From an uncultured Dehalococcoidales bacterium (GTDB lineage: Bacteria > Chloroflexota > Dehalococcoidia > GIF9 > AB-539-J10), in assembly GCA_964394145.1 (NCBI GenBank), contig CAYMVL010000025.1, forward strand, positions 96,493-160,492: a DNA stretch of 64,000 nucleotides, given 5' to 3'. How positions within the stretch are numbered: position 1 is the stretch's first letter; each line of letters starts with the position of its first letter. The notes under the pieces are model-generated. The model made no database searches. It was given only the letters and a program-made list of their open reading frames with translations, and was not told the DNA's origin. The position numbers were made by a program, and so were the translations under genes. Shown here one piece after another: positions 1 through 64,000 of this stretch.

Positions 1-830
1 TTAATCTCGGGGTAGAGCTCCTTAATATGACGGAGTTTGCGGGATTTCTCCGTTATCAGACTCTGTTTCAATGTAGTAAGCTCAACATAAAGGTCTAACT
101 CGGGCAAGTAGAAATCAGGAGTGAACATTTCAGTTACCGTACCGTTTTCCCATTTCAGAGGGAAAGAACGAGGTTCGTATAGCCACTCTATACGGTAGAA
201 GTCCAGAAGCTTGGCAAATTCCTTTTCACTGGGATGAGCAAAGCTGGTAGGCCTGAGGGAAGGAGTAGGCAGTTGAGATATTGCAGCTGATTTTAGTCGT
301 AATCTGCCTGGTTTATAGTCTTTCTCCAGAAATTGATAGAGTTCCGCCTTCTCCAATACAACAGCACATATGTCTGCGACGCTGAGGAGAAATTCCTTGT
401 CAGCTTCGGAGAACTGATGGGGCTCGCGAGTATAAACCCTGATTTCTCCGCTAGCTTCTCCCCTTCTGAACACGGGTACGCCGAATATAGAGGATATCCC
501 TTGTGCTTGTGCTATTTCAGGATGCTGGACTTTTTCGTCCCTGGTGGCATCAGCGATAAATACCACTTTCCCATCGAGAATATCCGGGAGGCTTTTGTGG
601 GCGTTAAGAGGACCCTTCCTCAGATACAGATCGCTCAAACCGTACGTCCCCACAGTGAGCAAATATTCCTTTTCAGGGCTGAGCGCCAGAATTCGACAGC
701 CACTGGCAGATATGGCCTTAGCAATGCTTTGGGCTATCGAATTACAGACCTTCTTTAGACCGGAACTTGAATTCGCAACCTTGGCGATATGTCTAAGGGC
801 AAAATAGTGATTGCTTTTGGAGCTACCCAT
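1..830 (-). CDS. GAF domain-containing protein, 3' end truncated by window start
   Basis: The minus-strand frame is open from 830 down to position 3. ATG at 830..828 is preceded by an AGGGGAAG SD. The translation (MGSSKSNHYFALRHIAKVANSSSGLKKVCNSIAQSIAKAISASGCRILALSPEKEYLLTVGTYGLSDLYLRKGPLNAHKSLPDILDGKVVFIADATRDEKVQHPEIAQAQGISSIFGVPVF...) matches GAF-domain topology. It is not in the ORF track because it touches the window edge. Confidence 0.55.
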   Translation of the reverse strand, partial: MGSSKSNHYFALRHIAKVANSSSGLKKVCNSIAQSIAKAISASGCRILALSPEKEYLLTVGTYGLSDLYLRKGPLNAHKSLPDILDGKVVFIADATRDEKVQHPEIAQAQGISSIFGVPVFRRGEASGEIRVYTREPHQFSEADKEFLLSVADICAVVLEKAELYQFLEKDYKPGRLRLKSAAISQLPTPSLRPTSFAHPSEKEFAKLLDFYRIEWLYEPRSFPLKWENGTVTEMFTPDFYLPELDLYVELTTLKQSLITEKSRKLRHIKELYPEI

Positions 831-848
831 GGTCACTTCCCCTCTACC

Positions 849-3419
849 CTATCCGCACTTGGTGAAGCCGCAGTTAAGGCAGATATTACATCCTTCTTGG
901 TAAATCAAAGGTCCTCCACATTCAGGGCATTGTCCCGCTTGACCGCTTCGCTGCTCTTTCATCTTCGCTTCTTTCAGTTTCGCATCTTTATCTGGCTGCG
1001 ATACACCTTTAAGTGTATCAGATTCTTTAGGTTCAGGCATCCCGGCATTGCTGCTAGACTCTTCTTTAATGTATTTCTCAAGCACGCTAGCAATAGCATC
1101 GGCGCAGGACAAAACAGCATGCCCCTGTTCCCACGCAATAGAAGGACACCTAATCCCACGCAACTGGCGTACAATAGAATTCAAATCCACGCCTGACCTC
1201 AAGGTCAGGGAAATGAGGCGGCTTATGGCTTCAAGCTGAGCTGCAGCACAACCTCCTGCTTTGCCCAAAGTGGAGAAGACCTCACATATCCCCTGTTGGT
1301 CAAAATTTATGGTCACATAGATGTATCCGCAGCCGGTGCTGACCCTCTCAGTTATCCCTCTCGTGACTTTAGGTCTTTTCCTGGGAGCCAGCTTGACTTC
1401 GGCTTTTCTTGTAGTATCTCCGACAGTGAGGACTTGCTTTTCGCGACTTCTATCTCTGTAAATAGTTATCCCTTTCAGGCCTTCCTGATAAGCCAGCATA
1501 TATACCTTGGCGACATCGGCTGGTGTTGCGTCATAGGGGAAATTGACTGTCTTGGATACAGCGCTGTCGGTAAATCTCTGAAAAGCCGCCTGTATCCTGA
1601 CATGCCAATCAGGGCTTAAATCATAGGCGGTGACGAAGAGTCTCTTTATATCTTCGGGCACGTTATCTGCATCCCTTAACCTCTTGCCCTCAGCTAGCTC
1701 CCTGATCAGCTCTGCAGAATAGAACCCATCCCTTTTGGATATTTCCTCAAAGTAAGGATTTACCTCGACGAATTCCTCATTCTCTAGTATATGGCGTATA
1801 TAACTCAGCGCAAATATTGGTTCGATGCCGCTGGAACAATTTGCAATTATACTCAGACTGCCCGTCGGAGCGACAGTGGTACGGGAGGCGTTTCGAAAGC
1901 GAGGACCATCGGGGACATCATAGACGCTGCCTCGGAAGGCGGGGAAAACGCCCCTCTCTCCGGCCAGTTCTATTGAAGCTTTGTTCGACTCCTCAGATAT
2001 AAACTTCATAACCTCCTCGGCGATAGAAATCGCTTGTTCGGTATCGTAAGGAACCTCGAGCCGAATCAGCATATCGGCAAAACCCATCACCCCTAGACCT
2101 ATCTTCCTGGTAGCTCTAGTGCGCTCACCAATCTGGGGCAGAGGAAACTGGTTAACGTCAATAACATCATCGAGAAAGCGCACTGCCAGCTTCACTGTTT
2201 GCGACAGCTTGGCATAGTCAATCCTCCACTGTCCATCCTGGAGGACCACCATTTTAGCCAGGTTTATAGAACCTAGATTACAGGACTCATAAGGAAGCAA
2301 GGGTTGCTCACCACAGGGATTGGTGCTTTCGATTTTACCCAATTCAGGCGTAGGGTTATGCCTGTTTATCTCGTCAATAAACACGACACCTGGGTCGCCG
2401 GTACGCCACGCCATGTCAACTATCTTATTGAATACCTCCTTAGCATTCAGTGTACCGGTGACCTCTCCGGTTCGTGGATTCACCAAATTGTAGTCAGCTT
2501 CTTTCTGCACCGCCTGTATGAAACTATCAGTCACGGCTACAGAGAGATTAAAATTGGTCAGATTTTCAGGGTCTTCCTTGGCGGTGATGAACCGCATGAT
2601 ATCTGGATGGTCAACAGCCAGTATCGCCATATTAGCTCCACGCCGCATACCACCTTGCTTTATCACATCGGTAGTAGTATCAAAGGTGCGCATGAAAGAA
2701 ACAGGCCCGCTGGCAACGCCGCCTGTCGAACCAACTCTGTCCTTTTCCGGTCTGAGTCGAGAAAAGGAAAAACCGGTGCCGCCGCCACTCTTGTGAATTA
2801 AGGCTGTGTACTTGACAGCATCAAAAATGGATTCCATAGAATCATCAATGGGGATAACGAAACAGGCTGATAGTTGGCCCAACTCACGACCGGCGTTCAT
2901 GAGCGTGGGCGTATTGGGCAAAAATTTCAGGCTTGCCATCAATTCGTAGAATGCCTCTTCCAGAGCAGACGTGTCTGCTTTGGGGTCATAAAAAAGCTCG
3001 GCTGAGGCGACGTGCCTGGCTACGCGGCGAAACAGCTCTTGAGGAGTCTCAATTACCGTTCCCTTCTCGTCTTTTATCAGATATCTTCTTTCCAGGACTC
3101 TCAAGGCATTATCGCTAAGGTGTATTCCGGAGACGACCTGGCCCTTAGCTTGAGGAGAAAAATCATCCGCGGTTATCACTTCCTCAACTATTGCTTTGAT
3201 TCTTGAGGAGGACAGTGCCGGGCCTGTGCGCGGAGAAACAAGGTCCTCCATACCTGGCAGGGGACGAGCCAGTTCCAGTCGTTGGCTTACCTGTTGTGTA
3301 AACTTCTCCAGCATCTTTCTATCACTTATGCCGATGGCCTCGGCGGCAGCGAAAACAGCCTGAGCTACCATATCCTGCCCTGCAGATTTCTTGTCGGCAC
3401 TTCTGCGGATTCTAGCCAT
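849..3419 (-). CDS. nrdJ: adenosylcobalamin-dependent ribonucleotide reductase, class II (NrdJ)
   Basis: 856 aa ORF with the class II active-site motif NPCGEQPL and a C-terminal zinc ribbon (CPECGG...CNICLNCG). It lies directly downstream of nrdR. Confidence 0.9.
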   Translation of the reverse strand: MARIRRSADKKSAGQDMVAQAVFAAAEAIGISDRKMLEKFTQQVSQRLELARPLPGMEDLVSPRTGPALSSSRIKAIVEEVITADDFSPQAKGQVVSGIHLSDNALRVLERRYLIKDEKGTVIETPQELFRRVARHVASAELFYDPKADTSALEEAFYELMASLKFLPNTPTLMNAGRELGQLSACFVIPIDDSMESIFDAVKYTALIHKSGGGTGFSFSRLRPEKDRVGSTGGVASGPVSFMRTFDTTTDVIKQGGMRRGANMAILAVDHPDIMRFITAKEDPENLTNFNLSVAVTDSFIQAVQKEADYNLVNPRTGEVTGTLNAKEVFNKIVDMAWRTGDPGVVFIDEINRHNPTPELGKIESTNPCGEQPLLPYESCNLGSINLAKMVVLQDGQWRIDYAKLSQTVKLAVRFLDDVIDVNQFPLPQIGERTRATRKIGLGVMGFADMLIRLEVPYDTEQAISIAEEVMKFISEESNKASIELAGERGVFPAFRGSVYDVPDGPRFRNASRTTVAPTGSLSIIANCSSGIEPIFALSYIRHILENEEFVEVNPYFEEISKRDGFYSAELIRELAEGKRLRDADNVPEDIKRLFVTAYDLSPDWHVRIQAAFQRFTDSAVSKTVNFPYDATPADVAKVYMLAYQEGLKGITIYRDRSREKQVLTVGDTTRKAEVKLAPRKRPKVTRGITERVSTGCGYIYVTINFDQQGICEVFSTLGKAGGCAAAQLEAISRLISLTLRSGVDLNSIVRQLRGIRCPSIAWEQGHAVLSCADAIASVLEKYIKEESSSNAGMPEPKESDTLKGVSQPDKDAKLKEAKMKEQRSGQAGQCPECGGPLIYQEGCNICLNCGFTKCG

Positions 3420-3975
3420 TTTTACCTCCCACCGATTTATGAGTTAAAGACGCCTTGCATGGCACTCCGTGTTGGGAATTTCCCGCTTTGGCAGGCAGCA
3501 GTGGCAGCTGATTTGCCGGCGTCACAGTGCCACCCATAGCCAGATTATCCACTGCTTGTTTCAAGGTACCGATGTCGGCGAATTCCCGATAGACGCTAGC
3601 GAAGCGAATGTACGCTATATGGTCCAGTTTCTTCAAGCCCTCCATCACCAGGTCACCAATGAAGGAAGTAGCAACTTCAGCTTTGCCCGTGTTGTAAAGT
3701 TCGGACTCTATGCTGTCTATAAGCTTATCAATGGCACCGGTAGGGAGGGGCCGTTTCTCACAGGCTCTGTGAATACCAAGCGAGAGTTTTTCCCGGTCGA
3801 ATACCTCACGACGGCCCTCTTTCTTAATGACAAATATACTCCGCATCTGTATGCGTTCATGTGTGGTAAAGCGACCTCCACAGGCAAGACATTTCCTTCG
3901 CCGCCTCACAAAGCCGTCCAGATCCCTCGAATCTATAACCCTAGACTCCTGACCACCACAATAAGGACACCTCAT
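3412..3975 (-). CDS. nrdR: transcriptional repressor NrdR
   Basis: N-terminal zinc ribbon MRCPYCGGQESRVIDSRD...CLACGGRFTTHE and an ATP-cone region. It is 187 aa, about 35 aa longer than typical, and overlaps the nrdJ start by 8 nt. Confidence 0.9.
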   Translation of the reverse strand: MRCPYCGGQESRVIDSRDLDGFVRRRRKCLACGGRFTTHERIQMRSIFVIKKEGRREVFDREKLSLGIHRACEKRPLPTGAIDKLIDSIESELYNTGKAEVATSFIGDLVMEGLKKLDHIAYIRFASVYREFADIGTLKQAVDNLAMGGTVTPANQLPLLPAKAGNSQHGVPCKASLTHKSVGGKNG

Positions 3976-4010
3976 AAACCCCCCAATAATTGTGTTACAG
4001 AGTCAGTATA

Positions 4011-4026
4011 CCACTACATATAGTAT
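4011..4026. promoter_or_regulatory. candidate NrdR box (accaCTACATATAGtata) in the nrdR-nrdJ upstream region
   Basis: Quasi-palindrome matching the core CwAtATaTwG of the published NrdR-box consensus at 9 of 10 positions. It overlaps a TATACT -10-like hexamer on the minus strand, upstream of the nrdR ATG at 3975. Recognised by eye only. Confidence 0.3.
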
Positions 4027-4086
4027 AATGCAACTCTTGAGTCCGTGATAGAGCAATAATATGAGGCTAATAATAGAACGCTGCTG

Positions 4087-4869
4087 TCATCTGAATTCAG
4101 AGTACCTGATGTTATCCGGGTCAAGTTTCCTGATGATACTCAATTCCTCTTCGCTAGGTATCTCCGTACTCGGTGTATCCTGAGGTACCTCGACCTCAAA
4201 TCCGGTGCTCTCCCGAACCATTTCAGCAGTGACGCCCGGGTGAATCGACTCCACCTTCATTAGCTTCGTCTCCTCGGCAAAACTGTAAACAGCCAGGTTG
4301 CTTACAACTTTTATCTCCGATGGCCAAGCCCCTGTCTTTTCCCTGCTGTCACCTCCCTCGAAGTATCCCACCCCGGTCTTAAAATCCACCTTTTCCACGA
4401 AGACCCGCCGGCTCTGCCTCGGGGCCCAGATAACAAGCCTGGGCATGATCGCTGTCAGATGAGCGGTAGCTGCCCCTCCAGGCAACCTGACTTTTGGCTT
4501 GGCATATTCGCCTATGGCACTGAGGTTTATGTTGCCATACTTATCCACCTGCGCAGCACCCAGAAACATCAGATCAACTTCCTTCCTCTGGCAAAGATCA
4601 AACATATCAACGAGCTCCAGAAATACTGTAGCCCCTCTGGACAGCCTCGGGTCCGCGGACGAAATCTTCAAGGTCAGCCTGCCGAGGTCAGGATCGAGCC
4701 CCTCGGCAACACCCATAAAGACAGAATTAGGTGCATGTGTAAGCTTCGCCAAAGCCATGGCCATGATTGGCAGGGGTGAGGCTAAGCCATGCAGTACCTT
4801 GTCCCCATCTTCTATTTGCTTGGCCATAGCTTTAATCATAATCTCTGGGACCAGTCCAGTCTCAGCCAT
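4087..4869 (-). CDS. family I CoA-transferase subunit B (glutaconate/3-oxoacid CoA-transferase type)
   Basis: 260 aa with CoA-transferase B-subunit topology (HGLASPLPIMA, LGAAQVDKYGNINLS). Immediately downstream of the A subunit. Confidence 0.8.
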   Translation of the reverse strand: MAETGLVPEIMIKAMAKQIEDGDKVLHGLASPLPIMAMALAKLTHAPNSVFMGVAEGLDPDLGRLTLKISSADPRLSRGATVFLELVDMFDLCQRKEVDLMFLGAAQVDKYGNINLSAIGEYAKPKVRLPGGAATAHLTAIMPRLVIWAPRQSRRVFVEKVDFKTGVGYFEGGDSREKTGAWPSEIKVVSNLAVYSFAEETKLMKVESIHPGVTAEMVRESTGFEVEVPQDTPSTEIPSEEELSIIRKLDPDNIRYSEFR

Positions 4870-4874
4870 TCACA

Positions 4875-5693
4875 TCACCTCCCTCCGGCGAAAACATATT
4901 TGTCCAAATACTCCGGGAACCTGCCATCTCTAACCATGTCAACATATTCCCGTATATGTTCATAGTCTGCATCATAGAGCCCGTAACAAGAGCCAGGATA
5001 AGCCCCCCCGGGCAAATGCACTATTGCATCAACATAAGGATATGGCAGTGTGATCCTGTAAGGCTCAAGCTTCATCGTGTCAGCGTCAATAATTTCTTCT
5101 ACAGACACTATTACCTTCCTCGCCGCTTTTGCCTTCCAGACATCTTCAAACCTGCCACCCCAGATTTGAACGTTGCCATAGACATCCGCCCGCTGCGCGT
5201 GAATCAAGGCAACGTCCGGTTCGATAGCTCTCACGGACACGATATCCTCACCGGTAAAGGGGTCTTTGCCGAGCTTATAAATTCCCTTATCTATGCCAAT
5301 TTTGAGAAGGTCCGTGCCTAAGATGCCTCTTACAGGCATAGATGGGATTCCCATGGAGGCAGCGCGGAGTCCGTTTATTAATGCACCACAGGTGTCCTCT
5401 ATTACCTCGATTTTCCCATCCTCAGCCGCCTTTCTGAAGTTTAGAGCAAACCCGAATAGCTCCAGCCCAAGCATGGCAAACCGAACGCTGCTGGCTACAC
5501 CTGCCCCGATGAGCAGATCGAAACCTATGGCCGGTTCCCTGTCCACTAGCCTCAGACCTCTCTTCTCCTGTCTGATTATTTCTCTGATCAATTCCATGGG
5601 AACCCTATGAAAGGAAAGCCCCCCGGTCGTTAGCAGATCACCATCTCTAACTAGCCCGATTGCCTCCTCTATGTTAATCAGTTCCCCTTTCAA
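4875..5693 (-). CDS. family I CoA-transferase subunit A
   Basis: Conserved ELINIEEAIGLVRDGDLLTTGG...HRVPMELIREII. The longest ORF runs to 5765 with a TTG start. A TTG at 5693 is preceded by a perfect AGGAGG SD with a 6 nt spacer, so 5693 is the likelier start. Confidence 0.75.
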   Translation of the reverse strand: MKGELINIEEAIGLVRDGDLLTTGGLSFHRVPMELIREIIRQEKRGLRLVDREPAIGFDLLIGAGVASSVRFAMLGLELFGFALNFRKAAEDGKIEVIEDTCGALINGLRAASMGIPSMPVRGILGTDLLKIGIDKGIYKLGKDPFTGEDIVSVRAIEPDVALIHAQRADVYGNVQIWGGRFEDVWKAKAARKVIVSVEEIIDADTMKLEPYRITLPYPYVDAIVHLPGGAYPGSCYGLYDADYEHIREYVDMVRDGRFPEYLDKYVFAGGR

Positions 5694-6011
5694 GCTCTGC
5701 CTCCTTTTGACACGGCTCAGGCCGTAATCCCCGCCATTATATTCCTTAACGCTGGATAGCAGCAAAGATTTTCTGCCCCTGACTGCGCAGCTAACAGCGA
5801 AGAAAGAATCTTATGTAAAGTCTCTTCAAATAGACTCTGACCTCTCCTCTTCCTCCCTCCATTCCTGACCTTATGCACCATGCTAGCGTATGCAGCAGCC
5901 AGCACATACCTCTAGAGAATATCCCGGCAGATACGAATGGTACAGACTGAAAAAGCAAGCGAGGCTAACAGCCTCGGCATACTATACGAGATGACTGACC
6001 GGTTCCGTTTA

Positions 6012-6087
6012 TGGTCGGGGTGAGAGGATTTGAACCTCCGACCTCATGGTCCCAAACCATGCGCGCTAGCCGCTGCGCCACACCCCG
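6012..6087 (-). tRNA. tRNA-Pro (anticodon TGG)
   Basis: Cloverleaf folded by hand on the reverse complement. Acceptor stem cggggtg/caccccg, anticodon loop TTTGGGA, T-loop GGTTCAAAT, encoded CCA. Confidence 0.85.
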
Positions 6088-6154
6088 AATACCCGAATAT
6101 ATTATAGTAGCTAAAGAAAATTGAAGCAATCAGGACCTTGCCCGCCAGAAAAAA

Positions 6155-7090
6155 TCAGGCTCCAAAACAGGACACCTTTGCCTTGAGCTGAGCGTAGTCC
6201 TGGTTAACGCGCTCTTGAATCTTCTGAATCTCTTCCTCCGGCAGGTGTCTATATCGTCCCTGCACCTTAAGGTACTCCACAACCGGCTTGAGCTTTGGCC
6301 GATCAACGTTCAATTTGTAGCGACCTTCCTCCACCTCATAGAGAGGAAAGATGCCCGTCTCCACAGCAAGACGACCTATCTCAACAGTGCTCTCGGGAGC
6401 AGTCCTCCATCCCGTAGGACAGACGGCCAGGACATGCACATATGCTGGGCCTTTAACCTCCGCTCCCTTCTTGACCTTCTTCATCAAATCGAATGGATAG
6501 CTGGGGCAAGCCGTAGCCACATATGGTGCGTTGTGTGCAGCTACTATCTCCGGCATGTTCTTCTTCCAGGTAACCTGCCCGATGCTGAACTTTCCCGCAG
6601 GTGAGGTTGTAGTCGAAGCTCCGTAGGGAGTTGAACCCGACCGCTGGATACCCGTATTCATATATGCTTCGTTGTCCAGGCAGATGTAGAGGAAGTCATG
6701 CCCTCTCTCTATAGCTCCTGACAGCGCCTGCAGTCCTATGTCGCTTGTCCCGCCATCTCCCGCTATGGCGACAGAGTTGATATCGCTCTGCGGTATTTTC
6801 CCTTTCCGCATCAACGTTTTCAATCCCTCCTCAATTCCTGAAATCTCAGCGGCAGTATTTTCAAACAGTGTGTGCAGCCAGGGAAGACGCCAGGAGGTAA
6901 CCGGCAGAGGTGTGGTGCAGACCTCAGCACAGCCGGTAGCCATAGCGATTATGGTATTCTGGCCCAGTGCTTTTAAGGCAAGCCTTATTGCCAGAGCTTC
7001 GCCACAGCCGATACAAAAACTGTGCCCCTCAGCAAGATACTCCTCTGTCGATACGTAGTTCTTCCCGAACTTTATCGCCTTCTGTTGCAT
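6155..7090 (-). CDS. porB: 2-oxoacid:ferredoxin oxidoreductase beta subunit (TPP-binding)
   Basis: 311 aa with the GDG...TPP-binding signature (IAGDGGTSDIGLQAL). The ATG start abuts the alpha-subunit stop. Confidence 0.85.
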   Translation of the reverse strand: MQQKAIKFGKNYVSTEEYLAEGHSFCIGCGEALAIRLALKALGQNTIIAMATGCAEVCTTPLPVTSWRLPWLHTLFENTAAEISGIEEGLKTLMRKGKIPQSDINSVAIAGDGGTSDIGLQALSGAIERGHDFLYICLDNEAYMNTGIQRSGSTPYGASTTTSPAGKFSIGQVTWKKNMPEIVAAHNAPYVATACPSYPFDLMKKVKKGAEVKGPAYVHVLAVCPTGWRTAPESTVEIGRLAVETGIFPLYEVEEGRYKLNVDRPKLKPVVEYLKVQGRYRHLPEEEIQKIQERVNQDYAQLKAKVSCFGA

Positions 7091-7091
7091 G

Positions 7092-8288
7092 CTATCCCCT
7101 TATTCCCGTTACCTTTCCCCTTACCCCTACCGTCTCGAAAAGTTCCTCAGACCCATTCTCCGCAACCTCCCTGCCCCTATCGAAAACATACTCAAAATCC
7201 TTCACCGACATATCTCTGCCACCCAACCCACCCACAAACCCGACCACCTTTGGCGCCCCTGTTAGGCCATATAAAGCTGACTTGATCTCCGAATAGACCG
7301 GCCCTCCGGGGCCTCCGAAGGAAATACAGCGATCGAAGACTATGAGGACTGCTGCATCCTTCACCGCCCGACGCAATTCCTCAAAGGGGAAAGGCCTCCA
7401 CAGCCGCAAATGTATCAGGCCGACACGCTCTCCCTTGGCTCTCTTCTCATCCACAACCAGCTTTGCTGTTTCGCTGAAACTTCCCTGAATGACAAGCAGC
7501 GTCGAGGCGTCTTCAGCCTTATACGGCTCGACCGGGTAATAATAGCGACCGAATGCGTCACCAAATTCCTTCCATCCCTCCAGTATTATTTCCTTGGATT
7601 TCCTGAAGGCTACCTCCTGAGCTGCTTTCGCCTCAAAATATATGTCTGGAGGGCCGAAGGCTCCGTGAGTCATGGCTTTGCTCGGGTCCAGTGCAAACGG
7701 GTACTGGAATCTGGGCAGAAATGCGTCCACCTCCGCCTGCTCCGGCAGAATCACCGGCTCTATTACGTGGGACAGGTGAAATCCGTCAAGGTGCACCATC
7801 ACCGGAAACAGGACACGCCGGTCTTCGCCCACGCGAAAAGCCCACAGAGTCATATCAAATGCCTGCTGGTTGTTCTCGCAGAACACCTGAATCCAGCCGG
7901 TATCTCTAACTGCCATAGCGTCAGAGTGGTCCCCCCAGACACTTAACGGCGCCGAAATAGCCCTGTTACATATCACCATTACTATAGGATACCTCATAGA
8001 TGAGGCGACATAGACAACTTCGTGCATGAGCTCCAGCCCCTGGCCCGCCGTAGTGGTGAAGGTTCTGGCGCCCACCGCTGCAGACCCAACACAGGCGCTC
8101 ATAGCCGAGTGCTCCGATTCAACCGGTATATAGGATGCATCCAGTTCGCCGTTAGCCACCATTTCAGCAAGCCGCTCAGGAATATGCGTCTGCGGTGTTA
8201 TGGGATATGCAGCGATAACATCCACATCGGCCATCTTCACCGCTTCCGCGACCGCATGTGAAGCCTCCAGCCCCAATCTTCTGCTCAT
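7092..8288 (-). CDS. porA: 2-oxoacid:ferredoxin oxidoreductase alpha subunit
   Basis: Pyruvate/ketoisovalerate oxidoreductase alpha topology. The likely start is the ATG at 8288 (MSRRLGLEASHAVAEAV...), with GGAGGAGG just upstream and overlapping the porD stop as ATGA. The longest ORF extends to 8342. Confidence 0.85.
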   Translation of the reverse strand: MSRRLGLEASHAVAEAVKMADVDVIAAYPITPQTHIPERLAEMVANGELDASYIPVESEHSAMSACVGSAAVGARTFTTTAGQGLELMHEVVYVASSMRYPIVMVICNRAISAPLSVWGDHSDAMAVRDTGWIQVFCENNQQAFDMTLWAFRVGEDRRVLFPVMVHLDGFHLSHVIEPVILPEQAEVDAFLPRFQYPFALDPSKAMTHGAFGPPDIYFEAKAAQEVAFRKSKEIILEGWKEFGDAFGRYYYPVEPYKAEDASTLLVIQGSFSETAKLVVDEKRAKGERVGLIHLRLWRPFPFEELRRAVKDAAVLIVFDRCISFGGPGGPVYSEIKSALYGLTGAPKVVGFVGGLGGRDMSVKDFEYVFDRGREVAENGSEELFETVGVRGKVTGIRG

Positions 8289-8593
8289 GCTTCCTCCTCC
8301 TCTATCATAGTTATAGCTCCGGTAGGACAGACACTGGCACAAATACCGCAGCCCTTGCAGTAGTCAAGGTCGGGTTCATAATATCCGTCCTCCTGAAGCC
8401 TGATGGCTACATCAGGACAGTAAAGCCAGCACAAGCCACATTTGGTGCATTTCTCTCTATTCACCACCGGCCTGTCGGACCTCCACTCACCGGTCCTGCG
8501 CGGAGCGGCGTTCCCGGCATCCGTCACTATATTGCCAACTTCCATATCTTTCCAGGTGAAGTCGTTAGCCGTCTTGAGTTTTCGCGCTGCCAT
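8285..8593 (-). CDS. porD: 2-oxoacid:ferredoxin oxidoreductase delta subunit (2x[4Fe-4S] ferredoxin)
   Basis: Two CxxCxxCxxxCP motifs (CTKCGLCWLYCP, CKGCGICASVCP). Confidence 0.85.
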   Translation of the reverse strand: MAARKLKTANDFTWKDMEVGNIVTDAGNAAPRRTGEWRSDRPVVNREKCTKCGLCWLYCPDVAIRLQEDGYYEPDLDYCKGCGICASVCPTGAITMIEEEEA

Positions 8594-8595
8594 TT

Positions 8596-9153
8596 CTACT
8601 CCCTTAGCGCAGTTTCACTGTAGGCTCTCTTCATAGCCTCGATGTTGCCCCCGGCCCGTGCCCCAAACCGCTCCCGCAACTGCTCAATCATAGAATCAAA
8701 TCCAACCACCCCTGTGACTTTCAGCAGTGCGCCGATCATAGCGGTGTTGGTAATAGTTATCTTTATAGTCTCTCTGGCAATCCTTGTAGCGTTAACCGAT
8801 GCCACCGGCCATCTAAAAGCAAACTCGGACTTCAGCTCGTCCGGTGATTTCTTCGAATTGACTATGATCTTGCCACCGTCTTTTAGCCCTGACGTAACGT
8901 CCACGGCATGAAGCAGTCCCGGGTCAAGCACCACTATTATATCGGGTTCATATATCTCCGTCCTGACCCTGATAAAGCCGTCGCTTATCCTCAGGAAAGC
9001 AACGACCGGTGCCCCTCTCCTCTCAGGTCCAAAACTGGGGAATGACTGAGCGTATTTCCCCTCGCTTATCGCGGCACGAGCAACCAGCTCCGCCGAAGTC
9101 ACCGCCCCCATCCCGCCCCTGCCATGCCACCGAACCTCAAGAATCTCGGACAA
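8596..9153 (-). CDS. porG: 2-oxoacid:ferredoxin oxidoreductase gamma subunit
   Basis: RWHGRGGMG motif. The ORF track start at 9174 is a GTG that contains an AAGGAGG. A TTG at 9153 lies 9 nt after that SD and gives MSEILEVRWHGRGG, the typical N-terminus. Confidence 0.8.
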   Translation of the reverse strand: MSEILEVRWHGRGGMGAVTSAELVARAAISEGKYAQSFPSFGPERRGAPVVAFLRISDGFIRVRTEIYEPDIIVVLDPGLLHAVDVTSGLKDGGKIIVNSKKSPDELKSEFAFRWPVASVNATRIARETIKITITNTAMIGALLKVTGVVGFDSMIEQLRERFGARAGGNIEAMKRAYSETALRE

Positions 9154-9180
9154 AATGCCAGACCTCCTTATCACAAAAAA

Positions 9181-9253
9181 CCGCCCCTGAAGGGACTCGA
9201 ACCCTTGCGCCTGGCTCCGGAGGCCAGTGCTCTATCCTCTGAGCTACAGGGGC
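9181..9253 (-). tRNA. tRNA-Arg (anticodon CCG)
   Basis: Reverse complement folds as gcccctg acceptor, anticodon stem ctggc/gccag with loop CTCCGGA, and T-loop GGTTCGAGT. Borders the island. Confidence 0.85.
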
Positions 9254-9484
9254 TACTTGAGTCTAAATAGTTTATCATAAAGTCGGTTTGAAACTGAATA
9301 CATCCCGTCCACAAAATGCTGGCGCAACCACAATCGCCTTGCAGAGGCTAGGTTATTCCGCCATGCGGACCCGAAGGGCAGTCGATTGCATTTGGGCAAG
9401 CTGCGATGTATTCTATCAGCGTGAATCAGATGGACTCTAAGCACACGATCCCGCCAGGGGCGAAGGTACGGGACAGCAACTAGC

Positions 9485-11338
9485 ATGCCATCCGCAGCGA
9501 AGAAAGCAAGCGTCATCATACCGGCCTATAAAGAGGAAGAGGGCCTACCCGTCGTCCTGGAGAAGCTGTTCAATGTGCTGGACGACAGCTACGAGGTGAT
9601 TGTCGTTGACGACGGCTCGCCCGACGGAACGGCCGAAAGGGCCTCTGCCTTTCCCTGCAGGCTGATAAGGCACGAGCAAAACAGGGGCAAGGGCGAGGCG
9701 ATGAGGACGGGGGTGGGACAGGCTCAGAGCGAGAACATAATCTTTATCGATGCCGACGGCACTTACCCGGTAGAAGCCATCCCCGATATATCGGCACAGC
9801 TTCAGGATTTCGACATGGTAGTTGCCGCCCGGACAGGAGGGCGGCAGAATATTCCGCGCTTCAACCGCATAGGCAACTTCATCTTCACCAGGCTGCTGTG
9901 CTATGTCCACGGCTACAAGCTGACAGACCCTCTGAGCGGACTTTACGGCATTAAGAAGGCCCATTTTGAACGAATGCAGCTTTACTCCAGGGGCTTCACT
10001 GTAGAAACAGAGATAGCCATAAAGGCCAGCAGGATGAAACTCAAGCTGGCTGAGATACCCGTAGAATACGCGCCGCGGCTGGGCCAGCAGAAGCTCGGTG
10101 GCATAAGGCACGGTTGGCAGATACTGAAGACGATACTGGGAGAGAAAATCAGGCCCACCGCCCCCACAAGTTCCAGCCGGACCTTGAAGATAGCTATAGT
10201 AGGTTCACGGGGCATACCGGCGAAGTATGGAGGGGCAGAAACGCTGGCTGAGGAACTAGCCGTCAGGTTAACCGGGCAGGGATTTCAAGTCTATGTTACC
10301 TGCGAGTCCCGTAGCTTCCATAAGGATACCTGCGACGGAGTCGTCAGGATTCACTCTCCCTCCATTCAGGGAAAGACTCTCACGGTGCCCAGTGTGAACG
10401 ATATTGTCTCTACCCTCCATCTTCTCCTGAGATGCCGCAGGGTCGGGCTGATATATTACCTCGCCCCTGATTCGGCATTAGCGGCGCTTATTCCCAGGTT
10501 CCTCGGCAAGAAGGTAATCGTCAATACCGACGGAATCGAGTGGAAGCGCCTGACAATACGGCGGCCGTACTTTTCTCCAGCCTGGAAGCCCCTATCGTTG
10601 CTGGTCTCGCGCTATCTTAAATGGATGGAATGGCTGTCAGTGAAAGTGTCACACGCCGTAATCGCCGACTCAAAAGAAATCCAGAAGTACCTCAAGGAAA
10701 CTTACAGGGCTAAGAACGCGGTCTACATATCCTACGGCGCCAGGCAACTGCTGGATCGAGATATTACCGCTGAAAGGGAGCGTGAAGTCCTGGACAGTGT
10801 AGGTTTGTCCCCAGGGGAATACTACTTGACCGTCGGCAGGATAGTCGCCGAGAACAACATTCACAGGGAAATAGAAGGCTTCAAGAGGGCGCGATCGAGC
10901 AAGAACCTTGTTATCGTGGGCAATTTCAACCCGAAAGACAGGTACACACGCTATCTGCTCGGACTGAGGGGCGATGACCCGGGGATAATGCTCCTGGACC
11001 CGATATACGACAAAGAGGTGCTGGGCATATTGAGAAAGAACTGCTATGCTTACATTCATGCCTACGAAGTGGGCGGCACCAACCCATCCCTGCTGGAGCA
11101 GATGCCGTTCGGGAAGCCCGTACTGGCCTATGATGTTCCGTTCCACAGGGAAGTGCTGCAGGACGGAGGGATATACTTTGCAGATGAGGATGGTCTGGCA
11201 AGATGTATTGCCATGCTGGAAGGCGGTGAGATAGATTTAGCTCAGACCAAAACATGCCAGGGCAGAAGAATAGAAGACGAGTATAACTGGGACCATGTCA
11301 CCCAGAAATACGCTTCGTTGTTCAAGGAGTTCTTATGA
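9485..11338 (+). CDS. bifunctional glycosyltransferase: N-terminal GT2 (dolichyl/polyprenyl-phosphate hexosyltransferase-like) fused to C-terminal GT4
   Basis: Residues 1-220: VIIPAYKEEEGLPVVLEKL...EVIVVDDGSPDGTAERA...IIFIDADGTYP, a DPM1-like GT2 with a DAD motif. Residues ~235-617: KIAIVGSRGIPAKYGGAETLAEELAVRL..., a GT4 (DUF1972-type N-terminus) with a C-terminal EX7E-like region. Confidence 0.8.
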   Translation: MPSAAKKASVIIPAYKEEEGLPVVLEKLFNVLDDSYEVIVVDDGSPDGTAERASAFPCRLIRHEQNRGKGEAMRTGVGQAQSENIIFIDADGTYPVEAIPDISAQLQDFDMVVAARTGGRQNIPRFNRIGNFIFTRLLCYVHGYKLTDPLSGLYGIKKAHFERMQLYSRGFTVETEIAIKASRMKLKLAEIPVEYAPRLGQQKLGGIRHGWQILKTILGEKIRPTAPTSSSRTLKIAIVGSRGIPAKYGGAETLAEELAVRLTGQGFQVYVTCESRSFHKDTCDGVVRIHSPSIQGKTLTVPSVNDIVSTLHLLLRCRRVGLIYYLAPDSALAALIPRFLGKKVIVNTDGIEWKRLTIRRPYFSPAWKPLSLLVSRYLKWMEWLSVKVSHAVIADSKEIQKYLKETYRAKNAVYISYGARQLLDRDITAEREREVLDSVGLSPGEYYLTVGRIVAENNIHREIEGFKRARSSKNLVIVGNFNPKDRYTRYLLGLRGDDPGIMLLDPIYDKEVLGILRKNCYAYIHAYEVGGTNPSLLEQMPFGKPVLAYDVPFHREVLQDGGIYFADEDGLARCIAMLEGGEIDLAQTKTCQGRRIEDEYNWDHVTQKYASLFKEFL

Positions 11339-11467
11339 CGACGCCGGTATTAAATTTGGCGCGAATGACCTTCTAAAGATACCTACCCGAAGAGTGCAAT
11401 AGTTTTGACCGATGGGACAGGCCTGACAGATATGTCTCCGCCGGCTCCCGTACACGTAACAAAGAGT

Positions 11468-12688
11468 ATGATGATGACGAGCTCTGAGCAGGCGAAACCA
11501 AAAATAGCCTTGGTGGTGCCCTTTGACTATTTGTCCCTCTACAGCGGGTCGGTACAGAGAGTCAAGGCTGATTTGGCCGCCCTGATGTACGGCGACTACA
11601 ATGTCGAGATGATATTGCCTGCACGTGTCAACGGGCCCGCAGATAACGGCCCTTCGGGGCTAACCACGATAACGTACCCCAACATCCAGCGACTTACGAT
11701 ACTACCGGAAAAAGTGAGGCTGCTCTTCGACATGTATACACAGATGCTTAACCCGTTCTTCCGTTCCACTCTGCGTAAACGCTACGGAGGTTATTCCATA
11801 ATCTTCGCTCATTTTCCCTGGAGCCTTGCCGCATCACACAGGGTGGTAAAAGGGAAGATACCACTCATATACGTGGCTCATGACTTTGAGTATGGCCTGA
11901 TAAGACAGGCTACGCATAACCCCTTAATTCGAAAGCTTACCTATCATGTTGAGAAATCCGCCTGCCACAGCGCAGCAAAGATACTCTGCGTCTCCGAACC
12001 GGATATGAAGGCCTTACAGACGGCCTATGAAGTCCCTGCGGAAAAGTTTGCCCTGCTTCCGAATACCGTGGATACCGATTATCTCGGTCAGACTCGCACC
12101 TTATATGACAGGGGTACTGAACGCCGGAAACTGGGGCTTGACCCCTCCTCTTTCCTCCTGCTCTTCCACGGACGGATGGACTACAGACCGAATCTACATG
12201 CCCTCAGTTTTATTCTAAACGAGCTTGTGCCTGCCCTGAAGGAATGTGGAGATAACCTGCGGCTAATAGTAGCCGGGGCTAGAATTCCACGGTGGAGCTT
12301 CGCTAACAGAGACGAAACCATCTCCTTCTATTCGGATGTCCCGGATATGCGGCGTTTTCTTGCTGTGGCTGACGCCGTCATCGTGCCCTTGAGCATGGGC
12401 GGGGGCACCCGCCTTAAGATACTCGAGTCCTTCGCTGCAAGAGTCCCGGTTATCTCAACAGCCAAAGGAGCTGAGGGCATCGACTGTGAGGATGGCCATC
12501 ATCTATTGATTGCGCGCAGCACAGCAGCAGACTTCGCCACTAAGATTAAGATACTGGCTGCAAGTGCAGACCTGCGGCAGCAACTAGCAGACAATGCCTA
12601 CGACCTGGTCTCAGACAAATATAGCATCCCGGTTGCCAGCAGATGCCTGCAGGACATAATTGCGCACGCCACAGCTCAGGAAATATGA
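11468..12688 (+). CDS. glycosyltransferase family 4
   Basis: GT4 (group 1) fold with a C-terminal sugar-donor-binding region (ILESFAARVPVISTAKGAEGI). The longest ORF starts with a TTG at 11405. ATGs at 11468-11476 give MMMTSSEQAKPKIALVVP, the typical GT4 N-terminus. Confidence 0.75.
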   Translation: MMMTSSEQAKPKIALVVPFDYLSLYSGSVQRVKADLAALMYGDYNVEMILPARVNGPADNGPSGLTTITYPNIQRLTILPEKVRLLFDMYTQMLNPFFRSTLRKRYGGYSIIFAHFPWSLAASHRVVKGKIPLIYVAHDFEYGLIRQATHNPLIRKLTYHVEKSACHSAAKILCVSEPDMKALQTAYEVPAEKFALLPNTVDTDYLGQTRTLYDRGTERRKLGLDPSSFLLLFHGRMDYRPNLHALSFILNELVPALKECGDNLRLIVAGARIPRWSFANRDETISFYSDVPDMRRFLAVADAVIVPLSMGGGTRLKILESFAARVPVISTAKGAEGIDCEDGHHLLIARSTAADFATKIKILAASADLRQQLADNAYDLVSDKYSIPVASRCLQDIIAHATAQEI

Positions 12689-12710
12689 GAAATTGAGAAA
12701 TAAATAATAG

Positions 12711-15026
12711 ATGACTGGACCTAACGACTGGGAAATCAAGAAATGCCTCCGCATGTCGGTGGCCTTTCTGCTGGCGACAGCTGCTCTGCTGTTGCTGGGC
12801 ATTTCAGGCTTCTATATCCCCGTCTTAACCCAGGTTGTCGGCTTCATCTTCCTGACATTTGTCCCCGGCATCCTTATCCTCAGAATCCTGAAAATTCACA
12901 ATGTCAATGCCATAGAAACCCTGGGCTATTCGGTGGGCTTGAGTATTGCCTTCGTCATGTTCACAGGCCTATTCGCCAACTTCGTCCTGCCCCTTATCGG
13001 CATATTGCAGCCGATTTCTGTCCTGCCGCTGATGGCAACTATAGCCATATTTACCGTGATACTCGGTGCTCTAGCCTATCGGCGGGACAGGGACTTCGCA
13101 CCCGCGAGCTCCGGAGTGCATTTCGACATACGGAACATTATGTCGCCTTACTACCTGCCCCTGTTCTTGCTGCCCGTCATTGCCATCGTGGGGGCCCATC
13201 TAGTTAACATCTATCAGAACAACAGCCTCCTGCTGTTCTTCATCATTGCTGTTGCCTGCGTGGTAGCGCTGGTTGCCTTCGACAAGCTGCCTCGCGGGGC
13301 ATATCCGCTGGCGGTAGCATTAATAGGGCTGAGCCTATTGCTGCACATCACCCTCATATCCACCCAGTTATCCGGCTACATCATCCATTTGGAGTACTAT
13401 TTTGAGAATCTTGTTGTCCAGAACGGATACTGGGATTTCACCATCCGAGAGCACTCTAATAGCGTTGTGAGTGTCGTCCTCTTATGGCCCACATACTCGC
13501 TGCTCCTTAACATGCACGCAATCTGGGTCGTCAAGATTATCTACCCGCTTATCTTCTGCCTCGTGCCTGTGCTCCTCTTTCATATCTTCCGCGGTCAGGT
13601 CGGCGATAAGAAAGCCTTCCTGGCAACCTTCTTCTTTATGTCAGTGCCGATATTCTTTACCATCGTGACCGAGTATGCACGCCAGCAAGTTGCCGAACTA
13701 TTTTTCGCCCTAATAATACTACTGATGATTGACCGAAGCCTGGCGTTAAACCAGAGGATAGCGCTGACAATCATATTTGTCATGTCTTTAATAGTATCCC
13801 ACTATGCCCTGGGCTATATCGTGCTGGCTTTTCTACTGGGCGCCTGGGCTGTAGTAGCCTTAATGAGGAGCGGTGCGGGCCGAAAGCTCTGGAGACCGCT
13901 GACCCGCAAAGGTGGCGCCTTGCCAGAAATCTTGACCTCGCAAAGCGCTTTCCCACATAAAATTATGGCGGTGATTATAGCGGTATATCTGCTTTTCGGA
14001 CTTGGTTGGTATGGAGGGATAGCTGGAGGCTCAGTGCTTAACACTATCAGACAAATTACGCACGAGCAGTACTCGCTGTTATCTGAGGAGTTGCCTGTGC
14101 TGGTAGAGTCAATCGAGCTCCCCGGACCAACAGAGCCAGCGCAACCAGCTCAACCAGCCAGCAAATTCTTCGACCCCTCAGAACGAGAAGCTCTGATTGC
14201 CACTGCCCTCGGCCTTGATTTCGCCTCAGCTTCGCCATGGGATAAAGCCTTCAGGATATTTCAATACCTAACCGAGCTCTTTATCGCGGTGGGCTTTTTT
14301 GTGCTGGTTCTGAGGCCGCGGCGGTTCAAGTTTAAGGCGGAGTATATGGGCTTCGTTATGGTAGCAGCTCTCATTCTGCTTGCGTGCATAGTAGTGCCTC
14401 GTGTTTCTCGCTATCTCGACATTACCAGGTTCTACCATGTCTGTCTGTTCTCTTTAGCACCGTTGTGTATTCTCGGCGCCGAGTGCATCTGGCAAAGAGC
14501 CCTCAGTCTCGCAAGACGCGTTACCAGCAGTCAGTCCCATCAGTTCAGATTGGTCGCCTTAGCCATACTCATACCCTATTTTATATTTACTTCCGGCTTC
14601 GTTTTTGAAGTGACGCAGAGCACCTTAGGGTCCTTCCGCACCTCACCTTATTCCCTAGCCTTAAGCAGTTATAGGATAGATATGCCGGTGTTTACGGAAC
14701 ACGAAAGCGAGGCAGTTGCATGGTTGGCTGAAAGAGCAGACTGTGATGTACAGGTGTACGCTGATGAATACGGCAGATTGCTACTTTACGACCGATTATT
14801 GAATCAAGTAGGCAAGATTCCAGCTTCCGGCGAAGTGCCTGATGAAGCGTACGTGTTTCTCAGGCGCTGGAATACGCAGAAGCGGCAGGTGCACATAGCG
14901 ACACGGCAAGGGCCCCGCTACCCACACAGCTACGTCGATATTGACGATATGCCAGCACTGCTTACCAATCGCAAGTTAGTCTACAATAACGGCGGGGCTC
15001 AAATATGGTCGCCGGTTAAGGAGTGA
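12711..15026 (+). CDS. large polytopic membrane protein (DUF2206-like, possible GT-C-fold glycosyltransferase) with a C-terminal soluble domain
   Basis: 771 aa with about 14 predicted TM helices, followed by a roughly 130 aa soluble C-terminal domain. Sits in a glycosyltransferase operon. A paralogous fragment of its C-terminal domain is found at 15521-15915. Confidence 0.55.
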   Translation: MTGPNDWEIKKCLRMSVAFLLATAALLLLGISGFYIPVLTQVVGFIFLTFVPGILILRILKIHNVNAIETLGYSVGLSIAFVMFTGLFANFVLPLIGILQPISVLPLMATIAIFTVILGALAYRRDRDFAPASSGVHFDIRNIMSPYYLPLFLLPVIAIVGAHLVNIYQNNSLLLFFIIAVACVVALVAFDKLPRGAYPLAVALIGLSLLLHITLISTQLSGYIIHLEYYFENLVVQNGYWDFTIREHSNSVVSVVLLWPTYSLLLNMHAIWVVKIIYPLIFCLVPVLLFHIFRGQVGDKKAFLATFFFMSVPIFFTIVTEYARQQVAELFFALIILLMIDRSLALNQRIALTIIFVMSLIVSHYALGYIVLAFLLGAWAVVALMRSGAGRKLWRPLTRKGGALPEILTSQSAFPHKIMAVIIAVYLLFGLGWYGGIAGGSVLNTIRQITHEQYSLLSEELPVLVESIELPGPTEPAQPAQPASKFFDPSEREALIATALGLDFASASPWDKAFRIFQYLTELFIAVGFFVLVLRPRRFKFKAEYMGFVMVAALILLACIVVPRVSRYLDITRFYHVCLFSLAPLCILGAECIWQRALSLARRVTSSQSHQFRLVALAILIPYFIFTSGFVFEVTQSTLGSFRTSPYSLALSSYRIDMPVFTEHESEAVAWLAERADCDVQVYADEYGRLLLYDRLLNQVGKIPASGEVPDEAYVFLRRWNTQKRQVHIATRQGPRYPHSYVDIDDMPALLTNRKLVYNNGGAQIWSPVKE

Positions 15027-15129
15027 GTCTGTGCCCTATAGTGGAGCACGGACTCTGGAATTAAGCACCCCGTTCGCCACTCAGCGCTAGAAAGCAAAGA
15101 GCAACACCACGCCAATCAAGGCGGGCTAA

Positions 15130-15336
15130 GTGCTGTGCAGAATAGTAATCGAAAAATATGAAGATTTTGGCTATGTGGCACACTGCCCTACTAGTGCAGG
15201 CTGTCATTGTCAACGCAACACTACATATGAGGCAATCGAGCATATTCAAGACGCCATTAGAGGCTGTCTCTGCACTCCACATGAGGATCTGACCTCCGAT
15301 AGAGAAGAGCGAGCTTCAATTGACATAGCAGTCTAA
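15130..15336 (+). CDS. HicB-like (UPF0150 family) type II antitoxin-like small protein, apparently orphan
   Basis: IVIEKYEDFGYVAHCPTSAGCHCQRNTTYEAIEHIQDAI matches the HicB_lk_antitox pattern (Y.v.e..edGgYv...P.lpGC.s.G.T.eEAl.n...Ai). GTG start at 15130 immediately after an in-frame TAA. Confidence 0.6.
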   Translation: MLCRIVIEKYEDFGYVAHCPTSAGCHCQRNTTYEAIEHIQDAIRGCLCTPHEDLTSDREERASIDIAV

Positions 15337-15520
15337 TGGCAGAGTTGCGCGCCGTCTCGGGTAAGAAAGCGCCGGCCTTTGACAGGGATGCCGGAGAGCT
15401 GTAAGAAGAGCCAAGCACACGGATATTATCGGCTCTATGATGGATTGTGGGGAAAGACTATTTATGAAATTGTGGTAAGAATCGCGGAGTAAAAATTAAA
15501 GGGAAGGAGGTCTTACTACC

Positions 15521-15915
15521 ATGCCTAAGACGCAAGAGAATGGTACCGGAATTCTGCGCGCACTTGAAGATTACAAGGTGACAGGGGTTTGGGGAGGCGA
15601 GGGCAGGGTAGTAGTCATAACTGCAGTTAAGGACAAGCAGGCGAAATGCCACTATTGTGGTTCGGCAAGGCGAATCCTTTACGAGCAACTTTTCTGGCAG
15701 GTGGGTACACTGCCAGCTTCAGGAGACGTGCCCCGGGATGCCTATATCTTTTTCAGGACCTGGAATACAAAAAAGAAGAGCTTCTTGTAATGGCGCGTCA
15801 CGGAGCCCAGAGAGAATATGAGTACACTAAACTGAGTGAGATGCCAGCGATACTTGAAGGACGCCACCTAATCTATGACAACGGCGGTGCCCAAATATGG
15901 GCACCAAAGTCACGG
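15521..15915 (+). pseudogene. frameshifted paralog of the C-terminal soluble domain of the 12711-15026 membrane protein
   Basis: Strong RBS GGAAGGAGGT 8 nt before the ATG at 15521. The two frames (15521-15790 and ~15766-15915) together align to ...QVGKIPASGEVPDEAYVFLRRWNTQKRQV...DMPALLTNRKLVYNNGGAQIWSPVKE of the upstream gene. The frame switch falls at an A5 run (15769-15773). There is no in-frame stop before running antisense into the GT2 gene. Confidence 0.5.
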
Positions 15916-16878
15916 CTAATCCTTCCTATAAAATTTCGCACCAGCGTCGCAGTCAAGGAATCCATCCCTTACACCCCTCATAAAAGCAACAAGCCTCCCC
16001 ATGTCACGATAATAGAGCAGACAAGCCGCTGTGGTGAACCAGAACCGATACGCGAAGAAATAGAGGAGGAAGCTGCGATATTGACCTTTGCTGGCATGTT
16101 TCTTCATGAATTTGAAGTTGTTTCTCGTCATATAGTATGCATAATTAGGAGGCGTATCAATTTGATCTTTCCTTCGCAGTGTCTTATACCATGGCTTCAG
16201 CCTGGAGGGTTTCTTATGCCAGATGCTTGCTTTTGGAGCGTAGATAATTTTGTAGCCAGCTTCCCTGGCTCTGAAGCAGTAGTCTGTTTCATCCCAATAA
16301 CAGAAGTAGCTTGTGTCAAGGAATCCAATATGTTGAATAACCTGGCGCTTCACTAAGAAGCAAGAGCCTTGCACATAATTTACCTCGCTAACACAGTCAT
16401 ATTGCCCTCGGTCAACTTCTCCACTGCCTACATGAAAAGCCCTCCCCTTACGCATATCCACACGATACCACACAAGTTGGAGCCTGTCTGGAAAATCATA
16501 GAGGTAAGTCTTTGGTCCAACTATGCCGACTGACTTATCACTCTCCGCAAGCTTGACCATCTCGGTCAGGAAGTCAGGAGCGACGGTAACATCGTTATTC
16601 AGTACCAAGAAATAGTCTGCTGAAGGATCACTTAAGGCGTATCTTATGCCCATGTTATTACCGCCGGTGTAGCCATAATTCTTATCGTTTCGGATTAGAT
16701 GAATGTAATCACCAAAGTCCCCCTCCAGGATCTGCACATCACTCCCCTTAGAGCCATTGTCAACCACAACAACCTCATAGTTTGGATAGGTAATCTTCTT
16801 TAGCGATTCTAGGCACTCAACAGTATCGTCCAGTCCGTTCCAGTTGAGGATTATGATAGAGACTTCGGGATACTTCAT
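15916..16878 (-). CDS. glycosyltransferase family 2
   Basis: VSIIILNWNGLDDTVECLESL...EVVVVDNGS...LNNDV, a classic GT2 with a DxD. Its ATG overlaps the upstream methyltransferase stop as ATGA. Confidence 0.85.
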   Translation of the reverse strand: MKYPEVSIIILNWNGLDDTVECLESLKKITYPNYEVVVVDNGSKGSDVQILEGDFGDYIHLIRNDKNYGYTGGNNMGIRYALSDPSADYFLVLNNDVTVAPDFLTEMVKLAESDKSVGIVGPKTYLYDFPDRLQLVWYRVDMRKGRAFHVGSGEVDRGQYDCVSEVNYVQGSCFLVKRQVIQHIGFLDTSYFCYWDETDYCFRAREAGYKIIYAPKASIWHKKPSRLKPWYKTLRRKDQIDTPPNYAYYMTRNNFKFMKKHASKGQYRSFLLYFFAYRFWFTTAACLLYYRDMGRLVAFMRGVRDGFLDCDAGAKFYRKD

Positions 16879-17561
16879 TTCCCACCACTAATTTGTTTAA
16901 CTGCAAGCAATTGGAATGCCAGTTTTGGGTAGTAGTAGGTAACCTTTTGGCTCAAATCAGAGAGCCTGCCCCATAAAAAGTGGGGGGCGTATTTTGTCTG
17001 ACCCCTATATCCCCTCAGTTTTTTCCAGCCGTTCATTCCATGGACTTCGAACCCTAGCTTCTGTAATTCTTTAGCGGTCCAGCCAGATTTATGCTCTTGT
17101 AATGGATTGTTGTCGTAACCATCCTGCCAGAGGTATCCATTTGGCGTTGTAATTATAACCTTCTTCCCAGCCCATGTTTGCATTTTATTGATTAGCCTAT
17201 ACCCTTCCTCTTTCGTTAAGTGTTCCAACAACTCAATAGCTATAACGACGTCAACGGATTTGGGCCTAAGCTGCATTCCTCTAGCATCCGCCTTAATGTA
17301 TTGATCATGAATACCCTTCCTTTTGCTTTCCTGCAGGTAAGGCTCGAATAGTTCAACCCCAACTGAAAAAGCAACATCACAATGTTGGATTGGAGAATCG
17401 CAACCACAGCCCAAATCTAAAACTGCATCGCAGTTCGAAAGTTCCCTTTTCAAATATTCAATCAAGCTAGGAAATAACCTTCTATAAAAAGGCTTCAAAG
17501 TCTTGATTAGCGAACGTCTCTTCTGTTTTGCTACGATGTCAAAGGATTGCGGACCTTTCAA
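16875..17561 (-). CDS. class I SAM-dependent methyltransferase
   Basis: Motif I VLDLGCGCDSP and a methyltransferase-type-11-like fold. TTG start with no clear SD, so the start is uncertain. Confidence 0.75.
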   Translation of the reverse strand: MKGPQSFDIVAKQKRRSLIKTLKPFYRRLFPSLIEYLKRELSNCDAVLDLGCGCDSPIQHCDVAFSVGVELFEPYLQESKRKGIHDQYIKADARGMQLRPKSVDVVIAIELLEHLTKEEGYRLINKMQTWAGKKVIITTPNGYLWQDGYDNNPLQEHKSGWTAKELQKLGFEVHGMNGWKKLRGYRGQTKYAPHFLWGRLSDLSQKVTYYYPKLAFQLLAVKQISGGK

Positions 17562-17728
17562 AACTTACAGCACAGTTTTTGCAGTGGATTCCCGGAATAG
17601 GCCGTTCTCTTGTGTGAATTAGTAAACACGGGTAATATTGCGCGGCCTCTCCGGATAGTATATTATTCAATCTGCTTTAAGTGCAAGATGCTTCATATTA
17701 AATATTCTATATCAATTGGATGACTTGA

Positions 17729-19099
17729 GTGAACCTGCTTCTCTTGACCATTGACTGTCTCAGAGCAGACCACCTGAGCTGCCTCGGCTACCCAACGAAA
17801 ACAACGCCCAACCTGGACGAGATCGCAGGCCACGGCACGCTCTTCACCCAAGCGATAGCAGTGGGGCCAGAGACTCCTGTTTCTTTCAAGGCTCTATTCA
17901 CCTCGAGTTACCCCTTCATGCATGGCGGTAGGCTCTATGTCACAGATACGACAACCATCCTGGCGCAGGTGCTTAAAGACCATGGTTATCACACCGCAGC
18001 ATTCCATTCCAATCCATGGCTCTCATCGTTTTTTGGGTACCAAATGGGGTTTGACAAGTTTGATGACAGCATCATCAAGAGCCGCTCTGAGAGCCTTGTT
18101 GGCAGACTGCGGAAATTACTCAAGGCCATGGTAGGTGACGAGGGCAGATTGTACGAGTCTGTCCGACAAATATATGCTAGCCTTAGGCCCGGTAATTTCT
18201 ACAGCAAGGCTGAGGCGATAAACAGGCGGGCTGAATCATGGTTACAGAGCAATAGTAATAATTTCTTCCTCTGGTTACACTACATGGACGCTCACGAGCC
18301 GTATCTGCCATCCTCGAGGCTCATATTCCCCCTTAAGAAGTATCGCCTTCTAGAGCTTGACATGAAGGCACACCGGTCGCCAGACGTTTTAGCCCCCCTG
18401 ATAAGCCACTGGGCCAGAATCTACGAGTCCAAAGTCGCCTATGTGGATGCGATGATGGGTGCGCTTCTCAATACCTTAAAACGGAGCAACATCCTCGACG
18501 ATACCTTTGTGATCATAACCGCAGACCACGGACAGCAATTCCTGGAACATGGGCGTTATGGGCACGGCCACTTTCTCTATGATGAGCTAATTCATGTCCC
18601 CCTGATTATTGCCGGACCGGGAGTAAAAGCTCAGGTCACTACCGAGCAGGTAAGTCTGCTGGACTTAGCGCCGACTATTCTGGACATGCTTAACATCGAG
18701 AAACCGAAGGCATTCCTTGGGAAAAGTCTGCTTCCATTGATGAATGGCAATCACCCACAAGCCGACCATCTGGAGGCTATAAGTGAGGCGGACACAGTCC
18801 AGCGCCTCACTGAAGTCAGCGTGGGACGCATGCCTCGACTTGATGTCAACCACAGGAGGATATCACTCAGAACCGGCAAATGGAAATACGTTTACACCGA
18901 AGGAGAACTGCACGAGCTATACGATTTACAGGATGACCCGGGTGAGACGAAAAACGTAATCGATACTAAGCCACAGGTCGCGACAGATTTGCGAGGCAGG
19001 ATAATAGCCCACATCGAGTTCGAGGGAAAAAGCAAGCTCAGCGAACAGGACCTCATAAGGCAAAAGACAATACGCCTGAAAGGCGCTGCAAGGATATAA
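17729..19099 (+). CDS. sulfatase-family (alkaline phosphatase superfamily) protein lacking the C-x-P-x-R formylglycine motif
   Basis: N-terminal metal site LTIDCLRADHL...TPNLD, and C-terminal ITADHGQQF...GHG...YDELIHVPLIIAGPG typical of the sulfatase family. The position of the FGly motif reads E-T-P-V-S. Confidence 0.8.
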   Translation: MNLLLLTIDCLRADHLSCLGYPTKTTPNLDEIAGHGTLFTQAIAVGPETPVSFKALFTSSYPFMHGGRLYVTDTTTILAQVLKDHGYHTAAFHSNPWLSSFFGYQMGFDKFDDSIIKSRSESLVGRLRKLLKAMVGDEGRLYESVRQIYASLRPGNFYSKAEAINRRAESWLQSNSNNFFLWLHYMDAHEPYLPSSRLIFPLKKYRLLELDMKAHRSPDVLAPLISHWARIYESKVAYVDAMMGALLNTLKRSNILDDTFVIITADHGQQFLEHGRYGHGHFLYDELIHVPLIIAGPGVKAQVTTEQVSLLDLAPTILDMLNIEKPKAFLGKSLLPLMNGNHPQADHLEAISEADTVQRLTEVSVGRMPRLDVNHRRISLRTGKWKYVYTEGELHELYDLQDDPGETKNVIDTKPQVATDLRGRIIAHIEFEGKSKLSEQDLIRQKTIRLKGAARI

Positions 19100-19103
19100 T
19101 TCG

Positions 19104-20483
19104 ATGAACCTCATCCTGTTAACCATTGACTGCCTCAGGGCAGACCACCTGAGCTGCTTGGGCTACTCCAAGAAAACAACGCCAAACCTGGACGACATTG
19201 CAGCCCACGGCACGCTCTTCAGTCAAGCCATAGCAGTGGGGCCAAATACCCCTGCTTCTTTCAAGGCTCTCTTCACCTCTAGTTACCCCTTCATGCATGG
19301 CACTAGGCTCTACGTCACAGAATCCACAACCACACTGGCGCAGGTCCTCAAAGACCATGACTACCGCACGGCGGCATACCACGCCAACCCATGGATATCA
19401 TCCTTTTATGGCTATGAGAAAGGCTTTGAAACCTTTGATGACGGCGTAGGGAAATGGAGCATTGAAAGCCACCTCAGCAAAGCGCAAACATCTGTCAAGC
19501 GAGTCATAGGCACGAGCGGCTCATTGTATAAGTTCCTACGCCAAAGATACACTGAGTTTCGGTTCGCTCGTTATATGAGCAAGCACGATTCTACTACGCT
19601 AAACAGGAAGGCGATGTCATGGCTCCGTGACAATAGCAACACTTTCTTCCTATGGATACACTACATGGATGTTCATGAGCCCTACCTGCCAGCCTCAAGA
19701 TTTGCCTCGCTATTAAGAGGCTATGGCATTGTTAGACTTAACGCCATAGCGCAGTACTCACCGGATAGGCTATCACCACGCGGCGTAAGGAAGCTCACTG
19801 AACTGTATGATGCAAACCTTCGCCATATTGACAGGCAAATAAGTTCTCTGCTAAGCAGACTAAGACAAAGTAACATCCTTGATAATACATTTGTAATTAT
19901 AACCGCAGACCACGGGCAGCAATTGCTCGAGCGAGGGCGCCATGGTCACGGCTATTATGTCTATGATGAATTAATCCACGTACCGCTGATTATCGCCGGA
20001 CCGGGAGTGAAAGCTCAGGTCATTACTGAGCAGGTAACTCTGTTGGACCTAGCGCCCACTATACTGGACATGCTCAAGATCGAGAAACCGAAGGCATTCT
20101 TGGGGAAAAGTCTGCTTCCATTGATGAATGGGAATAAGGTGAAAGGGGCGGGCTCACAGGCCATAAGCGAGGCAGACACAGCCAGCCCTCGGAAAGCAGC
20201 CACTGTGGACAAAAAGCCGCGACTTGATGCTAAACATCGGAGAATAGCACTCAGGGCGGGTAAGTGGAAGTACATTTATACCGAAGGCGGACAAGACGAG
20301 CTTTATTGCCTTGCAGAGGACCCGGGCGAGACGAAAAACATAATCGATGCTAAGCCACAAGTCGCGGCGGACCTGCGAGCCAAGATAATGGCCCACATTC
20401 AGTTCGAGGAGAAGAGCAACCGCAGTGAAGAGGGTCTCATAAAGGCGAGGATAGGAAAGCTAAGAAGCACTGGCAAGATATGA
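19104..20483 (+). CDS. sulfatase-family protein, tandem paralog of 17729-19099
   Basis: Same architecture, and the FGly position reads N-T-P-A-S. About 250 nt at the 5' end and a ~150 nt block near the 3' end are close to 90% identical to the upstream copy at nucleotide level. Confidence 0.8.
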   Translation: MNLILLTIDCLRADHLSCLGYSKKTTPNLDDIAAHGTLFSQAIAVGPNTPASFKALFTSSYPFMHGTRLYVTESTTTLAQVLKDHDYRTAAYHANPWISSFYGYEKGFETFDDGVGKWSIESHLSKAQTSVKRVIGTSGSLYKFLRQRYTEFRFARYMSKHDSTTLNRKAMSWLRDNSNTFFLWIHYMDVHEPYLPASRFASLLRGYGIVRLNAIAQYSPDRLSPRGVRKLTELYDANLRHIDRQISSLLSRLRQSNILDNTFVIITADHGQQLLERGRHGHGYYVYDELIHVPLIIAGPGVKAQVITEQVTLLDLAPTILDMLKIEKPKAFLGKSLLPLMNGNKVKGAGSQAISEADTASPRKAATVDKKPRLDAKHRRIALRAGKWKYIYTEGGQDELYCLAEDPGETKNIIDAKPQVAADLRAKIMAHIQFEEKSNRSEEGLIKARIGKLRSTGKI

Positions 20484-20519
20484 ACAGGTAAATTCAGATG
20501 CAGTAGACGGAGTTGACTA

Positions 20520-21434
20520 ATGAAGCTCAAGAGAGCATTGAAATACATAAGGGAGGGTGATTTCGCATCCCCCTGGGCCTGGTTCGCAGCAAAGACCTTT
20601 TGGCCACTACTTCACAGAGACCTGGGCACAGGAAAAGCTGTAAGAGTCATGGAACAGGATTGGGACTACTTGATTGTGCTGGATGCCTGTAGATATGACA
20701 CATTTAAAGAAGTAGTAGACGCCCAGGCGGGGTGCGTTATATCCGGGGGAACCCATACTCAGGCATGGCTGGAATGGAACTTTAGACAAGAGTATCGGGA
20801 TGTTATATACGTAGCGGGCAACCCTCATTTTGCCACCGCATACCTAAAGAAGACTCTGGGATTTAACCCCTTCTACATGGTGGAAGAGGTTTGGGACTAC
20901 GGATGGGATGACAGCCTCAAGACGGTGCCTCCGGAGCAGGTGACCAATGCAGCACTCAAGACGCTGAAAACCTACCCTGAAAAGAGGATGATAGTCCACT
21001 ATATGCAGCCTCACCATCCCTATATAGCCGACAGACAGCTTCTGGATGCAGATGACGGAACCTACCGCGGCTTCGAGGACACTGGTAGATGGCCGGAACA
21101 GATAACACCACTAAGACTGGCCAGAAGGGGCAAGGTTTCCATTCATAGAGTCAAGAAAGCGTACGAACAAAACCTGAGAATAGTAATGAAGGAAGTGGAA
21201 CGGCTTAAGGAATGGTTGCCTGGGAGAGTCATCTTGACGGCAGACCATGGAGACCTCTTTGGGGAACAGGGACTTTACGGGCACGGGACGAATTTGAGGG
21301 TAGACGCCCTGGTAAAAGTGCCCTGGGTGATTCTGAAAGACGAGAAGAGACGACGGGCATCTGGAGAACCCGGCGGTGAGAGGACGAGAGTTAGAGCCAA
21401 GATAGTGGACCTCAAACGATCAGGCAGGTTATAG
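20520..21434 (+). CDS. alkaline phosphatase superfamily (sulfatase-like core) protein
   Basis: LIVLDACRYD metal-site motif near the N-terminus and TADHGDLFGEQGLYGHG near the C-terminus. It is shorter, at 304 aa. Confidence 0.6.
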   Translation: MKLKRALKYIREGDFASPWAWFAAKTFWPLLHRDLGTGKAVRVMEQDWDYLIVLDACRYDTFKEVVDAQAGCVISGGTHTQAWLEWNFRQEYRDVIYVAGNPHFATAYLKKTLGFNPFYMVEEVWDYGWDDSLKTVPPEQVTNAALKTLKTYPEKRMIVHYMQPHHPYIADRQLLDADDGTYRGFEDTGRWPEQITPLRLARRGKVSIHRVKKAYEQNLRIVMKEVERLKEWLPGRVILTADHGDLFGEQGLYGHGTNLRVDALVKVPWVILKDEKRRRASGEPGGERTRVRAKIVDLKRSGRL

Positions 21435-22970
21435 AAACCTGCGCAAGATTTTCTTAATAGAAGATAAATTGAGGCCCGCCCTCTTCTCCATTGCCAGAAG
21501 CATGGTTATGTCCTCCTTGTCAAAGCTCCTGGTAAACAGGATAGCCAGGCCATACACGACATAGTAGAGGATGAACAGCAAGGGGAGCATCCACCAGACT
21601 ACAGCCACGAAGTCCTCAAGAATGAATTTGAACAGGAACACCAGGGCTAGAGAAACCAGGGTTGGCTTGAGCAGCTTCCTGCTCAGGGGCTGCGCCCCGC
21701 TCAGTGTGTAAAGCTTCCGGTAACTTAGCACGTTAATCGACGTTATGGCAGCTACGGAAGCAATAGCGGCTCCTTCTATGCCAAAGGGCGGAATCAAGGC
21801 AAGGTTCAGCCCGACATTTAGGACGGCACTTGCCAGGGTAACCCACATGATAAACCTGACCTGCCCCATGGCAATCAGGGTAGCCCCGTTAGGCCCCAGG
21901 AAATTGTTGACGATGTAACCTACGGACAGAATTTTGAGGGCTGTCGCTGCCGGAGCATAGCTTGTGCCAAATAGAAAAGCGAGCACGGTTTCGGGAAACA
22001 GGAAAATGATAAAGAACAGTGGTAATGTAGCCGAGCATAACCACTTGGTGAGAACGGAAAAATTCCTCCTCATTTCAGCCATTGAACCTTGGGCGTAGAG
22101 GCCCGACGCAACCGGCATATAAATGGATAGCATGGCCACCAGCGGGCTTGAAATGAACTGTGCCAGGGGATGGGCGGCGTTATAGAGCGCGACATCCACT
22201 GAGCTCCTCATTGCCCCCAGCATCAGGGTATCCGTCCAGGCAATAATCAGGTGAAGCACGGCTATCCCGAGCAAGGGAAGCGAGAATGAGAGAAGCTGCC
22301 CGGCTACGGGGTTTGCACTCAGCGCGGTGCGCAATCCCACGGGGACGGGGAGCCTTTTAGGGGCATAGAGTATGAGAGCCACACAGGATATGACCATGGC
22401 AGCCAGGTGCGCATAGAACACGTGATTAAAGGGCAAATGGAGCAAAATAACAGGCAGAAGAAACAGTAGCAGAAGCAAGTTCCTGAGAATATCCCGGAAG
22501 TAAACAGCAGGCTTCACGTCATCAAAGCCCCTGAATACGGAAACAAATACATATATCAGCGTGAAAAACGGTATGGCGAAGGCGAATATTTTCAGCGGAA
22601 CAGCAAGAGCAGCATCGTGAAAAACTCCGCTGGCAATGATATCCGAAGTAAAGAAGACGATGATGCCCAGGGCAATGCCTGCTATAAGAGCAAACTGAAT
22701 CGAGGCGGGAATCAGCTTCTGGATCCTTTGATTATCGTTTTGGCCCCGGGCATAGGCGATGCTTCTTGTGACCCCTTCCTGCAAGCCCAGCGCGGCAATT
22801 ACGGCACAGATGTTGAGTATAACGAAGGCCAGGGAGAAAACTCCGTAATCAGCTTCCGTCCCGTACCTGGCAATTATCAGCCTGGCGATAAAGGCAAGAA
22901 ACAAAGCTGCTAAGGAGCCCGTGAAAGCTATCCCTGTGCCTTTGGTGATTTTTACCAGCGAAGCGTCCAA
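21429..22970 (-). CDS. polysaccharide biosynthesis protein / oligosaccharide flippase (Wzx/MOP family)
   Basis: 12-14 TM helices with the MOP-flippase N-terminus LVKITKGTGIAFTGSLAALFLAFIARLIIARYGTEADYGVFSLAF. There is no in-frame ATG near the N-terminus. The likely start is TTG at 22970 (AGGGTG upstream) or GTG at 22979. The track ORF runs to 23090. Confidence 0.7.
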   Translation of the reverse strand: MDASLVKITKGTGIAFTGSLAALFLAFIARLIIARYGTEADYGVFSLAFVILNICAVIAALGLQEGVTRSIAYARGQNDNQRIQKLIPASIQFALIAGIALGIIVFFTSDIIASGVFHDAALAVPLKIFAFAIPFFTLIYVFVSVFRGFDDVKPAVYFRDILRNLLLLLFLLPVILLHLPFNHVFYAHLAAMVISCVALILYAPKRLPVPVGLRTALSANPVAGQLLSFSLPLLGIAVLHLIIAWTDTLMLGAMRSSVDVALYNAAHPLAQFISSPLVAMLSIYMPVASGLYAQGSMAEMRRNFSVLTKWLCSATLPLFFIIFLFPETVLAFLFGTSYAPAATALKILSVGYIVNNFLGPNGATLIAMGQVRFIMWVTLASAVLNVGLNLALIPPFGIEGAAIASVAAITSINVLSYRKLYTLSGAQPLSRKLLKPTLVSLALVFLFKFILEDFVAVVWWMLPLLFILYYVVYGLAILFTRSFDKEDITMLLAMEKRAGLNLSSIKKILRRFL

Positions 22971-23086
22971 TCTAGTCACCCTGGTTCGTTGTGTTATTTT
23001 GCTTCCGTTGAGATTATAGCTTTTCTCCTTTACGAAAGGAATGGGGTACGGGAGATATAATCTGCAGGGACCGCTGCTGTAAGTGA

Positions 23087-23863
23087 TCAACTGGTGGAGG
23101 ATAACAGGGCGTAAAATACGTCCTGCGGCTTATCTATCCGGTAGTCCATATTGACAGTTATCAGCAGGGCGTTCTCATGGTGATCGCCCTTGAGCCTTCC
23201 CCCGGCTGTCTGTTCTGGCAGAGTCTGCACTTCGGCTTCGCCAAAGGAGCAGAAGCCATGGTCGGAGATTATAATCAAGCTGTTGCTCTTGTCGCCGAGA
23301 AAACCGCTATCGAAAAGAAGTGCGCCAATCTTCTCGTCCAGTTTCCGGTACCATTCCAGGACGCAATCCTCACCCCAGTGGAAGTGCTGGATGCGGTCAA
23401 GCAGCGTGTAGACGGAGATGAGCAGATCGGGCCCTTCCGCCAGGAGTTCGGCTGTCTTCCCGGTGACCCTTTCCAGTTCTTGCTGCCACTCTTTATCGTT
23501 TGTGGGAAGACCAAAGCCCACAGGTTTGAAATCCACATTGAAGGAATAGGAGGGGACAACAAAGGGAACATTCAGCGCCTTTACCCTCTTGCCCTCCCTG
23601 TGGAGGATATCCCAGATGAAGTCCACTTTGATGTCTTCCCGCCTGACGATATTTCCATCAACCGCGTAACTGTGATGTCCATGCTCCTCTGGAGTCTTGC
23701 CAGAGAACATGCCACACCATATGGAGGCGGAGAATAGCTCCTGTTTGACGACAAGCTCGCGACATCTTCCTGTATCACAGAGCTTCCTGAAAGTGCTGAG
23801 CCTGTCCAGGTTTGGCCTAATGACCGTCCAGGTAGCAGCATCAATACCGAGAACGAGAATCAT
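23087..23863 (-). CDS. alkaline phosphatase family protein (type I phosphodiesterase/nucleotide pyrophosphatase-like)
   Basis: [11 protein letters not shown]-terminal metal site and IIISDHGF C-terminal site. Its ATG overlaps the cysN stop as ATGA. Confidence 0.7.
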
Positions 23864-25068
23864 CTGCCCGCCTCCAGGACTACCCCTGCTCCAATGTTCC
23901 TATCGTTCACCAGAACGAAGCGCCCAAGCTCAGGAATGTCGGAGAACTTTTCCACCACCAGGGGTTCGGTAGCGAAGAGTATTGTCGCTGCCTCATTTTC
24001 GCTTATCACTGCCGGGTATTTCTCCACAACTTCGCCCGTCTCAGAATTTATTCTCTCCCTTATTTCCTTTACCTCACAGCCTACCCTTGCCGTTCCACAC
24101 CTCAATTCAAGTTTGTCCCCCCTTCTCAAATTCCTTTCCAGCAATACAGCCTCGCCGATGAACTCCTTTACGGGTGTCGGCGGGGATGCCAGAAGACCGC
24201 AAACATCACCCCTGCTCACTTCGCCGTCCACTACAATTCCCACGCTGTCTCCCCGCTCTGCCTCAAGCAACTCGCCCGCGAAGTCCTTCATCCTTTTAAT
24301 TTCCGCCGCAACGCCCGAAGGTTGGAAGATAACCCTGTCCCCTTTCTTCAGCGTACCGGACTCTACCCTTCCTACAACGACCCTGTCGGAGTCAACCCCG
24401 TATGTATCCTGGACGACAAACCTGAGCGGCCTCTGTTCCTTGCTCACCACCACTCTGTCCAGAGTCTGAATCAAGGTGGGTCCTTCGTACCATCTCATCC
24501 GCCGGGACGGCTTGTAGATGTTATCCCCCTCCATAGCCGAGGCAGGCATAAAAGGTACATCGCGATAACCAAGCGAGCTCAGGAGCTGAGTTACCTCAGC
24601 CTTGATACGACCAAAGACCTCAGCGCTATAGTCCACAGCATCCATCTTGTTTACCAGGACGAAGAGTTGCTTTATGCCCAGCATGTGTATCAAGAAAGCA
24701 TGCCTTCCCGTCTGCTCCTGGATGCCTTCATCTGCGGCCACTACCAGAACAGCCACGTCGGCATGAGAAGCGCCGGTGAGCATATTCTTTATAAACTCCT
24801 TATGCCCCGGCACATCCGTGATGGAATAGAGGTTCTTCTGGCCCTTAAACATGACTCCCGTGGTATCTATGGTGCGCTCCTCTTTCAGCTCGTCGTCAAA
24901 CGAGTCAATAAAGTAGGCGAACTCAAATCTCTTCTTGTACTCCTCAGCCAGCTTCTGAATCTCCTCCACCCGCCCCTCGTTTATGCTCTCGGAGTCGTAA
25001 AGCAACCTCCCTATTAAGGTGGACTTGCCGTGGTCCACATGGCCTGTGATGACTACATTTACATTCAT
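23860..25068 (-). CDS. cysN: sulfate adenylyltransferase subunit 1 (GTPase, CysN/NodQ family), no APS-kinase domain
   Basis: [14 protein letters not shown] and NKMD G-motifs. It is 402 aa, so only the EF-Tu-like GTPase and beta-barrel domains are present. Confidence 0.85.
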
Positions 25069-25135
25069 AACTGTACCCTCCTAGAAATCAAAATTTAAAC
25101 GCTAAAATTCAAAAAGACAATGCGAAATTTAAAAG

Positions 25136-25507
25136 TCATCTCTTGCCTCTTAGCGTCAAAATGCTCGCAGCGATGACACTGGCAATCTCCGTCAACTCTT
25201 CTAGAAGCTTCTGACTTAGCTCCTTTTCAGATTTGCCAGAGTCTTGTAACAGCCCCAGCCAGAATTTTGTCTCATTGGCTGATTTTAAGGCGTGGGCAAA
25301 GAAATTAGTGTAGTCCTTATTCGAAACAGCACCTTGAGCCTCAGCCATATTTGCCCCGATGCTGGTAGCACTCCGTAGTAACTGGTCACCAATAATCCTT
25401 GATGTCTGGTCCTTCGGCAGTTGTTCGATAAACCGGATAACATCCAGAGCAAATTGATATACCCGCTGCCTAAACTCGTCTTTAAACTTCAATCTCGCAT
25501 TTTGCAT
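25136..25507 (-). CDS. four-helix-bundle protein (23S rRNA intervening-sequence protein / Avd-like family)
   Basis: QFALDVIRFIEQLPKDQTSRIIGDQLLRSATSIGANMAEAQGA...FAHALKSANETKFWL matches the TIGR02436/PF05635 family pattern. Flanked on both sides by AT-rich low-complexity sequence. Confidence 0.8.
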   Translation of the reverse strand: MQNARLKFKDEFRQRVYQFALDVIRFIEQLPKDQTSRIIGDQLLRSATSIGANMAEAQGAVSNKDYTNFFAHALKSANETKFWLGLLQDSGKSEKELSQKLLEELTEIASVIAASILTLRGKR

Positions 25508-25533
25508 TTTTGTTTTTAATTTTTGGATTTTGT

Positions 25534-26334
25534 TTACATATATCCTAACGCCCTCAGCTTCTGCATGGTGAAAGCCTTCTCCTTGTCCTGTGCTCTGCCG
25601 GACCTTTCCGCAATCCTGGTCGTCCTCAGCTCCTCGACTATCTCATCGATGGTGCTGGCGTTGGAGTCGATGGGGAAGGTGCATGGCTCACATCCCAGGC
25701 TCCTGTACCTTTTCCCATTTTTGGCAAAATACATGGGGTTCACGGGAAGTCCTTCCTCCCTGACGTATTCCCAGACATCCAGCTCCCGCCAGTGCAGAAT
25801 CGGATGCACTCTGGTGTGCGTCCTGTCATCAGTCGTAGCCTGGTACTGGTCCCACATCTCCAGCGGCTGGTTCTTATAGTCCCATCTGAAGTCCTCATCC
25901 CGCGGGGAGAAATACCTCTCCTTGGCTCGTATGCCATGCTCATCCCTCCTTATAGCCAGGATAAGGGCATCGAATCCATTCTTCTCCAGGCATTGCATCA
26001 GGGCCTCCGTTTTCAACCTGGTGCAGCATTCAAACTTTCCGTCCTTGGGGCCCACCCCCTGTGCAATCGCCTCTTCATTTCTGGCTACCACCAGGTCCAG
26101 GCCCCATTCTCTGGCGATCCTGTCCCTGAACTCATACATCTGCTTGAATTTATACGTAGTATCGATGTGAATTACAGGGAAGGGAATCTTGCCGAAAAAG
26201 GCCTTGCGACAAAGCGAGAGAGCGGCGGTGCTATCCTTGCCTGTGCTCCACAGGACTGCCGGTCTCTTGAACTCGGCATAGGCCTCCCTTATTATGTATA
26301 TGCTCCGATTTTCCAGCTCCTTCAGTTCTAGCAT
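25534..26334 (-). CDS. cysD: sulfate adenylyltransferase subunit 2 (CysD)
   Basis: PAPS-reductase-like fold (AVLWSTGKDSTAALSL, HIDTTYKF). The ATG at 26334 is preceded by an AGGAGGTG SD. The track start, a GTG at 26343, lies inside that SD. Confidence 0.85.
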   Translation of the reverse strand: MLELKELENRSIYIIREAYAEFKRPAVLWSTGKDSTAALSLCRKAFFGKIPFPVIHIDTTYKFKQMYEFRDRIAREWGLDLVVARNEEAIAQGVGPKDGKFECCTRLKTEALMQCLEKNGFDALILAIRRDEHGIRAKERYFSPRDEDFRWDYKNQPLEMWDQYQATTDDRTHTRVHPILHWRELDVWEYVREEGLPVNPMYFAKNGKRYRSLGCEPCTFPIDSNASTIDEIVEELRTTRIAERSGRAQDKEKAFTMQKLRALGYM

Positions 26335-26360
26335 GGTAATCACCTCCTGATAATTCGTTA

Positions 26361-27158
26361 TTAGAAGACAAATGCCTTAGCTAGGGTCGCTGCCCCTAGC
26401 AGGCATGTGACTCCCCCGATAAGCAATTTTAGCCTGTCAGAACCTAACCTTTTAACCGTCATAGCTGCAAATGGCGCTGCTATAACTGAGCCTATGGCAG
26501 CAGCAGCGACGAGCGTCCAGTATACATCGCCTTTGAGCAACAGATACGCCAAGAAACTCACAGCGCAAACAATAGTGACTGCAACCGTGGTGCTCCCAAC
26601 AGAGTTCTTTACCTCCCGTCCGCTAATTATCTGCCCGCCTGTCACCAGCGGAATGTACCCTCCTCCACTTATCCCCTTGTTAAAAGAGCTTAAGATTCCT
26701 ATCCCGATAAGCCTTTTCCACGAAAGCGCTCCTGCCCTGCTCCTGCGCATGAGGACCAGTATTCCCACCGCCAGGACCATCACCCCTATGTAAATTTCGA
26801 GAGCAAGCTCCGGGATATTCATAGCACAGACCACACCTGTAAGGCCGCCAATCACCCCACAGATGGCCAGAGTGAATACGACCTTAGCATCTTGGGACCT
26901 GGGCAGATAACCCAGTCCTCGCAACCTCTCTTTTATCAACCTGTCATCCCGTCTGAAATCCAGACTTATGTTCCTCACCCGGTGGTGTGCAACCCCTCCA
27001 ATTAAACCACCCGCAAACTGGCTTAACAATACCGCCGGGATAACCTGCAAAGGGGCGAATCCCATGATAAGAAGCACGGGCGCCAGAGCAGTCCCATAAC
27101 CCAGTCCCACGGAAATGCTCATATACTGGAACAAAAGAGCAAACAAGGCTACAGCCAT
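26361..27158 (-). CDS. TauE/SafE family sulfite/sulfonate exporter-like membrane protein (DUF81)
   Basis: 265 aa with 8 TM helices and two repeated halves. Glycine-rich TM motifs typical of DUF81. Confidence 0.75.
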   Translation of the reverse strand: MAVALFALLFQYMSISVGLGYGTALAPVLLIMGFAPLQVIPAVLLSQFAGGLIGGVAHHRVRNISLDFRRDDRLIKERLRGLGYLPRSQDAKVVFTLAICGVIGGLTGVVCAMNIPELALEIYIGVMVLAVGILVLMRRSRAGALSWKRLIGIGILSSFNKGISGGGYIPLVTGGQIISGREVKNSVGSTTVAVTIVCAVSFLAYLLLKGDVYWTLVAAAAIGSVIAAPFAAMTVKRLGSDRLKLLIGGVTCLLGAATLAKAFVF

Positions 27159-27191
27159 AAAAACAGTGGGTGTTATGTCTATGCCTCTTCC

Positions 27192-27410
27192 CTAGTCCAG
27201 ATAGCCCAGAGCCTTGAGCCTCTTCTTTACCTCCTGCTCGTCTTCCTCGCTGAAGCTCCTGTCGCTCTCTTCTTCCTTGACAACTTCTTGCAGCACAAAT
27301 TCAACGTACTCATCCACCGACCCGAAATCAGTAGCCTTCACTCTTTCCTCCACCTTCCGGTAAAGCTCGGCAGGCAAAAACACAGCCTTATTCTCTGCTT
27401 TTTCTGTCAT
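27192..27410 (-). CDS. ribbon-helix-helix (CopG-like) small protein
   Basis: 72 aa (MTEKAENKAVFLPAELYRKVEERVKATDFGSVDEYVEFVLQEVVKEEESDRSFSEEDEQEVKKRLKALGYLD). AAGGAGGT SD 12 nt upstream. Its ATG overlaps the stop of the upstream paralog as ATGA. Confidence 0.6.
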   Translation of the reverse strand: MTEKAENKAVFLPAELYRKVEERVKATDFGSVDEYVEFVLQEVVKEEESDRSFSEEDEQEVKKRLKALGYLD

Positions 27411-27619
27411 AGATAGCCTAACCTCCTTAATCTTTCTCTGATTGCTCTTACCTCTTCCTCGGTAAGCCTGTCCCCTCCCTTTATCTCGCCGCTGGATGCC
27501 AGATTGCGCATAACAAAGATGATGAATTCCGTCACGCTGGAGAAGCCTGTCCCTTTTATCATCTGCGTCAGGCTCAGATAAAGCTCCCTTGGTATCTTGA
27601 TGGTGACCCTGTCTCCCAT
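27407..27619 (-). CDS. ribbon-helix-helix (CopG-like) small protein, paralog of 27192-27410
   Basis: MGDRVTIKIPRELYLSLTQMIKGTGFSSVTEFIIFVMRNLASSGEIKGGDRLTEEEVRAIRERLRRLGYL. Same beta-strand/helix pattern and C-terminal RLxxLGYL motif. Confidence 0.6.
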   Translation of the reverse strand: MGDRVTIKIPRELYLSLTQMIKGTGFSSVTEFIIFVMRNLASSGEIKGGDRLTEEEVRAIRERLRRLGYL

Positions 27620-27679
27620 AACACCCCAATTAGAGTGCAATTGTACTGCAGCATCCCCCCTCGATGCAAGAGCTGTGGC

Positions 27680-27926
27680 AGGCTGCCCAAGCTGGGCCTA
27701 AGCAATCCCGGGGCAGCCATGAGATTGCCGCGCTTCGCTCGCAATGACATGCCATTTTGTCGTTGCGAGGCTGGCCAGACCAGCCGAAGCAATCTGAGGG
27801 GCCAGCGATGGGATTGCCGCGCTTCGCTCGCAATGACATCCCGCTTTGTCGTTGCGAGGCAGGCAAAGCCAGCCGAAGCAATCCCGGGCCAGTGATGAGA
27901 TTGCCACGCTTCGCTCGCAATGACAT
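27680..27926. repeat. tandem array (~2.8 copies) of an 87-89 bp unit, each containing a 12-bp hairpin
   Basis: Units at 27719-27807, 27808-27894 and 27895-~27926 (truncated), plus a partial unit at 27680-27718. The unit begins atgRgattgccgcgcttcgctcgcaatgacat. The inverted repeat ctcgcaatgaca / tgtcgttgcgag allows one G-U pair. It lies between the rfbD stop and the RHH gene start. Confidence 0.8.
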
Positions 27927-27963
27927 AGGAGACACGAGCCCCGCAATAACACGCGGATTATTC

Positions 27964-28833
27964 TCAGGCTATGTGCCCTCTGGCAACCAGGTAATGCTTG
28001 AGCGCTTCCTGCCAGGGCCTCATGTCATCCAGGCCCAGGAGCCGCAGGTGGTAATTGTCCAGCACGGAGTAGCCGGGCCTTATGGCTTTCTGGGGATACC
28101 GGTCTGAGCTTATCGGAATTACCGGGGTCCTCAAGCCCGCCAGCTTCAGTATCTCTCCGGCGAATTCGTACCAGGAACAGGAGCCCCTGTTGGTGATATG
28201 GAATATGCCATAGTATTCGGTCTGGAGAATCTGGGCTATCTTCCCAGCCAGGTCGCCGGTATAGGTGGGGGAGAATACCTGATCATTGACCACCTTGATT
28301 TCGTCGCGCTCTCCGGCCAGCCTGAGCATGGTTTCGATGAAGTTGCCGCCTTTGCCGCTGGAGCCGGCCAGGCCGAAAAGCCCCGAAGCTCTGATGATGA
28401 AGTGCCTGAGGCAAAGATGGCGGACAAGGTCTTCCCCGGCCAGCTTGGACTTGCCGTAAACGCTGAGGGGGACAGGCGTCTCGAATTCGGTGTAGGGGGT
28501 GCTTCGTGGCTCAGCATTACCGCCGAAGACGTAGTCGGTGCTGAGATGTATCAGCTTAGCGCCGAGTTCCTGCGCGACCACCGCGACATTGCGGGCTCCC
28601 AGAGCGTTCACCTGGAAGGCTTTCTCCTTTTCGTCTTCGCAGTCGTCAACGCGAACACAGGCGGCGGTATTGATGATGACATCAGGATTGCGCTTGAGCA
28701 TGGCTCCCCTGACGGAAGCCATGTCGGCAATTTCGATATCGGTATGGGTAAGGGGAATGACATCGAAGTCATGCAGGGCCCGGCACAGATCAGTGCCCAG
28801 TTGTCCGTTAGCGCCTGTTACTGCTACTTTCAC
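27964..28833 (-). CDS. rfbD: dTDP-4-dehydrorhamnose reductase
   Basis: KVAVTGANGQLG Rossmann motif and RmlD topology. The GTG start at 28833 overlaps the rfbB TGA stop as GTGA. The longest ORF, to 28893, would overlap rfbB by 64 nt. Confidence 0.85.
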   Translation of the reverse strand: MKVAVTGANGQLGTDLCRALHDFDVIPLTHTDIEIADMASVRGAMLKRNPDVIINTAACVRVDDCEDEKEKAFQVNALGARNVAVVAQELGAKLIHLSTDYVFGGNAEPRSTPYTEFETPVPLSVYGKSKLAGEDLVRHLCLRHFIIRASGLFGLAGSSGKGGNFIETMLRLAGERDEIKVVNDQVFSPTYTGDLAGKIAQILQTEYYGIFHITNRGSCSWYEFAGEILKLAGLRTPVIPISSDRYPQKAIRPGYSVLDNYHLRLLGLDDMRPWQEALKHYLVARGHIA

Positions 28834-29834
28834 CTTTTGAGGTACATTTCCTCGTAGTATCTTGAGTATTCGCCGCTCTTGATTGACTGCCACCAGGACC
28901 GGTTGTTCAGATACCAGTCAACAGTAGCACCCAGGGCTCCTTCAAAGGTGTAAGCCGGCTTCCAGCCCAGCTCCGCAGTTATCTTGGTGCAATCGAGGGC
29001 GTAGCGGCGGTCGTGGGCGGGACGGTCGGAGACGAATTGTATCAGGCTCTGCGGTTTTCCCAGTAACTCCAGCAACCTGTGGATAAGCTCCAGGTTGCTC
29101 TTCTCATTGCCGCCGCCGATATTGTATATCTCTCCCGGCCGGCCTTTCTGAAGCACGGCATTGAGAGCCCGGCAGTGGTCGTTTACAAAGATCCAGTCCC
29201 TGACATTGAGGCCATCGCCGTACACGGGGACCGGCTTATCCTCCAGAGCGTTGGTGATAGCCAGCGGGATTAGCTTCTCGGGAAACTGGTATGGTCCTAA
29301 GTTGTTAGTACAGCGGGTGATGATTACCGGGACATGGTGGGTCCTGAAGTAGGCAAGAGATAAGAGGTCGGCAGCAGCCTTGCTGGCTGAATACGGGCTG
29401 CTGGGTGACAGAAGCGATTGCTCATCGAAGCGGCCAATATCAACAGAGCCGTAGACTTCATCAGTGGAGACCTGGACAAATCTCCCGATCCCGTGCTTTT
29501 TTGCCCCTTCAAGGAGCACCTGAGTCCCCTTAACATTGGTCTCAATGAATGGAGAGGCGTCCATGATGCTGCGGTCAACGTGGCTCTCGGCGGCACAATT
29601 CACAACGAAATCAAAGCCCTCACCGAGCAACCTATCTACCAGCTTCCTGTCAGCTATATCACCTTTGATGAAACGGTAGCCGGGCCGGCCTTCCATATCC
29701 TTTAAGTTCTCCATGTTGCCGGCATAGGTGAGCTTGTCCAGATTGCTTATCTCCCAGTCGGCATGTTCTTGCCGGATATGGCGAATGAAATTAGAGCCGA
29801 TGAAGCCGGCGCCCCCGGTGACCAGTAGCTTCAT
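28830..29834 (-). CDS. rfbB: dTDP-glucose 4,6-dehydratase
   Basis: MKLLVTGGAGFIGSNF... and a YSASKAA catalytic motif. The ATG at 29834 is preceded by GGAGGAGG and overlaps the rfbC stop as ATGA. Confidence 0.9.
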   Translation of the reverse strand: MKLLVTGGAGFIGSNFIRHIRQEHADWEISNLDKLTYAGNMENLKDMEGRPGYRFIKGDIADRKLVDRLLGEGFDFVVNCAAESHVDRSIMDASPFIETNVKGTQVLLEGAKKHGIGRFVQVSTDEVYGSVDIGRFDEQSLLSPSSPYSASKAAADLLSLAYFRTHHVPVIITRCTNNLGPYQFPEKLIPLAITNALEDKPVPVYGDGLNVRDWIFVNDHCRALNAVLQKGRPGEIYNIGGGNEKSNLELIHRLLELLGKPQSLIQFVSDRPAHDRRYALDCTKITAELGWKPAYTFEGALGATVDWYLNNRSWWQSIKSGEYSRYYEEMYLKR

Positions 29835-30400
29835 TTCGCCTCCTCCATGTAGTGAAACCGGATATCGGCATCCCTCAGAGCGGGCCATTTTTCATCTTTT
29901 GCGGATAAAATAGGGTCTTTAACAGGCCACTCGATATTCAGCTCTGCATCATTCCAGATAATACCGGCTTCAGATTTGAGTGAGTAAACATCGGTGGTCT
30001 TATATATCACTTCGGCAATGTCCGAAAGAACACAGAAACCATGGGCCAGTCCTGCCGGGATATAGAGCATATTCCTGTTTTCCTCCGACAGGACTACACC
30101 CACCCATTTGCCCCGCGCAGGCGAGCCCTCTCTTATGTCAACGGCGACATCAAATATCTCGCCCCTTACCACCCTGACCAGCTTCCCCTGCGCGAAAGGC
30201 GGCTTCTGATAATGCAGCCCCCTGAGAACGCCTTTGCTGGAACGGGAGTGGTTCTCCTGGACAAAAGCCGCCTTTATGCCACCAGCAACGAAGTCCGGCA
30301 TCTTGTATGTTTCCATAAAGAAACCCCTGCCGTCTTCAAATACCTCTGGCTCTATCAGGACCAGTCCTGGAATATCTAGCGTCTTGAAAGCGAATGGCAC
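29831..30400 (-). CDS. rfbC: dTDP-4-dehydrorhamnose 3,5-epimerase
   Basis: RmlC cupin (GLVLIEPEVFEDGRGFF, RGLHYQ). GTG start at 30400 with an AAGGGAGAGG SD. Confidence 0.9.
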   Translation of the reverse strand: MPFAFKTLDIPGLVLIEPEVFEDGRGFFMETYKMPDFVAGGIKAAFVQENHSRSSKGVLRGLHYQKPPFAQGKLVRVVRGEIFDVAVDIREGSPARGKWVGVVLSEENRNMLYIPAGLAHGFCVLSDIAEVIYKTTDVYSLKSEAGIIWNDAELNIEWPVKDPILSAKDEKWPALRDADIRFHYMEEAK

Positions 30401-30420
30401 GTAAAACCTCTCCCTTGCTG

Positions 30421-30530
30421 GTTCAATAGTTCAATGGTTTCATGGTTCAATAGTTCAATAGTTCAATGGTTCAATGGTTTCATGGTTCAATCGTTGTTGG
30501 TTTTTTGGTTGCTGGTTTGCTGGTTCTTAA
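30421..30530. repeat. 8-nt periodic simple repeat (GTTCAATR) x9, decaying into GTTGYTG-like units
   Basis: gttcaatagttcaatggtttcatggttcaatagttcaatagttcaatggttcaatggtttcatggttcaatcgttgttgg... fills the rfbC to four-helix-bundle-gene spacer. The degenerate part encodes the C-terminal KPATKKPTTIEP tail of the four-helix-bundle protein. Confidence 0.8.
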
Positions 30531-30878
30531 GTAGCGAATGAAACCCTGTAACATCCTGGCAACTTTGCTGCATTGCTCCGTTAATGAGTCGAATTGATTA
30601 CCACTAATGTAATGCAAATCCAAAGCGGCGTAAAGTTGGGATTGAGCCTCTGCTGTAGAACGTAGAGAATAGCCCAGGAAAGTTGTAAATTCTCTGTTCG
30701 ATTGACACATAAAACCTTCGGCAATATTGGACATAACAGATATAACAGCCCGCTGAATTTGATCTCTCAACTCTCGGTCATTTTTGAATGGTGCTTTATT
30801 AGTGGCTTCATAAACCATCTTAACCAGTAACCTTGCCTCTCTCCATGCCTCTATATCCTCAAATCGCTCAATCTTCAT
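30480..30878 (-). CDS. four-helix-bundle protein (23S rRNA IVS protein / Avd-like family), second copy
   Basis: MKIERFEDIEAWREARLLVKMVYEATNKAPFKNDRELRDQIQRAVISVMSNIAEGF...STAEAQSQLYAALDLHYI, the canonical TIGR02436 pattern. Inserted between rfbA and rfbC. Confidence 0.8.
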   Translation of the reverse strand: MKIERFEDIEAWREARLLVKMVYEATNKAPFKNDRELRDQIQRAVISVMSNIAEGFMCQSNREFTTFLGYSLRSTAEAQSQLYAALDLHYISGNQFDSLTEQCSKVARMLQGFIRYLRTSKPATKKPTTIEP

Positions 30879-30887
30879 TAACTCTCA

Positions 30888-30935
30888 AACTATCTAACCA
30901 TCAACTATCTAACCATGTAACTATCTAACCACCCA
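30888..30935. repeat. about 3 tandem copies of a 15-16 nt unit ACTATCTAACCAYSW
   Basis: aactatctaaccatca / actatctaaccatgta / actatctaaccaccca fills the entire rfbA-stop to four-helix-bundle-start spacer. Confidence 0.7.
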
Positions 30936-30943
30936 ACCATCCC

Positions 30944-32035
30944 CTACAGCTCCACTCTGGCATCGTCGCCGACGAAAAGCCTCAGCGCCTTCAATGTCTG
31001 CCTGCCTTGTGTTACCTCGGTGCCCCGGCCTATAACGCTATCAGCCAGGCGCTCGATTCCAGAGATACGGCATCTCTCCAGTATCACCGAGTGCCCGATG
31101 GACGACCCCTCTATCACAGTACCCGCTCCAACGCTCGTGAAAGGGCCGATGAATGAATTCTTAACCTTACAGTCCTGATCTATGGAGACCGGCCCCCTGA
31201 TGGTGCTGTTTTCTATGCTTGTCCCTTCTCTGATTTCGACTCTGCCGGCCACCTGGCTGCCGGCATCAACCTCACCCCTCAAGTCGCGCTTTACAAATTC
31301 ATCAAGTACAACGCGGTTAGCTTCCAGCAGGTCGTCTTTCTTGCCCGTATCCAGCCACCAGCCTGTGAGGATATGGCTTCGGACCTTCTTGCCGGAATCA
31401 ATGAGCTGCTGGATGGTATCGGTTATTTCAAGTTCTCCCCGCCAGGAGGGTTCTATCCTCTCTATTGCACGGTGCACTTCTCCTGTGAAAAGATAAACGC
31501 CGGGCACTGCCAGATTTGTCTTCGGCTCGCGTGGTTTTTCCACAATGCTGGTTATCTCGCCTCTCTCGTTTAGTTCGGCAACGCCGAACAGACGCGGGTC
31601 TGGGACCTCTTTAAGCAGGACAAGCGCATCAGCCCTGTTTGTCGTAAACTCCTGAACAAAACTCCTGACGCCGCCCTGAATAAGATTGTCGCCAAGAAAC
31701 ATCAAGAAGGCAGAATCGCCCAGGAAGTCCCGGGCTGTCTTCACAGCATGGGCAAGCCCCAGAGGTTCGGATTGTAAAATGTAAGTAATTTGGGCATTCC
31801 ACCTTGAACCATCGCCCACAGCTTCCTTTATCCCCTGCCCCGTTTCCGGTGAAATAATAATTCCGATATCGTCTATCCCGGCTTCAGCGACCTGCTCCAA
31901 AACATAATACAGTATGGGCTTATTAGCCACCGCAATAAGCTGTTTCGCCAGAGTGTTGGTTAGGGGCCTGAGCCTGGTGCCCTTGCCCCCGCAGAGGATA
32001 ATAGCTTTCATGCCGGACAGGCGCTGCTCGTTCAT
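30944..32035 (-). CDS. rfbA: glucose-1-phosphate thymidylyltransferase, long form with C-terminal left-handed beta-helix domain
   Basis: N-terminal [11 protein letters not shown] nucleotidyltransferase motif. It is 363 aa with a C-terminal hexapeptide-repeat region ([20 protein letters not shown]...). An alternative ATG at 32011 gives MKAIILCGG. Confidence 0.85.
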
Positions 32036-32122
32036 TCGTTTATCCTGTCTTCATTCCTCATCATACAGGAAAGGCTCTCCACGGACAATAGCTATTTGGT
32101 AAGGGGCTTTCACGTTCGTAAT

Positions 32123-34504
32123 TCACGACCCGGCTGGCCTGACATACTCAAAGATCTTTATCTGCGGTGAACTGTGACCTGCCAGCGTCGCCGTGGCAGG
32201 AGATTCATAGACTATCCTGTAGCTGTGCAACTCCTCCAGAGGCACAGCGCTGGCGAAGGGATCGGCGCTCACTATGCGCTGCTCTCCCGGCTCCTGGCTC
32301 GACATATACGCCTCTGCCTCGCCATAGCTGGAAAATGACTCTACCTTGGTGATTATCTTGTAGTCTGTCCCCTCCTGGCTGACCACCCGGTAAGAGATAA
32401 CAAGTATCTGCCCGGGCAGCTGAGCCTTAGCATCAAAGTTGTAAAGCCTGACCACCATAGAATTATAATAGGCAGGATAGAACAGGGTTATCTGCTCCAG
32501 TTTGCCGTCTCCGCTTTCCTGATAATAGGTGTCGTAGAACTCGTCCTGGCTCCCTCCCACCCACTGCGGCATGGCATAGAACTTGGAGCTGGCCATAGCA
32601 TGGTCAATTATTATGTATTTTGAGCCGACCTTGTCCATCATTTCCCCGGCTGAATCCTCGTCCTGAGCAAGGAAGAAGTGCGCCACATTCTGGACACCCT
32701 GCTGAAACGGGTTGGAAACGGGTATACGGTGGGCGATGCGGCTTATCCAGTGACCGTAGTCCCACCAGGAGAGTACGCTATAGGCGGTATCGGGGTACTG
32801 AAACGGTGTCTCATATAGCTGATAATAGGCATCAGGGTCGTCAAAGGGCTCAGGGCTATTAGACTTGAGCCACTCAAGCGAGCTATGCCACGCCTCGGTG
32901 ATGAGAAGTGGATTCCGGGCAATTGCCTCAGCTTTGCTGAAATTGGGGAAGAAGATAAGAAAGAAAAGGGCTACACCGGTCAGGATTACCCTGACCCGAA
33001 GAATCTTGCGCTGCCGCAGCGCCCTCACGTCCACCCGCCCCTCAACTCTCCTTTTCTGCTTTGCCTTCCTTGTTTGTACGTAATCTTTGACCAGATCAAC
33101 AGGCTCAGCCAGTAACTGTTTCAGCCCGGCGAAATCCAGGACCCTCCAGGCGAAATATCCTGCCAGCAAAGCCGCATTTACGGCGAAATAATAGCTGAAG
33201 CGGCGCTGCCCCAGAACGGCTACCAGCATTATCAGGCTCCATACCAGGAACAGCGTTTTATCTGGGCTCTCTTCCTTGATGCTGCGGTAAATCAGCCAGC
33301 CAAACGATATGAAGCAGATAAAGAAAGAGGTGGTGAAGTTGACCCAGGCTATCCTGAGGGAGAATGTGCCGTACGGCAACAGTAAAGGCTGCATCTCCAG
33401 TATGGTCAGGGCAGCACCGGCAGGGCTGAAGATGCTAAATCTAGCGAGCATTGAGTGGAGCAAGGCTGGATTAGCGGCATGAAAGATAGCAAGACCGATG
33501 CCGGCAAGCGCGGCCAGCGCTACAGGATAGAAGAAAGGCCTGACGCCTTGCCGGGTCATCACTCTGGAAATGCCGCTCAAGGCTACGGGCGCCAGTATGG
33601 CAACCAGGAAGGAGGCGGTATAGATAGAACTGAGCTGGTGTGCGGATAGATAAGGGAGATTGATTATAAGGGAGACAAGGAAAACCAGCACTCCAATCAT
33701 ACACAGGTAATCGGTTGATTTACCCCGCACGTGGTCTATGATGAACTGAATTAGCAGCCAGGCAGATATGATGAAGATAAGCAGCAGACCACCCACCCAG
33801 GTGAGAAGATAGATGCCCAGGAAGATGCCGGCAACTAAGGCATAAATGAGGGGCTTGATTACTTTGTTGCGCTCCCCTGTCCTCCCCCCTGAATGCAGAG
33901 GAAAAAGATGGTTGAAGGATATCTCTCTTTCTTTGAATTTCTTTACCGCCAGTATCAGGAATAGTATAGTCACAGCAGAGAATAAGCTCTCGGCCACATG
34001 GTGGTCCGCAAAGCCAAGCAGCGAGCGATTCAGAAATTCACCCGGCAGTACGGCCACCAGGCCCGCAGCGACTACACCCACCCAGCGATTGAATAGCTGC
34101 CTGCCTATGAAATAGACCGGAACAATCGTTACGGCAGCGAGAATGGGTGGAAGATAAGCTCCCGCTAAATCTATGCTGTGCTGCGACGGCGAACCCAGGT
34201 CAAGCAGCCAGGCGAAGCCGCCTACAAGCCAGTCAAAGAAGGGGGGCCAGGGCACCATGGTGCCACTGGGATAGTAGGTATAGGGGTCAAAAGCGATGCG
34301 GTGGGGAAAGTGCTGCAACAGGTTATCCACCAGCCTCATGTGGTACCAGGCATCGGTGCCTTGAAACCACACCGAGCCATGGCCAAAAACGTTGTCATAG
34401 GGCAGGGCTATACGAATATATAGAGAAATCCCGGCTATGATGAGCAGGGCTATGGTAACGATAAGGGATGGCCGGAGGCGACTTCTATTCACCTGAGTCG
34501 ACAT
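32123..34504 (-). CDS. aglB: oligosaccharyltransferase, STT3/AglB/PglB family (GT-C fold)
   Basis: 793 aa with about 13 N-terminal TM helices and a C-terminal periplasmic domain carrying the diagnostic WWDYGHWI motif. A downstream MMDKVGSKYIIID segment resembles the DK/MI motif. First gene of the 13-kb minus-strand cluster. Confidence 0.85.
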   Translation of the reverse strand: MSTQVNRSRLRPSLIVTIALLIIAGISLYIRIALPYDNVFGHGSVWFQGTDAWYHMRLVDNLLQHFPHRIAFDPYTYYPSGTMVPWPPFFDWLVGGFAWLLDLGSPSQHSIDLAGAYLPPILAAVTIVPVYFIGRQLFNRWVGVVAAGLVAVLPGEFLNRSLLGFADHHVAESLFSAVTILFLILAVKKFKEREISFNHLFPLHSGGRTGERNKVIKPLIYALVAGIFLGIYLLTWVGGLLLIFIISAWLLIQFIIDHVRGKSTDYLCMIGVLVFLVSLIINLPYLSAHQLSSIYTASFLVAILAPVALSGISRVMTRQGVRPFFYPVALAALAGIGLAIFHAANPALLHSMLARFSIFSPAGAALTILEMQPLLLPYGTFSLRIAWVNFTTSFFICFISFGWLIYRSIKEESPDKTLFLVWSLIMLVAVLGQRRFSYYFAVNAALLAGYFAWRVLDFAGLKQLLAEPVDLVKDYVQTRKAKQKRRVEGRVDVRALRQRKILRVRVILTGVALFFLIFFPNFSKAEAIARNPLLITEAWHSSLEWLKSNSPEPFDDPDAYYQLYETPFQYPDTAYSVLSWWDYGHWISRIAHRIPVSNPFQQGVQNVAHFFLAQDEDSAGEMMDKVGSKYIIIDHAMASSKFYAMPQWVGGSQDEFYDTYYQESGDGKLEQITLFYPAYYNSMVVRLYNFDAKAQLPGQILVISYRVVSQEGTDYKIITKVESFSSYGEAEAYMSSQEPGEQRIVSADPFASAVPLEELHSYRIVYESPATATLAGHSSPQIKIFEYVRPAGS

Positions 34505-34796
34505 GAGCCGAGTTCGAAATCTCCTCCATGTTGCGTAAAGCCGGCCAAATTCGCTGCCCGAACATACTGGTAAGACATTTTAGGTTAAACGGGCCGGCAA
34601 AGCAATACTTAGTTCGCTGGTACTCAGACAAGGACGCGGGTGCCACACAAGCAGCTCAGACGAAATCAGTATCCATAAATCCCGGGCAACACAATAACGG
34701 TTACCTGCGTGACCCCTGATTGACTATGCGGGGTGCTTCAGACAATTTCCAGTGTTGTCCACACTCAACCCAATAAGAAGCCGCAATTTATAGCGT

Positions 34797-35240
34797 TCAG
34801 TCTCTTGCAATGACGCCGATAACGTCTATCTCAACCAGGAATCCTGGCTTTGCCAGATTGACCTGCATAAACGTGCTAGCCGGTGGATTCTCAACAAGAT
34901 AAGGAGCATACTTCTGGTAGTACTCCAGCTCCGTCTTGCGCATCTTTGGATAATCTTCCAGGCGCTTCAGGAGTATCAGTGTCTTGATAACGTTATCCAT
35001 AGAGCTCCCTGCTTCCTCCATGGCATGTCTAACCTTATTTAGAGCTATCACCATCTGCTCCTCAAAGACATCGGTTTCCAGCCTGACAGTCTCATCATTC
35101 TGCCCCTGGCAGCCAGAAATGAAGATGAGGTTACCAACCACAACAGACCTGGCAAACTTTGGTGCTTCTGCGCTAACATTTGGATACGCCAGTCTCTTAC
35201 CACCCCAGTATTCCGGATAATATTTGACTTTCTCGTCCAT
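34797..35240 (-). CDS. RidA/YjgF family reactive-intermediate deaminase
   Basis: MDEKVKYYP...IFISGCQG...LVEIDVIGVIARD. The ATG at 35240 has an AAGGAGGG SD. The longest ORF, to 35372, has no SD. Confidence 0.8.
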   Translation of the reverse strand: MDEKVKYYPEYWGGKRLAYPNVSAEAPKFARSVVVGNLIFISGCQGQNDETVRLETDVFEEQMVIALNKVRHAMEEAGSSMDNVIKTLILLKRLEDYPKMRKTELEYYQKYAPYLVENPPASTFMQVNLAKPGFLVEIDVIGVIARD

Positions 35241-35474
35241 CGTTCCCTCCTTGGTTACGTGATTATCCTGACGCTGAAATGGTAGCAGCCTTCGGAAAAA
35301 TATGTCAACATGCTGTGCTGACCAAGGCTTTGATAAACTGATGTCCCCAAAGTATAATGAGACCTGCAACAATAAAGCTGATGAGGACTATTGTGTGCAG
35401 ATTATTAGTAAGATGCCGCTATCTTTTCCCGGAGTCGACCTCAGAAGGGTGATTATAGCTTCAAGAATTGATTT

Positions 35475-35559
35475 GGAGAGGTGACCGAGTGGTTTATGGT
35501 GCCGCTCCCGAAAAGCGGTGGGCAGCAATGCCTCGTGGGTTCGAATCCCACCCTCTCCG
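35475..35559 (+). tRNA. tRNA-Ser (anticodon CGA), long variable arm
   Basis: ggagagg acceptor, 3-bp D stem, anticodon stem ccgct/agcgg with loop CCCGAAA (C at position 33 is unusual), long variable arm, T-loop GGTTCGAAT. 85 nt. Confidence 0.75.
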
Positions 35560-35709
35560 CAGGGCAAGCGACCTGTTGAATCGATAAAGACTGACAGATG
35601 GGCAACAGGCAGCTACACAGCCGTGAGCTGTTTAGTAAAGGAACTAAGGTTTAATTGCAGAATATGCTTGAGTACCCGGCAGTTATTGGCTAATATATCC
35701 CCGAAACAT

Positions 35710-35798
<89 letters not shown>

Positions 35799-35952
35799 AA
35801 ATTATGCCTGAGATTGATATTACTAAGGCAGTCCCTGCCATAATTAGCGGCTTAAGAGAGCGATTCGGCTTTTCAACCCGATCGATAGAATAGTCTATGC
35901 TGCGCAAAATTCAGACCTGTTAGTATAATGCTTGTTTGAAAGGAGAACCCTT

Positions 35953-36648
35953 ATGAAGACAATTGGACTTATCGGTGGAATGAGCTGGGAGTCAACGGCG
36001 GAGTATTATCGAATCATTAATGAAGCTGTGAGGGAAAAGCTGGGCGGGTCTCATTCAGGCAAAATCATAATGTATAGCGTCGATTTCGAAGACGTCAGAA
36101 GAGTCCAGTTTGAGGAGAACTGGTTTGAGGCCACAAGATTGATGATAGACGCCGCCAGAAGGGTGGAAAGGGGCGGCGCAGACTTTCTTCTCATCTGCAC
36201 CAATACCATGCACATGATGGCAGATGATGTCGCTGCAAGTATAAACATCCCCCTGCTGCACATAGTTGATGTCACTGCCAGGGAGATTACTCCGTCCGGT
36301 CTTAAGAAACTGGGCCTTCTGGGTTCCACATTTACTATGGAGCAGGACTTCTACAAGGGACGGTTAAAAGAGAAATACGATCTTGATGTTATAGTTCCCG
36401 GCGAAGCTGAGCGCGATTTTATTGACAATGTCATCTTCGGGGAATTATGCCTGGGAGAAATAAGGGACTCATCAAGACAGCAGATTAAGAGGATTATGAA
36501 AGAGCTTATTAAGGGTGGTGCACAGGGAATCATTTTAGGCTGCACGGAATTGCCTCTTCTGATAGGGCAGGAGGATTGTCCGGTTCCTCTCTTTGATACC
36601 ACAGCAATACATGCCCAAGCTGCCGTAGATTATGCTCTCAGGAACTAG
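35953..36648 (+). CDS. aspartate/glutamate racemase family protein
   Basis: MKTIGLIGGMSWESTAEYY...ILGCTELPLL, an Asp_Glu_race pattern with the two catalytic Cys/Thr regions. AGGAGAA SD before the ATG at 35953. Confidence 0.8.
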   Translation: MKTIGLIGGMSWESTAEYYRIINEAVREKLGGSHSGKIIMYSVDFEDVRRVQFEENWFEATRLMIDAARRVERGGADFLLICTNTMHMMADDVAASINIPLLHIVDVTAREITPSGLKKLGLLGSTFTMEQDFYKGRLKEKYDLDVIVPGEAERDFIDNVIFGELCLGEIRDSSRQQIKRIMKELIKGGAQGIILGCTELPLLIGQEDCPVPLFDTTAIHAQAAVDYALRN

Positions 36649-36666
36649 GAGCGAGAGGGTTATTAA

Positions 36667-37683
36667 ATGAGTTCTCCGACCCGGAAAACGCCGAGAATTG
36701 GTTTGGCCTTAGGTGGCGGTGGCGCCCGGGGCCTAGCCCATATCGGGGTACTGAAGGCTATGGAGCAGGAATCTATTCCTATTGACGTGATATCCGGCAC
36801 GAGCGCGGGTGCAATTGTAGGAGCTTTCTATGCTAAAGAAAGAAATGCGGCTATCCTGGAGGAGATAGCATTAGGGATAGATTGGAGGAAGATGGCTCGC
36901 CTGCTTGACCCCAACTTATTGTTGCTGGACAAGGGCTTGGTTCATGGCGCGAAAGTGAAGGAATTCATTAAATCCATCATCGGGGATGTTAAGTTCGAGG
37001 ACTTAGAAATACCGCTGGCGATTGTAGCTGCTGATGCAGAGACTATGGAGGAAGTTGTCATCGACGAAGGCTCGGTGCTAGAAGCGGTTAGAGCAAGCAT
37101 ATCGCTGCCGGTCATATTGACTCCGGTAAAGCGGGATAACAGGTTCTTAATTGATGGTGGCATAGTCAACCCCGTACCTGCGGACGTAGTACGCAGTATG
37201 GGAGCTGAAATAGTCATTGCGGTGAATGTAGTCCCCCCTCCACCACATAAAAGGCAGGCCAGGCGAGCCCCTAAAAAACAGATGCCTGAGAAAACACAGG
37301 CTTCGCGCCCTCAGAGTGTTCGTTTACTTACTGTGAGGAGGAAATTCGACAGCTTGCTACAAGAGTACAGGGAGAGAATTGAAGTATTTGACAGGCTCTC
37401 ACAGCTGGCCAAGAGCACAATCCATGAACGCAGAAGCAGGATAGCCCCCGGCACTCCCACCATCGTAGATGTACTGATACACTCGCTGGAGGCTATGCAA
37501 TATGAACGCATCAGGTTAAGGACAATAACTGCCGATATAACTATAAGCCCCGACGTGGGGGATATTGGAATGTTTGGCTTCTATAAGGGGGAGGAGGCTA
37601 TAGCGCAAGGTTATAAAGCTGCAAAAGAAGCACTACCAAAGGTGAGAGAAAAGATCGATTCCCTAACATTTTTACCTTCGTAA
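36667..37683 (+). CDS. patatin-like phospholipase
   Basis: GLALGGGGARGLAHIGVL oxyanion motif, GTSAG nucleophile elbow, and DGG catalytic Asp. Confidence 0.85.
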   Translation: MSSPTRKTPRIGLALGGGGARGLAHIGVLKAMEQESIPIDVISGTSAGAIVGAFYAKERNAAILEEIALGIDWRKMARLLDPNLLLLDKGLVHGAKVKEFIKSIIGDVKFEDLEIPLAIVAADAETMEEVVIDEGSVLEAVRASISLPVILTPVKRDNRFLIDGGIVNPVPADVVRSMGAEIVIAVNVVPPPPHKRQARRAPKKQMPEKTQASRPQSVRLLTVRRKFDSLLQEYRERIEVFDRLSQLAKSTIHERRSRIAPGTPTIVDVLIHSLEAMQYERIRLRTITADITISPDVGDIGMFGFYKGEEAIAQGYKAAKEALPKVREKIDSLTFLPS

Positions 37684-37779
37684 TGCATAATAGCCCTCTC
37701 TTGAGCATAGTCCATTGCCACGCTTAAGCCTGTTATATATAATGTTAGCTGAGACATTTCGGGTAAGGAGGTAGAGAAG

Positions 37780-38991
37780 ATGGGGATACACAGAGCAAGA
37801 AAATTTCTTGTGATTTTCACTGTACTGGCTATGGCAATCATGCTAATTGGTGCCTGTAGCCCGCCAGCACCCTCACCGACAGAACCGGTACCAGCACCAG
37901 AACCAGTACCGGTACCGCTACCAGAACCGGAACCTGCAGAGCCTGGGGCCAACCGACCACCAGAAGTCTCAAGGCTAGTTGCTGCACAGACGAATGTCCT
38001 GCCTCTGGCTATCATCGAGATTCGGTGCCTTGCGTCAGACCCGGACGGCGACCCTATCACTTATGCGTGGACAACCACCGGTGGAAGTTTCAGCGGCACC
38101 GGAGCTACAGTCTCCTGGGTGGCACCACAGCATTATGGAGCTTACGATGTAACAGTCACCGTAAGCGATGACAAGCATAGCATCACAAAAGCTACTATAA
38201 ATCTAACCGTCATATCCAACCAGAACCCGCAGATTCTGAGCCTGTCTGCTGAACCTGATACGGTCCTGCCCAATAAGAAATCAACGCTTAGATGCGTTGC
38301 TACGGACCCTGATGGGGATGTGCTGAGCTACAGCTGGAGCGCCGATTCTGGCAGCATCACCGGCGTGGGTGATACAGTCGTCTGGATAGCACCGGATAGA
38401 GAGGGAGAGTTCACCATTACAGCCACCGTCGATGATGGCGAAGGCGGACAGAATGCGGCAGATGTATCGGTGGCTGTCGTTCCAACCGAGCAGACAACAA
38501 CTTTCACCCCGGTGCCTGCGGAAACCGGCAAGGTATCGAGTGAGGGAGATAAGGATGTCTCAAGGATGATAGCAGGAGATGATGGCAATAATATTGCCTA
38601 TCATGCCTTCTGGAGCTTTGACCTCTATAGCTTGAGGGGCACCGACGTTAAAGATGCCAAGCTGACTCTTTCTACCAAGGAAGTAGTCGGCGAACCATTC
38701 CATAAGAATACAGGACTTAATGGCCTACGCATAGCAGCAGTCCGTTATGAAGAGGGACACTTGCCAATTTTTGCCCCGGAAATATACAGCGAGCTATCTC
38801 CAATTATGTGGGAAGCGCCTGCAAAAGATATAGATGTAACGAAATTGGTGAGGAGTATTGGGCTGCGTCTTAGTGCCAGTGATCGTTTGCAGGTAGAAGC
38901 CCTGTTTATACACGAAACCAATGCCAACTATGTCGCTGACCACGTTGAATGGCTATCGGCTACACTTACTGTCACCTATACAAGGGAATGA
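37780..38991 (+). CDS. secreted lipoprotein with Pro-rich linker and tandem Ig-like (PKD-like) domains
   Basis: Signal peptide plus lipobox LIGAC, a (PEPV)-rich linker, and two DPDGDxxxYxW...WxAP...G.Y...V.V.D repeats. AAGGAGGT SD. Confidence 0.6.
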   Translation: MGIHRARKFLVIFTVLAMAIMLIGACSPPAPSPTEPVPAPEPVPVPLPEPEPAEPGANRPPEVSRLVAAQTNVLPLAIIEIRCLASDPDGDPITYAWTTTGGSFSGTGATVSWVAPQHYGAYDVTVTVSDDKHSITKATINLTVISNQNPQILSLSAEPDTVLPNKKSTLRCVATDPDGDVLSYSWSADSGSITGVGDTVVWIAPDREGEFTITATVDDGEGGQNAADVSVAVVPTEQTTTFTPVPAETGKVSSEGDKDVSRMIAGDDGNNIAYHAFWSFDLYSLRGTDVKDAKLTLSTKEVVGEPFHKNTGLNGLRIAAVRYEEGHLPIFAPEIYSELSPIMWEAPAKDIDVTKLVRSIGLRLSASDRLQVEALFIHETNANYVADHVEWLSATLTVTYTRE

Positions 38992-39171
38992 GGAAAAGAT
39001 TGATCTTTTCCTTGCACATGGCTGATACAGTGCTATTATTAAGCTACGTCTGGCATTTATGAATATAGATGTAGCAGCGTTGGCCCGCACTTTATTACTT
39101 GCTTCTGAAAGCCCGGGGATTCTGTCCTTTCTTGCTTATCTTGCCTATGCTAAAATCCTCTAAGATTTCAC

Positions 39172-40278
39172 ATGGTAAGCGATGATGAACTGAAATACTG
39201 GGTAGGCCTCTCCACGATACCCGGGATCGGCCGCATAAGAATTTACCAGCTGAAGGAGCACTTTGGCAGCTTAAAAGCCGCCTGGGAAGCCTCGGAAGCT
39301 GGATTAAGACAGGCTGGCCTGGATTCGCGTAGCGTCGATTCATTGCTTCTGCTGCGCTCCAGAATTCCCCTGGACGCAGAGATGGAAAAACTTGAACGCT
39401 GCAAGGTGAGAGCTCTTAGCTGCGAAGACCCGTCCTATCCTTCTAGACTGAAGGAGATTTACGATTATCCACCAGTGCTTTATGTTCGAGGTAACTTACC
39501 ACTACAATCTGAACCCCACCTTGCCATCGTCGGCACACGCCGCCCCACCATCTACGGGCGGCAGGTCACTGAAGAACTCGTCACTGACTTGGTACGAAGC
39601 AACATAACCATTGTTAGCGGATTAGCCAGGGGAATTGACTCGGTGGCCCATCGCACCGCTATTGATGCCGGAGGTAAGACCATAGCCGTTTTCGCGTCTG
39701 GCCTGGATATCGTCTATCCTGCGGAGAATGCTAATTTAGCACAGGCAGTTATGGAACACGGAGCTCTGGTAAGTGAGTACCCTTTAGGCATAAGGCCCAA
39801 AGCAGAGAACTTCCCACTCCGTAATCGCATTATGAGCGGCTTGAGCTTAGGAGTACTGGTAATAGAAGCGGGCGAAAGGAGCGGAGCCCTGATCACTGCA
39901 CACCAGGCAGTAGAACAGAACCGGGACGTTTTTGCTATACCTGGTAGCATTCTTTCTCCCGCGAGTAAAGGAACTAATCGCCTTATTCAAGAGGGAGCGA
40001 AGTTGGTCTGTAGTGGTGACGACATTCTAGTGGAGCTAAATTTGACCACGATAGCTCAGCAGCTACAAATTGAGGAATTTCAACCAGCCAGCGACATTGA
40101 AGCAGCCATAACAAAACAGTTAAGCTCTGAGCCATGCCACATAGATGAGATTTCCCGCCGTAGCGGTCTATCCATGCCTGAGGTGAGTAGCACACTGGCT
40201 ATGTTAGAGTTGAAAAGAATTGCGAAACAGGTGGGGAATATGAACTATGTGCTGGCCCATGACATACGGATAGGGTGA
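39172..40278 (+). CDS. dprA: DNA-processing protein DprA (Smf)
   Basis: Rossmann-like DprA core (GLARGIDSVAHRTAIDAGGKTIAVFASGLD) with N-terminal SAM and C-terminal winged-helix extension. Confidence 0.85.
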   Translation: MVSDDELKYWVGLSTIPGIGRIRIYQLKEHFGSLKAAWEASEAGLRQAGLDSRSVDSLLLLRSRIPLDAEMEKLERCKVRALSCEDPSYPSRLKEIYDYPPVLYVRGNLPLQSEPHLAIVGTRRPTIYGRQVTEELVTDLVRSNITIVSGLARGIDSVAHRTAIDAGGKTIAVFASGLDIVYPAENANLAQAVMEHGALVSEYPLGIRPKAENFPLRNRIMSGLSLGVLVIEAGERSGALITAHQAVEQNRDVFAIPGSILSPASKGTNRLIQEGAKLVCSGDDILVELNLTTIAQQLQIEEFQPASDIEAAITKQLSSEPCHIDEISRRSGLSMPEVSSTLAMLELKRIAKQVGNMNYVLAHDIRIG

Positions 40279-40281
40279 GTT

Positions 40282-42513
40282 ATGTCCACTAAATTAGTCA
40301 TCGTTGAATCTCCAGCTAAGGCAAGGACGCTTAACAGGATTCTGGGTCGTAGCTACACTATTAAGGCCTCACTGGGACACGTGCGCGATTTGCCCAAATC
40401 CAGCCTGGGGCTAAGCATAAAAGAAGACTTCACCCCGAACTACATTGTTCCGGTCCAGAAGAGGAAGGTCATTAAAGAGATTAAAGAGGCAGCAAGCAAA
40501 GCTACTTCCATTTATCTGGCTACTGACCCTGACCGTGAGGGAGAGGCAATCTCCTGGCACCTGGTGCAAGCGGCTGACTTAGACAAGAATAAGATCCCCA
40601 TTCACCGTATTGGTTTCCACGAAATAACAGAGGATGCCGTTAAAGGAGCGTTCAAGAATCCTCGCTCCATCGACATGAATCTGGTAAACGCCCAACAAGC
40701 CAGGCGTATCCTCGATAGACTTGTCGGCTATAAACTGAGCCCGCTATTATGGAAAAAAGTTCAGAGAGGACTATCGGCAGGTAGGGTTCAGTCCGTCGCG
40801 TTAAGAATAGTAGTTGACCGAGAGCGAGAAATCCAGAATTTCGTTCGCCAGGAGTACTGGACCATCGAGGTTGAATTAACTCCCAGCAAAGAAAAAGAGA
40901 CAAGCTTCAAAGCTATATTGCAGGGATTAGCGGATAACGGCAAGCTGGATATCCATGACAAGACTCAAGTCGACCATATTGTTGCCTATCTGGAGAAGGC
41001 TGAGTATATAGTCAAGTCAATACAAACTAAGAGCATAGTTAGACAGCCGTCTGCACCTTTTATCACCAGCACGCTCCAGCAGGAAGCCTGGAGAAAACTG
41101 CATTTCACTGCCAAGCGCACTATGGCTATTGCCCAGCAACTATATGAAGGTTTGCCTCTGGCCAAGGAAGGCTCAGTAGGTCTCATTACCTATATGCGTA
41201 CCGACTCCACTCATGTGGCTGCCTCTGCTCTATCTGAAGCAAGAAATTTCATCGCCGAAAGATACGGAAATGCTTTTCTGCCAGCGAAGCCACGCAGTTT
41301 CGCGAGGAAGGCAAAATGGGCGCAAGAAGCTCATGAAGCAATCCGCCCTACTCAGATTCACCGCGAACCAGCACAAATTAAGGCATTCCTTAACTCGGAG
41401 CAACTGAAACTATATAAACTCATCTGGAACCGTATGGTGGCAAGCCAGATGTCACCCGCACTGTACGATGTGACCAGCGTCGATATAGAGGCAAGCAGTG
41501 CTAACAACAAGTTACAGGCGGACCAATCTCAAGGCTATCTACTTAAGGCAGTGAGCTCTGTAGTCAAATCCCCCGGGTTTATGGTCCTCTATAGCGAAGG
41601 CAGGGACGAAGATGAGGGGGAAGACAGCTTTGTTTCATTGCCTGAACTACAGGTTGGTACCAGTTTGGTCTACCTGGGAATTTTACCCCAGCAGCACTTT
41701 ACCGAACCACCTCCCCGCTACAGCGAAGCAACGTTGATTAAGGCACTGGAACAAAAAGGAATTGGGCGTCCCAGCACCTACGCCCCTATCATATCTACCA
41801 TTCAGGAGAGAGACTATGTCTACAAAGTGGATGGGAAATTCTGTCCTGACGATGTGGGCATAACAGTCAACGATATTTTGAATAAGCATTTCCCCAAAAT
41901 TGTTGACACCGGTTTTACTGCCCAAATGGAAAAACAACTGGACAAGATAGCTCAAGGCAAACAAGAATGGGTGACTGTGCTCAGAGAGTTCTACACCCCG
42001 TTTGAGAATACGCTGCTCAAGGCTTCAGCAAATATACCTAAGATCGATGTGAGCAAGACAACAGATGTGACCTGCCCCAAATGCGGCCGCCCAATGGTGA
42101 TAAAATTAGGCAGGTTTGGCAAGTTCTTGGCCTGCAGTGGCTATCCTGAATGCAAGACGACCATGCCCTACCTGGTCAAAACGGGTGTGCGTTGCCCCGA
42201 ATGCGGTGGTGAGTTGGTGGAAAGAGTCAATAAAAAGAAGAAGGTATTTTATGGATGCAGCAATTTCCCCAGGTGCCAATTTACCACAAGCTACAAGCCA
42301 ATCGCTCAACCTTGCCCCCGATGTGGCAAACTCCTCGTATTGTTCAGAAAAGGCTGGGTGAAATGCACAGCTTGTGGATATAAGGCAAGGTTGGAAGAAC
42401 TGGAGTTGAAGGAACGAGGTGGGACAGATGGAGTTGCCAGGCAAACAGGGCCGGAGCAATCTTCCGAGACTGTCATGCTTAGCTCTCAAAAAAAAGAAGG
42501 AGTAGACTTATGA
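40282..42513 (+). CDS. topA: DNA topoisomerase I
   Basis: TOPRIM (LVIVESPAKA) and catalytic Tyr region, with three C-terminal C4 zinc ribbons (CPKCGRP, CPECGGE, CPRCGK). Confidence 0.9.
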   Translation: MSTKLVIVESPAKARTLNRILGRSYTIKASLGHVRDLPKSSLGLSIKEDFTPNYIVPVQKRKVIKEIKEAASKATSIYLATDPDREGEAISWHLVQAADLDKNKIPIHRIGFHEITEDAVKGAFKNPRSIDMNLVNAQQARRILDRLVGYKLSPLLWKKVQRGLSAGRVQSVALRIVVDREREIQNFVRQEYWTIEVELTPSKEKETSFKAILQGLADNGKLDIHDKTQVDHIVAYLEKAEYIVKSIQTKSIVRQPSAPFITSTLQQEAWRKLHFTAKRTMAIAQQLYEGLPLAKEGSVGLITYMRTDSTHVAASALSEARNFIAERYGNAFLPAKPRSFARKAKWAQEAHEAIRPTQIHREPAQIKAFLNSEQLKLYKLIWNRMVASQMSPALYDVTSVDIEASSANNKLQADQSQGYLLKAVSSVVKSPGFMVLYSEGRDEDEGEDSFVSLPELQVGTSLVYLGILPQQHFTEPPPRYSEATLIKALEQKGIGRPSTYAPIISTIQERDYVYKVDGKFCPDDVGITVNDILNKHFPKIVDTGFTAQMEKQLDKIAQGKQEWVTVLREFYTPFENTLLKASANIPKIDVSKTTDVTCPKCGRPMVIKLGRFGKFLACSGYPECKTTMPYLVKTGVRCPECGGELVERVNKKKKVFYGCSNFPRCQFTTSYKPIAQPCPRCGKLLVLFRKGWVKCTACGYKARLEELELKERGGTDGVARQTGPEQSSETVMLSSQKKEGVDL

Positions 42514-42956
42514 GAATACTGGTTGTTAATGGACCAAATTTGAATATGCTGGGCAAAAGGGATAGGGAAATATACACAGACAAGGCTTTGGCCGAAATTG
42601 ATTCGCTGTTGAAGAAGCAAGGCGAGGCGCTAAATGTAGAGGTAATAACATTTCAGTCCAATAGCGAAGGTGCGCTTATAGACTTTGTGCAACAGCAATC
42701 GAGTTCAGCTGATGGTATAATCATCAACCCTGGAGCACTTACTCACTACAGCTTCTCTCTAAGAGATGCTCTGACTGACTCCAGATTACCGATAATCGAA
42801 GTCCACTTATCTAATATTTACAGCCGGGAGCCGTGGCGGGCGAATTCCGTAATTGCTCCTATAGTGAAAGGCCAAATCAGTGGCTTGGGCTGGAGGGGAT
42901 ATAGCGCTGCTTTACAGACCTTGGTAGATGAATTGAGGGCCGGGAATTGGAAATAG
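42510..42956 (+). CDS. aroQ: type II 3-dehydroquinate dehydratase
   Basis: MRILVVNGPNLNMLGKRDREIYT...IIINPGALTHYS, the canonical AroQ sequence. Confidence 0.9.
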   Translation: MRILVVNGPNLNMLGKRDREIYTDKALAEIDSLLKKQGEALNVEVITFQSNSEGALIDFVQQQSSSADGIIINPGALTHYSFSLRDALTDSRLPIIEVHLSNIYSREPWRANSVIAPIVKGQISGLGWRGYSAALQTLVDELRAGNWK

Positions 42957-44032
42957 AACGGCTACGGCGATTGAGGGCAACGCTTGCCGACAAGGGCATG
43001 GATGGACTTGTAGTGTCCAATCCACAGAACCTGCGTTACCTCTCCGGGTTTACCGGCTCTTCAGGGTGGCTGCTTATCTCTGAAAACAAGGCCATTTTAG
43101 CTACCGACTTCCGCTATATAGAGCAAGCCAAGATGGAAGCACCTGATTACGAAATCTCTCTCATCAAAGGGGACCTGAGCAATTGGCTACCCAATTTGAT
43201 ATCAGACCTCAACTGGCAGAAGCTAGCCTTCGAGGACACTTCTGTTTCTTACCATAGCTATCGTATGCTGAGTGACACAGTTAAATCCAAACTGGTTAAC
43301 CTTGAGCTTGTTCCCTCCGGTGGGCTGGTAGAGCAGCTTCGTAGCATAAAGGAGCCCGAGGAGCTGGAGCTAATTAAGAGAGCGGTGGAATTGACCGATG
43401 CTGCTTTTGAACAGGCTAAATTGATAATCCGGCCCGGCGTAACAGAAAAGGAAGTTGCCTGGGAACTGGAGAAGCTTCTTCGTGATAATGGAAGCGAGCA
43501 GTTGGCATTTGACATTATCTTAGCCTCAGGGCCCAATTCAGCTTTGCCCCATGCAAAACCTACCGAAAGAGCAATTTGCGCTGGCGAACCTGTGCTGATC
43601 GATATGGGGGCTAAGATCGGTGGTTATTGTGGCGACTTCAGCCGCACTTTGTGCTGCGGCCAGGCTGACAAGACCTTGCAGGAAATTTATGGCGTAGTAT
43701 TACAGGCACAAACCGCAGCTATGTCAGGAATTGAATCAGGCATAGGTGCTTCACAAGCAGATGCACTGGCGCGGACCGTTATTGAGCAGGCAGGCTACGG
43801 CGATGCTTTTGGACATAGTCTGGGACATGGCATTGGCTTATCGGTGCACGAGCTTCCCACCCTTGCTCCAAATTCCTCAGATTTGCTTATAGATGACATG
43901 GTCTTTACTGTGGAACCTGGAATCTATATCTCGGGCTGGGGCGGTGTTAGAATTGAGGATATTGCAATTCTGGAAAAAGGCAGGATCAAGATGCTCACCA
44001 GGTCGGAAAAGACGTACGGAGGTATCATATGA
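42947..44032 (+). CDS. pepP: Xaa-Pro aminopeptidase (M24 family)
   Basis: Creatinase-like N-domain plus pita-bread domain with HGIGHSLGLSVHE metal-ligand motif. Confidence 0.85.
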   Translation: MEIERLRRLRATLADKGMDGLVVSNPQNLRYLSGFTGSSGWLLISENKAILATDFRYIEQAKMEAPDYEISLIKGDLSNWLPNLISDLNWQKLAFEDTSVSYHSYRMLSDTVKSKLVNLELVPSGGLVEQLRSIKEPEELELIKRAVELTDAAFEQAKLIIRPGVTEKEVAWELEKLLRDNGSEQLAFDIILASGPNSALPHAKPTERAICAGEPVLIDMGAKIGGYCGDFSRTLCCGQADKTLQEIYGVVLQAQTAAMSGIESGIGASQADALARTVIEQAGYGDAFGHSLGHGIGLSVHELPTLAPNSSDLLIDDMVFTVEPGIYISGWGGVRIEDIAILEKGRIKMLTRSEKTYGGII

Positions 44033-44589
44033 TTGATGCTGGAGAGCTGAGAAAAGGGCTTGCTATAGAGTTAGATGGGAATATATATCAGGTGGCAGAG
44101 TATCAGCATGTCAAAATGCAGCAGAGGCAGCCTGTAGTCAAACTAAAGCTACGTGATGTGCGTAGCGGCGCCGTCACGGAGCGAAATTTTCAGTCTGGTG
44201 ACAAAGTCGAGCCAGTTTTCTTGGAGCACCGCAACGTCCAGTATCTCTATAATGATGGCAATCTGTACTATTTCATGGATAGTGATAACTATGAGCAAAC
44301 AGCTCTGGCCGCCGATCAAGTAGGAGAAGCAATAAACTATCTAAAAGATGGAGTAACCCTCGAGATTCTTACCTGCAAGGGCGAAGCAGTAAGCATAGAG
44401 TTGCCTACTTCAGTAGATCTTGGGGTCGTAGAGACGGAACCTGGTTTCAAGGGGGATAGAGCTACTGCCGGGACCAAATCTGCTAAGCTTGAAACGGGCA
44501 TTGAGGTCCAAGTCCCTCTCTTCATTGACATAGGAGATGTCATTAAGGTTGATACTCGTAGCGGCGGATATATAGAAAAGGTAAGCTAA
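44029..44589 (+). CDS. efp: elongation factor P
   Basis: 186 aa with KGLAIELDGNIYQVAEYQHVKMQQRQPVVKLKLRDVRSG. Overlaps the pepP stop. Confidence 0.9.
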   Translation: MIDAGELRKGLAIELDGNIYQVAEYQHVKMQQRQPVVKLKLRDVRSGAVTERNFQSGDKVEPVFLEHRNVQYLYNDGNLYYFMDSDNYEQTALAADQVGEAINYLKDGVTLEILTCKGEAVSIELPTSVDLGVVETEPGFKGDRATAGTKSAKLETGIEVQVPLFIDIGDVIKVDTRSGGYIEKVS

Positions 44590-45237
44590 TTGCTTAGAGC
44601 CGATTTACATGTTCATAGCTGTTATTCGTGGGACTGTCGCACCCCCCTCGAGGAAATAATCTCTCGTTGCCTTCAAATAGGTATAAGCTGCGTTGCGATA
44701 GCGGATCACCACACCATCGCTGGTGCTTTGAAACTAAAGGAGATTGCTCCTTTCAAGGTGATTGTTGCCGAAGAAGTGCTAACCTCCGCTGGTGAGTTAA
44801 TGGGGCTATTTCTAACCGAGGTAATCCCAAAGGGATTATCTCCTCAGGAAACGATAGCTCGCATCAGAGCTCAGGGTGGGCTGGTCAGTATACCACATCC
44901 TTTTGGCCGATCACCTTTACAAAACGCTAAGGAGCTGCTCTCAGAGGATATCATCTCACAGATTGACGTCATTGAAGTCTTTAACTCGCGCACTCCTTTT
45001 CCCAGTAGCTCCACGAAGGCCTGGAAATTGGCCAAAGAGCATAGACTGGCTGCCAGCGCTGGTAGTGACGCTCACACCCCCCGCGAAATCGGTCGAGCAT
45101 ACGTGGAAATGCCTGAATTCGATGGCTCCGACGATTTTCTGGATTGCCTATCCAAGGGTAGAATATTTGGCCAAAGGTCTAGTCCCCTAATTCACTTTGC
45201 CAGCACCTGGGCAAAGGTAAGGAATCGACTTGCTTAG
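44590..45237 (+). CDS. PHP-domain phosphoesterase
   Basis: ADLHVHSCYSWD His-motif I and further PHP His/Asp motifs. TTG start directly after the efp stop (AAGGTAAG SD-like). Confidence 0.7.
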   Translation: MLRADLHVHSCYSWDCRTPLEEIISRCLQIGISCVAIADHHTIAGALKLKEIAPFKVIVAEEVLTSAGELMGLFLTEVIPKGLSPQETIARIRAQGGLVSIPHPFGRSPLQNAKELLSEDIISQIDVIEVFNSRTPFPSSSTKAWKLAKEHRLAASAGSDAHTPREIGRAYVEMPEFDGSDDFLDCLSKGRIFGQRSSPLIHFASTWAKVRNRLA

Positions 45238-45254
45238 GGAGGTAAAGCTAAACT

Positions 45255-46076
45255 TTGCTAAAGATTGGCTGGTTTTCCACAGGCAGGGATAAAGCGGCAC
45301 GCCAGCTTCTGCACGCCGTGCAGAATGAGATCGGCACCGGTGGAATCAGCGGCAAGATTGACTTCGTTTTCAGCAACCGGGAGCCCGGTGAATTCAGGGA
45401 AAGCGATTCGTTTTTTGAATTAGTCCGTAGCTATGACATCCCGCTTGTCTGCTTATCTCACAGAAAGTTCAAGAGGCCTGGGATAGTACTGCCTTCCGAA
45501 CGCGAAAGCGCAGAGCAGGGCGATGCAAAGCAGGCCCGGGAGAGTTGGCGGCTCAGCTATGACAGGGAGATACAAAGCAGAATTGCTAAATTCGCCCCAG
45601 ACATCTGTGTCCTTGCCGGTTATATGCTCATCATAGGGGAAGAGCTGTGCCAGAGTTACAATATGATTAATCTTCATCCAGCACCTCCAGGTGGTCCTAC
45701 AGGCAGCTGGCAAGCAGTCATTAGAAAACTGCTACAGGACAAAGCTGAAAAGGCCGGAGCAATGATGCACTTAGTCACTCCTGAATTAGACAGAGGGCCG
45801 GTAATTAGTTATTGCACCTTCTCTATCAGAGGCAAGCCCTTCGATCAATATTGGCGAAACGATGATAAAGATACGTTGTTCCGACTTATTCGCCAGTATG
45901 AGCTTAGCAGGGAGTTCCCTCTCATCATCTCCACGCTTAAAGCACTTGGTCGTGGAGAGATTAATGTGACAGGAAGAGGGTTAATCGATGCGCGGGGAAA
46001 CTCAATTGGCGGATACGATCTCAGTAGTGAAATAAACAGTATGATAGACAGCCAAGTCGCTTCACCAAGCTCGTAA
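45255..46076 (+). CDS. formyltransferase family protein (PurN-like)
   Basis: PDICVLAGYMLII, NLHPAPPGG and HLVTPELDRGPVI correspond to the PurN motifs. Confidence 0.6.
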   Translation: MLKIGWFSTGRDKAARQLLHAVQNEIGTGGISGKIDFVFSNREPGEFRESDSFFELVRSYDIPLVCLSHRKFKRPGIVLPSERESAEQGDAKQARESWRLSYDREIQSRIAKFAPDICVLAGYMLIIGEELCQSYNMINLHPAPPGGPTGSWQAVIRKLLQDKAEKAGAMMHLVTPELDRGPVISYCTFSIRGKPFDQYWRNDDKDTLFRLIRQYELSREFPLIISTLKALGRGEINVTGRGLIDARGNSIGGYDLSSEINSMIDSQVASPSS

Positions 46077-46141
46077 TGACAAATAGCGTCATCATTACCC
46101 AGTACGGAATTTTGGAGCAGTCCTAGAGACAGAATAAGAAC

Positions 46142-47140
46142 ATGAGCAGCAAGGTGGAAACAAAGCTAATCTGCTTTGACCTTGAAGGTCCACTATCCCC
46201 TCAAGACAACGCCTATGAACTGATGAAGCTATTCCCAGGTGGCGACAGAGTTTTTGAGGCTATCAGCCGCTATGACGATTTGCTAACGCTAGAAGGCAAA
46301 GCTGATTATGAGCCAGGAGATACCCTGTCTCTCATCGCGCCTTTCTTGGCCCATCATGGAATAAGAGAAAGACAAATCGCCACTATGGGTCATGAAGCTA
46401 GATTAACCACAGGAGCAGCCGAACTATTATCTAAACTCAAAGAGCGAGGATGGCAGGTATTTTGTATTAGCACCAGTTATGAACAGTATGCTTTGTCTAT
46501 AACGCAAAGGCTGGGTATACCGTGTGAGAATGTAGCTTGCACCTCATTCCCGCTAGATTATATTTGTCAGATGCTAAGTGAGGACGATTCCAGGTTGCTG
46601 AAGCAAGCAGAGGAAGAATTCACGACCCTTAGCCATGATGCCATCATAAGACAAACCATGGATCGCTTTTACTGGCAAGAACTGCCCATGACAAGCGTGG
46701 GAAGAATCATAAACCAAATCAAGCCCGTAGGTGGCAAACGCAAGGTGGAAGCATTGCAACGCTTCGCTGCCAGAGTGGGAAAACCCCTTTCCAAATGTGT
46801 AGCAGTTGGAGATAGCATCACGGATTTAAGGATGCTCCAGACGGTGAATAAAGTAGGCGGCCTGGCTGTCGCCTTCAATGCTAACGAGTATGCTTTGCCT
46901 TATTCTACCATGAGTCTGGCATCTATCGATTTATATGACTTATGGACAGCTTTAGAAGTTTGGGAAACTAGCGGGCGGCAAGCAACGGAGAGAGTCGTTA
47001 AGGCGAGCGAAGAGTCTGGTGGCAGTGGTGATAGAGGACACTTCCACTGGCTAGCCGGAACCCAGGACTTAACTCGACCCTTGGAAATTCACAAAAGGAT
47101 AAGGCGCTTAGTCAGAGAAGACGCAGCCAAGCTAGGCTAG
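46142..47140 (+). CDS. HAD-superfamily hydrolase-like protein
   Basis: Motif I CFDLEGPL (the second Asp is replaced by Glu), motif II VFCISTS, a conserved Lys, and motif IV VAVGDSITDLRML. Confidence 0.5.
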   Translation: MSSKVETKLICFDLEGPLSPQDNAYELMKLFPGGDRVFEAISRYDDLLTLEGKADYEPGDTLSLIAPFLAHHGIRERQIATMGHEARLTTGAAELLSKLKERGWQVFCISTSYEQYALSITQRLGIPCENVACTSFPLDYICQMLSEDDSRLLKQAEEEFTTLSHDAIIRQTMDRFYWQELPMTSVGRIINQIKPVGGKRKVEALQRFAARVGKPLSKCVAVGDSITDLRMLQTVNKVGGLAVAFNANEYALPYSTMSLASIDLYDLWTALEVWETSGRQATERVVKASEESGGSGDRGHFHWLAGTQDLTRPLEIHKRIRRLVREDAAKLG

Positions 47141-47311
47141 CATATATTCTCTAGTCTCGCCTCTTAGTACCGAGAATCAGCCATACCACAGTTACAATAA
47201 GGATGACAGCAATGACGACAATGGTAATGAAGCCCACCTTGCCCAAGCCCCAGAACTCCGGAGGGCTAGCTGTGTTCAAGTCCAAGACTTGTCCAGCAAC
47301 TAATAGAGAAT

Positions 47312-47917
47312 TCATTTCTTCTCTGGCTTGGAAAGTATTGCATCCACAATTCCGTATTCTACTGCTTGTTGGGGATCCAGATAGAAATCTCTGTCAGTAT
47401 CGTGGGCAATTTTCTCCACCGTCTGACCTGTATGCTTGGCAATGATATTGCGGATTTTTTCCTGCATTCTCATTATTTCTCGAGCAGCAATCTCAATGTC
47501 GGCTGCTTGGCCTTGTGCACCTCCAATTGCCTGATGGAGATGAATAGTCGAGTTAGGCAGAGCGTATCTCTTGCCCTTGGTCCCAGCACAAAGAAGCAAG
47601 GTGCCCATACTAGCCGCCAAACCAACACATATCGTGGATACACCGCAGCGAAGAAGCTGCATAGTGTCATATATGGCCAGGCCAGCACTGATAACGCCGC
47701 CAGGGCAATGGATGTAAAGGCTTATATCTTTTTCTGAGTCTTCCCTTTCCAGATACAGCAGTTGAGCGATAATGAGATTAGCTATCTGGTCATTTATGGG
47801 TGTGCCTAGAAAAACGATCCTTTCCTTCAACAGAAGGGAATATATGTCAAAGGCACGCTCCCCGCGGGCACCAGTCTCAGTTACGGTGGGGATTATCACT
47901 TGAGATTCTATTTCCAT
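47312..47917 (-). CDS. clpP: ATP-dependent Clp protease proteolytic subunit
   Basis: GLAASMG Ser site and His/Asp triad context. 201 aa, downstream of tig. Confidence 0.9.
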
Positions 47918-47933
47918 CTAGCACTCCTTTGTC

Positions 47934-49208
47934 CTATTGCTGCTCACAGCTGCTCACTACTTGTACCAACCGGCTCATTGTCTTCTCATCACGTAAAGAT
48001 TGTTCAATTGCTTCTCTCACCTGAGGCAGGGCAAAGAATTGTTGCATCTTCTCCTTGTCCTTGGCATCCTTCATAATTTCCTCTACTCTATTATCTACTT
48101 CTGACGAATCAATTTCAATCTTCTCTTCCTCAGCTATCTTATCAAGAACGAGAGTCTGAATAATTCGTCTTTTGGCTGTAGGACGCAGTCTCTCCATATA
48201 CTCCTCTTTAACTTTGTTAGTCCTGCTTAGATATTCCTCGACTTCCCTGAAACCAAAGCGTTGTGACTCATCCTTAAGAAGCTTATAGATTTCACTATCC
48301 TCCAGTACAGGAGGATAATCCACTTCGCTGAGTTCAATAGTAGCCTCGAGAGCTTTCCCCCTGAGCTCCTGGCGACTTTTCTCCTCAGCTTCAGCCTTCA
48401 AATTGGCACTCAGCTTTTCCTTCATAGCAGCAAGGTCAGCATATCCAACGCTCTGAGCAAAACTATCATCAAGCTGGGGCAGGTTCTTCTCCTTTATTTC
48501 TGCTATAGTAACCTCGAAAACAGCCTCCTTACCGGCGAGTTCTTTGATCCTATAGTCAGCAGGAATACTAAGACTGAAGGACTTTTCCTCGCTTCTTATC
48601 ATACCCACTAGGTTTTGGTTAAATCCAGGTGGGGGGAAAGTTGATTCTTCACTCACTTCGTACACCATATCCTTGTGGTTTAGAAATGGCTTATCTTCAA
48701 TGTTAGCTCGGACATTCATGGTAACGACATCATCGAATTGAACAGGACGGTCTACAGGTGATAGCATTGCCTGTTCCTGTCGAATCTCTTCTATAGCTGT
48801 TTCGATTTGCTCATCGCCGACCTCCACCGGCTCAGCACTCAACCTTATGTCATGGTAGTTGCCGAGCTTGACCGTAGGTTTGAGTGGCACGATGGCCTTG
48901 ACAACTACAGGGCTAGTTTGAGCGACTTCCAACTTTGGCTCGGCAATGGGTTTGATGCCCAGCGACTCAATTGCCTGTTCGTAAAGCAGTGGTATCAGAC
49001 GGTCCAGGGCATCTTCGAGCAAAGCGCCTTTGCCTAGATGCTGTTCCAGAACAGCTCTTGGCGCCTTTCCTTTGCGGAAGCCAGGTATAGATGCCTTACT
49101 GACTAAGCGATGATACGCTTCGCTAAGAGATTTATCTAATTCGCCTGCCTCTGCTTCTATGGTGAGGGCTACCTGGCAATTCTCCATATTTTCCGTGCTT
49201 ACTTTCAT
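47934..49208 (-). CDS. tig: trigger factor
   Basis: 424 aa with an N-terminal ribosome-binding GFRKGKAPR motif, a PPIase domain and a C-terminal chaperone arm. Confidence 0.9.
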   Translation of the reverse strand: MKVSTENMENCQVALTIEAEAGELDKSLSEAYHRLVSKASIPGFRKGKAPRAVLEQHLGKGALLEDALDRLIPLLYEQAIESLGIKPIAEPKLEVAQTSPVVVKAIVPLKPTVKLGNYHDIRLSAEPVEVGDEQIETAIEEIRQEQAMLSPVDRPVQFDDVVTMNVRANIEDKPFLNHKDMVYEVSEESTFPPPGFNQNLVGMIRSEEKSFSLSIPADYRIKELAGKEAVFEVTIAEIKEKNLPQLDDSFAQSVGYADLAAMKEKLSANLKAEAEEKSRQELRGKALEATIELSEVDYPPVLEDSEIYKLLKDESQRFGFREVEEYLSRTNKVKEEYMERLRPTAKRRIIQTLVLDKIAEEEKIEIDSSEVDNRVEEIMKDAKDKEKMQQFFALPQVREAIEQSLRDEKTMSRLVQVVSSCEQQ

Positions 49209-49305
49209 ATATCACACCCTTTGGTCACTCCGACCATAGCCAAGAAGTTCTGCTTCAGTTCCTCATTATCAAGAAGATTCAGGGTTTTGGCTCACTGGAA
49301 TATGC

Positions 49306-51093
49306 TTAGTGAAGAATCTCCTGCTTAAGCTTCAAATTTAGTTCATCAAGCTGCTTCTTATCAACGTATGAAGGGCTATCGAACATCAGGTCAACAGCAT
49401 TTTGGTTCTTGGGGAAGGCAATGACCTCCCTGATACTCTGCTCTCCAGCCAACAGCATTAGCAATCTGTCCAGCCCTATGGCAATGCCACCATGTGGTGG
49501 TGCCCCGTATTCCAGCGCTTTTAGTAGACATCCAAACCGGCTTTCCATTTCATCCTGACCATAACCAAGAAGTCCGAAGATTCTCTCCTGGAGCTGGCGC
49601 TTATGAATTCTGATGCTCCCGCTGCCAAGCTCGCAGCCATTGCATACGATATCATAATGACGACCGTGAACTTTGGCCACTTCAGTGTCGAGCAACTGAA
49701 TATCTTCTTCACGCGGTGCGGTAAACGGGTGATGCATTGATTCCCAGCGACCTGCTATATCACTCCATTCAAATAGAGGAAAATCAACCACAAAGGCAAA
49801 GGCGAGCAAGCCAGCATCGGTTAGGCTGAGACGGCGTGCCATCTCGCGCCGCAACTCATCAAGTGCTCTATTAGTCACATCTAGTTTGTCGGCGACGAGT
49901 AACAAGAGGTCACCGGATTTCACCTCAAATCTGCTAGCTATAGCTCCCAATTGAGCCTGAGTCAGGTGTTTTGTAGCCGCTGATTTCACATTATCTAATT
50001 CCACAGATTCTCCCGTGAAAGCCATCGTGGTTAAACCCTTGGCTCCGCTCGTTTGAGCCAAATTGACTAACTCATCAAGTTGACGGTGACTATAATGACC
50101 GCAACCGTTAATACATATCCCCTTCACTCTACCACCCCCCTCTATAGCAGAGCGGAAAACGCCAAACTCAGTCTCAGCGGCGATATCAGTTATATCTTTG
50201 AGTTCAAGACCGAATCTCAAATCCGGTTTATCCGTGCCGTAGCGCTCTGTTGCTTCCCTGTAAGAGAGACGAGGGAAAGGCTTCAATATCCGCATTTCTG
50301 GTTTGACAGTCTCTGTAAGCGAGGTAAAAAGTCCCTCCATAAGTTGTAGTATGTCATCTTCGTCTACGAAGCTCATCTCCAGGTCAAGCTGGGTGAATTC
50401 AGGTTGGCGGTCTGCCCGAAGGTCTTCATCTCTAAAACAGCGGGCTACCTGGAAATATCTCTCAAAGCCGGCTACCATCAGGATTTGTTTGAGTTGCTGT
50501 GGAGATTGTGGCAGAGCATAAAACTTGCCTGGATTCAGGCGGCTAGGTACCAGGTAATCCCGCGCTCCTTCAGGGGTGCTCTTAATTAAAAGGGGCGTCT
50601 CTATTTCGATAAATCTCTTATCTTCCAGGTAGTCCCGGATAGACTTTGTCGCCTTGTGGCGTAAGATAATATTGTCTCTCACTCTAGGTCTTCTGAGATA
50701 CAGATAGCGATTCCTGAGACAAAGTGATTCTTCAACTTCGACATCTTCGTTTATGTAGAACGGCGGATTTTCCGAGGAATTGAGGATTACAGCCCCTTCA
50801 ACCGTAACTTCAATATCTCCTGTAGTCAGTTTAGAGTTCTCTGTGCCTGGAGGACGGGGGACAATTTCTCCAGTAATCTGAATTACATACTCGTTGCGGA
50901 GTGAACCAGCTACTTGATAGGCATCTTGCGATACCTGCGGGTTGAAGACCACTTGCACTATACCATCTGCATCACGCAAATCGATAAACACCATGCCGCC
51001 GTGGTCACGGCGGCGATGCACCCAGCCAGCCAAAGTCGCCTTCTGGCCCACATGTTCTTTTCTAAGTTCACCACAAGTATGGCTTTTTAGCAA
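49306..51093 (-). CDS. aspS: aspartate--tRNA ligase
   Basis: OB anticodon-binding N-domain and class II motifs (FRDEDLRADRQPEF, GGIAIGLDRL). Confidence 0.9.
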   Translation of the reverse strand: MLKSHTCGELRKEHVGQKATLAGWVHRRRDHGGMVFIDLRDADGIVQVVFNPQVSQDAYQVAGSLRNEYVIQITGEIVPRPPGTENSKLTTGDIEVTVEGAVILNSSENPPFYINEDVEVEESLCLRNRYLYLRRPRVRDNIILRHKATKSIRDYLEDKRFIEIETPLLIKSTPEGARDYLVPSRLNPGKFYALPQSPQQLKQILMVAGFERYFQVARCFRDEDLRADRQPEFTQLDLEMSFVDEDDILQLMEGLFTSLTETVKPEMRILKPFPRLSYREATERYGTDKPDLRFGLELKDITDIAAETEFGVFRSAIEGGGRVKGICINGCGHYSHRQLDELVNLAQTSGAKGLTTMAFTGESVELDNVKSAATKHLTQAQLGAIASRFEVKSGDLLLLVADKLDVTNRALDELRREMARRLSLTDAGLLAFAFVVDFPLFEWSDIAGRWESMHHPFTAPREEDIQLLDTEVAKVHGRHYDIVCNGCELGSGSIRIHKRQLQERIFGLLGYGQDEMESRFGCLLKALEYGAPPHGGIAIGLDRLLMLLAGEQSIREVIAFPKNQNAVDLMFDSPSYVDKKQLDELNLKLKQEILH

Positions 51094-51352
51094 AGATCGT
51101 CTCCCGGTTCCAGTGATTGCTGATTATACCCCAATGCGGACTTATCACTCAATTGCTAACAGGGTATCCCCACCCCTGCGATTCTGTCCAGAAACACACA
51201 ATCCCTGAATGCATCCCAGAACAGAATTGAAGGTCGACCATACCCGGAGATGGTCAAACCAGAAACGTCGCAACTGTCTCTACCATCTGCAAGCTCCCCT
51301 GCTCCCCATAGATACTTGTGTAACTTACTGACATTGTCATTTCTGAAAATCG

Positions 51353-53038
51353 TCATGGCCGCAGCAGTTCCTGCAGCACATCTACCACCTCTTGCCCAGG
51401 AACGCTATCGCGGACTACTGCTTTACCTAAACTCCCCAGAAGCACCCAGCGTATTGCCCCTTTCCTTGCTTTCTTGTCCAGTTCCATGGCTCTCTCCACA
51501 TCCATCAAGTCTATTTTGGAGAAGGTCAAAGGCAAACCAAATCTCTGTAACAATGACTGCTGTCGCTCAAATTCCGACGAGGATAAGAGACCTAATGTCT
51601 GACTAAGCTTACCCGCGCCCGCCATACCAATAGCCACTGCTTCCCCATGGAGGAATTGCCTATATTGAGTGGCTGCTTCCAAACCATGAGCTATGGTGTG
51701 CCCGTAGTTCAAGATAATGCGCTTCCCCTGGTCTTTCTCATCCTCGGAGACGACCTGAGCCTTGAGGGCAGCACTGCGAGCCACAGCTTGAATTAGAACA
51801 TCTGTTTCTAATTTCATTAGCTTGGCAGCGTTGCCTTCCAGAAACTTAAAGAATCCTGCATCTAGTATGAGACCATACTTAATCACTTCAGCCCACCCCG
51901 ACGTCAACTCACGCTGAGACAGACTGCTAAGAGCCTGGCAATCAACAAGAACAAAGTTGGGTTGATAGAAAGCTCCAATAAGGTTCTTAGCCTGAGGGTG
52001 ATTAACCCCTACCTTGCCTCCAATGCTAGCATCAACCATGCCTACTAAACTCGTTGGCACCTGTATCCAGGGCATACCCCGCAGAAAAGTAGCAGCGACA
52101 AAGCCAGCCAGATCACCCACCATGCCACCCCCCAATGCCATGATAATGTCATTTCGCTCCGCTCGATGTTCTACAAGAAAATCATAGATTCTATTAGCGA
52201 AATCAGTACTTTTCGTCCTCTCGCCTGGCGGTACAACAAAGGAGTTAACGGCAAACCCAGAGTGCTCCAGAGTCTTTTTGATTTCGCCACCGTAGATGGA
52301 AAACACGGTCTCATCGCTAATCACATTGACTGCGCCAGATAAGCCGCTCTCTTTTATCTTTTCGCCCAGCTTGTCCAGAAGCCCCCAGCCCACGAAAATA
52401 GGATAACTCTGAGTAGCCGTTTTGACCATGCAGGCGACGTCATGTTGCCCGCCAAATAGAGGGAAAACTTGAGTGGACTTCTCTTCTTCTCCTTCAGCAT
52501 CCAGCATTTGCCATGCCCTTAGCACCTCTTCACTCACCTGGCTAATAGTCAAATTATCAGTATGCACCGTCCAGTCAACCTGAGCATAGTAAGGCTGCCT
52601 CAAAGCCTTCAACTGCCTTATACGTTCTAGAGGATTGCTGCCAGACAGAAGAGGGCGAACTTCGCCACCACGACCGTGACCACTTTCTTTAAACAAGCGC
52701 TGATAGATTGTCTCTGGCTTAGCTTCAAGGCAAGCGACAAAACCGCTTTGCACCATCACTTCGTAGTTGTGGGGGTCAAGAATAGCACCACCACCAACCG
52801 CTATGACCATTCGCCTCTGCTGGCAGGCTCGCTGGATAATGTGACGCTCAAGGTCCCTGAATTTTGCCTCACCATCCTGCCGGAAAATCTCAGCTATGGG
52901 CTTGCCAGCCTGTTTGACTATCTGTTCGTCGGTATCAATGAAATACCAACTTAGAGTCCGGGCTACCTCTTGACCCACCACAGACTTGCCCGTGCCAGAA
53001 AAGCCTGTCAGGATAATACTCTCTTTTCGTCTTGCCAT
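51353..53038 (-). CDS. aroKB: bifunctional shikimate kinase / 3-dehydroquinate synthase
   Basis: N-terminal P-loop GFSGTGKS (AroK) fused to a DHQ synthase core (GGGMVGDLAGFVAATFLRG, HGEAVAIGM). Confidence 0.9.
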   Translation of the reverse strand: MARRKESIILTGFSGTGKSVVGQEVARTLSWYFIDTDEQIVKQAGKPIAEIFRQDGEAKFRDLERHIIQRACQQRRMVIAVGGGAILDPHNYEVMVQSGFVACLEAKPETIYQRLFKESGHGRGGEVRPLLSGSNPLERIRQLKALRQPYYAQVDWTVHTDNLTISQVSEEVLRAWQMLDAEGEEEKSTQVFPLFGGQHDVACMVKTATQSYPIFVGWGLLDKLGEKIKESGLSGAVNVISDETVFSIYGGEIKKTLEHSGFAVNSFVVPPGERTKSTDFANRIYDFLVEHRAERNDIIMALGGGMVGDLAGFVAATFLRGMPWIQVPTSLVGMVDASIGGKVGVNHPQAKNLIGAFYQPNFVLVDCQALSSLSQRELTSGWAEVIKYGLILDAGFFKFLEGNAAKLMKLETDVLIQAVARSAALKAQVVSEDEKDQGKRIILNYGHTIAHGLEAATQYRQFLHGEAVAIGMAGAGKLSQTLGLLSSSEFERQQSLLQRFGLPLTFSKIDLMDVERAMELDKKARKGAIRWVLLGSLGKAVVRDSVPGQEVVDVLQELLRP

Positions 53039-53190
53039 TGTATCTAATCAATATTTTAGCCCAGTATATTGGAAAAACCGAATCGCAACAACGTCTGAGG
53101 CCTCACAGATAATCGGTCGGAGCTCTTAGAACCTCCCACCACAATCACTCAGACCCGCAGAGGGATAAGCCTGAGCCTCAGGGGATTCTA

Positions 53191-54363
53191 TTATTTCAAC
53201 GCCGAAACGGACTCTATGTAATCGCTATAATTCCTCTTAGTTTCCTTTAAGTTGTCGCCGCCGAATTTCTCTAACATGGCGCATGCTAAGACCAAAGCTA
53301 GCATCGCTTCACCAATCACCCCTGCGGAGGGGACAATGCAAATATCGCTGCGCTCATAATGGGCTTTGACCGCTTCTCCGCTACGCAAATCTATGGACGG
53401 CAAGGGATCAGCCAAGGTTGCAATAGGCTTGACTGCGGCCTTGACTACGATGACTTCCCCATTAGATATGCCGCCTTCAATGCCACCGGCACGGTTAGTG
53501 GCACGACGCCAAACGAACGGTTGCTTCGAGGGATTCGGTTCGATCGGATCATGTGCTTGCGAGCCTTTAAGCTTTGCTGAAACAAAGCCACCTCCGATTT
53601 CCACTCCCTTTACAGCGTTGATGCTCATTATCGCTTGGGCAATTCTGCCATCTAGGCGGCGATCCCAGCTAATATGGCTCCCCAGACCTATAGGTGCTCC
53701 GTCGGCGATTACTTCGAATATACCACCCAGCGTATCCCCAGCAGCTCTAGCATCATCAATAGCTGTTATCATCTCTATTTCTGTTTTGGCATCAGCACAG
53801 CGGACCGGAGAGTCTTCTACCCGCTGCCAGTCTGGAGATATCGCATCGCTCTGCCCATAGCTAACATTACCAATTGCTGTGGTATGGCTGTGAATAGCAA
53901 CGCCAAATTCCTCCAAAAATTTCTTGGCTACCGCCCCTGCCCCCACCCTAGCAGCTGTTTCTCTAGCACTAGCCCTCTCTATTATCGGCCTAATGTCTTT
54001 AAGTCCATATTTAATTACGCCAGCCAGGTCGGTATGTCCCGGGCGCGGATGCATTATGGACTCAGATTCCTCTTCTAGAGGTGAGACATTCATAACCTTC
54101 TGCCAGTTTTGCCAGTCCCGGTTAGGGATAAAAAGCCCAATAGGGCTGCCTATAGTAAGTCCATAGCGGACTCCGGAAATGATTTCAGCCTTGTCCTGCT
54201 CTATCTCCATTCGGGCGCCACGCCCATACCCCATCTGGCGACGCCTCAGTTCACGATTGATGTGTTCCGCTTCCAAGGGGAGGTCAGCTACCATACCTTC
54301 AATTATGGTTACCAGTCCTTGGCCGTGTGATTCTCCTGCGGTGAAAAAACGAAGGTGCGTCAT
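53191..54363 (-). CDS. aroC: chorismate synthase
   Basis: FTAGESHGQGL N-terminus and conserved RPGHTD and SARETAARV motifs. Confidence 0.9.
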   Translation of the reverse strand: MTHLRFFTAGESHGQGLVTIIEGMVADLPLEAEHINRELRRRQMGYGRGARMEIEQDKAEIISGVRYGLTIGSPIGLFIPNRDWQNWQKVMNVSPLEEESESIMHPRPGHTDLAGVIKYGLKDIRPIIERASARETAARVGAGAVAKKFLEEFGVAIHSHTTAIGNVSYGQSDAISPDWQRVEDSPVRCADAKTEIEMITAIDDARAAGDTLGGIFEVIADGAPIGLGSHISWDRRLDGRIAQAIMSINAVKGVEIGGGFVSAKLKGSQAHDPIEPNPSKQPFVWRRATNRAGGIEGGISNGEVIVVKAAVKPIATLADPLPSIDLRSGEAVKAHYERSDICIVPSAGVIGEAMLALVLACAMLEKFGGDNLKETKRNYSDYIESVSALK

Positions 54364-54420
54364 GCCATATCCCCCCGTGCTCTATCCGGTTGCCTCTCTA
54401 CCAGCTCCGGACTTCTCCTT

Positions 54421-55311
54421 TCATCCTTGCCCTTTTTGCAATACTTGTTCAGCTTTGTTAAACATTATGTCAATCGGAGCTTTTTTCCCTGTCCATAACT
54501 CAAAGGAAGCCGCGCCCTGATATATTAGCATAGCTAACCCCTCAAGTATATTAGCTCCTGCAGTTCGTGCTGACCTTAATAAAGGCGTTTCCCGCGGGTT
54601 ATATACTAAATCGTAGACTAAGGCGCTTTCTGGAATCAGTTCAGCGCTTAAAGGTGACTGCCCTTCCTCGGGGCTGTACCTCATGCCTATAGTAGTGCAG
54701 TTGACTATCAGATGGCACTGTTCCAAGGCCCTGCTTGAGTACAGATTCTCCCAAAGGAGAGCCGTGATTCTAGTTTGTGACTCTTCCGGGTTCACTGAAC
54801 AGCGCTCAACATAGCGCTTTAAGCTATCTGCCAGCCTCTTGGCTCTTTCAGAAGTACGATTGATGATGAGAATTGAGCTCGCTTTCTGCTGCACCAAAGC
54901 AAAGCTCACAGCCTTAGCAACTCCCCCGGCACCCAGAATTACTATTTGCTTTCCTTCAGGGTTGAAATGCCCCTCTTTGTATAGTGCTTCAATGAAGCCA
55001 TAGGCATCCGTATTGAAACCCAAAAGTCTGTTATCGGTTTTGACTATGGTATTGACCGCCCCGATCGAAGCTGCCAGGGCATCAACTTCATCCAACAAGG
55101 GTATTACCGCTTCTTTATATGGAACCGTGACGTTGGCTCCAGAGTTTTGAGCTTCTCTTAAGCTATCTACTACGCGTCGGAGCTCTCCCGGGCTTGTTTC
55201 CCAGGCCTCATAACGAGCGTCAAGATGATAGTAATCCAAGGCAGCTTGTTGAAAGTGAGGCGAGATAGAATGCTTGATAGGGTAACCTATGAGGCCGATT
55301 AACTTGGGCAT
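54421..55311 (-). CDS. aroE: shikimate dehydrogenase
   Basis: GYPIKHSISP substrate motif and GAGGVAKA NADP Rossmann motif. Confidence 0.85.
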   Translation of the reverse strand: MPKLIGLIGYPIKHSISPHFQQAALDYYHLDARYEAWETSPGELRRVVDSLREAQNSGANVTVPYKEAVIPLLDEVDALAASIGAVNTIVKTDNRLLGFNTDAYGFIEALYKEGHFNPEGKQIVILGAGGVAKAVSFALVQQKASSILIINRTSERAKRLADSLKRYVERCSVNPEESQTRITALLWENLYSSRALEQCHLIVNCTTIGMRYSPEEGQSPLSAELIPESALVYDLVYNPRETPLLRSARTAGANILEGLAMLIYQGAASFELWTGKKAPIDIMFNKAEQVLQKGQG

Positions 55312-55312
55312 G

Positions 55313-55744
55313 CTAGCGCCTCACGCTATCCAGGAAACCCTGGAGAATAAAGGCAGCAGCTATAGCATCTCGATGCTTTCCCCTGTTCTTTCTTTTTGTG
55401 CCAGCTTCATCCATTGACCGTTCAGCGGCTACCGTAGATAACCTTTCGTCCCAAAATTGTATATTTACATGATTGATATTAGCCGCCTTTGCCCGAGATA
55501 AAAGCTTCTCAACAAAAGCTGTTACTCTATCAGCCTGTTGGCCAGCATGACCACTTAAAGAGTAGGGCAAGCCAACTACCACATACTCTGCTGAGTATTG
55601 CTCAATAAGCTTAAGAATGTGGTCTATAGTTGCTTCTTCATCCCTACCACCAGTAACACCCAGCGGGAGAGCCACCACGCCTTGCGGATCGCTCACTGCT
55701 ATTCCAGTCTTCTTTTCTCCTAAATCTAGTCCTAAGCTGCGCAC
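55313..55744 (-). CDS. ruvX: Holliday-junction resolvase-like nuclease RuvX (YqgF)
   Basis: LGLDLGEKKTGIAVSD RNase H-like N-terminus. Immediately downstream of alaS, the conserved pairing. Confidence 0.85.
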   Translation of the reverse strand: MRSLGLDLGEKKTGIAVSDPQGVVALPLGVTGGRDEEATIDHILKLIEQYSAEYVVVGLPYSLSGHAGQQADRVTAFVEKLLSRAKAANINHVNIQFWDERLSTVAAERSMDEAGTKRKNRGKHRDAIAAAFILQGFLDSVRR

Positions 55745-55801
55745 TTTTACCCTTACATTCCCACGCCTTAAGATGAGTTGCGGGCTATGATAAATCTCCC
55801 T

Positions 55802-58483
55802 TCAATCCCCTCTCATCGAGGGCAGGGAACTCTGCTTTGCTATGGCGCCTTTGACACAGATCAACGCCTCGTCAAGTTTGCTTATATCCTTGCCACCAGC
55901 CTGAGCCATAGTTGCCTTGCCACCACCACTACCACCAGTGACACTTGCCGCTTGCTTAATAATATCACCTGCATGAAACCCTTTGGATGTTAAGTCGGAA
56001 GTCACCATAGCCAGGAAATTAGGCTTATTATCGTAGGCTGTAGCCAGGATCACCACGCCGCTTCTGAGCTTGTCGCGTAAAACGTCGCCCATTTCTCTGA
56101 GTACAGGCATAGTAAGCGGCGGCACTTTCGCTACTAACACCGTTACTCCGTTAACTTGCTCTGCTTGCGCAAGTAGAGATTCCGCTACCCTCCTTGATAA
56201 CTCCCTCTCCAACGATAATGAGCGCTTATGCTCTGTTTCCAACTCGCTGATCAGCGATCTCACTTTGCTCTGGACTTCCTCCAGCGGGCTCTCCAAGGCT
56301 TTAGCCATGCCTTGCAGGGCTGAAGAATATCTCCCTACTAAAGATTCCGCAGCTCGACCGGTGACTGCTTCGATACGACGCAGGCCAGTACCTACACTGC
56401 TTTCACCGGTCATCAGGAAGAGACCGATTTCCCCTGTTGACTTGACGTGTGTGCCACCGCAAAGCTCCTTGCTTATCGGTGGCTCGCCAATTTGTACTAC
56501 TCGAACTATTTCTCCATACTTTTCTTCAAAAAAGGCTAGAGCACCTTCAGCAATAGCTTTATCGTGTGGGACATTCTTTACGTGCACTATTAAGTCTCGC
56601 CGTATCCATTCGTTGACTTGTCTCTGAATTTCGTTGACTTCATCTTGAGTTAAAGCCACCAACTGGGTGAAGTCAAATCTAAACCTTTCCGGCTCTACTA
56701 ATGAACCTCCCTGACGAATGTTATGCCCCAAAACTTGCCTCAAGGCAGCCTGGAGGAGATGGGTAGCGGTATGGTTACGGGCGATATCGAGGCGACGCTC
56801 TTGGTCCACTTCAGCTTCGACGTCGTCCCCTACTGATATTCGCCCTTCAATAACCTCACCCTGATGGACTATCAGCTGGCTGCTACCCACTGTATGCCGG
56901 ACGGCATTTGTGACGTTTATTCGTCCCTTTTCTCCAACAATTGCACCAGCATCGCCGACCTGTCCACCCATCTCGCCATAAAAGGGCGTCTCAAGTAATA
57001 TCACTCCTACAGATTGGCCTTGAAAGACGGAATCTATCTGATTCTGCAACGATTCGCCTACAGGAACCAAGACCATTACGGTGGACTGGTGCTTAAGCGT
57101 TCCGTCGCCAACGAAACCCGTGCTACCAGGGATATGGACAACGGAAAGACTACCGTTCAGACCAACTGTCCCACCCACAGTGGTTTTGTATGTTGCCCTC
57201 GCTCTTTCTCGCTGCCTTTCCATCTCTGCCTCAAATCCTGCCCAATCCACGGATAAAGCTCTCTCTTTAGCAATTTCGGCAGTCAATTCAGGGGGAAAGC
57301 CATAAGTGTCATAAAGCCGGAATATCTCTGTTCCTTTTAGCCACTCCCCCCCTCGCTCCAAGGCTTCATCAACAAGCTTTGCCACCAAATTAAGCCCAGT
57401 ATCTAGAGTGGCAATGAATTTTTCCTCCTCAGCTTTGATTACTTCGGTAATTAGCTCCCGGCTAGCCATGAGCTCGGGATAAAGCCGACCCATCTCATTA
57501 ACGACGACATCAGAAATTTCAGCAAGGAAAGGCCTATCCAGACCCAACCTCTTCCCGAAAAGAGAAGCGCGACGCAGTATCCGTCGCAATACATACCCCC
57601 TTCCTTCGTTGGAAGGCATAACTCCGTCAGCAATCAGGAAAGCAACGCCACGCCCATGCTCAGCGATAATCCTGATGCCCCTATCGGTATTCTCATGCAT
57701 ACCATAATTCACATTGGCCAATTCACAAATCTGTCTTATCAAGGGCGAGAAAAGCTCTGTCTCATATGGAGAGGACCTGCCTTGAGTAGCCGCAGCAGTC
57801 CTTTCCAACCCCATCCCTGTATCAATATTGGGTCTGGGTAAACGGGTACGTTGTCCATTGCGGTCCTGATTATACTGGGTAAAAACCAGATTCCATATCT
57901 CTGAGAAGCGACCGCATTCACAGTTAGGTTTGCACTCAGGCTTACCGCAGCCCAATTCCTCCCCCAGGTCATAGTGTATTTCGCTACAGGGACCACAGGG
58001 GCCTGAGTCTCCCACCGGCCCCCAGAAATTGTCTTCTTCACCAAACCTCAATATCCTTTCAAACGGAACACCCACTCCCTGCCAATAGTTGAAGGCTTCA
58101 TCGTCGTCCCTATAGATAGTTATCCAGAGCCGCTCTTGGGGGAGCTTCAGATACTCGGTAACGAACTCCCAAGCCCAGGAGATAGCTTCCTTCTTGAAAT
58201 AATCACCCACGCTGAAATTGCCCAGCATCTCAAAGAAGGTGAGATGCTTACTATCACCAACTGAGTCTATATCAGTAGTACGGAAGCATTTCTGGCATGA
58301 CGCCAGTCTCCGTCCAGGAGGCGCTTCCAATCCCAGAAAGTAAGGCTTAACCTGTACCATGCCAGCACTGGTAAGCAACAGAGTCGGGTCGTTATGAGGA
58401 ATCAACGACGAGCTAGGGATGATCTTATGGCCTTTGTCCTGGAAAAAACCGAGAAAGACCCGTCTGATTTCGTCACCAGTCAT
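55802..58483 (-). CDS. alaS: alanine--tRNA ligase
   Basis: 893 aa with class II catalytic core, an editing domain with HxxxH...CGGTH, and a C-terminal DHHA1 (GGGGG) domain. Confidence 0.9.
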   Translation of the reverse strand: MTGDEIRRVFLGFFQDKGHKIIPSSSLIPHNDPTLLLTSAGMVQVKPYFLGLEAPPGRRLASCQKCFRTTDIDSVGDSKHLTFFEMLGNFSVGDYFKKEAISWAWEFVTEYLKLPQERLWITIYRDDDEAFNYWQGVGVPFERILRFGEEDNFWGPVGDSGPCGPCSEIHYDLGEELGCGKPECKPNCECGRFSEIWNLVFTQYNQDRNGQRTRLPRPNIDTGMGLERTAAATQGRSSPYETELFSPLIRQICELANVNYGMHENTDRGIRIIAEHGRGVAFLIADGVMPSNEGRGYVLRRILRRASLFGKRLGLDRPFLAEISDVVVNEMGRLYPELMASRELITEVIKAEEEKFIATLDTGLNLVAKLVDEALERGGEWLKGTEIFRLYDTYGFPPELTAEIAKERALSVDWAGFEAEMERQRERARATYKTTVGGTVGLNGSLSVVHIPGSTGFVGDGTLKHQSTVMVLVPVGESLQNQIDSVFQGQSVGVILLETPFYGEMGGQVGDAGAIVGEKGRINVTNAVRHTVGSSQLIVHQGEVIEGRISVGDDVEAEVDQERRLDIARNHTATHLLQAALRQVLGHNIRQGGSLVEPERFRFDFTQLVALTQDEVNEIQRQVNEWIRRDLIVHVKNVPHDKAIAEGALAFFEEKYGEIVRVVQIGEPPISKELCGGTHVKSTGEIGLFLMTGESSVGTGLRRIEAVTGRAAESLVGRYSSALQGMAKALESPLEEVQSKVRSLISELETEHKRSLSLERELSRRVAESLLAQAEQVNGVTVLVAKVPPLTMPVLREMGDVLRDKLRSGVVILATAYDNKPNFLAMVTSDLTSKGFHAGDIIKQAASVTGGSGGGKATMAQAGGKDISKLDEALICVKGAIAKQSSLPSMRGD

Positions 58484-58681
58484 TTACAGTTGTCCTCTCT
58501 GAATTCAAGTTGGACCAGATTTGCTATAGATGAGCATGCCCTCTAACCTCAACTATGCTAGCATAAACGTCACTATCGGGCAAAGAGCTTGGCTGAACAC
58601 AATAATTCCGCCGGAGATAGACTCATTCGTTGGCCTATCGAATAGCACCCGTTCTTCCAGCGCCACTTCCAGACATGCTGC

Positions 58682-59554
58682 TTACTTCCCAGGCGCATTA
58701 CCAAAGTACACTTTTGTATGAGGCCAAGGTATTTCTATACCTTCAGCATCAAAGGCTTTCTTCAGGCGAAGCCTCAACTCACCCATTACTGCCCACTGCT
58801 CGCTGGGCTTGACCTCACCCAAAATCTTGATTTCTATCCCCGAATCGCCCAGGTTATCCACCCTCAGCACCTGAGGAGCAGTTTTAATCACCTTGCGCCA
58901 GCGTTCATCTATCGCTAGCTCCTGGCCCACTTGGTTTATTACGCTTATGGCTTGGTCAAGGTCGGTGCCGTAACCCACTGAGATATTGAGATTGACCCGA
59001 GAAAAGTGTCTGGTGTAGTTGCTAGCTATCCTGACCTCGCCATTGGGCACATGGTGGACTATACCATCTAAGTCACGCAGCACCGTCTTTCTAAGGTTCA
59101 CCTCCTCTACTAATCCAGCGATATCTGCCACTTTCGCTACATCGCCTACTCTGTACTGGTTTTCTAGGATGATGAATATACCGGCAATGATATCCCTTAT
59201 CAAATATTGAGCGCCGAAACCGATTGCTATTCCAGCAATGCCAAAACCCGCTAAGATTGGGCCAATAGAAACCCCTATTTCAGACAGTATCATCATTATG
59301 ACAACTACGACGATGAATATCCGCCCTACCCCAGTCAAAACACCTACCAGCGTATCTCTCCTTTTCTTGATGCCATCCTTGCTTTCCCCCCTGGTCGTGA
59401 CCATGGTTCGGCCCAGTAAAGGAGGAAGAAGTTTTCTCAAGCCGAACCACAGCACAGCCCCAATTATCAGTATGATGACGATGCGGATGCCATGCACAAC
59501 CAGCCAGTTAACTACAGTGGCCCAACTTAATTGGAACATCTGACACCTCCACAC
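58682..59554 (-). CDS. mechanosensitive ion channel, MscS family
   Basis: Three TM helices followed by the MscS beta-domain signature (ENQYRVGDVAKVADIAGLVEEVNLRKT). Confidence 0.85.
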   Translation of the reverse strand: MWRCQMFQLSWATVVNWLVVHGIRIVIILIIGAVLWFGLRKLLPPLLGRTMVTTRGESKDGIKKRRDTLVGVLTGVGRIFIVVVVIMMILSEIGVSIGPILAGFGIAGIAIGFGAQYLIRDIIAGIFIILENQYRVGDVAKVADIAGLVEEVNLRKTVLRDLDGIVHHVPNGEVRIASNYTRHFSRVNLNISVGYGTDLDQAISVINQVGQELAIDERWRKVIKTAPQVLRVDNLGDSGIEIKILGEVKPSEQWAVMGELRLRLKKAFDAEGIEIPWPHTKVYFGNAPGK

Positions 59555-59670
59555 TCCGCCCTTCCTGCGGAGTCTAACCTCATACTATTTATTTTAGACA
59601 TTTATTCACCTGCAACGTAGAACAGGCAAATCTAGCGCCAGAAATGTGCCGCTAATGAGGCACGAGCATC

Positions 59671-60672
59671 TCAATTTCGACAACTGCTTAGCTCACTTAC
59701 TAGAAGCTCGACCGCCAGCTGGTCCCTGTATTTACCAGTTTTGATAGCCAAGTCAGCTTCCAAAACCATGCCATACGCTTCTCTTACCCGCTCAAGATCA
59801 TACATGTTGGCTTGATGAAGCGTCTTATCCAAGCTGTACCTTGTAGGCAAGCCCAACCTATCTTGAATTTGCTGGTGAGACAGGCCACTGAGCTCCTTGC
59901 TGAGCACTATCAAGCGGAGTTGCCTGTTAATCATAGTCAGGATATGAGTCGGCGAAACCCCCTCCTGATATAGCCGATGCAACAATTCTTGTGCCGTCTT
60001 AGGTTGATTTTCAATAATTGCATCGACTAAGGGAAAGATACTAGCTTCCTGTACATGGCTTACCAATTGTCTGACATCGTCTTCACCGATAGTGCGTTCT
60101 CGGGTATAGATAAGCAGCTTCTGAATTTCACTATTCAGTGCCCACAAATTGCCCCCGATAAGTTCAGCTAGCAAATCGGTGGCCCGCGAGCTGATATTCC
60201 CATTTTCACTGCTTACTCGCAGTCGAATCCAGGCCTTGAGACTACTACCCCGCAATAAAGGGAATCTAGTTACCTTAGCTATTGAGCAAAGCTTCTTTAA
60301 GAGTGGATTATTCACGCTTATTTTGCCGTCACATAGTACTAGCACGGTAGTCTCAGGCACTCGCTCGGTATAAGAAGCCATGTCTTGCCATTTTACCGGC
60401 TCGTTTGCAGATTTGACGATGCGTTTGCCAAATTTGGATTTACTACGCCCTGGCTCAAAGCGCTCTAGCAAGCCATTGACTATTACCAAACGTTGCGGGG
60501 ATAAGAAGGGAGCCACGTCGCAGCTTTGCCTGAGCTCACTTAGACTCAAGTGCCCACCGTCTAGTCTGACAGTGCTAGCCGCCAGCATATCCGGGTTGCC
60601 TAAGTCAGCCTTAATCCTCTCCAGAGCCTGGTAAAGAGAGAAGTCATCCTCGCCATAAAGAATATACAGCAT
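59671..60672 (-). CDS. holA: DNA polymerase III delta subunit
   Basis: MLYILYGEDDFSLYQALERIK N-terminus and AAA+-like delta fold, 333 aa. Confidence 0.8.
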   Translation of the reverse strand: MLYILYGEDDFSLYQALERIKADLGNPDMLAASTVRLDGGHLSLSELRQSCDVAPFLSPQRLVIVNGLLERFEPGRSKSKFGKRIVKSANEPVKWQDMASYTERVPETTVLVLCDGKISVNNPLLKKLCSIAKVTRFPLLRGSSLKAWIRLRVSSENGNISSRATDLLAELIGGNLWALNSEIQKLLIYTRERTIGEDDVRQLVSHVQEASIFPLVDAIIENQPKTAQELLHRLYQEGVSPTHILTMINRQLRLIVLSKELSGLSHQQIQDRLGLPTRYSLDKTLHQANMYDLERVREAYGMVLEADLAIKTGKYRDQLAVELLVSELSSCRN

Positions 60673-60740
60673 TTGTGACTAATATATTACAACCACCCTT
60701 GTTAGCAAGATTTCTTTTTCATAACCTCATGTCTTCAAGT

Positions 60741-61124
60741 TTATGAACGCAATTTCTTCACACTTTTGGCTGTGCCCGGCCTTTTCCAGCCCAATATGGT
60801 CAGTAAATCGCCTATGACCGCATCCCTCGCTGTCTCGTGTCTTAGAGGCAAGTCAGGGTTGATGCGATACGTGTTGCTCCGCCCCACTCTTCTACGCTTC
60901 AAGTAACCAGCAATTTCAAGTTCAGCAATAATTTTGTGTACAGTTCTCTCCGTGAAGCCCAATGTGAGAGCGATGTCACGAGTAGTGCTGCGTGGATTTC
61001 TGGATATATGGCTGAGAATCAGGCCATGCTTGGTAATGAAAGTCCACTCTCCCATTGGACCCAGCTTTCCTATAATATTCGAATTCTTTCTTTTGAAGAC
61101 CCGCGAAAATGCTTGACGAGACAA
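60741..61124 (-). CDS. winged-helix DNA-binding transcriptional regulator
   Basis: HTH TTRDIALTLGFTERTVHKIIAELEIAGYL followed by a wing. Divergent from ychF. The start is uncertain. Confidence 0.55.
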   Translation of the reverse strand: MSRQAFSRVFKRKNSNIIGKLGPMGEWTFITKHGLILSHISRNPRSTTRDIALTLGFTERTVHKIIAELEIAGYLKRRRVGRSNTYRINPDLPLRHETARDAVIGDLLTILGWKRPGTAKSVKKLRS

Positions 61125-61424
61125 AAAGGTGGCAGCATAATTTTTCCAGAAAAATAATTCATAATTATTATCTCACATCACACGTCCGATAGATGAGAAT
61201 AGCAATAGAATAGCAAGTTCTCGCATATTAGTAAAGGCTTCAGAGCTAAACGCCATTTCGAACTTTTCACCTCTGCCCCCACTGTCTCTTTGGAGCTACA
61301 AACACATATTGCTTGCAAACAGAGCTGGATTGAGGAGCTTAGAAGCGCTCACAAGAAGCCCGCTGCTTCTGGGCCTGGCACCAACAGCCCCAAGTGATTA
61401 GTCCTCAAGGTAGATAAAGCAGAG

Positions 61425-62537
61425 ATGAAGTGTGGTATAGTTATAGCCATGAAGATTGCCATTGTTGGACTGCCGAAGAGTGGCAAGACAACTGTCTTTA
61501 ATGCCCTAACGGGCGGGCAGGCTAGGGTAACCCCTTATAGCTCGTCATTGGCCCCAAATATAGGCGTGGCCAAGGTGCCTGACTCCCGATTATTAACGCT
61601 AGAGAACATATTCAACCCTAAAAAGACGGCCCCCGCGGAAGTAAGCTATGTTGATATTGCGGGATCGGTTAAGGCTCTTTTGAAGGAGGAGATAGGGGGA
61701 GAATTCTTAAACTACTTAACTACCGCTGACGCTTTGCTCCAGGTAGTACGGGCTTTTCAAGACGAAGGAATTCCGCATCCCGCCGGAAGCATAGATCCTA
61801 AACGAGATATAGCTGCTTTGGACCTAGAGCTAACATTCTCGGACCTGGCAATTATCGAGAGAAGACTCCTCAAGCTGGAGCTAAGCTTAAAAGGAGCCAA
61901 GACGTCGGAGCGCGAACAGTATTTGAGGGAACAAATCTTATTGCAAAAGATTAAGACAGCTTTGGAAAAAGACATGCCCATAAGGCAGCAAGAGCTTAGC
62001 AAAGACGAACTGCAGGCGTTATCCAGTTACCAATTTCTTACGGCTAAACCTGTCTTGGTGGTGCTTAATATTGGTGAAGAGCGATTAGCAGATGGCTCAC
62101 AATTAGAGGCTGAGATAAGCTCCCTCCACCCTCAATTCGCTGTTGCAGCTCTATGCGGTAAACTGGAGATGGAACTGGCTCAATTCAGCGACGCTGAGGC
62201 TAAGCAATTCCGTGCAGCTATGGGCTTAAGCGAGCCAATGCTCGACAAAGTTATCGGCCTCTCCTATGATCTTCTGGGACTGATTTCATTCTTCACAACA
62301 GCCTCCGGTGAACTAAAAGCATGGACTATCTCCAGTGGCACGATTGCGCCAAGCGCAGCAGGGAAAATTCATTCCGACATGGAAAAAGGATTTATCCGAG
62401 CCGAGGTGATTAGCTACATCGATTTGGAGAGCTGCGGAAACTTATGTGAAGCACGGAGAAGAGGACTCCTTAGGACAGAAGGCAGGACTTATATCATACA
62501 GGATGGAGATATAGTCACCTTTTTATTCCACGTTTGA
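61425..62537 (+). CDS. ychF: redox-regulated ATPase YchF (Obg-family GTPase)
   Basis: G1 motif GLPKSGKTT, a coiled-coil insert, and a C-terminal TGS domain. Confidence 0.9.
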   Translation: MKCGIVIAMKIAIVGLPKSGKTTVFNALTGGQARVTPYSSSLAPNIGVAKVPDSRLLTLENIFNPKKTAPAEVSYVDIAGSVKALLKEEIGGEFLNYLTTADALLQVVRAFQDEGIPHPAGSIDPKRDIAALDLELTFSDLAIIERRLLKLELSLKGAKTSEREQYLREQILLQKIKTALEKDMPIRQQELSKDELQALSSYQFLTAKPVLVVLNIGEERLADGSQLEAEISSLHPQFAVAALCGKLEMELAQFSDAEAKQFRAAMGLSEPMLDKVIGLSYDLLGLISFFTTASGELKAWTISSGTIAPSAAGKIHSDMEKGFIRAEVISYIDLESCGNLCEARRRGLLRTEGRTYIIQDGDIVTFLFHV

Positions 62538-62811
62538 ATCGAGTACCCGAAGCTAATTTAAGGAGTGCATGGCCGCCTGCGGCGCGTCTATCTCCTAATC
62601 ATCATCCCAAACGGTTGAATAGAACAACCCTGTTATTTTAGAACGGGAAACGATGCTCTTAACGTGATCCCCATTTTGCCTTATCCAGGGCTTCGAGCGC
62701 TTATCAGTAATGAGCCACTGATTAAAGAGGGTGCTATAAAAGCTGAGCGCAGGGGGCCGCCGAGTTAAGATGAGTCCCGTAACCGATCCCAACGAACGAC
62801 GCATTGTTAAG

Positions 62812-64000
62812 TCAAAGCTCGGAATTGGTGAACCGAAGAGCCTTACCCTTTTGAGCTTCGACAATTTCTCGGAGCAGAAGCTTGACATCGCCTTGCGAGG
62901 CAAGATTGAATTTGGCTACCGAGATGCCAAGGCCTACCTTCAATGACCACGCACTAGCAGGCAGAGCTTTGAAAACATCCTCATCGGTCAAATCATCTCC
63001 TATTGCTAATATGAAGTCCCAATCCTTTCTGGAAATCCATCGCAAAGCTGCCCGCCCCTTGTCTATGGCAGCATTTTTCACTTCAACTACCTTACTACCC
63101 TCCAGAACCTGAAGGTTGAGATTACCTGTAAGGTGCAAGAGGTCATTTACCAGCTCTCTTGCTCGCAAATCGCCCAATCGCGGGTCAGCTTCCCTGTAAT
63201 GCCAGGCAAGAGAAAACTCCTTCTCTTCAATAAAGGAGCCGGGCGTTCTACGTACGTATACCTCACAGATTGGACGCATTGTCTCTTTCCAGTCGCTGAC
63301 CAGATATTCTAGTATCTCCCATTCCTTGCCTCTTTCCTTAATCCAGGCGCCATGTTCAGCAACTAACCCCATATTCAGACGACCAAACCATTCCCCGAGA
63401 CAATCTTTGTCGCGACCACTTATGAGCACGACTTCATTTCTAGCGTCCTGAGTCAGTTCTTTAAGCAAGTCCAGAATCTCAACTGTTGGTATTACTTTCT
63501 GTGGCTTCCCCGCAAATGGAACAAGTGTGCCATCGTAATCCAGCAAGAATAGTCTCTGATCGCCCTTCTGAAAATCGCTGAATAATCTCTTTTTCGCCTC
63601 ATGATGCAATATCTTTGCTTCCATCCTGTCCTGGACTTCTCTGGCGCAGAGCAATTTATCCACAAACTCGTCTGCCCACCGCTTCACATCATAATCCTCA
63701 AGGCGTTCCTGCATTACCCTGATGCGACGCATCTGCTCCTCTTCGGGCATGATTAAAGCCTGCTCTAATGCCTGGACAATTTCCTCCTCATTATTTACAT
63801 TGATTATGATTGCCTCACCCAGTTCTTTCGCTGCCCCAGCTGTCTCACTAAGTACTAAGACTCCTTTACCTTCTGTTTTAGTTGCTACATATTCTTTGGC
63901 TGTAAGATTCATTCCATCCCTTAGAGGGGTGACCAGCGCAACATCTGCCATGCTATACATAGCAACAAGAGAGCGCGAAGGCAAAGAGCGATACAGGTAC
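62812..64000 (-). CDS. otsAB: bifunctional trehalose-6-phosphate synthase/phosphatase (OtsA-OtsB fusion), 5' end outside window
   Basis: VAMYSMADVALVTPLRDGMNLTAKEY is the conserved GT20 C-terminal region, followed by a HAD phosphatase with LFLLDYDGTL motif I. The frame is open to the window end, so the N-terminal part is missing. Confidence 0.8.
   Translation of the reverse strand, partial: YLYRSLPSRSLVAMYSMADVALVTPLRDGMNLTAKEYVATKTEGKGVLVLSETAGAAKELGEAIIINVNNEEEIVQALEQALIMPEEEQMRRIRVMQERLEDYDVKRWADEFVDKLLCAREVQDRMEAKILHHEAKKRLFSDFQKGDQRLFLLDYDGTLVPFAGKPQKVIPTVEILDLLKELTQDARNEVVLISGRDKDCLGEWFGRLNMGLVAEHGAWIKERGKEWEILEYLVSDWKETMRPICEVYVRRTPGSFIEEKEFSLAWHYREADPRLGDLRARELVNDLLHLTGNLNLQVLEGSKVVEVKNAAIDKGRAALRWISRKDWDFILAIGDDLTDEDVFKALPASAWSLKVGLGISVAKFNLASQGDVKLLLREIVEAQKGKALRFTNSEL

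Follow-up and report, generated by a model that had tools for sequence, protein, structure and literature searches.

Organization of the block

The window, a stretch of 64,000 nucleotides from an uncultured Dehalococcoidales bacterium, carries a glycosylation-type block of about 25 kb with an oligosaccharyltransferase (OST) at its head. HMM annotation agreed with a first, sequence-only reading in both the coordinates and the gene content of this block. It is flanked by the following features:

9182..9253, (-): tRNA-Arg(ccg), left boundary (ARAGORN, Rfam)
34797-35372, (-): RidA, right-hand flank
35475..35560 and 35710..35798, (+): tRNA-Ser(cga) and tRNA-Ser(gga), right boundary (ARAGORN)

The remainder of the window is bacterial, as had been stated, with genes for NrdR, DprA, a bacterial TopA, EF-P, ClpP, trigger factor, a bacterial AspS and AlaS; its TopA is 70-79% identical to TopA of Dehalococcoidia MAGs. 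A minus-strand run extends from 34504 to 21429. It had been described as one unit of thirteen genes, but we counted 14, and a spacer separates its OST-Rml part from its sulfate/flippase part. Several small elements lie in or near this run:

30480..30878, (-): four-helix-bundle "23S rRNA IVP" protein (Pfam PF05635, 110 bits; TIGR02436)
27630..27950, no strand: non-coding spacer of ~330 bp, with an 89-bp tandem repeat in 2.6 copies at 27696-27926 (TRF, self-BLAST)
27407..27619, (-): ribbon-helix-helix (CopG-type) protein 1, 70 aa (Pfam RHH_1, 23.5 bits, cutoff 20.5)
27192..27410, (-): small paralogous protein 2, 72 aa (DNA alignment with loci L027 and L014; translation)
25136..25507, (-): second four-helix-bundle IVP-family protein, between cysD and cysN (Pfam PF05635, 82 bits)
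15668..15906, (+): pseudogene fragment, frameshifted, covering the C-terminal ~80 residues encoded by a second DUF2206 gene (tblastn)

Translations of the spacer are repeat-derived, of the "LPRFARND / CHCERSAAIS" type. The mechanically called ORFs 27192-27629 and 27630-27935 were rejected as artefacts, the real genes being the two small ribbon-helix-helix ORFs. Both are conserved in L027 and L014, where they are located upstream of TauE (L001, L005, L014, L027, L081, L083 and L088 are labels of loci fetched from relatives), and protein 1 is a probable regulator. The IVP cassette at 30480..30878 has a low GC3 (0.38) and short tandem repeats on either side (30419-30495 and 30879-30931). Start-stop overlaps, reported before, were confirmed base by base: the true ATG of RmlB at 29834 overlaps the RmlC stop (ATGA), RmlD starts with a GTG at 28833 that shares bases with the stop of RmlB (GTGA), CysN/AlkP share an ATGA and AlkP/Wzx a TTGA. 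A further overlap was found for the two ribbon-helix-helix genes (ATGA). Of the debris proposed for the block, the pseudogene is real, the DUF2206 remnant giving a tblastn match (E 5e-21) that is split over two reading frames, with two HSPs of 57% and 41% identity, whereas toxin-antitoxin genes were not found inside the block, nor toxin-antitoxin debris in the window.

An AglB-type oligosaccharyltransferase

32123..34504, (-): AglB-type oligosaccharyltransferase (OST, GT66), 793 aa, full-length (Pfam, NCBIfam and PDB matches)

The product of this gene had been assigned to the STT3/AglB family, and profile HMMs bear this out: it scores 114 bits against Pfam STT3 (cutoff 24.5), 96 bits against AglB_core-like (cutoff 27) and 705.5 bits against NCBIfam TIGR04154 (cutoff 450), with just 27 bits for PMT_2. 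An ArnT/PMT-type GT-C identity, named beforehand as the contrary outcome, was rejected, as the OST aligns along its entire length with the AglB-L structure and with the STT3/AglB HMMs. The nearest structure is A. fulgidus AglB-L (PDB 3WAJ/5GMY; E 6e-81, residues 20-684), and PglB gave no sequence match at E<0.01. The block had been likened to either Agl or Pgl loci; given these two results, the Agl analogy fits and the Pgl analogy fails. Judged by its sequence, the OST is specifically an archaeal-type enzyme.

Its motifs comprise D51 (GTDAWYH), D167-H168-H169, T367-I-L-E370 (TIXE), R434/R435, W580WDYG584 (residues 580-584) and D634xxMxxxK641xxxM645, the last being a DK motif with an insertion like that of AfAglB-L. 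All six catalytic/binding motifs are kept across 76 homologues. The catalytic apparatus is intact, and glycosylation activity and acceptors are predicted. The OST belongs to an HMM subfamily termed "archaeosortase A-associated", but PGF-CTERM tails were found neither in the window nor in the Dehalococcoidia loci. No acceptor was identified; the one lipoprotein nearby (37780-38991) contains just one sequon.

The lack of an identified acceptor or archaeosortase partner would also suit an AglB relic, in decay or put to another use, that has lost protein glycosylation. The ORF, however, is full length, its first-gene operon position is conserved, and all catalytic motifs are kept in 30 bacterial sequences despite identities down to 32%, which points to purifying selection. 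We give hardly any credence to a relic.

Rhamnose and glycosyltransferase genes

30944..32035, (-): RmlA, long-form glucose-1-phosphate thymidylyltransferase (TIGR01208, 477.8 bits, cutoff 320)
29831..30400, (-): RmlC, dTDP-4-dehydrorhamnose 3,5-epimerase (TIGR01221, 255 bits, cutoff 156)
28830..29834, (-): RmlB, dTDP-glucose 4,6-dehydratase (TIGR01181, 471.9 bits, cutoff 365)
27964..28833, (-): RmlD, dTDP-4-dehydrorhamnose reductase (TIGR01214, 304 bits, cutoff 224)
21429..23090, (-): MOP/Wzx-type flippase (Pfam Polysacc_synt, Polysacc_synt_3, MatE)
9485..11338, (+): GT2::GT4 fusion, 617 aa (Pfam, NCBIfam, PDB)
11405..12688, (+): GT4 glycosyltransferase (Pfam Glyco_trans_1_4, Glyco_transf_4, Glycos_transf_1)
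12711..15026, (+): DUF2206 protein of 771 aa, a membrane glycosyltransferase of GT-C fold whose C-terminus forms a globular domain
15916..16878, (-): GT2 glycosyltransferase (Pfam Glycos_transf_2, 86 bits)
16875..17561, (-): SAM-dependent methyltransferase (Pfam Methyltransf_11, Methyltransf_25)

The full dTDP-L-rhamnose pathway named in the earlier description is present, each of the four Rml proteins exceeding its NCBIfam equivalog cutoff; likewise, the flippase, the fusion, the further GT4 and GT2 and the methyltransferase were all recovered by Pfam/NCBIfam. In the fusion, residues 1-230 form an AglJ/DPM1-type polyprenyl-phosphate hexosyltransferase (GT2) and residues 235-617 a Cps2T/WchF-like rhamnosyltransferase (DUF1972 + GT4), with NCBIfam scores of 119 bits (AglJ) and 214 bits (Cps2T) that are both under the equivalog cutoffs. 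Residues 6-217 match the P. furiosus Dol-P-Man synthase (PfDPMS, PDB 5MLZ; E 1.2e-21). Pfam scans of the block revealed no PglC/WbaP or WecA-type enzymes. The separate GT2 is weakly rhamnosyltransferase-like (TIGR01556, 82 bits, under the cutoff of 200). The DUF2206 protein, previously called GT-C-like, indeed has a GT-C fold, and the DPM1-like domain of the fusion could feed this enzyme instead of priming an N-glycan.

The sulfate module

26361..27158, (-): TauE/SafE (TSUP) family anion permease (Pfam PF01925, 90 bits)
25534..26343, (-): CysD, sulfate adenylyltransferase small subunit (NF003587, 343.6 bits, cutoff 195)
23860..25068, (-): CysN-like GTPase (EF-1alpha/CysN family; Pfam GTP_EFTU)
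23087..23863, (-): alkaline-phosphatase-superfamily (Phosphodiest) protein, 258 aa (Pfam PF01663, 54 bits)
17729..19099, (+): sulfatase-fold protein 1 (Pfam Sulfatase, 157 bits)
19104..20483, (+): sulfatase-fold protein 2, sharing 62% identity with protein 1 (Pfam Sulfatase, 157 bits)
20520..21434, (+): divergent sulfatase/AlkP-fold protein, 304 aa, 30-34% identical to its two paralogues (Pfam Sulfatase, 25.2 bits, at the cutoff)

Sulfate activation and export had been proposed for this part of the block. CysD and the TauE family assignment stand, whereas CysN is present only as a CysN-like GTPase that remains under both NCBIfam cutoffs (EF-1alpha 384 bits, <502; CysN 291 bits, <336) and lacks an APS-kinase domain; the permease may transport sulfate or sulfite. 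Neither an APS kinase nor a PAPS sulfotransferase is present in the block. The AlkP-fold protein has no signal peptide, is translationally coupled to cysN and is a candidate APS-using enzyme. For the three ORFs described as sulfatase-fold and the one of the alkaline phosphatase family, Pfam confirmed the folds. Classical sulfatases, however, were rejected: the C/S-x-P-x-R motif is absent from the block's sulfatase-fold proteins, and in protein 1, compared with PDB 4UPL and 4FDI, T49 occupies the position of the formylglycine Cys and F53 that of the motif Arg. Protein 2, which lacks a signal peptide, also has Thr at the formylglycine position.

Related loci and origin of the block

Synteny comparison with relatives identified the OST as a conserved anchor around which the glycan genes vary. 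Its first position in the operon is kept while the cargo differs, and tRNAs often adjoin. In L081 and L083 the OST is followed by an NTP_transferase gene with overlapping stop and start, and then by a flippase; the order is OST..RmlACBD-MTase-GT2 in L005, OST-Wzx-RHH-TauE-CysD-CysN-AlkP in L027 and OST..CysD-CysN-AlkP in L001. The L005 copies of the methyltransferase, after the Rml genes, and of the GT2 are 69% and 53% identical, respectively. The CysD-CysN-AlkP triad adjoins the OST in L001 and L027 as well (70-76% identity; 84% for CysD), a sulfatase-fold gene being convergent to this module in L027, and TauE copies adjoining the OST in L027 and L014 are 63-68% identical. Seven Chloroflexota and seven archaeal loci have an AglJ/DPM1-type GT2 no more than 10 kb away from the OST.

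Rml, GT2/GT4, Wzx and methyltransferase genes are equally typical of O-antigen/EPS loci. DUF2206 homologues occur in such glycan clusters where no OST lies closer than 10 kb, and MBOAT and PAP2 genes adjoin the CysD-CysN-AlkP module in L001. The block might thus be a Wzx-dependent locus for a cell-surface polysaccharide (EPS or an S-layer-associated glycopolymer), with DUF2206 as polymerase/ligase and the OST incidental or transferring polymer en bloc. We regard this as unlikely; a generic EPS locus devoid of an OST is rejected in view of the conserved anchor.

The top ~28 GTDB matches to the OST are all Dehalococcoidia/Chloroflexota MAGs (41-67% identity), followed by Methanosarcinales, Methanocellales and ANME-1 (32-40%). 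In an unrooted NJ tree of the 80 best matches, calculated without an outgroup, the split between bacterial and archaeal OSTs had bootstrap support of 196/200 (98%). The bacterial sequences share 49% identity on average and 32% at the lowest, a divergence equal to that of the archaeal set. As far as these sequences tell, the OST lineage in Dehalococcoidia is ancient and widespread, and a recent import is rejected.

This bears on the question if the 25 kb block is a recent, archaeon-derived genomic island inserted between tRNA genes. Such an origin would account for the tRNA genes at both flanks, the pseudogene debris, the GC3 shift (0.587 for block genes, 0.507 for the flanks) and the codon-frequency correlation of 0.79 between block and flanks (split halves 0.94). 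Moreover, L088, the relative closest in TopA, carries an element with an integrase directly next to the same tRNA-Ser(cga), and OST loci of other MAGs adjoin different tRNAs. On the other hand, the block contains no integrase, transposase, att repeat or tRNA-fragment direct repeat, and the depth of the OST clade equals that of its archaeal counterpart. The nearest homologues of OST, DUF2206 and TopA, the three searched or scanned, are from Dehalococcoidia, as are the close copies of CysD, CysN, AlkP-fold, Rml, methyltransferase and GT2 genes in the fetched loci, none being archaeal. Around 46 archaeal AglBs, no DUF2206, CysDN, AlkP-fold or sulfatase-fold genes occur in the 10-kb neighbourhoods. 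That the block as a whole came from an archaeon is largely refuted already, and we consider the island very improbable. Of the earlier phrase "acquired or fast-evolving", the second part holds in view of module shuffling, the GC3 shift and the pseudogene remnant; the first applies to the cargo only, the OST lineage being ancient and the block lacking an integrase or att repeat. AglB may have been gained by the Dehalococcoidia lineage in a single ancient event, from archaea of the Methanosarcinales/ANME-1 type or in common with them, and would now be a lineage-typical gene, its glycan-building cargo being modular and exchanged among Dehalococcoidia. The glycan cassette would be mosaic and fast-changing.

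Proposed N-glycosylation pathway

The HMMs, the structure match and the bacterial flanks support an N-glycosylation-type locus with an STT3/AglB OST in a bacterial genome, as first suggested. According to our proposal, RmlABCD provide dTDP-L-rhamnose, as the equivalog HMMs show. The AglJ/DPM1-like domain of the fusion would load a hexose onto polyprenyl monophosphate, the Cps2T-like domain would then add rhamnose, and GT4 and GT2 would lengthen the glycan, a sugar of which may be O-methylated by the methyltransferase. Activated sulfate (APS) would be provided by the TauE permease and CysD/CysN. In the weakest step, a signal-peptide-less AlkP- or sulfatase-fold protein carrying a Ser/Thr nucleophile might sulfate the glycan on the cytoplasmic side, a chemistry for which we know of no precedent. 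The MOP flippase would carry the lipid-linked glycan outward, and AglB is predicted to transfer it to surface proteins, onto the Asn of their N-X-S/T sequons. The product would probably be a rhamnose-containing, methylated and sulfated glycan.

Our literature searches found no paper describing an AglB-type OST or N-glycosylation locus in Dehalococcoidia. We consider it likely that the block is a protein N-glycosylation locus of a Dehalococcoidia bacterium, operating in the euryarchaeal (Agl) rather than the Campylobacter (Pgl) manner. Because of its GT-C fold and its operon with the DPM1-like GT2, the DUF2206 enzyme would most likely add a sugar at the outer face from a polyprenyl-phosphate-sugar donor, as AglS or ArnT do, and the proposed polyprenyl monophosphate carrier would be that of archaeal-style N-glycosylation.

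An AglB-type oligosaccharyltransferase

The block of glycan genes (window 9485-34504) is limited on its left by a tRNA-Arg(ccg) gene (9182-9253); on its right follow a RidA-family gene (34797-35372) and two tRNA-Ser genes (35475-35560 and 35710-35798). The sequence-only reading had placed an STT3/AglB-family oligosaccharyltransferase (OST) with a WWDYG motif at the head of this island, and matches to Pfam and NCBIfam models above their cutoffs and to a PDB entry agree with this:

32123-34504, minus strand, OST of the STT3/AglB family, 793 aa

Residues 30-404 match the Pfam STT3 model (PF02516) with 114.2 bits against a gathering score of 24.5, and the C-terminal globular domain matches AglB_core-like (PF22627, 96.4 bits). 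The NCBIfam model TIGR04154 ('oligosaccharyl transferase, archaeosortase A system-associated') gives 705.5 bits at a curated cutoff of 450. In a PDB sequence search, AglB-L of Archaeoglobus fulgidus (AfAglB-L, 3WAJ/5GMY) covers residues 20-684 with E 6e-81; eukaryotic STT3A and STT3B show weak similarity, and PglB chains are absent among the matches at E<0.01. Assignment to the ArnT/PMT-type GT-C enzymes had been the alternative for this protein, but against its STT3 and AglB_core-like matches the one to PMT_2 is marginal (27 bits).

Of 76 homologues, 75 share an unchanged WWDYGHW motif (residues 580-586). In the alignment with 3WAJ, GTD51AWYH is paired with GNDPWYY and AD167H168H169 with NDHH; the acidic metal-binding reference residues in external loops 1 and 2 are D47, D161 and H163 of AfAglB-L. 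The TIXE motif of external loop 5 reads LT367ILE370, a GQRR435FSYY motif is present, and D634HAMASSK641FYAM645 represents a DK motif of the insertion type, aligning with DIEMETGKYYAM of AfAglB-L. The catalytic and sequon-binding motif set is complete and is kept across the 76 homologues. Judged from its sequence, the OST is predicted to move a lipid-linked glycan onto the Asn of N-X-S/T. PGF-CTERM-like tails were found neither in the window nor in the Dehalococcoidia loci and twice in archaeal loci, with ~20 kb sampled per genome.

Host and phylogeny

The flanks encode NrdR, DprA, a bacterial-type topoisomerase I (TopA), EF-P, ClpP, trigger factor and bacterial AspS and AlaS, and TopA is 70-79% identical to Dehalococcoidia MAG proteins, confirming that the remainder of the window is bacterial. 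The host is an uncultured Dehalococcoidia bacterium without a close sequenced relative. Proteins identical to those of the window are encoded on JGI metagenome contigs and on an NCBI contig of 200,936 bp.

With each GTDB species represented by one genome, a scan for relatives of the OST gave at least 519, of which the best matches (41-67% identity) all came from Dehalococcoidia, Dehalococcoidales or Chloroflexota MAGs. The next tier (32-40%) comprised Methanosarcinales, Methanocellales, ANME-1/Methanophagales, Syntrophoarchaeum and Methanothrix. An unrooted neighbour-joining tree of 76 full-length OSTs, drawn from the best 80 of these at least 519 matches, splits 30 bacterial from 46 archaeal sequences (bootstrap 196/200); identity in the bacterial group averages 49% with a minimum of 32%, its internal divergence equalling that of the archaeal group. 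Because the bacterial clade is deep and the best matches are from Dehalococcoidia/Chloroflexota MAGs, we regard the OST as an old, lineage-typical gene of this class. The nearest homologues of TopA (79%) and of the OST are both from Dehalococcoidia; the 63% found for the OST by homology search understates database coverage and is no proof of the genome's absence from databases, since the 90%-identity cluster of the window OST is represented by a 187-aa fragment, which also explains why a self-hit is missing from the list. The lower value for the OST fits vertical inheritance of a membrane protein that evolves faster. Three OST contigs (L018, L043 and L067, among the loci fetched from relatives' genomes) are labelled Nitrospirota and Verrucomicrobiota within the Dehalococcoidia clade and Thermodesulfobacteriota within the Methanosarcinales; these labels probably reflect mis-binning in public MAGs.

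Organization of the block

ORF listing, tRNA search and profile searches uphold the gene-by-gene description of the block nearly throughout. The proposed minus-strand unit of 13 genes exists as a run, but its count has to be revised: two ribbon-helix-helix (RHH) ORFs and a 330-bp repeat spacer make it a run of 14 genes in two sub-units split by the spacer, OST-Rml and RHH-TauE-CysD-IVP-CysN-AlkP-Wzx, where IVP denotes a four-helix-bundle '23S rRNA IVP' protein. The ATGA/GTGA start-stop overlaps are genuine, provided that RmlB is begun at 29834 and RmlD at 28833. Elements discussed in the following are:

9485-11338, plus strand, GT2::GT4 fusion, 617 aa, first plus-strand gene of the block
12711-15026, plus strand, DUF2206 protein
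15668-15906, frameshifted fragment of a second DUF2206 gene, just downstream of the intact copy
23087-23863, minus strand, Phosphodiest-family protein with alkaline phosphatase (AlkP) fold, 258 aa
25136-25507, second IVP gene, separating cysD from cysN
27192-27410 and 27407-27619, minus strand, two small overlapping paralogous ORFs
27630-27950, spacer between rmlD and the RHH genes
30480-30878, minus strand, IVP gene

The two small ORFs in the rmlD-tauE interval were revealed by aligning two related loci. The first (27407-27619) encodes a CopG-type RHH protein, and the pair probably represents dedicated regulators. Paralogous pairs of ~70-aa ORFs, with C-termini ...RLRRLGYL and ...RLKALGYLD, are found in the window (27192-27619, minus strand), in L027 (14090-14506) and in L014 (2158-2574), always ahead of the TauE permease. 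The spacer contains an 89-bp tandem repeat (2.6 copies, 84% matches) with no further copy elsewhere in the window. Translations of this repeat yield the pseudo-peptides 'LPRFARND / CHCERSAAIS / VIASEARQSH', which are often mis-called hypothetical proteins; two mechanical ORFs, 27192-27629 ('hyp145') and 27630-27935 ('hyp101'), were rejected as artefacts and replaced by the two small ORFs and the spacer.

The IVP gene at 30480-30878 has a GC3 of 0.38 versus about 0.6 in adjoining genes and looks like an inserted cassette. Short tandem repeats flank it (30419-30931), with GGTTAGATAGTT x3 upstream and TTGAACCA/TTGAACTA x9.6 downstream. Besides the second IVP gene of the block, further ones occur in L083 and L088.

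As to the pseudogene and toxin-antitoxin debris suspected inside the island, the DUF2206 remnant is a pseudogene, and no toxin-antitoxin gene was detected in the window. A mechanical ORF at 15646-16356 was dismissed as an antisense artefact over the GT2 gene. The whole-window Rfam scan gave four tRNAs and nothing more, and a promoter and terminator scan of 20.5-36 kb yielded counts equal to shuffled expectation.

Glycan assembly genes

The full dTDP-L-rhamnose pathway is present as described, with RmlA (long form), RmlC, RmlB and RmlD each above the NCBIfam equivalog cutoff (TIGR01208 478 bits, TIGR01221 255, TIGR01181 472, TIGR01214 304). Also clustered with the OST are a MOP/Wzx flippase, a GT4, a GT2 with weak rhamnosyltransferase similarity, the GT2::GT4 fusion and a SAM methyltransferase, and relatives show a comparable architecture. 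Residues 6-217 of the fusion match Pyrococcus Dol-P-Man synthase in its catalytic domain (5MLZ, E 1e-21). The best NCBIfam model for this GT2 domain, at 119.5 bits under a cutoff of 325, is AglJ, the enzyme that places the first hexose on dolichol phosphate in Haloferax (PMC3892788). Residues 235-617 (DUF1972 plus GT4) match the Cps2T beta-1,4-rhamnosyltransferase model, likewise below cutoff. Seven Chloroflexota and seven archaeal loci have a GT2 of the AglJ/DPM1 type no more than 10 kb from the OST. A PglC/WbaP- or WecA-type primer was not found, as no block ORF has a Bac_transf or Glycos_transf_4 (MraY/WecA) domain, and profile scans of the block ORFs gave no bacillosamine genes.

The DUF2206 protein shows the transmembrane fold of GT-C enzymes. 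Its C-terminal domain resembles that of AglB-S2, a likeness that is structural only: hhalign against AglB profiles gave a probability of 0.5%, indicating no sequence relationship. A PDB sequence search returned nothing useful, and our literature search found no mention of this uncharacterised family. DUF2206 homologues are abundant in Dehalococcoidia and lie inside glycan-assembly clusters in both Dehalococcoidia contexts that were examined.

Sulfate module and sulfatase-fold proteins

Sulfate activation by cysD and cysN had been read from the sequence. The CysD part holds, with a score above the curated cutoff, whereas the CysN-like GTPase stays under all curated cutoffs and EF-1alpha models outscore the CysN models. 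A translationally coupled CysD-CysN-AlkP triad adjoins the OST in three genomes (window 23087-26343, minus strand; L001 12197-15115; L027 15384-18233) and recurs as a unit, its members being 70-84% identical between genomes. Neither an APS kinase nor a sulfotransferase is encoded in the block or downstream of the module in L001; since the L027 sequence stops shortly past the triad, this negative result covers the window and L001. The set for PAPS-dependent sulfation (CysC plus a Sulfotransfer-family enzyme) is thus missing from the block. The triad without these partners suggests an unrecognised use of APS. A PDB sequence search with the AlkP-fold protein gave nothing useful.

For the three proteins described as sulfatase-fold, the fold is confirmed but S1 sulfatase chemistry is not: the formylglycine motif C/S-x-P-x-R occurs in none of the three, Thr49 aligning opposite the formylglycine Cys and Phe53 opposite the motif Arg. 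No signal peptide was found in any of them. The genes (17729-21434, plus strand) encode two paralogues with 62% identity and one divergent third protein, and a relative in L027 (18351-18581) is convergent to the CysDN module of that locus.

Synteny and mobility

In relatives, the OST opens an operon whose cargo varies between genomes:

L081 and L083: NTP-transferase and flippase, then methyltransferases, pyruvyl transferase, or Rml genes with an IVP gene
L005: RmlACBD-methyltransferase-GT2
L027: Wzx-RHH-TauE-CysD-CysN-AlkP, then a convergent sulfatase-fold gene
L001: CysD-CysN-AlkP-MBOAT

With the OST first and differing cargo behind it, the block is not a generic conserved locus lacking an OST. 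DUF2206, CysDN, AlkP-fold and sulfatase-fold genes were not found in the archaeal OST neighbourhoods examined. The genomic position of the OST is not conserved: it adjoins differing tRNA genes in L001, L005, L031, L081 and L083, the latter two sharing one context. The tRNA genes, 0.3-1.5 kb upstream of the OST, vary in identity across these loci (Leu; Arg and His; Phe, Leu, Gln and Asn; Gly). In L081 and L083, toxin-antitoxin pairs (HicB, HEPN/NTase) lie between tRNA and OST.

The closest relative by TopA (79%), L088 (GCA_016933195.1, JAFGBN010000009.1), keeps synteny with the window between the racemase gene and AspS. To the left of the shared tRNA-Ser(cga) gene, its positions 1-5700 hold an integrative element with a tyrosine integrase, AAA_25 and HTH_17 proteins and small ORFs, in the place where the window carries RidA and the OST block. 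A lipoprotein conserved in L088 (window 37780-38991, plus strand; lipobox LIGAC, Pro-rich linker, PKD/Ig-like repeats) is a plausible surface protein but contains only one N-X-S/T sequon.

GC3 is higher and more heterogeneous in block genes (0.587±0.079) than in the flanks (0.507±0.044), and codon frequencies correlate at 0.79 between block and flanks versus 0.94 between split halves. Pfam scans detected no integrase domain in the block, and no tRNA-fragment repeat >13 nt of the att type was found inside it or at its far end. Varied cargo, shifting site and the GC3 and codon skew, together with the lack of integrase and att-like repeats, argue for a modular, plastic locus that members of the class exchange, and against a recent archaeal island. 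The earlier idea of an acquired or fast-evolving island is upheld as far as the cargo is concerned.

A proposed pathway and its significance

The following scheme is based on the gene identities, while the order of steps is our proposal. RmlABCD would provide dTDP-L-rhamnose. The GT2 domain of the fusion may charge a polyprenyl monophosphate with hexose, to which the joined GT4 domain would then add rhamnose; GT4 and GT2 could lengthen the glycan and the methyltransferase modify it. TauE and CysDN would supply APS. The best candidate for sulfuryl transfer, the weakest link of the scheme, is a cytoplasmic AlkP- or sulfatase-fold protein with a Ser/Thr nucleophile. Wzx would turn the lipid-linked glycan outward and AglB hand it to Asn; an outer-face sugar from a polyprenyl-phosphate-sugar donor would probably be added by DUF2206.

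A more far-reaching joint reading, which we consider rather improbable as a whole, is that Dehalococcoidia possess a complete polyprenyl-monophosphate, archaeal-style N-glycosylation system from one ancient inter-domain transfer, with two enzyme types (a DUF2206 GT-C family and APS-direct sulfation) that lack characterised members. DUF2206 could then be an outer-face glycan finisher or even a second, non-STT3 oligosaccharyltransferase, such as has yet to be found for the sulfated rhamnose glycan that Haloferax transfers without AglB. APS made by CysDN would be used directly by cytoplasmic AlkP- or sulfatase-fold Ser/Thr enzymes, without PAPS or a classical sulfotransferase.

As far as is known, cultured Dehalococcoidia lack peptidoglycan and have S-layer-like envelopes. 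A Dehalococcoidia AglB would fit with such an archaeal-like, wall-less envelope, and would join the evidence that Chloroflexota have acquired archaeal surface machinery, e.g. archaella (PMC12488501). Our literature search found no paper on AglB/STT3 or on genes for N-glycosylation in either Dehalococcoidia or Chloroflexota; the 2025 study on Chloroflexota archaella treats O-glycosylation only (PMC12488501). The gene itself is not newly detected: IMG labels the window OST 'oligosaccharyl transferase (archaeosortase A-associated)', and PGAP gives its homologues in Dehalococcoidia MAGs an equivalent name. Since the pipelines already name it, the gap is one of recognition and experiment rather than detection. 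What appears to be new is an archaeal-type N-glycosylation system, as predicted from the genes, resident in a bacterial class and equipped with unusual accessory modules. To our knowledge, OST-dependent N-glycosylation in bacteria is restricted in textbooks to PglB of Campylobacterota and some Desulfobacterota; a class-wide deep AglB clade would add a second, mechanistically different bacterial system. Such a system is predicted to attach methylated and sulfated hexose-rhamnose glycans to Asn. New single-subunit OSTs may be of use for glycoengineering, and DUF2206 and the CysDN-AlkP module are candidates for two questions of archaeal glycobiology, the AglB-independent OST and the sulfating enzyme.

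Comparison with known systems

The OST is a full-length homologue of AfAglB-L and shares its motifs, including the insertion-type DK motif; the donor of AfAglB-L is dolichol-monophosphate-linked. With the Pgl systems of Campylobacter and Desulfovibrio the block has in common a single-subunit STT3-family OST within a bacterial glycan-assembly cluster. Pgl systems use undecaprenyl-diphosphate donors and the sequon D/E-X-N-X-S/T. Unlike these, the block combines archaeal TIXE and DK motifs with the lack of a PglB match at E<0.01, of a PglC-type primer and of bacillosamine genes. Its repertoire had been likened to both archaeal Agl and epsilonproteobacterial Pgl loci; the Agl half of this comparison is sustained by OST, flippase and glycosyltransferases (with the AglJ model below cutoff), whereas the Pgl half is not. 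A DPM1-family GT2 and a GT-C membrane enzyme (DUF2206) in one operon recall the pairs ArnC/ArnT, GtrB/GtrC and DPM1/PMT.

Compared with the euryarchaeal Agl pathway (Haloferax volcanii AglJ/G/I/E, AglR, AglB, AglD/AglS; order of steps as in PMC3892788), the candidate primer is an AglJ/DPM1-type GT2 and not a phosphoglycosyl-transferase, a MOP-type flippase is present, and DUF2206 as a second GT-C enzyme could fill the role of AglS. Differences are the bacterial host, a carrier that is presumably a bacterial polyprenol, the fusion of the GT2 to a rhamnosyltransferase, no archaeosortase/PGF-CTERM partner seen at the block, and a DUF2206 without sequence similarity to the AglB family.

In functional terms the block comes closest to the low-salt pathway of H. 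volcanii, to which its predicted product (hexose, rhamnose, sulfate) and pathway logic are strikingly similar. Agl11-14 of that pathway are RmlABCD homologues. They take part in biogenesis of the low-salt N-glycan, which consists of a sulfated hexose, two hexoses and rhamnose and is built on dolichol phosphate by Agl5-Agl15 (PMC3892788). Sulfation by Agl7 acts on the lipid-linked hexose, and Agl15 is a dedicated flippase (PMC3892788); the idea that Agl7 is a sulfatase-fold protein was dropped, as the word 'sulfatase' is never used in that paper. Transfer of the low-salt glycan is independent of AglB, by an OST that is unidentified (PMC3892788), whereas the locus described here has AglB at its head.

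Follow-up and report, generated by a model that had tools for sequence, protein, structure and literature searches.

A decayed 3' remnant of a DUF2206-family gene, read as a scar of rearrangement in the surface-glycan locus of an uncultured Dehalococcoidales bacterium

In the O-antigen gene clusters of Salmonella groups B1 and D1, wzy remnants of differing extent are found following functional replacement of the gene, and in group D2 remnants lie at the junction of the D1/E recombination (PMC3715488). [quoted passage not shown] The locus analyzed here, part of a 64,000-nt stretch of DNA (the window) from an uncultured Dehalococcoidales bacterium, can be set against both. We consider the stretch at 15521-15915 to be a non-functional 3' remnant of a DUF2206-family gene, left as the scar of a rearrangement in a surface-glycan locus, and we put the probability of this reading at roughly 0.88. 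It draws on direct observations, namely homologies, three lesions, a conserved gene order, a reciprocal stub of a GT2 glycosyltransferase gene and the identity of the hicB and hicA sequences. The feature is real yet ordinary: a gene remnant and recombination scar in a bacterial surface-glycan locus.

The full-length neighbor of the remnant, gene A (12711..15026, + strand), is an intact gene encoding a DUF2206-family membrane protein of 771 aa (Pfam PF09971, E 9.5e-44), with 46 full-length homologues of 650-838 aa in other loci; the closest named genomes for the family are Dehalococcoidia MAGs. For its C-terminal domain, an exhaustive HMMER search returned only 63 relatives among 1.84 billion representatives. 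The complete members among these are 731-798 aa long and carry the domain at the C-terminus, the short matches that were checked (contigs L084 and L085) are contig-edge pieces of long genes, and that of L083 is perhaps truncated. An AlphaFold (AF2) model of residues 618-771 of gene A (14562-15023), based on a 48-sequence alignment, gave an alpha/beta domain with a pLDDT of 91.5. The best fold matches of this domain were the extracytoplasmic domains of AftA, AglB-S2, yeast STT3, DPY19 and ArnT, and these matches to GT-C folds, which are weak (E 0.04-0.4, TM 0.36-0.44), may hint that DUF2206 proteins are GT-C-type enzymes. Nothing was found by sequence search in the PDB or, for DUF2206, in the literature.

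Downstream of gene A, a tblastn search of the window with the 771-aa protein placed residues 689-725 at 15668-15778 in frame 2 (57% identity) and residues 723-768 at 15769-15906 in frame 1 (41% identity). The two adjacent matches have a joint E of 5e-19, the next best in the 64 kb being E ~1 (self-hit aside), and a profile built from 14 family members scored the pieces at E 1e-19 and 3e-17. The original prediction, a frameshifted duplicate of the C-terminal domain of the neighbor, was to be abandoned if this similarity proved insignificant; the similarity holds, as do the two frames, while its extent is only ~80 residues (689-768) instead of the last ~120. The 14-member profile found nothing else in any frame of 15027-15960, and a 47-sequence full-length profile left the limits of the fragment unchanged; the profiles gave no DUF2206 match in the six frames upstream of 15668 and no other part of the family in 15027-15700. 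A segment at 15510-15578, in another frame, that resembled a DUF2206 membrane segment ('LLACIVVPR...ITR', E 0.41) was discarded, as the 47-sequence profile did not reproduce it. By tblastn, family profiles and DNA homology, the 3' remnant of this second DUF2206-family gene, hereafter gene B, spans 15668..15909 (+), with codons ~689-724 in frame 2 (15668-15775) and the remainder in frame 1 (15775-15909), and covers positions ~676-761 in the profile of 762; in the open reading frame (ORF) that begins at 15521, the first 49 codons are not DUF2206. The homology had been expected to end exactly at the stop codon of the convergent GT2 gene, and it ends at 15909, short of that stop at 15916-15918 (CTA on the + strand).

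Compared with the PF09971 family, the fragment shares homology with the extracytoplasmic domain at the C-terminus, but it holds ~80 of ~770 residues, its membrane part is absent and the domain itself is incomplete. It therefore falls outside the full DUF2206 architecture of ~650-840 aa with a multi-pass membrane region and a complete C-terminal globular domain; after repair of the frame it scored 23.3 bits against PF09971 (E 3.5e-5), below the Pfam cut-off of 35.6, as against 150 bits for gene A. Five independent metagenome contigs carry 15027-15960 with 100% identity, and two further contigs are 100% identical while aligned (L003 to 15935 and L007 to its end at 15890). The A-run and frame break of the fragment are thus covered by 7/7 contigs, and an identical frame break in all seven argues against an error of a single assembly.

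Among the alternatives, the main one of the original prediction is that the C-terminal domain of gene A was recently duplicated in part and in tandem and that the copy is now decaying. In its favor, a homologous full-length gene on the same strand ends 640 bp before the fragment, and tandem DUF2206 copies are known in contig L041. Against it, the fragment shares only 48% protein and 58% DNA identity with gene A, with a dS >1.5, values that do not fit a recent duplication. The repaired fragment of 81 residues is 74% identical to P0002 (contig L008) and 68-69% to P0003 (contig L015), and in a neighbor-joining tree it joins L008 (bootstrap 88%) and then L015 (77%), whereas gene A groups with L018/L021, apart from the fragment. 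On these sequence comparisons, the fragment belongs to a different DUF2206 branch from that of its neighbor.

Gene order points in the same direction. At 11 metagenome loci (L015-L020, L029, L035, L038, L049 and L078), the end of a DUF2206 gene, full-length or contig-cut, lies <=25 nt from that of a convergent GT2 gene with 50-69% identity to the GT2 of the window at 15916-16878, and L015 is collinear with window positions 15673-16296 (69% nucleotide identity), through the fragment and a 3-4-nt spacer into GT2. This collinearity, together with the conserved convergent pair, indicates that the fragment occupies the position of the 3' end of a full-length DUF2206 gene, an ancestral position next to GT2, while gene A is followed by a separate GT2 stub of its own. 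A recent tandem duplication is therefore improbable, and the significant similarity to the C-terminus of the neighbor is not that of a duplicate; an ancient duplication of the neighbor followed by divergence would retain some small residual probability. The fragment, GT2 and the first sulfatase gene show similar nucleotide divergence (~69-71%) from L015 and L085, which mildly favors the fragment as a resident gene. The GC content of the GT2 and methyltransferase genes (0.42-0.45) differs from that of the glycan genes to the left (0.51-0.54), and since the housekeeping genes are intermediate (GC 0.46-0.50, GC3 0.46-0.52), either block could be the odd one. In L085, a B-type DUF2206 gene is followed by an orthologue of the sulfatase, with the GT2-methyltransferase pair absent between them (L085 1003-1499), and L008 probably lacks this pair likewise, its positions 587-631 downstream matching window 17655-17699; from the gene order in both contigs, the GT2-methyltransferase block (15916-17561) behaves as an insertion/deletion between relatives.

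The GT2 gene, too, bears on the rearrangement. The intact convergent gene (15916..16878, - strand) encodes a 320-aa GT2 glycosyltransferase (Pfam PF00535, E 3.8e-24), and a remnant of the 3' end of such a gene, reading 'PALIGVVLLFAF*R*VANGVLNSRVRAPL*', was located at 15036..15125 (- strand) with a GT2 position-specific scoring matrix (PSSM) and by comparison of C-termini. Two internal stops (15087-15089 and 15081-15083) interrupt this stub, and 9 nt separate its terminal stop from that of gene A. The motif (L/V)L(A/S)FYRGVRDGLLNS, conserved at the C-terminus in the GT2 family, is matched by the stub. With the PSSM, built from 19 GT2 homologues with the GT2 of the window left out, the stub ranked second of 127,918 six-frame positions at 13.0 bits; the real GT2 reached 27.2 and the next position 3.7. 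The DUF2206/GT2 junction is therefore present twice, once as an intact DUF2206 gene with a GT2 stub and once as a DUF2206 stub with an intact GT2 gene, with hicBA between them. Copies truncated on opposite sides around hicBA are what a recombination scar would leave, an option that had been offered from the start and that these reciprocal stubs, the three lesions and the conserved gene order support.

Some variation was also observed around the GT2 gene in other contigs. L003 lacks ~45 bp (window 15936-15980) in the 3' end of GT2, giving a product of 303 and not 320 aa, and L004 has deletions in GT2 (16083-16131; 247 aa) and in the second sulfatase gene (19882-19949), as well as a 24-nt indel upstream that makes its DUF2206-A 763 and not 771 aa long; these deletions are true differences between strains or else artefacts introduced by older assemblies. 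Tandem GT2 genes are present in L016 (694-1644 and 1863-2816, - strand) and tandem DUF2206 genes in L041 (1-1422 and 1812-4211, + strand), so that duplication and loss seem frequent in such loci.

The sequence between the two junctions carries a toxin-antitoxin module. An intact gene at 15130..15336 (+) encodes a 68-aa antitoxin of the HicB family, with 77 homologues that are mostly of exactly 68 aa, up to 71% identical and PF15919-carrying. The ORF of the window scores 17.9 bits against Pfam when taken alone (cut-off 27), and the family assignment follows from similarity over the full length and from the downstream place of a hicA partner, here taken by a hicA remnant. Window positions 15113-15430 have 74% nucleotide identity to the hicBA loci of L086/L087, covering hicB and the first ~95 nt of hicA, and in the homologous loci a hicA gene of 76-77 aa (PF07927) lies directly 3' of hicB. 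By DNA homology up to 15430 and collinear tblastn pieces beyond it, a decayed hicA toxin gene was recognized at 15336..15565 (+). Residues 1-20 of HicA are found at 15336-15392, where a frameshift follows, and residues 22-33 at 15395-15430; ~60 inserted nt, with two stops in frame, precede residues 34-59 (KEGVVTTLSIPEHKVLDRGLLRSL), which align to REGGLTTM--PKTQENGTGILRAL at 15500-15565. The assignment of 15500-15565 rests on a weak alignment (shuffle test p ~0.001-0.004) plus collinearity, and the hicA remnant gave no Pfam or NCBIfam match. In place of a continuous ORF of ~76 aa, there are thus two frames, two in-frame stops and an insertion. Like the HicAB type II modules (PF15919 HicB_lk_antitox/PF07927 HicA_toxin), the window has the gene order of L086-L094 with an overlapping stop/start TAATG; unlike them, its toxin is broken by the frameshift and the stop-bearing insertion, with no recognizable 3' end or stop, beside an intact antitoxin ORF.

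The decayed toxin gene also accounts for the translation start that had drawn attention to the stretch. The SD-like string GGAAGGAGGT (15502..15511, +) lies inside the hicA-remnant codons AGG GAA GGA GGT (R-E-G-G, 15500-15511), which align to AAA GAA GGA GTG (K-E-G-V) in hicA of L087, and the Leu of 'TTL' within hicA is the residue aligned with the ATG at 15521. What was described as a strong ribosome-binding site retained 8 nt before the ATG is therefore decayed hicA coding sequence; the string ends 9 nt ahead of the ATG, itself an internal hicA codon. The ORF of 89 codons that starts there (15521..15790, +) is a chimera of hicA remnant, ~16 unassigned codons, DUF2206 codons ~689-725 and an out-of-frame tail, SFL*, and its first 51 residues have no homologue besides the ORF itself among 5.8 billion proteins. 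With both the SD-like string and the ATG inside hicA, we infer that a dead toxin gene was by accident joined in frame to a DUF2206 stump, likewise dead, and the ORF is probably without function. For 15521-15667 (15433-15667 was considered), a CxxC motif and the string 'GGCTCT' had pointed to the N-terminus of an ISL3 transposase; neither an NCBIfam or Pfam transposase match nor homologues or inverted repeats were found for it, and hicA explains the sequence better. Other hicBA modules of this subfamily adjoin short, probably truncated genes of sugar pathways, such as a 44-aa GT2-like ORF in L086 (576-710, -) and a 98-aa DegT/DnrJ/EryC1-like ORF in L090-L094 (around 2002-2298, +), and vapBC modules occur alongside hicBA in L086-L089. 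Toxin-antitoxin modules may mark cassette junctions in the glycan loci of these organisms.

Three independent lesions were found in fragment B. The first is a 5' truncation at codon ~689, with DNA homology to the intact gene of L085 beginning abruptly at 15668 and that to L008 and L015 at 15673. The second, seen in the nucleotide alignment with L008, L015 and gene A, is the loss of one base at an A-run, the run and the next G forming A6G (A_AAA_AAG; 15769..15775, +); a run of A7 would restore …WNTKKEELLVMA… at a length equal to that of the relatives. The frame switch had been correctly placed at this site, although the run is not A5 (15769-15773) but A6 (15769-15774). The third is the loss of the stop codon, now TCA (Ser) at 15910..15912 (+), where L008 has an aligned TAA and L015 a TGA, and similarity continues beyond this former stop into the GT2 stop. 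As a result, the second frame has no stop near 15915 and runs on antisense through GT2 to 16356. With homology to a coding family and lesions that disable it, 15668-15909 is a gene remnant or pseudogene. In the AF2 model, the fragment begins inside the helix 69-76; the helix 46-58, the strand 65-67 and the Asp of 'VYAD', which alone is invariant across the alignment, are all missing from it. A domain truncated in this manner is not the independently duplicating module that had been proposed.

The remnant nevertheless departs from the pattern of relaxed selection, a dN/dS near 1 without codon-position bias. Its dN/dS against L008 is 0.22-0.32, the fragment-specific changes are 5/5/17 by codon position, a third-position bias, and all family-conserved residues inside it are kept; a relative-rate test (27 vs 22 changes, p 0.48) detected no acceleration. 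The third-position bias and low dN/dS imply either that the decay is recent or that some constraint persists, and we read the low dN/dS as a sign that the genes were truncated recently and independently, having functioned until not long before. Other DUF2206 genes are degraded as well: L008 holds a 3' stub and L078 a 3' stub next to GT2, the gene of L015 retains residues 1-34 and 383-768 with two frameshifts, and that of L034 retains residues 1-78 and 560-768.

The same data bear on the possibility that the C-terminal ~90 residues form a selected standalone mini-protein in this lineage, of which the window carries a recently broken member. The 5'-truncated piece in L008 is an open ORF of 94 codons with its own stop, without the homologous upstream part, which could hint at a maintained short form, and the third-position bias is seen on the branches of both L008 and the fragment. 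An upstream continuation of the L008 homology in another frame, extended by eye, is not detected by the profile. On the other hand, L008 is a single contig of 659 bp with no SD ahead of the ATG, and the loci were retrieved with the C-terminal motif as bait, so that 3' stubs were found preferentially; the short matches that could be checked (L084 and L085) belong to full-length genes, the breakpoints differ (residue ~675 in L008, 689 in the window and ~700 in L078), and the low dN/dS is equally compatible with recent independent truncation of functional genes. We therefore regard a selected mini-protein as very unlikely. The same small credence is given to its extended form, in which the last ~90 residues would be a selected mini-domain in several lineages, produced from the copy of the window by low-level -1 slippage with the start signal of the dead hicA.

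A further alternative is the production of a small C-terminal-domain protein by programmed -1 frameshifting or transcriptional slippage at A_AAA_AAG. The heptamer is read in the 0 frame by the 15521 ORF and separates frame 2, on its 5' side, from frame 1; in the identity of the heptamer, the correct register and the -1 shift required, it agrees with E. coli dnaX (PMC5389563) and with IS-element transposases, and there is an AGGA 10 nt upstream of the heptamer in addition to the SD-like string ahead of the ATG. Unlike dnaX, however, the window has merely this 4-nt AGGA upstream and no downstream hairpin: no stimulatory RNA structure was found, the downstream RNA folding no better than shuffles (z +0.31 for 15776-15860 and +1.05 for 15740-15900). 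For AAAAAAG, 12 occurrences are expected in the window and 8 are present. L008 and L015 lack both heptamer and A-run and have a single reading frame, so that neither the site nor a pair of frames with a defined product is conserved, and termination in the -1 frame is not meaningful, as the shifted product would gain ~148 antisense-GT2 residues. The N-terminus of the product would be a hicA remnant, with nothing like a signal peptide, and its domain would be truncated, all of which speaks against the slippage-controlled small secreted domain of the original prediction. A poly-A run is, moreover, the expected place for a mutational 1-nt deletion. The resemblance to a -1 frameshift site is taken as coincidental, and functional shifting here is hardly credible. 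Equally hard to credit is a homopolymer error hiding an intact small gene with a true A7. Such indels are common on some sequencing platforms, but A6 is identical in 7/7 contigs from different samples and assemblers (JGI, Logan), and even with A7 the ORF would have no stop and would start in the hicA remnant.

Returning to the remnant as a rearrangement scar, we hypothesize that gene B was formerly full length and, as its counterparts do in related organisms, lay tail-to-tail with the GT2 gene at 15916-16878. The rearrangement that deleted its first ~688 codons would, in the same event, have imported or left gene A, the stub of the GT2 partner of A and the hicBA module. The stump of B has since lost one A in the poly-A run and its stop codon, and the decayed hicA that it adjoins upstream happens to read in frame into it, giving the 89-codon ORF. 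Most simply, two versions of the locus that had already diverged would have recombined, or a cassette would have been imported, by an illegitimate joint, and the arrangement was probably made by one such recombination or cassette-exchange event. Scans of 14800-16100 for Rfam families, promoters/terminators and repeats turned up nothing of relevance.

Other genes of the window were also noted. Tandem sulfatase paralogues at 17729-19099 and 19104-20483 (+) share ~78.6% DNA identity over ~580 nt and are followed by a third, shorter sulfatase-like gene at 20520-21434, and the gene at 9485-11338 (+) encodes a 617-aa fusion with Pfam hits to GT2, DUF1972 and GT4-type glycosyltransferase domains. The product of 32123-34504 (-), 793 aa long, matches TIGR04154 with 705 bits ('oligosaccharyl transferase, archaeosortase A system-associated'; archaeal-type STT3/AglB), in a genome with bacterial-type AlaS, AspS, TopA and trigger factor. 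An archaeal-type oligosaccharyl transferase in a bacterium with a large glycan locus may merit attention.

The 890 bp between the DUF2206 and GT2 genes can be regarded as a record of the rebuilding of a glycan locus, with two reciprocal stubs of a convergent gene pair and a toxin-antitoxin module in between. The flagged stretch opens no long-standing question and reveals no new mechanism. Its main worth is for annotation: public metagenome annotations call the 89-codon ORF a hypothetical protein, and it deserves the label of a chimeric pseudogene. It also illustrates that decayed coding sequence can by chance yield a textbook-looking ribosome-binding site and slippery heptamer.

Among described systems, the O-antigen clusters of Salmonella are those to which the locus can best be likened. 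In both, a truncated dead piece of the gene for a multi-pass membrane enzyme lies beside a functional replacement, and in both the extent of the remnant varies between lineages. Unlike the Salmonella case, the window comes from an uncultured bacterium, its DUF2206 family is uncharacterized, and an IS or H-repeat element was not detected in it; the foreign element at the junction, which is the H-repeat in Salmonella, is hicBA in the window, where both partners of the convergent pair, and not one alone, have left reciprocal stubs.

Follow-up and report, generated by a model that had tools for sequence, protein, structure and literature searches.

Three co-oriented genes in the 64,000-nt stretch of DNA analysed here (the window) encode proteins of the alkaline-phosphatase (AP) superfamily, lack the formylglycine (FGly) motif of sulfatases and lie inside a glycan-assembly cluster, and the question is what reaction such proteins catalyse there. 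Gene A (17729..19099, forward strand, GTG start) encodes a soluble sulfatase-fold protein of 456 aa, gene B (19104..20483, forward) a tandem paralogue of 459 aa with the catalytic constellation of A (T-P-A-S-F), and gene C (20520..21434, forward) a truncated AP-core paralogue of 304 aa. The initial annotation had described three same-strand AP-superfamily ORFs, the third one shorter, and the ORF calls agreed with it exactly. In the Pfam domain search, A and B matched PF00884 (Sulfatase) at E~1e-45 (8.7e-46 for A) together with SGSH_C, and both gave secondary PF01663/Metalloenzyme matches; the match of C to PF00884 was only at threshold (25.2 bits, cutoff 25). The A and B proteins are 62% identical. 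The AF2 model of A (pLDDT 89) returned S1 sulfatases/PMH as all of its top Foldseek matches, and that of C (pLDDT 90) is an AP-superfamily core for which the catalytic domains of the phosphoethanolamine transferases MCR-1/EptA/ICR were the best matches, followed by sulfatases. A and B have the complete sulfatase fold, and C is a truncated core without the sulfatase C-terminal subdomain, preceded by an N-terminal aromatic/amphipathic extension of ~53 aa; its family comprises 865 'hypothetical' proteins, archaeal for the most part. Hydropathy analysis found no TM segment or signal peptide in A or B, which are therefore taken to be cytoplasmic, and no multi-TM N-terminal domain in any of the three proteins.

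The nucleophile site was located using HMMER alignments to three solved sulfatases. Thr49 of A aligned with the formylglycine Cys in each case, with T-P-V-S-F standing opposite C-S-P-S-R in 6PT4, C-G-S-S-R in 4UPL, and C-A-A-S-R in 6HR5. Thr49 was retained in 112 of 112 close homologues, among which position 48 varied (G/W/S/N). Among 98 distant homologues from bacteria and archaea, retrieved with patterns that excluded the nucleophile site, the residue was Thr in 92, Ser in five and Cys in none. A motif scan found no [CS]x[PA]xR anywhere in A, B, C or a fourth AP-like protein encoded nearby. In A, F53 and H279 take the place of the pocket Arg and Lys with which sulfatases bind the sulfate and the FGly hydrate; H279, in the position of the Lys, stands 12 residues beyond the D266-H267 pair. 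The remaining core residues are D9, C10, R12, D14, N95-P96, H189-x-P191, and D266-H267-G268 in A, and D55, C57, R58, D60, the invariant Thr80, H165-x-P167, D242-H243-G244, and H255 in C. Formylglycine cannot be formed from Thr (SulfAtlas paper, PMC5066984). The alignments thus support the assignment of A, B, and C as non-FGly sulfatase-fold proteins, as had been proposed for A and B from the missing C/S-x-P-x-R motif; the motif register given at that stage (E-T-P-V-S and N-T-P-A-S) was off by one, as Thr49 and not Glu48/Asn48 occupies the FGly position, and the suggestion of a Thr nucleophile is the best reading after alignment. FGly sulfatases free the covalently bound sulfate through elimination from the aldehyde hydrate; a Thr-sulfate adduct would have no such route, which favours transfer over hydrolysis.

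Nucleotide identity between A and B was 70.6% overall, 85.6% over the first 250 nt, 90.7% in the best 150-nt block (18602-18751 versus 19986-20135), and ~56% in the middle (alignment columns 300-760). The high-identity ends and diverged middle reported earlier were therefore recovered, the 3' block at the stated level and the first ~250 nt somewhat below the ~90% claimed. Two conversion-like tracts on the forward strand were delimited, tract 1 pairing 17730..17973 in A with 19105..19348 in B and tract 2 pairing 18574..18761 in A with 19958..20145 in B (86% identity in each). Without conversion, such tracts could arise if purifying selection had acted more strongly on the catalytic core following one old duplication: they fall where the protein is best conserved, in the N-terminal stretch with the metal and nucleophile residues and in the DHG...PLII core, and other tandem pairs also show higher identity there. 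This account is nevertheless unlikely given the behaviour of silent sites and of site patterns. Among codons specifying the same amino acid in A and B, codon identity was 80% and 68% in the tracts and 24-55% elsewhere (Fisher p=2e-4), and in a scan the synonymous-codon identity of tract 1 was 80-86% versus ~56% elsewhere (permutation p~0.017). Quartet patterns, for which the A'/B' pair of one syntenic relative served as reference, grouped AB|A'B' 43 times against three and two for the alternatives in nt 1-270 (tract 1), and 24 times against one and two in nt 901-1080 (tract 2). The tracts gave 90:5 in favour of AB|A'B', whereas elsewhere this grouping was at near parity with AA'|BB' (27:26; p=7.6e-10). 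Gene conversion yielding mosaic genes, as put forward in the initial annotation, is supported by these sequence comparisons. The accompanying claim of a recent duplication was not upheld, since third positions in the middle are saturated and the closest relatives of the B middle segment are proteins of other genomes (64-66%) rather than A. A and B instead probably derive from an old duplication, with a catalytic core repeatedly homogenised through conversion and predicted lid/substrate regions (codons ~90-250 and ~340-370) that remained divergent, consistent with distinct acceptor specificities.

The surrounding genes were assigned by domain search. The upstream part of the cluster (9485..17561) comprises a GT2-GT4 fusion (9485-11338), a GT4 (11405-12688), and a DUF2206 membrane protein (12711-15026) on the forward strand, and a GT2 (15916-16878) and a SAM methyltransferase (16875-17561) on the reverse strand. 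The downstream genes assigned are on the reverse strand, starting with a Wzx/MATE-type glycan flippase (21429..23090; PF01943/PF13440) that is convergent with C, overlaps its end by 6 nt, and is 50% identical to the flippase adjoining an A-homologue in a Dehalococcoidales MAG. The fourth AP-superfamily gene, AP258 (23087..23863; PF01663 type), carries a Ser in the nucleophile-like position and retains the DHG motif; its first nucleotides overlap the stop of a CysN-like (EF-1alpha-like) GTPase gene (23860..25068; no fused APS-kinase domain), and its end overlaps the flippase start. These are followed by cysD, encoding the sulfate adenylyltransferase small subunit (25534..26343; PF01507, 3e-43; NF003587, 343.6 bits, cutoff 195), and by a TauE/SafE-family anion permease gene (26361..27158), a candidate sulfate importer. 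The adjacency of glycosyltransferases and CysDN noted at the outset was thereby confirmed. The dTDP-rhamnose synthesis genes rmlD, rmlB, rmlC, and rmlA (27964..32035) and an STT3/AglB-type oligosaccharyltransferase gene of the archaeal subfamily (32123..34504; PF02516 and PF22627; TIGR04154, 705.5 bits, cutoff 450) also belong to the cluster; the host of this archaeal-type transferase is a Dehalococcoidia-like bacterium. Domain searches of the window found no canonical sulfotransferase domain or APS kinase in the cluster. The cluster thus combines sulfate-activation genes with four AP-type genes but has no known enzyme for sulfate transfer.

Parts of this arrangement recur in other genomes. 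A TauE/CysD/CysN set, permease included, is found next to genes for an A-family protein and a flippase in loci L084, L085, and L087 (Ca. Methanoperedens), in varying gene order; a small PF01663 AP gene follows CysN in L084 and L085, and the ORF in that position in L087 had no Pfam match. The syntenic relative (L081) has the order GT4-GT4-DUF2206-A'-B'-rml, with A'-B' directly before the rml genes and no CysDN cassette on its 16-kb contig, and the complete cassette was not found within range in L082, L083, and L086. An ATP sulfurylase, CysD-like gene or APS kinase lay within 10 kb, mostly directly adjacent, in 9 of 80 distant loci (binomial tail ~1e-6 at a generous background of 1.3%), one of which (L059) has the order Sat-A-CysDlike-A'. 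Genes of the PF01663 type occur alongside the family in L002, L003, L085, and L087. In L011, haloarchaeal homologues of both A and C are no more than 8 kb from aglB, and such homologues are near aglB also in L012. Close relatives were always in glycan-synthesis clusters adjoining a flippase. Several distant loci with Sat or CysD-like genes have other settings: L059 carries Tct transporters (TctC/TctA), L013 dehydrogenases, and L003 Hdr-like genes. An ASST-family gene is present at the distant locus L023; the substrates of the A family are clearly not all glycans.

On balance, A and B, and probably C, are somewhat more likely than not to be sulfotransferases that work in the cytoplasm, use a Thr nucleophile and modify a lipid-linked glycan. 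The three genes lie among genes for glycan assembly and next to others devoted to sulfate activation, which links them to sulfate addition to a surface glycan. Sulfate would be imported by the adjoining TauE permease and converted to APS by CysD and the CysN-like GTPase, whereas for PAPS to act as donor, an APS kinase would have to be encoded elsewhere in the genome. Each paralogue may sulfate a different hydroxyl of the lipid-linked oligosaccharide made by the cluster glycosyltransferases. In the simplest case the Thr would carry the sulfuryl group covalently during transfer, at the metal site (D9, D266, H267), much as EptA and LtaS pass through a phospho-Thr. The sulfated glycan would then leave via the flippase and be attached by the AglB-type transferase (or DUF2206).

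Rather less likely, the three proteins transfer phospho-groups or cleave phosphodiesters, decorating or trimming the glycan with phosphate-containing substituents or attacking a nucleotide such as APS or PAP at phosphorus, with CysDN serving a different sulfotransferase encoded elsewhere. Thr nucleophiles in the AP superfamily typically carry out phosphoryl and not sulfuryl transfer, and the Thr at the nucleophile position, H279 in place of the sulfatase Lys, the phosphoethanolamine transferases heading the structural matches of C, and the PF01663-type domains and genes in and around the family all suit this possibility. It is opposed by the lack of CDP-glycerol, CDP-ethanolamine, or CDP-choline synthesis genes in domain searches of the window, by the use of EptA/LtaS lipid donors outside the membrane when A and B are soluble and cytoplasmic, and by recurrent, often translationally coupled neighbours that are sulfate-activating genes. 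The initial annotation had offered phospho- or sulfo-group transfer or trimming; the conserved context agrees with glycan modification, and sulfo-group transfer is favoured by that context together with the genetic evidence, which for proteins of this fold in OST clusters points to sulfation (PMC11980604). Quite improbably, the proteins are non-canonical cytoplasmic sulfatases acting on organosulfates or over-sulfated glycan, with CysDN re-activating the freed sulfate, a role that the overall fold, the nearest solved structures (sulfatases and PMHs), and the metabolic-looking distant loci would suit. Against hydrolysis stand the family-wide absence of the FGly motif, the replacement of both pocket residues by F53 and H279, the missing elimination route under the established FGly mechanism, the invariable glycan-synthesis setting of close relatives, and the absence of CysH, CysC, and sulfite-reductase genes from domain searches of the window, which leaves assimilation without meaning. 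That they are catalytically dead scaffolds or glycan-binding proteins is highly improbable, because although the canonical nucleophile and two sulfate-binding residues are gone, another full set of active-site residues (D, R, D, T, N-P, H-x-P, D-H-G, H) is (nearly) invariant in >200 homologues from both domains and is common to the divergent C family.

Among known systems, the S1 FGly sulfatases/PMH (SpAS1 4UPI, PMH 2VQR/4UPH, PsS1_NC 6PT4, choline sulfatase 6G5Z) share with A and B a fold of two subdomains (Foldseek E 1e-26 to 1e-22, TM 0.62-0.70), PF00884 with SGSH_C, D9 and D266-H267 as metal ligands, and H189 as the histidine of H-x-P. Unlike them, A and B have T-x-x-S-F for C/S-x-P-x-R, F53/H279 for the pocket Arg/Lys, and Cys10 for the second metal Asp, carry no secretion signal, and have a biosynthetic rather than degradative gene setting. 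EptA/MCR-1, LtaS, OpgB/MdoB, and YejM resemble A, B, and C in the nucleophile-position Thr and the D-H pair followed by a conserved His, and like them the three proteins probably transfer a group instead of hydrolysing their substrate. That clade has a multi-TM N-terminal domain and moves phosphoethanolamine or phosphoglycerol, whereas A, B, and C are cytoplasmic and likely move a sulfuryl group. Membership in the LtaS/EptA/MdoB clade, named in advance as telling against the initial annotation, did not emerge: A and B match it far more weakly than sulfatases (NCBIfam E 1e-5 to 1e-7 versus 1e-39), and their best matches in sequence and structure are S1 sulfatases and phosphonate monoester hydrolases.

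NodPQ and NodH of Sinorhizobium pair a dedicated CysDN paralogue with a sulfotransferase for a glycoconjugate. NodQ there also acts as an APS kinase, and NodH is a sulfotransferase of the canonical, PAPS-dependent kind. The likeness is a second-purpose CysD/CysN-type activation module inside a glycoconjugate-modification gene set; the present cluster differs in having neither APS kinase nor canonical sulfotransferase, and its candidate transferases are of the AP/sulfatase fold.

In Halobacterium salinarum, the sulfatase-fold/AP-core proteins VNG1056C/Agl30 and VNG1057C/Agl31 of the AglB cluster were shown genetically to be needed for N-glycan sulfation (Zaretsky et al., mBio 2025, PMC11980604); their catalytic residues and sulfate donor were not reported. 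Agl31 is soluble and cytosolic, as A and B appear to be, and Agl30 is membrane-associated and has an N-terminal hydrophobic segment (residues 21-39; PMC11980604) loosely resembling the N-terminal extension of C. The comparison is one of fold class and gene context, not sequence, and Thr-for-FGly is not known to be common to both. The host is a haloarchaeon instead of a Dehalococcoidia-like bacterium, and the present cluster, unlike that of Agl30/31, brings its own TauE-CysD-CysN-small-AP cassette. Both systems have several AP-core/sulfatase-family paralogues per oligosaccharyltransferase-anchored cluster, together with glycosyltransferases and a flippase, and one enzyme per sulfated position, as for Agl30/31, would fit the divergence of A and B in their specificity regions. 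By this comparison, Agl30 and Agl31 appear to be the closest precedent for A, B, and C.

The three co-oriented AP-superfamily genes A (17729-19099, + strand, 456 aa, GTG start), B (19104-20483, + strand, 459 aa), and C (20520-21434, + strand, 304 aa) were recovered at precisely the coordinates assigned to them in the initial annotation, with a gap of 4 nt between A and B and of 36 nt between B and C. A promoter and terminator scan of 17300-21700 yielded matches at or under shuffle expectation. In Pfam searches, A and B matched PF00884 (Sulfatase; E~1e-45, residues 2-325) as well as PF16347, the sulfatase C-terminal subdomain, and C gave a borderline match to PF00884 (25.2 bits vs a cutoff of 25) and a hint of PglZ. 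All three proteins scored far under every curated NCBIfam cutoff, and their best partial matches were to arylsulfatase, choline sulfatase, and PehA. For A and B, E-values against the LtaS/EptA models were 3e-7 to 1e-3, compared with 8e-39 for arylsulfatase, all of them sub-cutoff. The AF2 model of A (pLDDT 89, pTM 0.88) was searched against the PDB using Foldseek, and the top 50 matches consisted of S1 sulfatases and phosphonate monoester hydrolases only (E 1e-26 to 1e-22, TM 0.62-0.70), with LtaS/EptA structures absent from these 50. No signal peptide or TM segment was detected in A or B (maximum 19-residue hydropathy 1.1-1.4), and both proteins start directly at beta-strand 1 (MNLLLLTIDC...). 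The S1 sulfatase fold with its C-terminal subdomain was present in A and B, and C consisted of the core only. For C, AF2 gave a model (pLDDT 90) reduced to the AP core, without that subdomain, and the top Foldseek matches were the catalytic domains of MCR-1/EptA/ICR, weakly (E~1e-7, TM 0.42-0.52), followed by sulfatases; the N-terminal extension of C, ~53 residues long, includes an aromatic amphipathic stretch. Assignment of A and B to the LtaS/EptA/MdoB group, which the initial annotation had raised against its own reading, was ruled out by the NCBIfam scores, the Foldseek top 50, and the absent membrane domain, and both proteins lie outside that clade.

Active-site residues in A, B, and C were assigned by alignment to solved sulfatases. 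A pattern search of the whole proteins for [CS]-x-[PA]-x-R returned no match in A, B, C, or AP258, a fourth AP-superfamily protein of the window. The reported replacement of the formylglycine motif in A and B was thus borne out, there being no C/S-x-P-x-R at any place in either protein, and the register in which the motif had been aligned was off by one: Thr49, not Glu48/Asn48, falls on the FGly Cys. In HMMER alignments against solved sulfatases, T-P-V-S-F of A was aligned with C-S-P-S-R (6PT4), C-G-S-S-R (4UPL), and C-A-A-S-R (6HR5), which places Ser52 on the conserved sulfatase Ser and Phe53 on the Arg of the motif. Among close homologues, position 48 varies (G/W/S/N/E), and Thr49 is invariant in 112/112 homologues of 38-66% identity. 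The distant homologues comprised 98 listed matches at 80 loci in bacterial and archaeal genomes. The peptide patterns used to find them left out the Thr49 site, at which the residue was Thr in 92, Ser in 5, and Cys in 0, and one sequence was unalignable. Equally conserved in the A family were D9, R12, D14, N95-P96, H184, H189-x-P191, D266-H267-G268, H274, and H279. The alignment places D9 and D266/H267 on the metal ligands of sulfatases and H189 on the His of their H-x-P motif, and H279 stands in place of the sulfate-binding Lys, Cys10 in place of the second metal Asp, and F53 in place of Arg. The constellation in C (D55, C57, R58, D60, T80, P102, H165-x-P167, D242-H243-G244, and H255) was invariant in 29 family members, and on this alignment C is a truncated and distantly related paralogue that shares the residue constellation of A and B. 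The position of the AP-superfamily nucleophile is thus occupied by an invariant Thr in all three proteins (T49 in A and B, T80 in C). None of the ORFs annotated in the 64-kb window encodes an FGE/SUMF1 or anSME maturation enzyme. Judged from sequence and structural model, A and B are built on the sulfatase scaffold and have a predicted Thr nucleophile. They do not belong to the FGly sulfatases, nor to the membrane-anchored LtaS/EptA clade, from which they are set apart by their fold matches and by having neither a TM segment nor a signal peptide. Many PF00884 members with Thr for Cys/Ser, which cannot be sulfatases, are already on record (SulfAtlas; PMC5066984), so that the Thr substitution alone is not new.

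A, B, and C are located in a glycan cluster of ~25 kb that brings AP-core/sulfatase-family proteins together with an AglB-type OST, a flippase, GTs, and rml genes. Beside A-C it contains a GT2-GT4 fusion (GT2 + DUF1972/GT4, 9485-11338, + strand, 617 aa), a GT4, a DUF2206 membrane protein (12711-15026, + strand), a GT2, and a methyltransferase. Tightly packed on the opposite strand are a Wzx-type flippase, AP258 (23087-23863, - strand; 258 aa, PF01663), whose start overlaps the stop of the next gene, a CysN-like GTPase, a 23S_rRNA_IVP-family (four-helix-bundle) gene between cysN and cysD (25136-25507, - strand), CysD (NF003587, 344 bits vs a cutoff of 195), and a TauE-family permease, beyond which lie two small ORFs and then rmlD/B/C/A. 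The AglB-type STT3 oligosaccharyltransferase (32123-34504, - strand) passed TIGR04154, a curated archaeal model described as 'archaeosortase A system-associated', with 705 bits vs a cutoff of 450. CysH was absent from the window, as was APS kinase in Pfam and P-loop regex searches, and Pfam detected no canonical sulfotransferase (PF00685/PF13469/PF03567) or ASST domain in A, B, C, or any ORF of the cluster; canonical sulfotransferases were likewise absent from the rest of the window.

Several further features of the cluster were recorded. In L081, a syntenic relative, the counterpart of the GT fusion is a 389-aa protein with the GT4 part only. A frameshifted DUF2206 remnant (15668-15906 and 15130-15336) lies shortly 3' of the intact gene and matches its last ~83 residues (tblastx E 4e-25 vs 14775-15014) in two frames of 57% and 41% amino acid identity, which is evidence that a duplication or an exchange of cassettes once took place in the cluster. 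The same ~0.9-kb gap contains a HicB-like 68-aa ORF, and the 236-aa ORF at 15646-16356 is unlikely to be a real gene. Genes of the 23S_rRNA_IVP family also occur within the related glycan clusters L082 (3005-3292) and L083 (2853-3227). A possible surface substrate of the glycosylation system is encoded ~3 kb past the OST (37780-38991, + strand); this protein of 403 aa contains Big_9, PKD, and cadherin-like repeats.

The flanks of the window are bacterial on both sides (NrdR, DprA, TopA, EF-P, ClpP, trigger factor, GAD-domain AspRS, and Pol III delta), and its AlaRS is 69-73% identical to Dehalococcoidia/Chloroflexota proteins. An archaeal host, suggested by the AglB, DUF2206, and Methanoperedens matches, was ruled out by these flanking genes and the AlaRS identity. 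Since the same contig and proteins were found in independent NCBI, JGI, and Logan assemblies, a chimera is unlikely. The cluster architecture matches that of Ca. Methanoperedens (L087), and what this clearly bacterial, Dehalococcoidia-like genome carries looks like an archaeal-type N-glycosylation island. A literature search on OSTs in Dehalococcoidia returned nothing relevant.

Three further loci contain a TauE/CysD/CysN-like set, in varying order, with a flippase and an A-family gene beside it. The TauE-CysD-CysN-small AP cassette, in which CysN is an EF-1alpha-like GTPase and the small AP is AP258, spans 23087-27158 (- strand) in the window, and its counterparts lie at 13738-17477 in L084 (an ENA metagenome contig), 16256-19897 in L085, and 8983-12582 in L087. 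A PF01663 protein of ~258 aa follows CysN in L084 and L085, and in L087 this place is taken by a 240-aa ORF without a Pfam match; L085 additionally contains three PF01663 genes of ~525 aa, one A-type gene, and one C-type gene. The nucleophile-like site of AP258 carries a Ser (FSASIW...GKTPEEHG), and its DHG motif is retained. Neither APS kinase nor a canonical sulfotransferase domain was present among the listed genes of L084, L085, and L087. Close relatives without the cassette in range (L081, L082, L083, and L086) lie in glycan clusters all the same. The glycan-modification context originally proposed for A-C was supported by the OST cluster and by the recurring glycan-assembly and sulfate-activation neighbours.

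Sulfate-activation genes were located within 10 kb of an A-family gene, usually adjacent to it, in 9 of the 80 distant loci listed; if the background rate is set generously at 1.3% for each locus, this gives a binomial tail of ~1e-6. ATP sulfurylase neighbours were found in L003, L013, L023, L059, L063, and L080, CysD-like neighbours in L010, L013, L023, L024, L031, L059, and L080, and APS kinase, among the loci retrieved, in L003 only. On the strength of these 9 loci, the Thr-type family is linked through its gene neighbourhoods to sulfonucleotide metabolism across phyla, though not always to glycan clusters. The CysD-like proteins (~270 aa) carry the CysD C-terminal motif ...RRQDKE...LGYM and score only 72 bits on the CysD model; their genes come immediately 3' of Thr-type sulfatase-fold genes, and a separate ATP sulfurylase gene is often found with them, as in the order Sat-A-CysDlike-A' of L059. 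Such loci (L059 8784-13323, L013 9875-13445, and L023 6055-9363, for example) derive from Synergistota, Bathyarchaeia, Pirellulales, Dehalococcoidia, Cloacimonadota, and Desulfatiglandales. Often a second sulfatase-fold gene of greater divergence is present in them (motif D-E-R-D ... F-T-P-V-S-H), and their glycan-cluster character is not obvious. In L003 (9983-14581, an uncultured archaeon), an A homologue is located by APS kinase, a 464-aa PF01663 NPP-like protein, and an opposite-strand ATP sulfurylase, with HdrA/MvhD/HdrBC-like redox genes upstream. In L023 (4685-9363, a Pirellulales MAG), an MttB-family gene precedes a row of an ASST-family arylsulfotransferase-like gene, ATP sulfurylase, an A homologue, and a CysD-like gene. 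Two to five neighbouring Thr-type paralogues are very common (L001, L013, L015, L029, L034, L041, L042, L051, L059, L062, L072, L074, L080-L083, and L086), which fits one enzyme per modified position. The C family gave 865 matches; almost all bear the name 'hypothetical protein', most lack any Pfam domain, and they come mainly from archaea (Thermoplasmata, Promethearchaeota, Aenigmarchaeota, Diapherotrites, and Natronomonas) and from a few bacteria. The family (proteins P0252-P0370) thus forms a mini group of the AP superfamily that lacks annotation and has an invariant Thr.

Between A and B, identity is 62% in protein and 70.6% in DNA sequence, and it is unevenly distributed: 85.6% over the first 250 nt, 90.7% between 18602-18751 and 19986-20135, and ~56% over alignment columns 300-760. 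At codons for the same amino acid, codon identity is 80% for codons 1-80, 68% for codons 291-335, and 24-55% elsewhere (Fisher p=2e-4), and an interval scan selected codons 13-80 (86% vs 56%, permutation p~0.017). A quartet test was performed with A, B and their counterparts A', B' in L081 (GCA_975957625.1), where the gene order is GT4-GT4-DUF2206-A'-B'-rmlDBCA. Informative sites in nt 1-270, 901-1080, and 1171-1350 supported AB|A'B' over AA'|BB' by 90 to 5, compared with 27 to 26 outside those segments (Fisher p=7.6e-10, the segments having been picked post hoc), and AA'|BB' predominated at 631-720 and 811-900. The middle segment of B has its closest relatives in other genomes (64-66%), not in A, and in the high-identity tracts A and B are mutually nearest. 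Codon identity, quartet patterns, and the nearest relatives of each segment together form the signature expected in sequence if A and B duplicated long ago and their catalytic core has since undergone gene conversion more than once. The proposal of a recent duplication with gene conversion was accordingly retained for the conversion, on codon identity and quartet patterns, and dropped for the recency, given the affinity of the middle of B to other genomes. Identity patches arising from selection alone, without conversion, are an unlikely explanation of the same pattern. The divergent parts of A and B overlie two regions of the A model, a helical insertion of low confidence (residues ~113-160) and helices 201-252, and plausibly form a predicted lid contacting the acceptor.

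With the fold, the Thr at the nucleophile position, the metal ligands, the cytoplasmic location, the mosaic paralogy, and the conserved neighbourhood taken as established, we lean slightly towards reading A, B, and perhaps C as putative glycan sulfotransferases with Thr at the nucleophile site. The TauE permease would bring in sulfate, and CysD with the CysN-like GTPase would convert it to APS, which would be the donor for A, B, and perhaps C unless a kinase encoded elsewhere supplies PAPS. Each enzyme would then sulfate a different hydroxyl of a lipid-linked glycan at the cytoplasmic face, either by way of a sulfo-Thr intermediate or by passing the sulfuryl group on directly, in line, at the metal site, after which the flippase would export the glycan and the AglB-type OST would attach it. 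A bolder form of this proposal is tentative at best: Thr-type sulfatase-fold proteins may constitute a third, mechanistically distinct class of sulfotransferase, widespread in bacteria and archaea, that uses a sulfo-threonine intermediate, takes the sulfuryl group straight from APS, not PAPS, and has small PF01663 AP and CysD-like proteins as obligatory partners, here on an archaeal-type N-glycosylation island in Dehalococcoidia. APS as the direct donor is suggested by the activation cassettes (TauE-CysD-CysN-small AP, or Sat plus CysD-like), which consistently occur without APS kinase. Phospho-chemistry, as is typical of Thr-type AP enzymes, is a rather doubtful alternative in view of the sulfonucleotide neighbourhoods. 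FGly sulfatases release covalent sulfate by elimination from the aldehyde hydrate; a Thr adduct has no such elimination route, which favours transfer over hydrolysis, and a true hydrolase or editing role, to which the sulfatase scaffold would lend itself, is quite improbable. Pseudo-enzymes, as the loss of the formylglycine motif might suggest, are scarcely credible with so many invariant active-site residues.

To our knowledge, the enzymes that sulfate prokaryotic glycans are largely unknown, and the sole precedent for a sulfatase-fold sulfotransferase, Agl30/31 (2025), is genetic. The window and its relatives provide a concrete catalytic hypothesis, with an invariant Thr for formylglycine and a His for the sulfate-pocket Lys, and a clue to the sulfate donor in the conserved partner cassette. 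The family reaches many bacterial and archaeal phyla, and its systematic mis-annotation as 'arylsulfatase A-like enzyme' is corrected. If confirmed, these proteins would offer PAPS-independent tools for glycan sulfation, and the host would be a case of archaeal-type N-glycosylation with a sulfated glycan among the S-layer-bearing Dehalococcoidia. As far as the searchable literature shows, the new elements are the invariant Thr/His active-site signature of a soluble clade, the recurrent TauE-CysD-CysN-small AP or Sat/CysD-like partners without APS kinase, the breadth of the clade over bacteria and archaea, and the archaeal-type OST island in a Dehalococcoidia genome.

In Halobacterium salinarum, three AP-core/sulfatase-like genes of an aglB-anchored cluster were studied by Zaretsky et al. 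(mBio 2025, PMC11980604), besides which no other relevant AP-fold or PAPS-independent glycan sulfotransferase was found in the literature. VNG1056C/Agl30 is membrane-associated (predicted TM residues 21-39) and VNG1057C/Agl31 is soluble; each is required to sulfate one sugar of the dolichol-phosphate-bound tetrasaccharide and each confers sulfation when expressed in Haloferax volcanii, whereas no role was detected for the third gene, VNG1063H (PMC11980604). Haloferax Agl7 is likewise required for sulfation (PMC3892788). That study of Agl30/31 covers neither catalytic residues nor donor and makes no mention of threonine or PAPS (PMC11980604), so the Thr feature is not known to be shared by Agl30/31. 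Haloarchaeal homologues of A (31-34% identity) and C (31-37%) were found near aglB in L011 and together in L012. Conservatively, and by analogy, A-C are filed as candidate sulfatase-fold sulfotransferases of N-glycosylation, a kind recognised very recently, and are likened to Agl30/31 by description, not sequence, as AP-core/sulfatase-family proteins in an OST-anchored glycosylation cluster.
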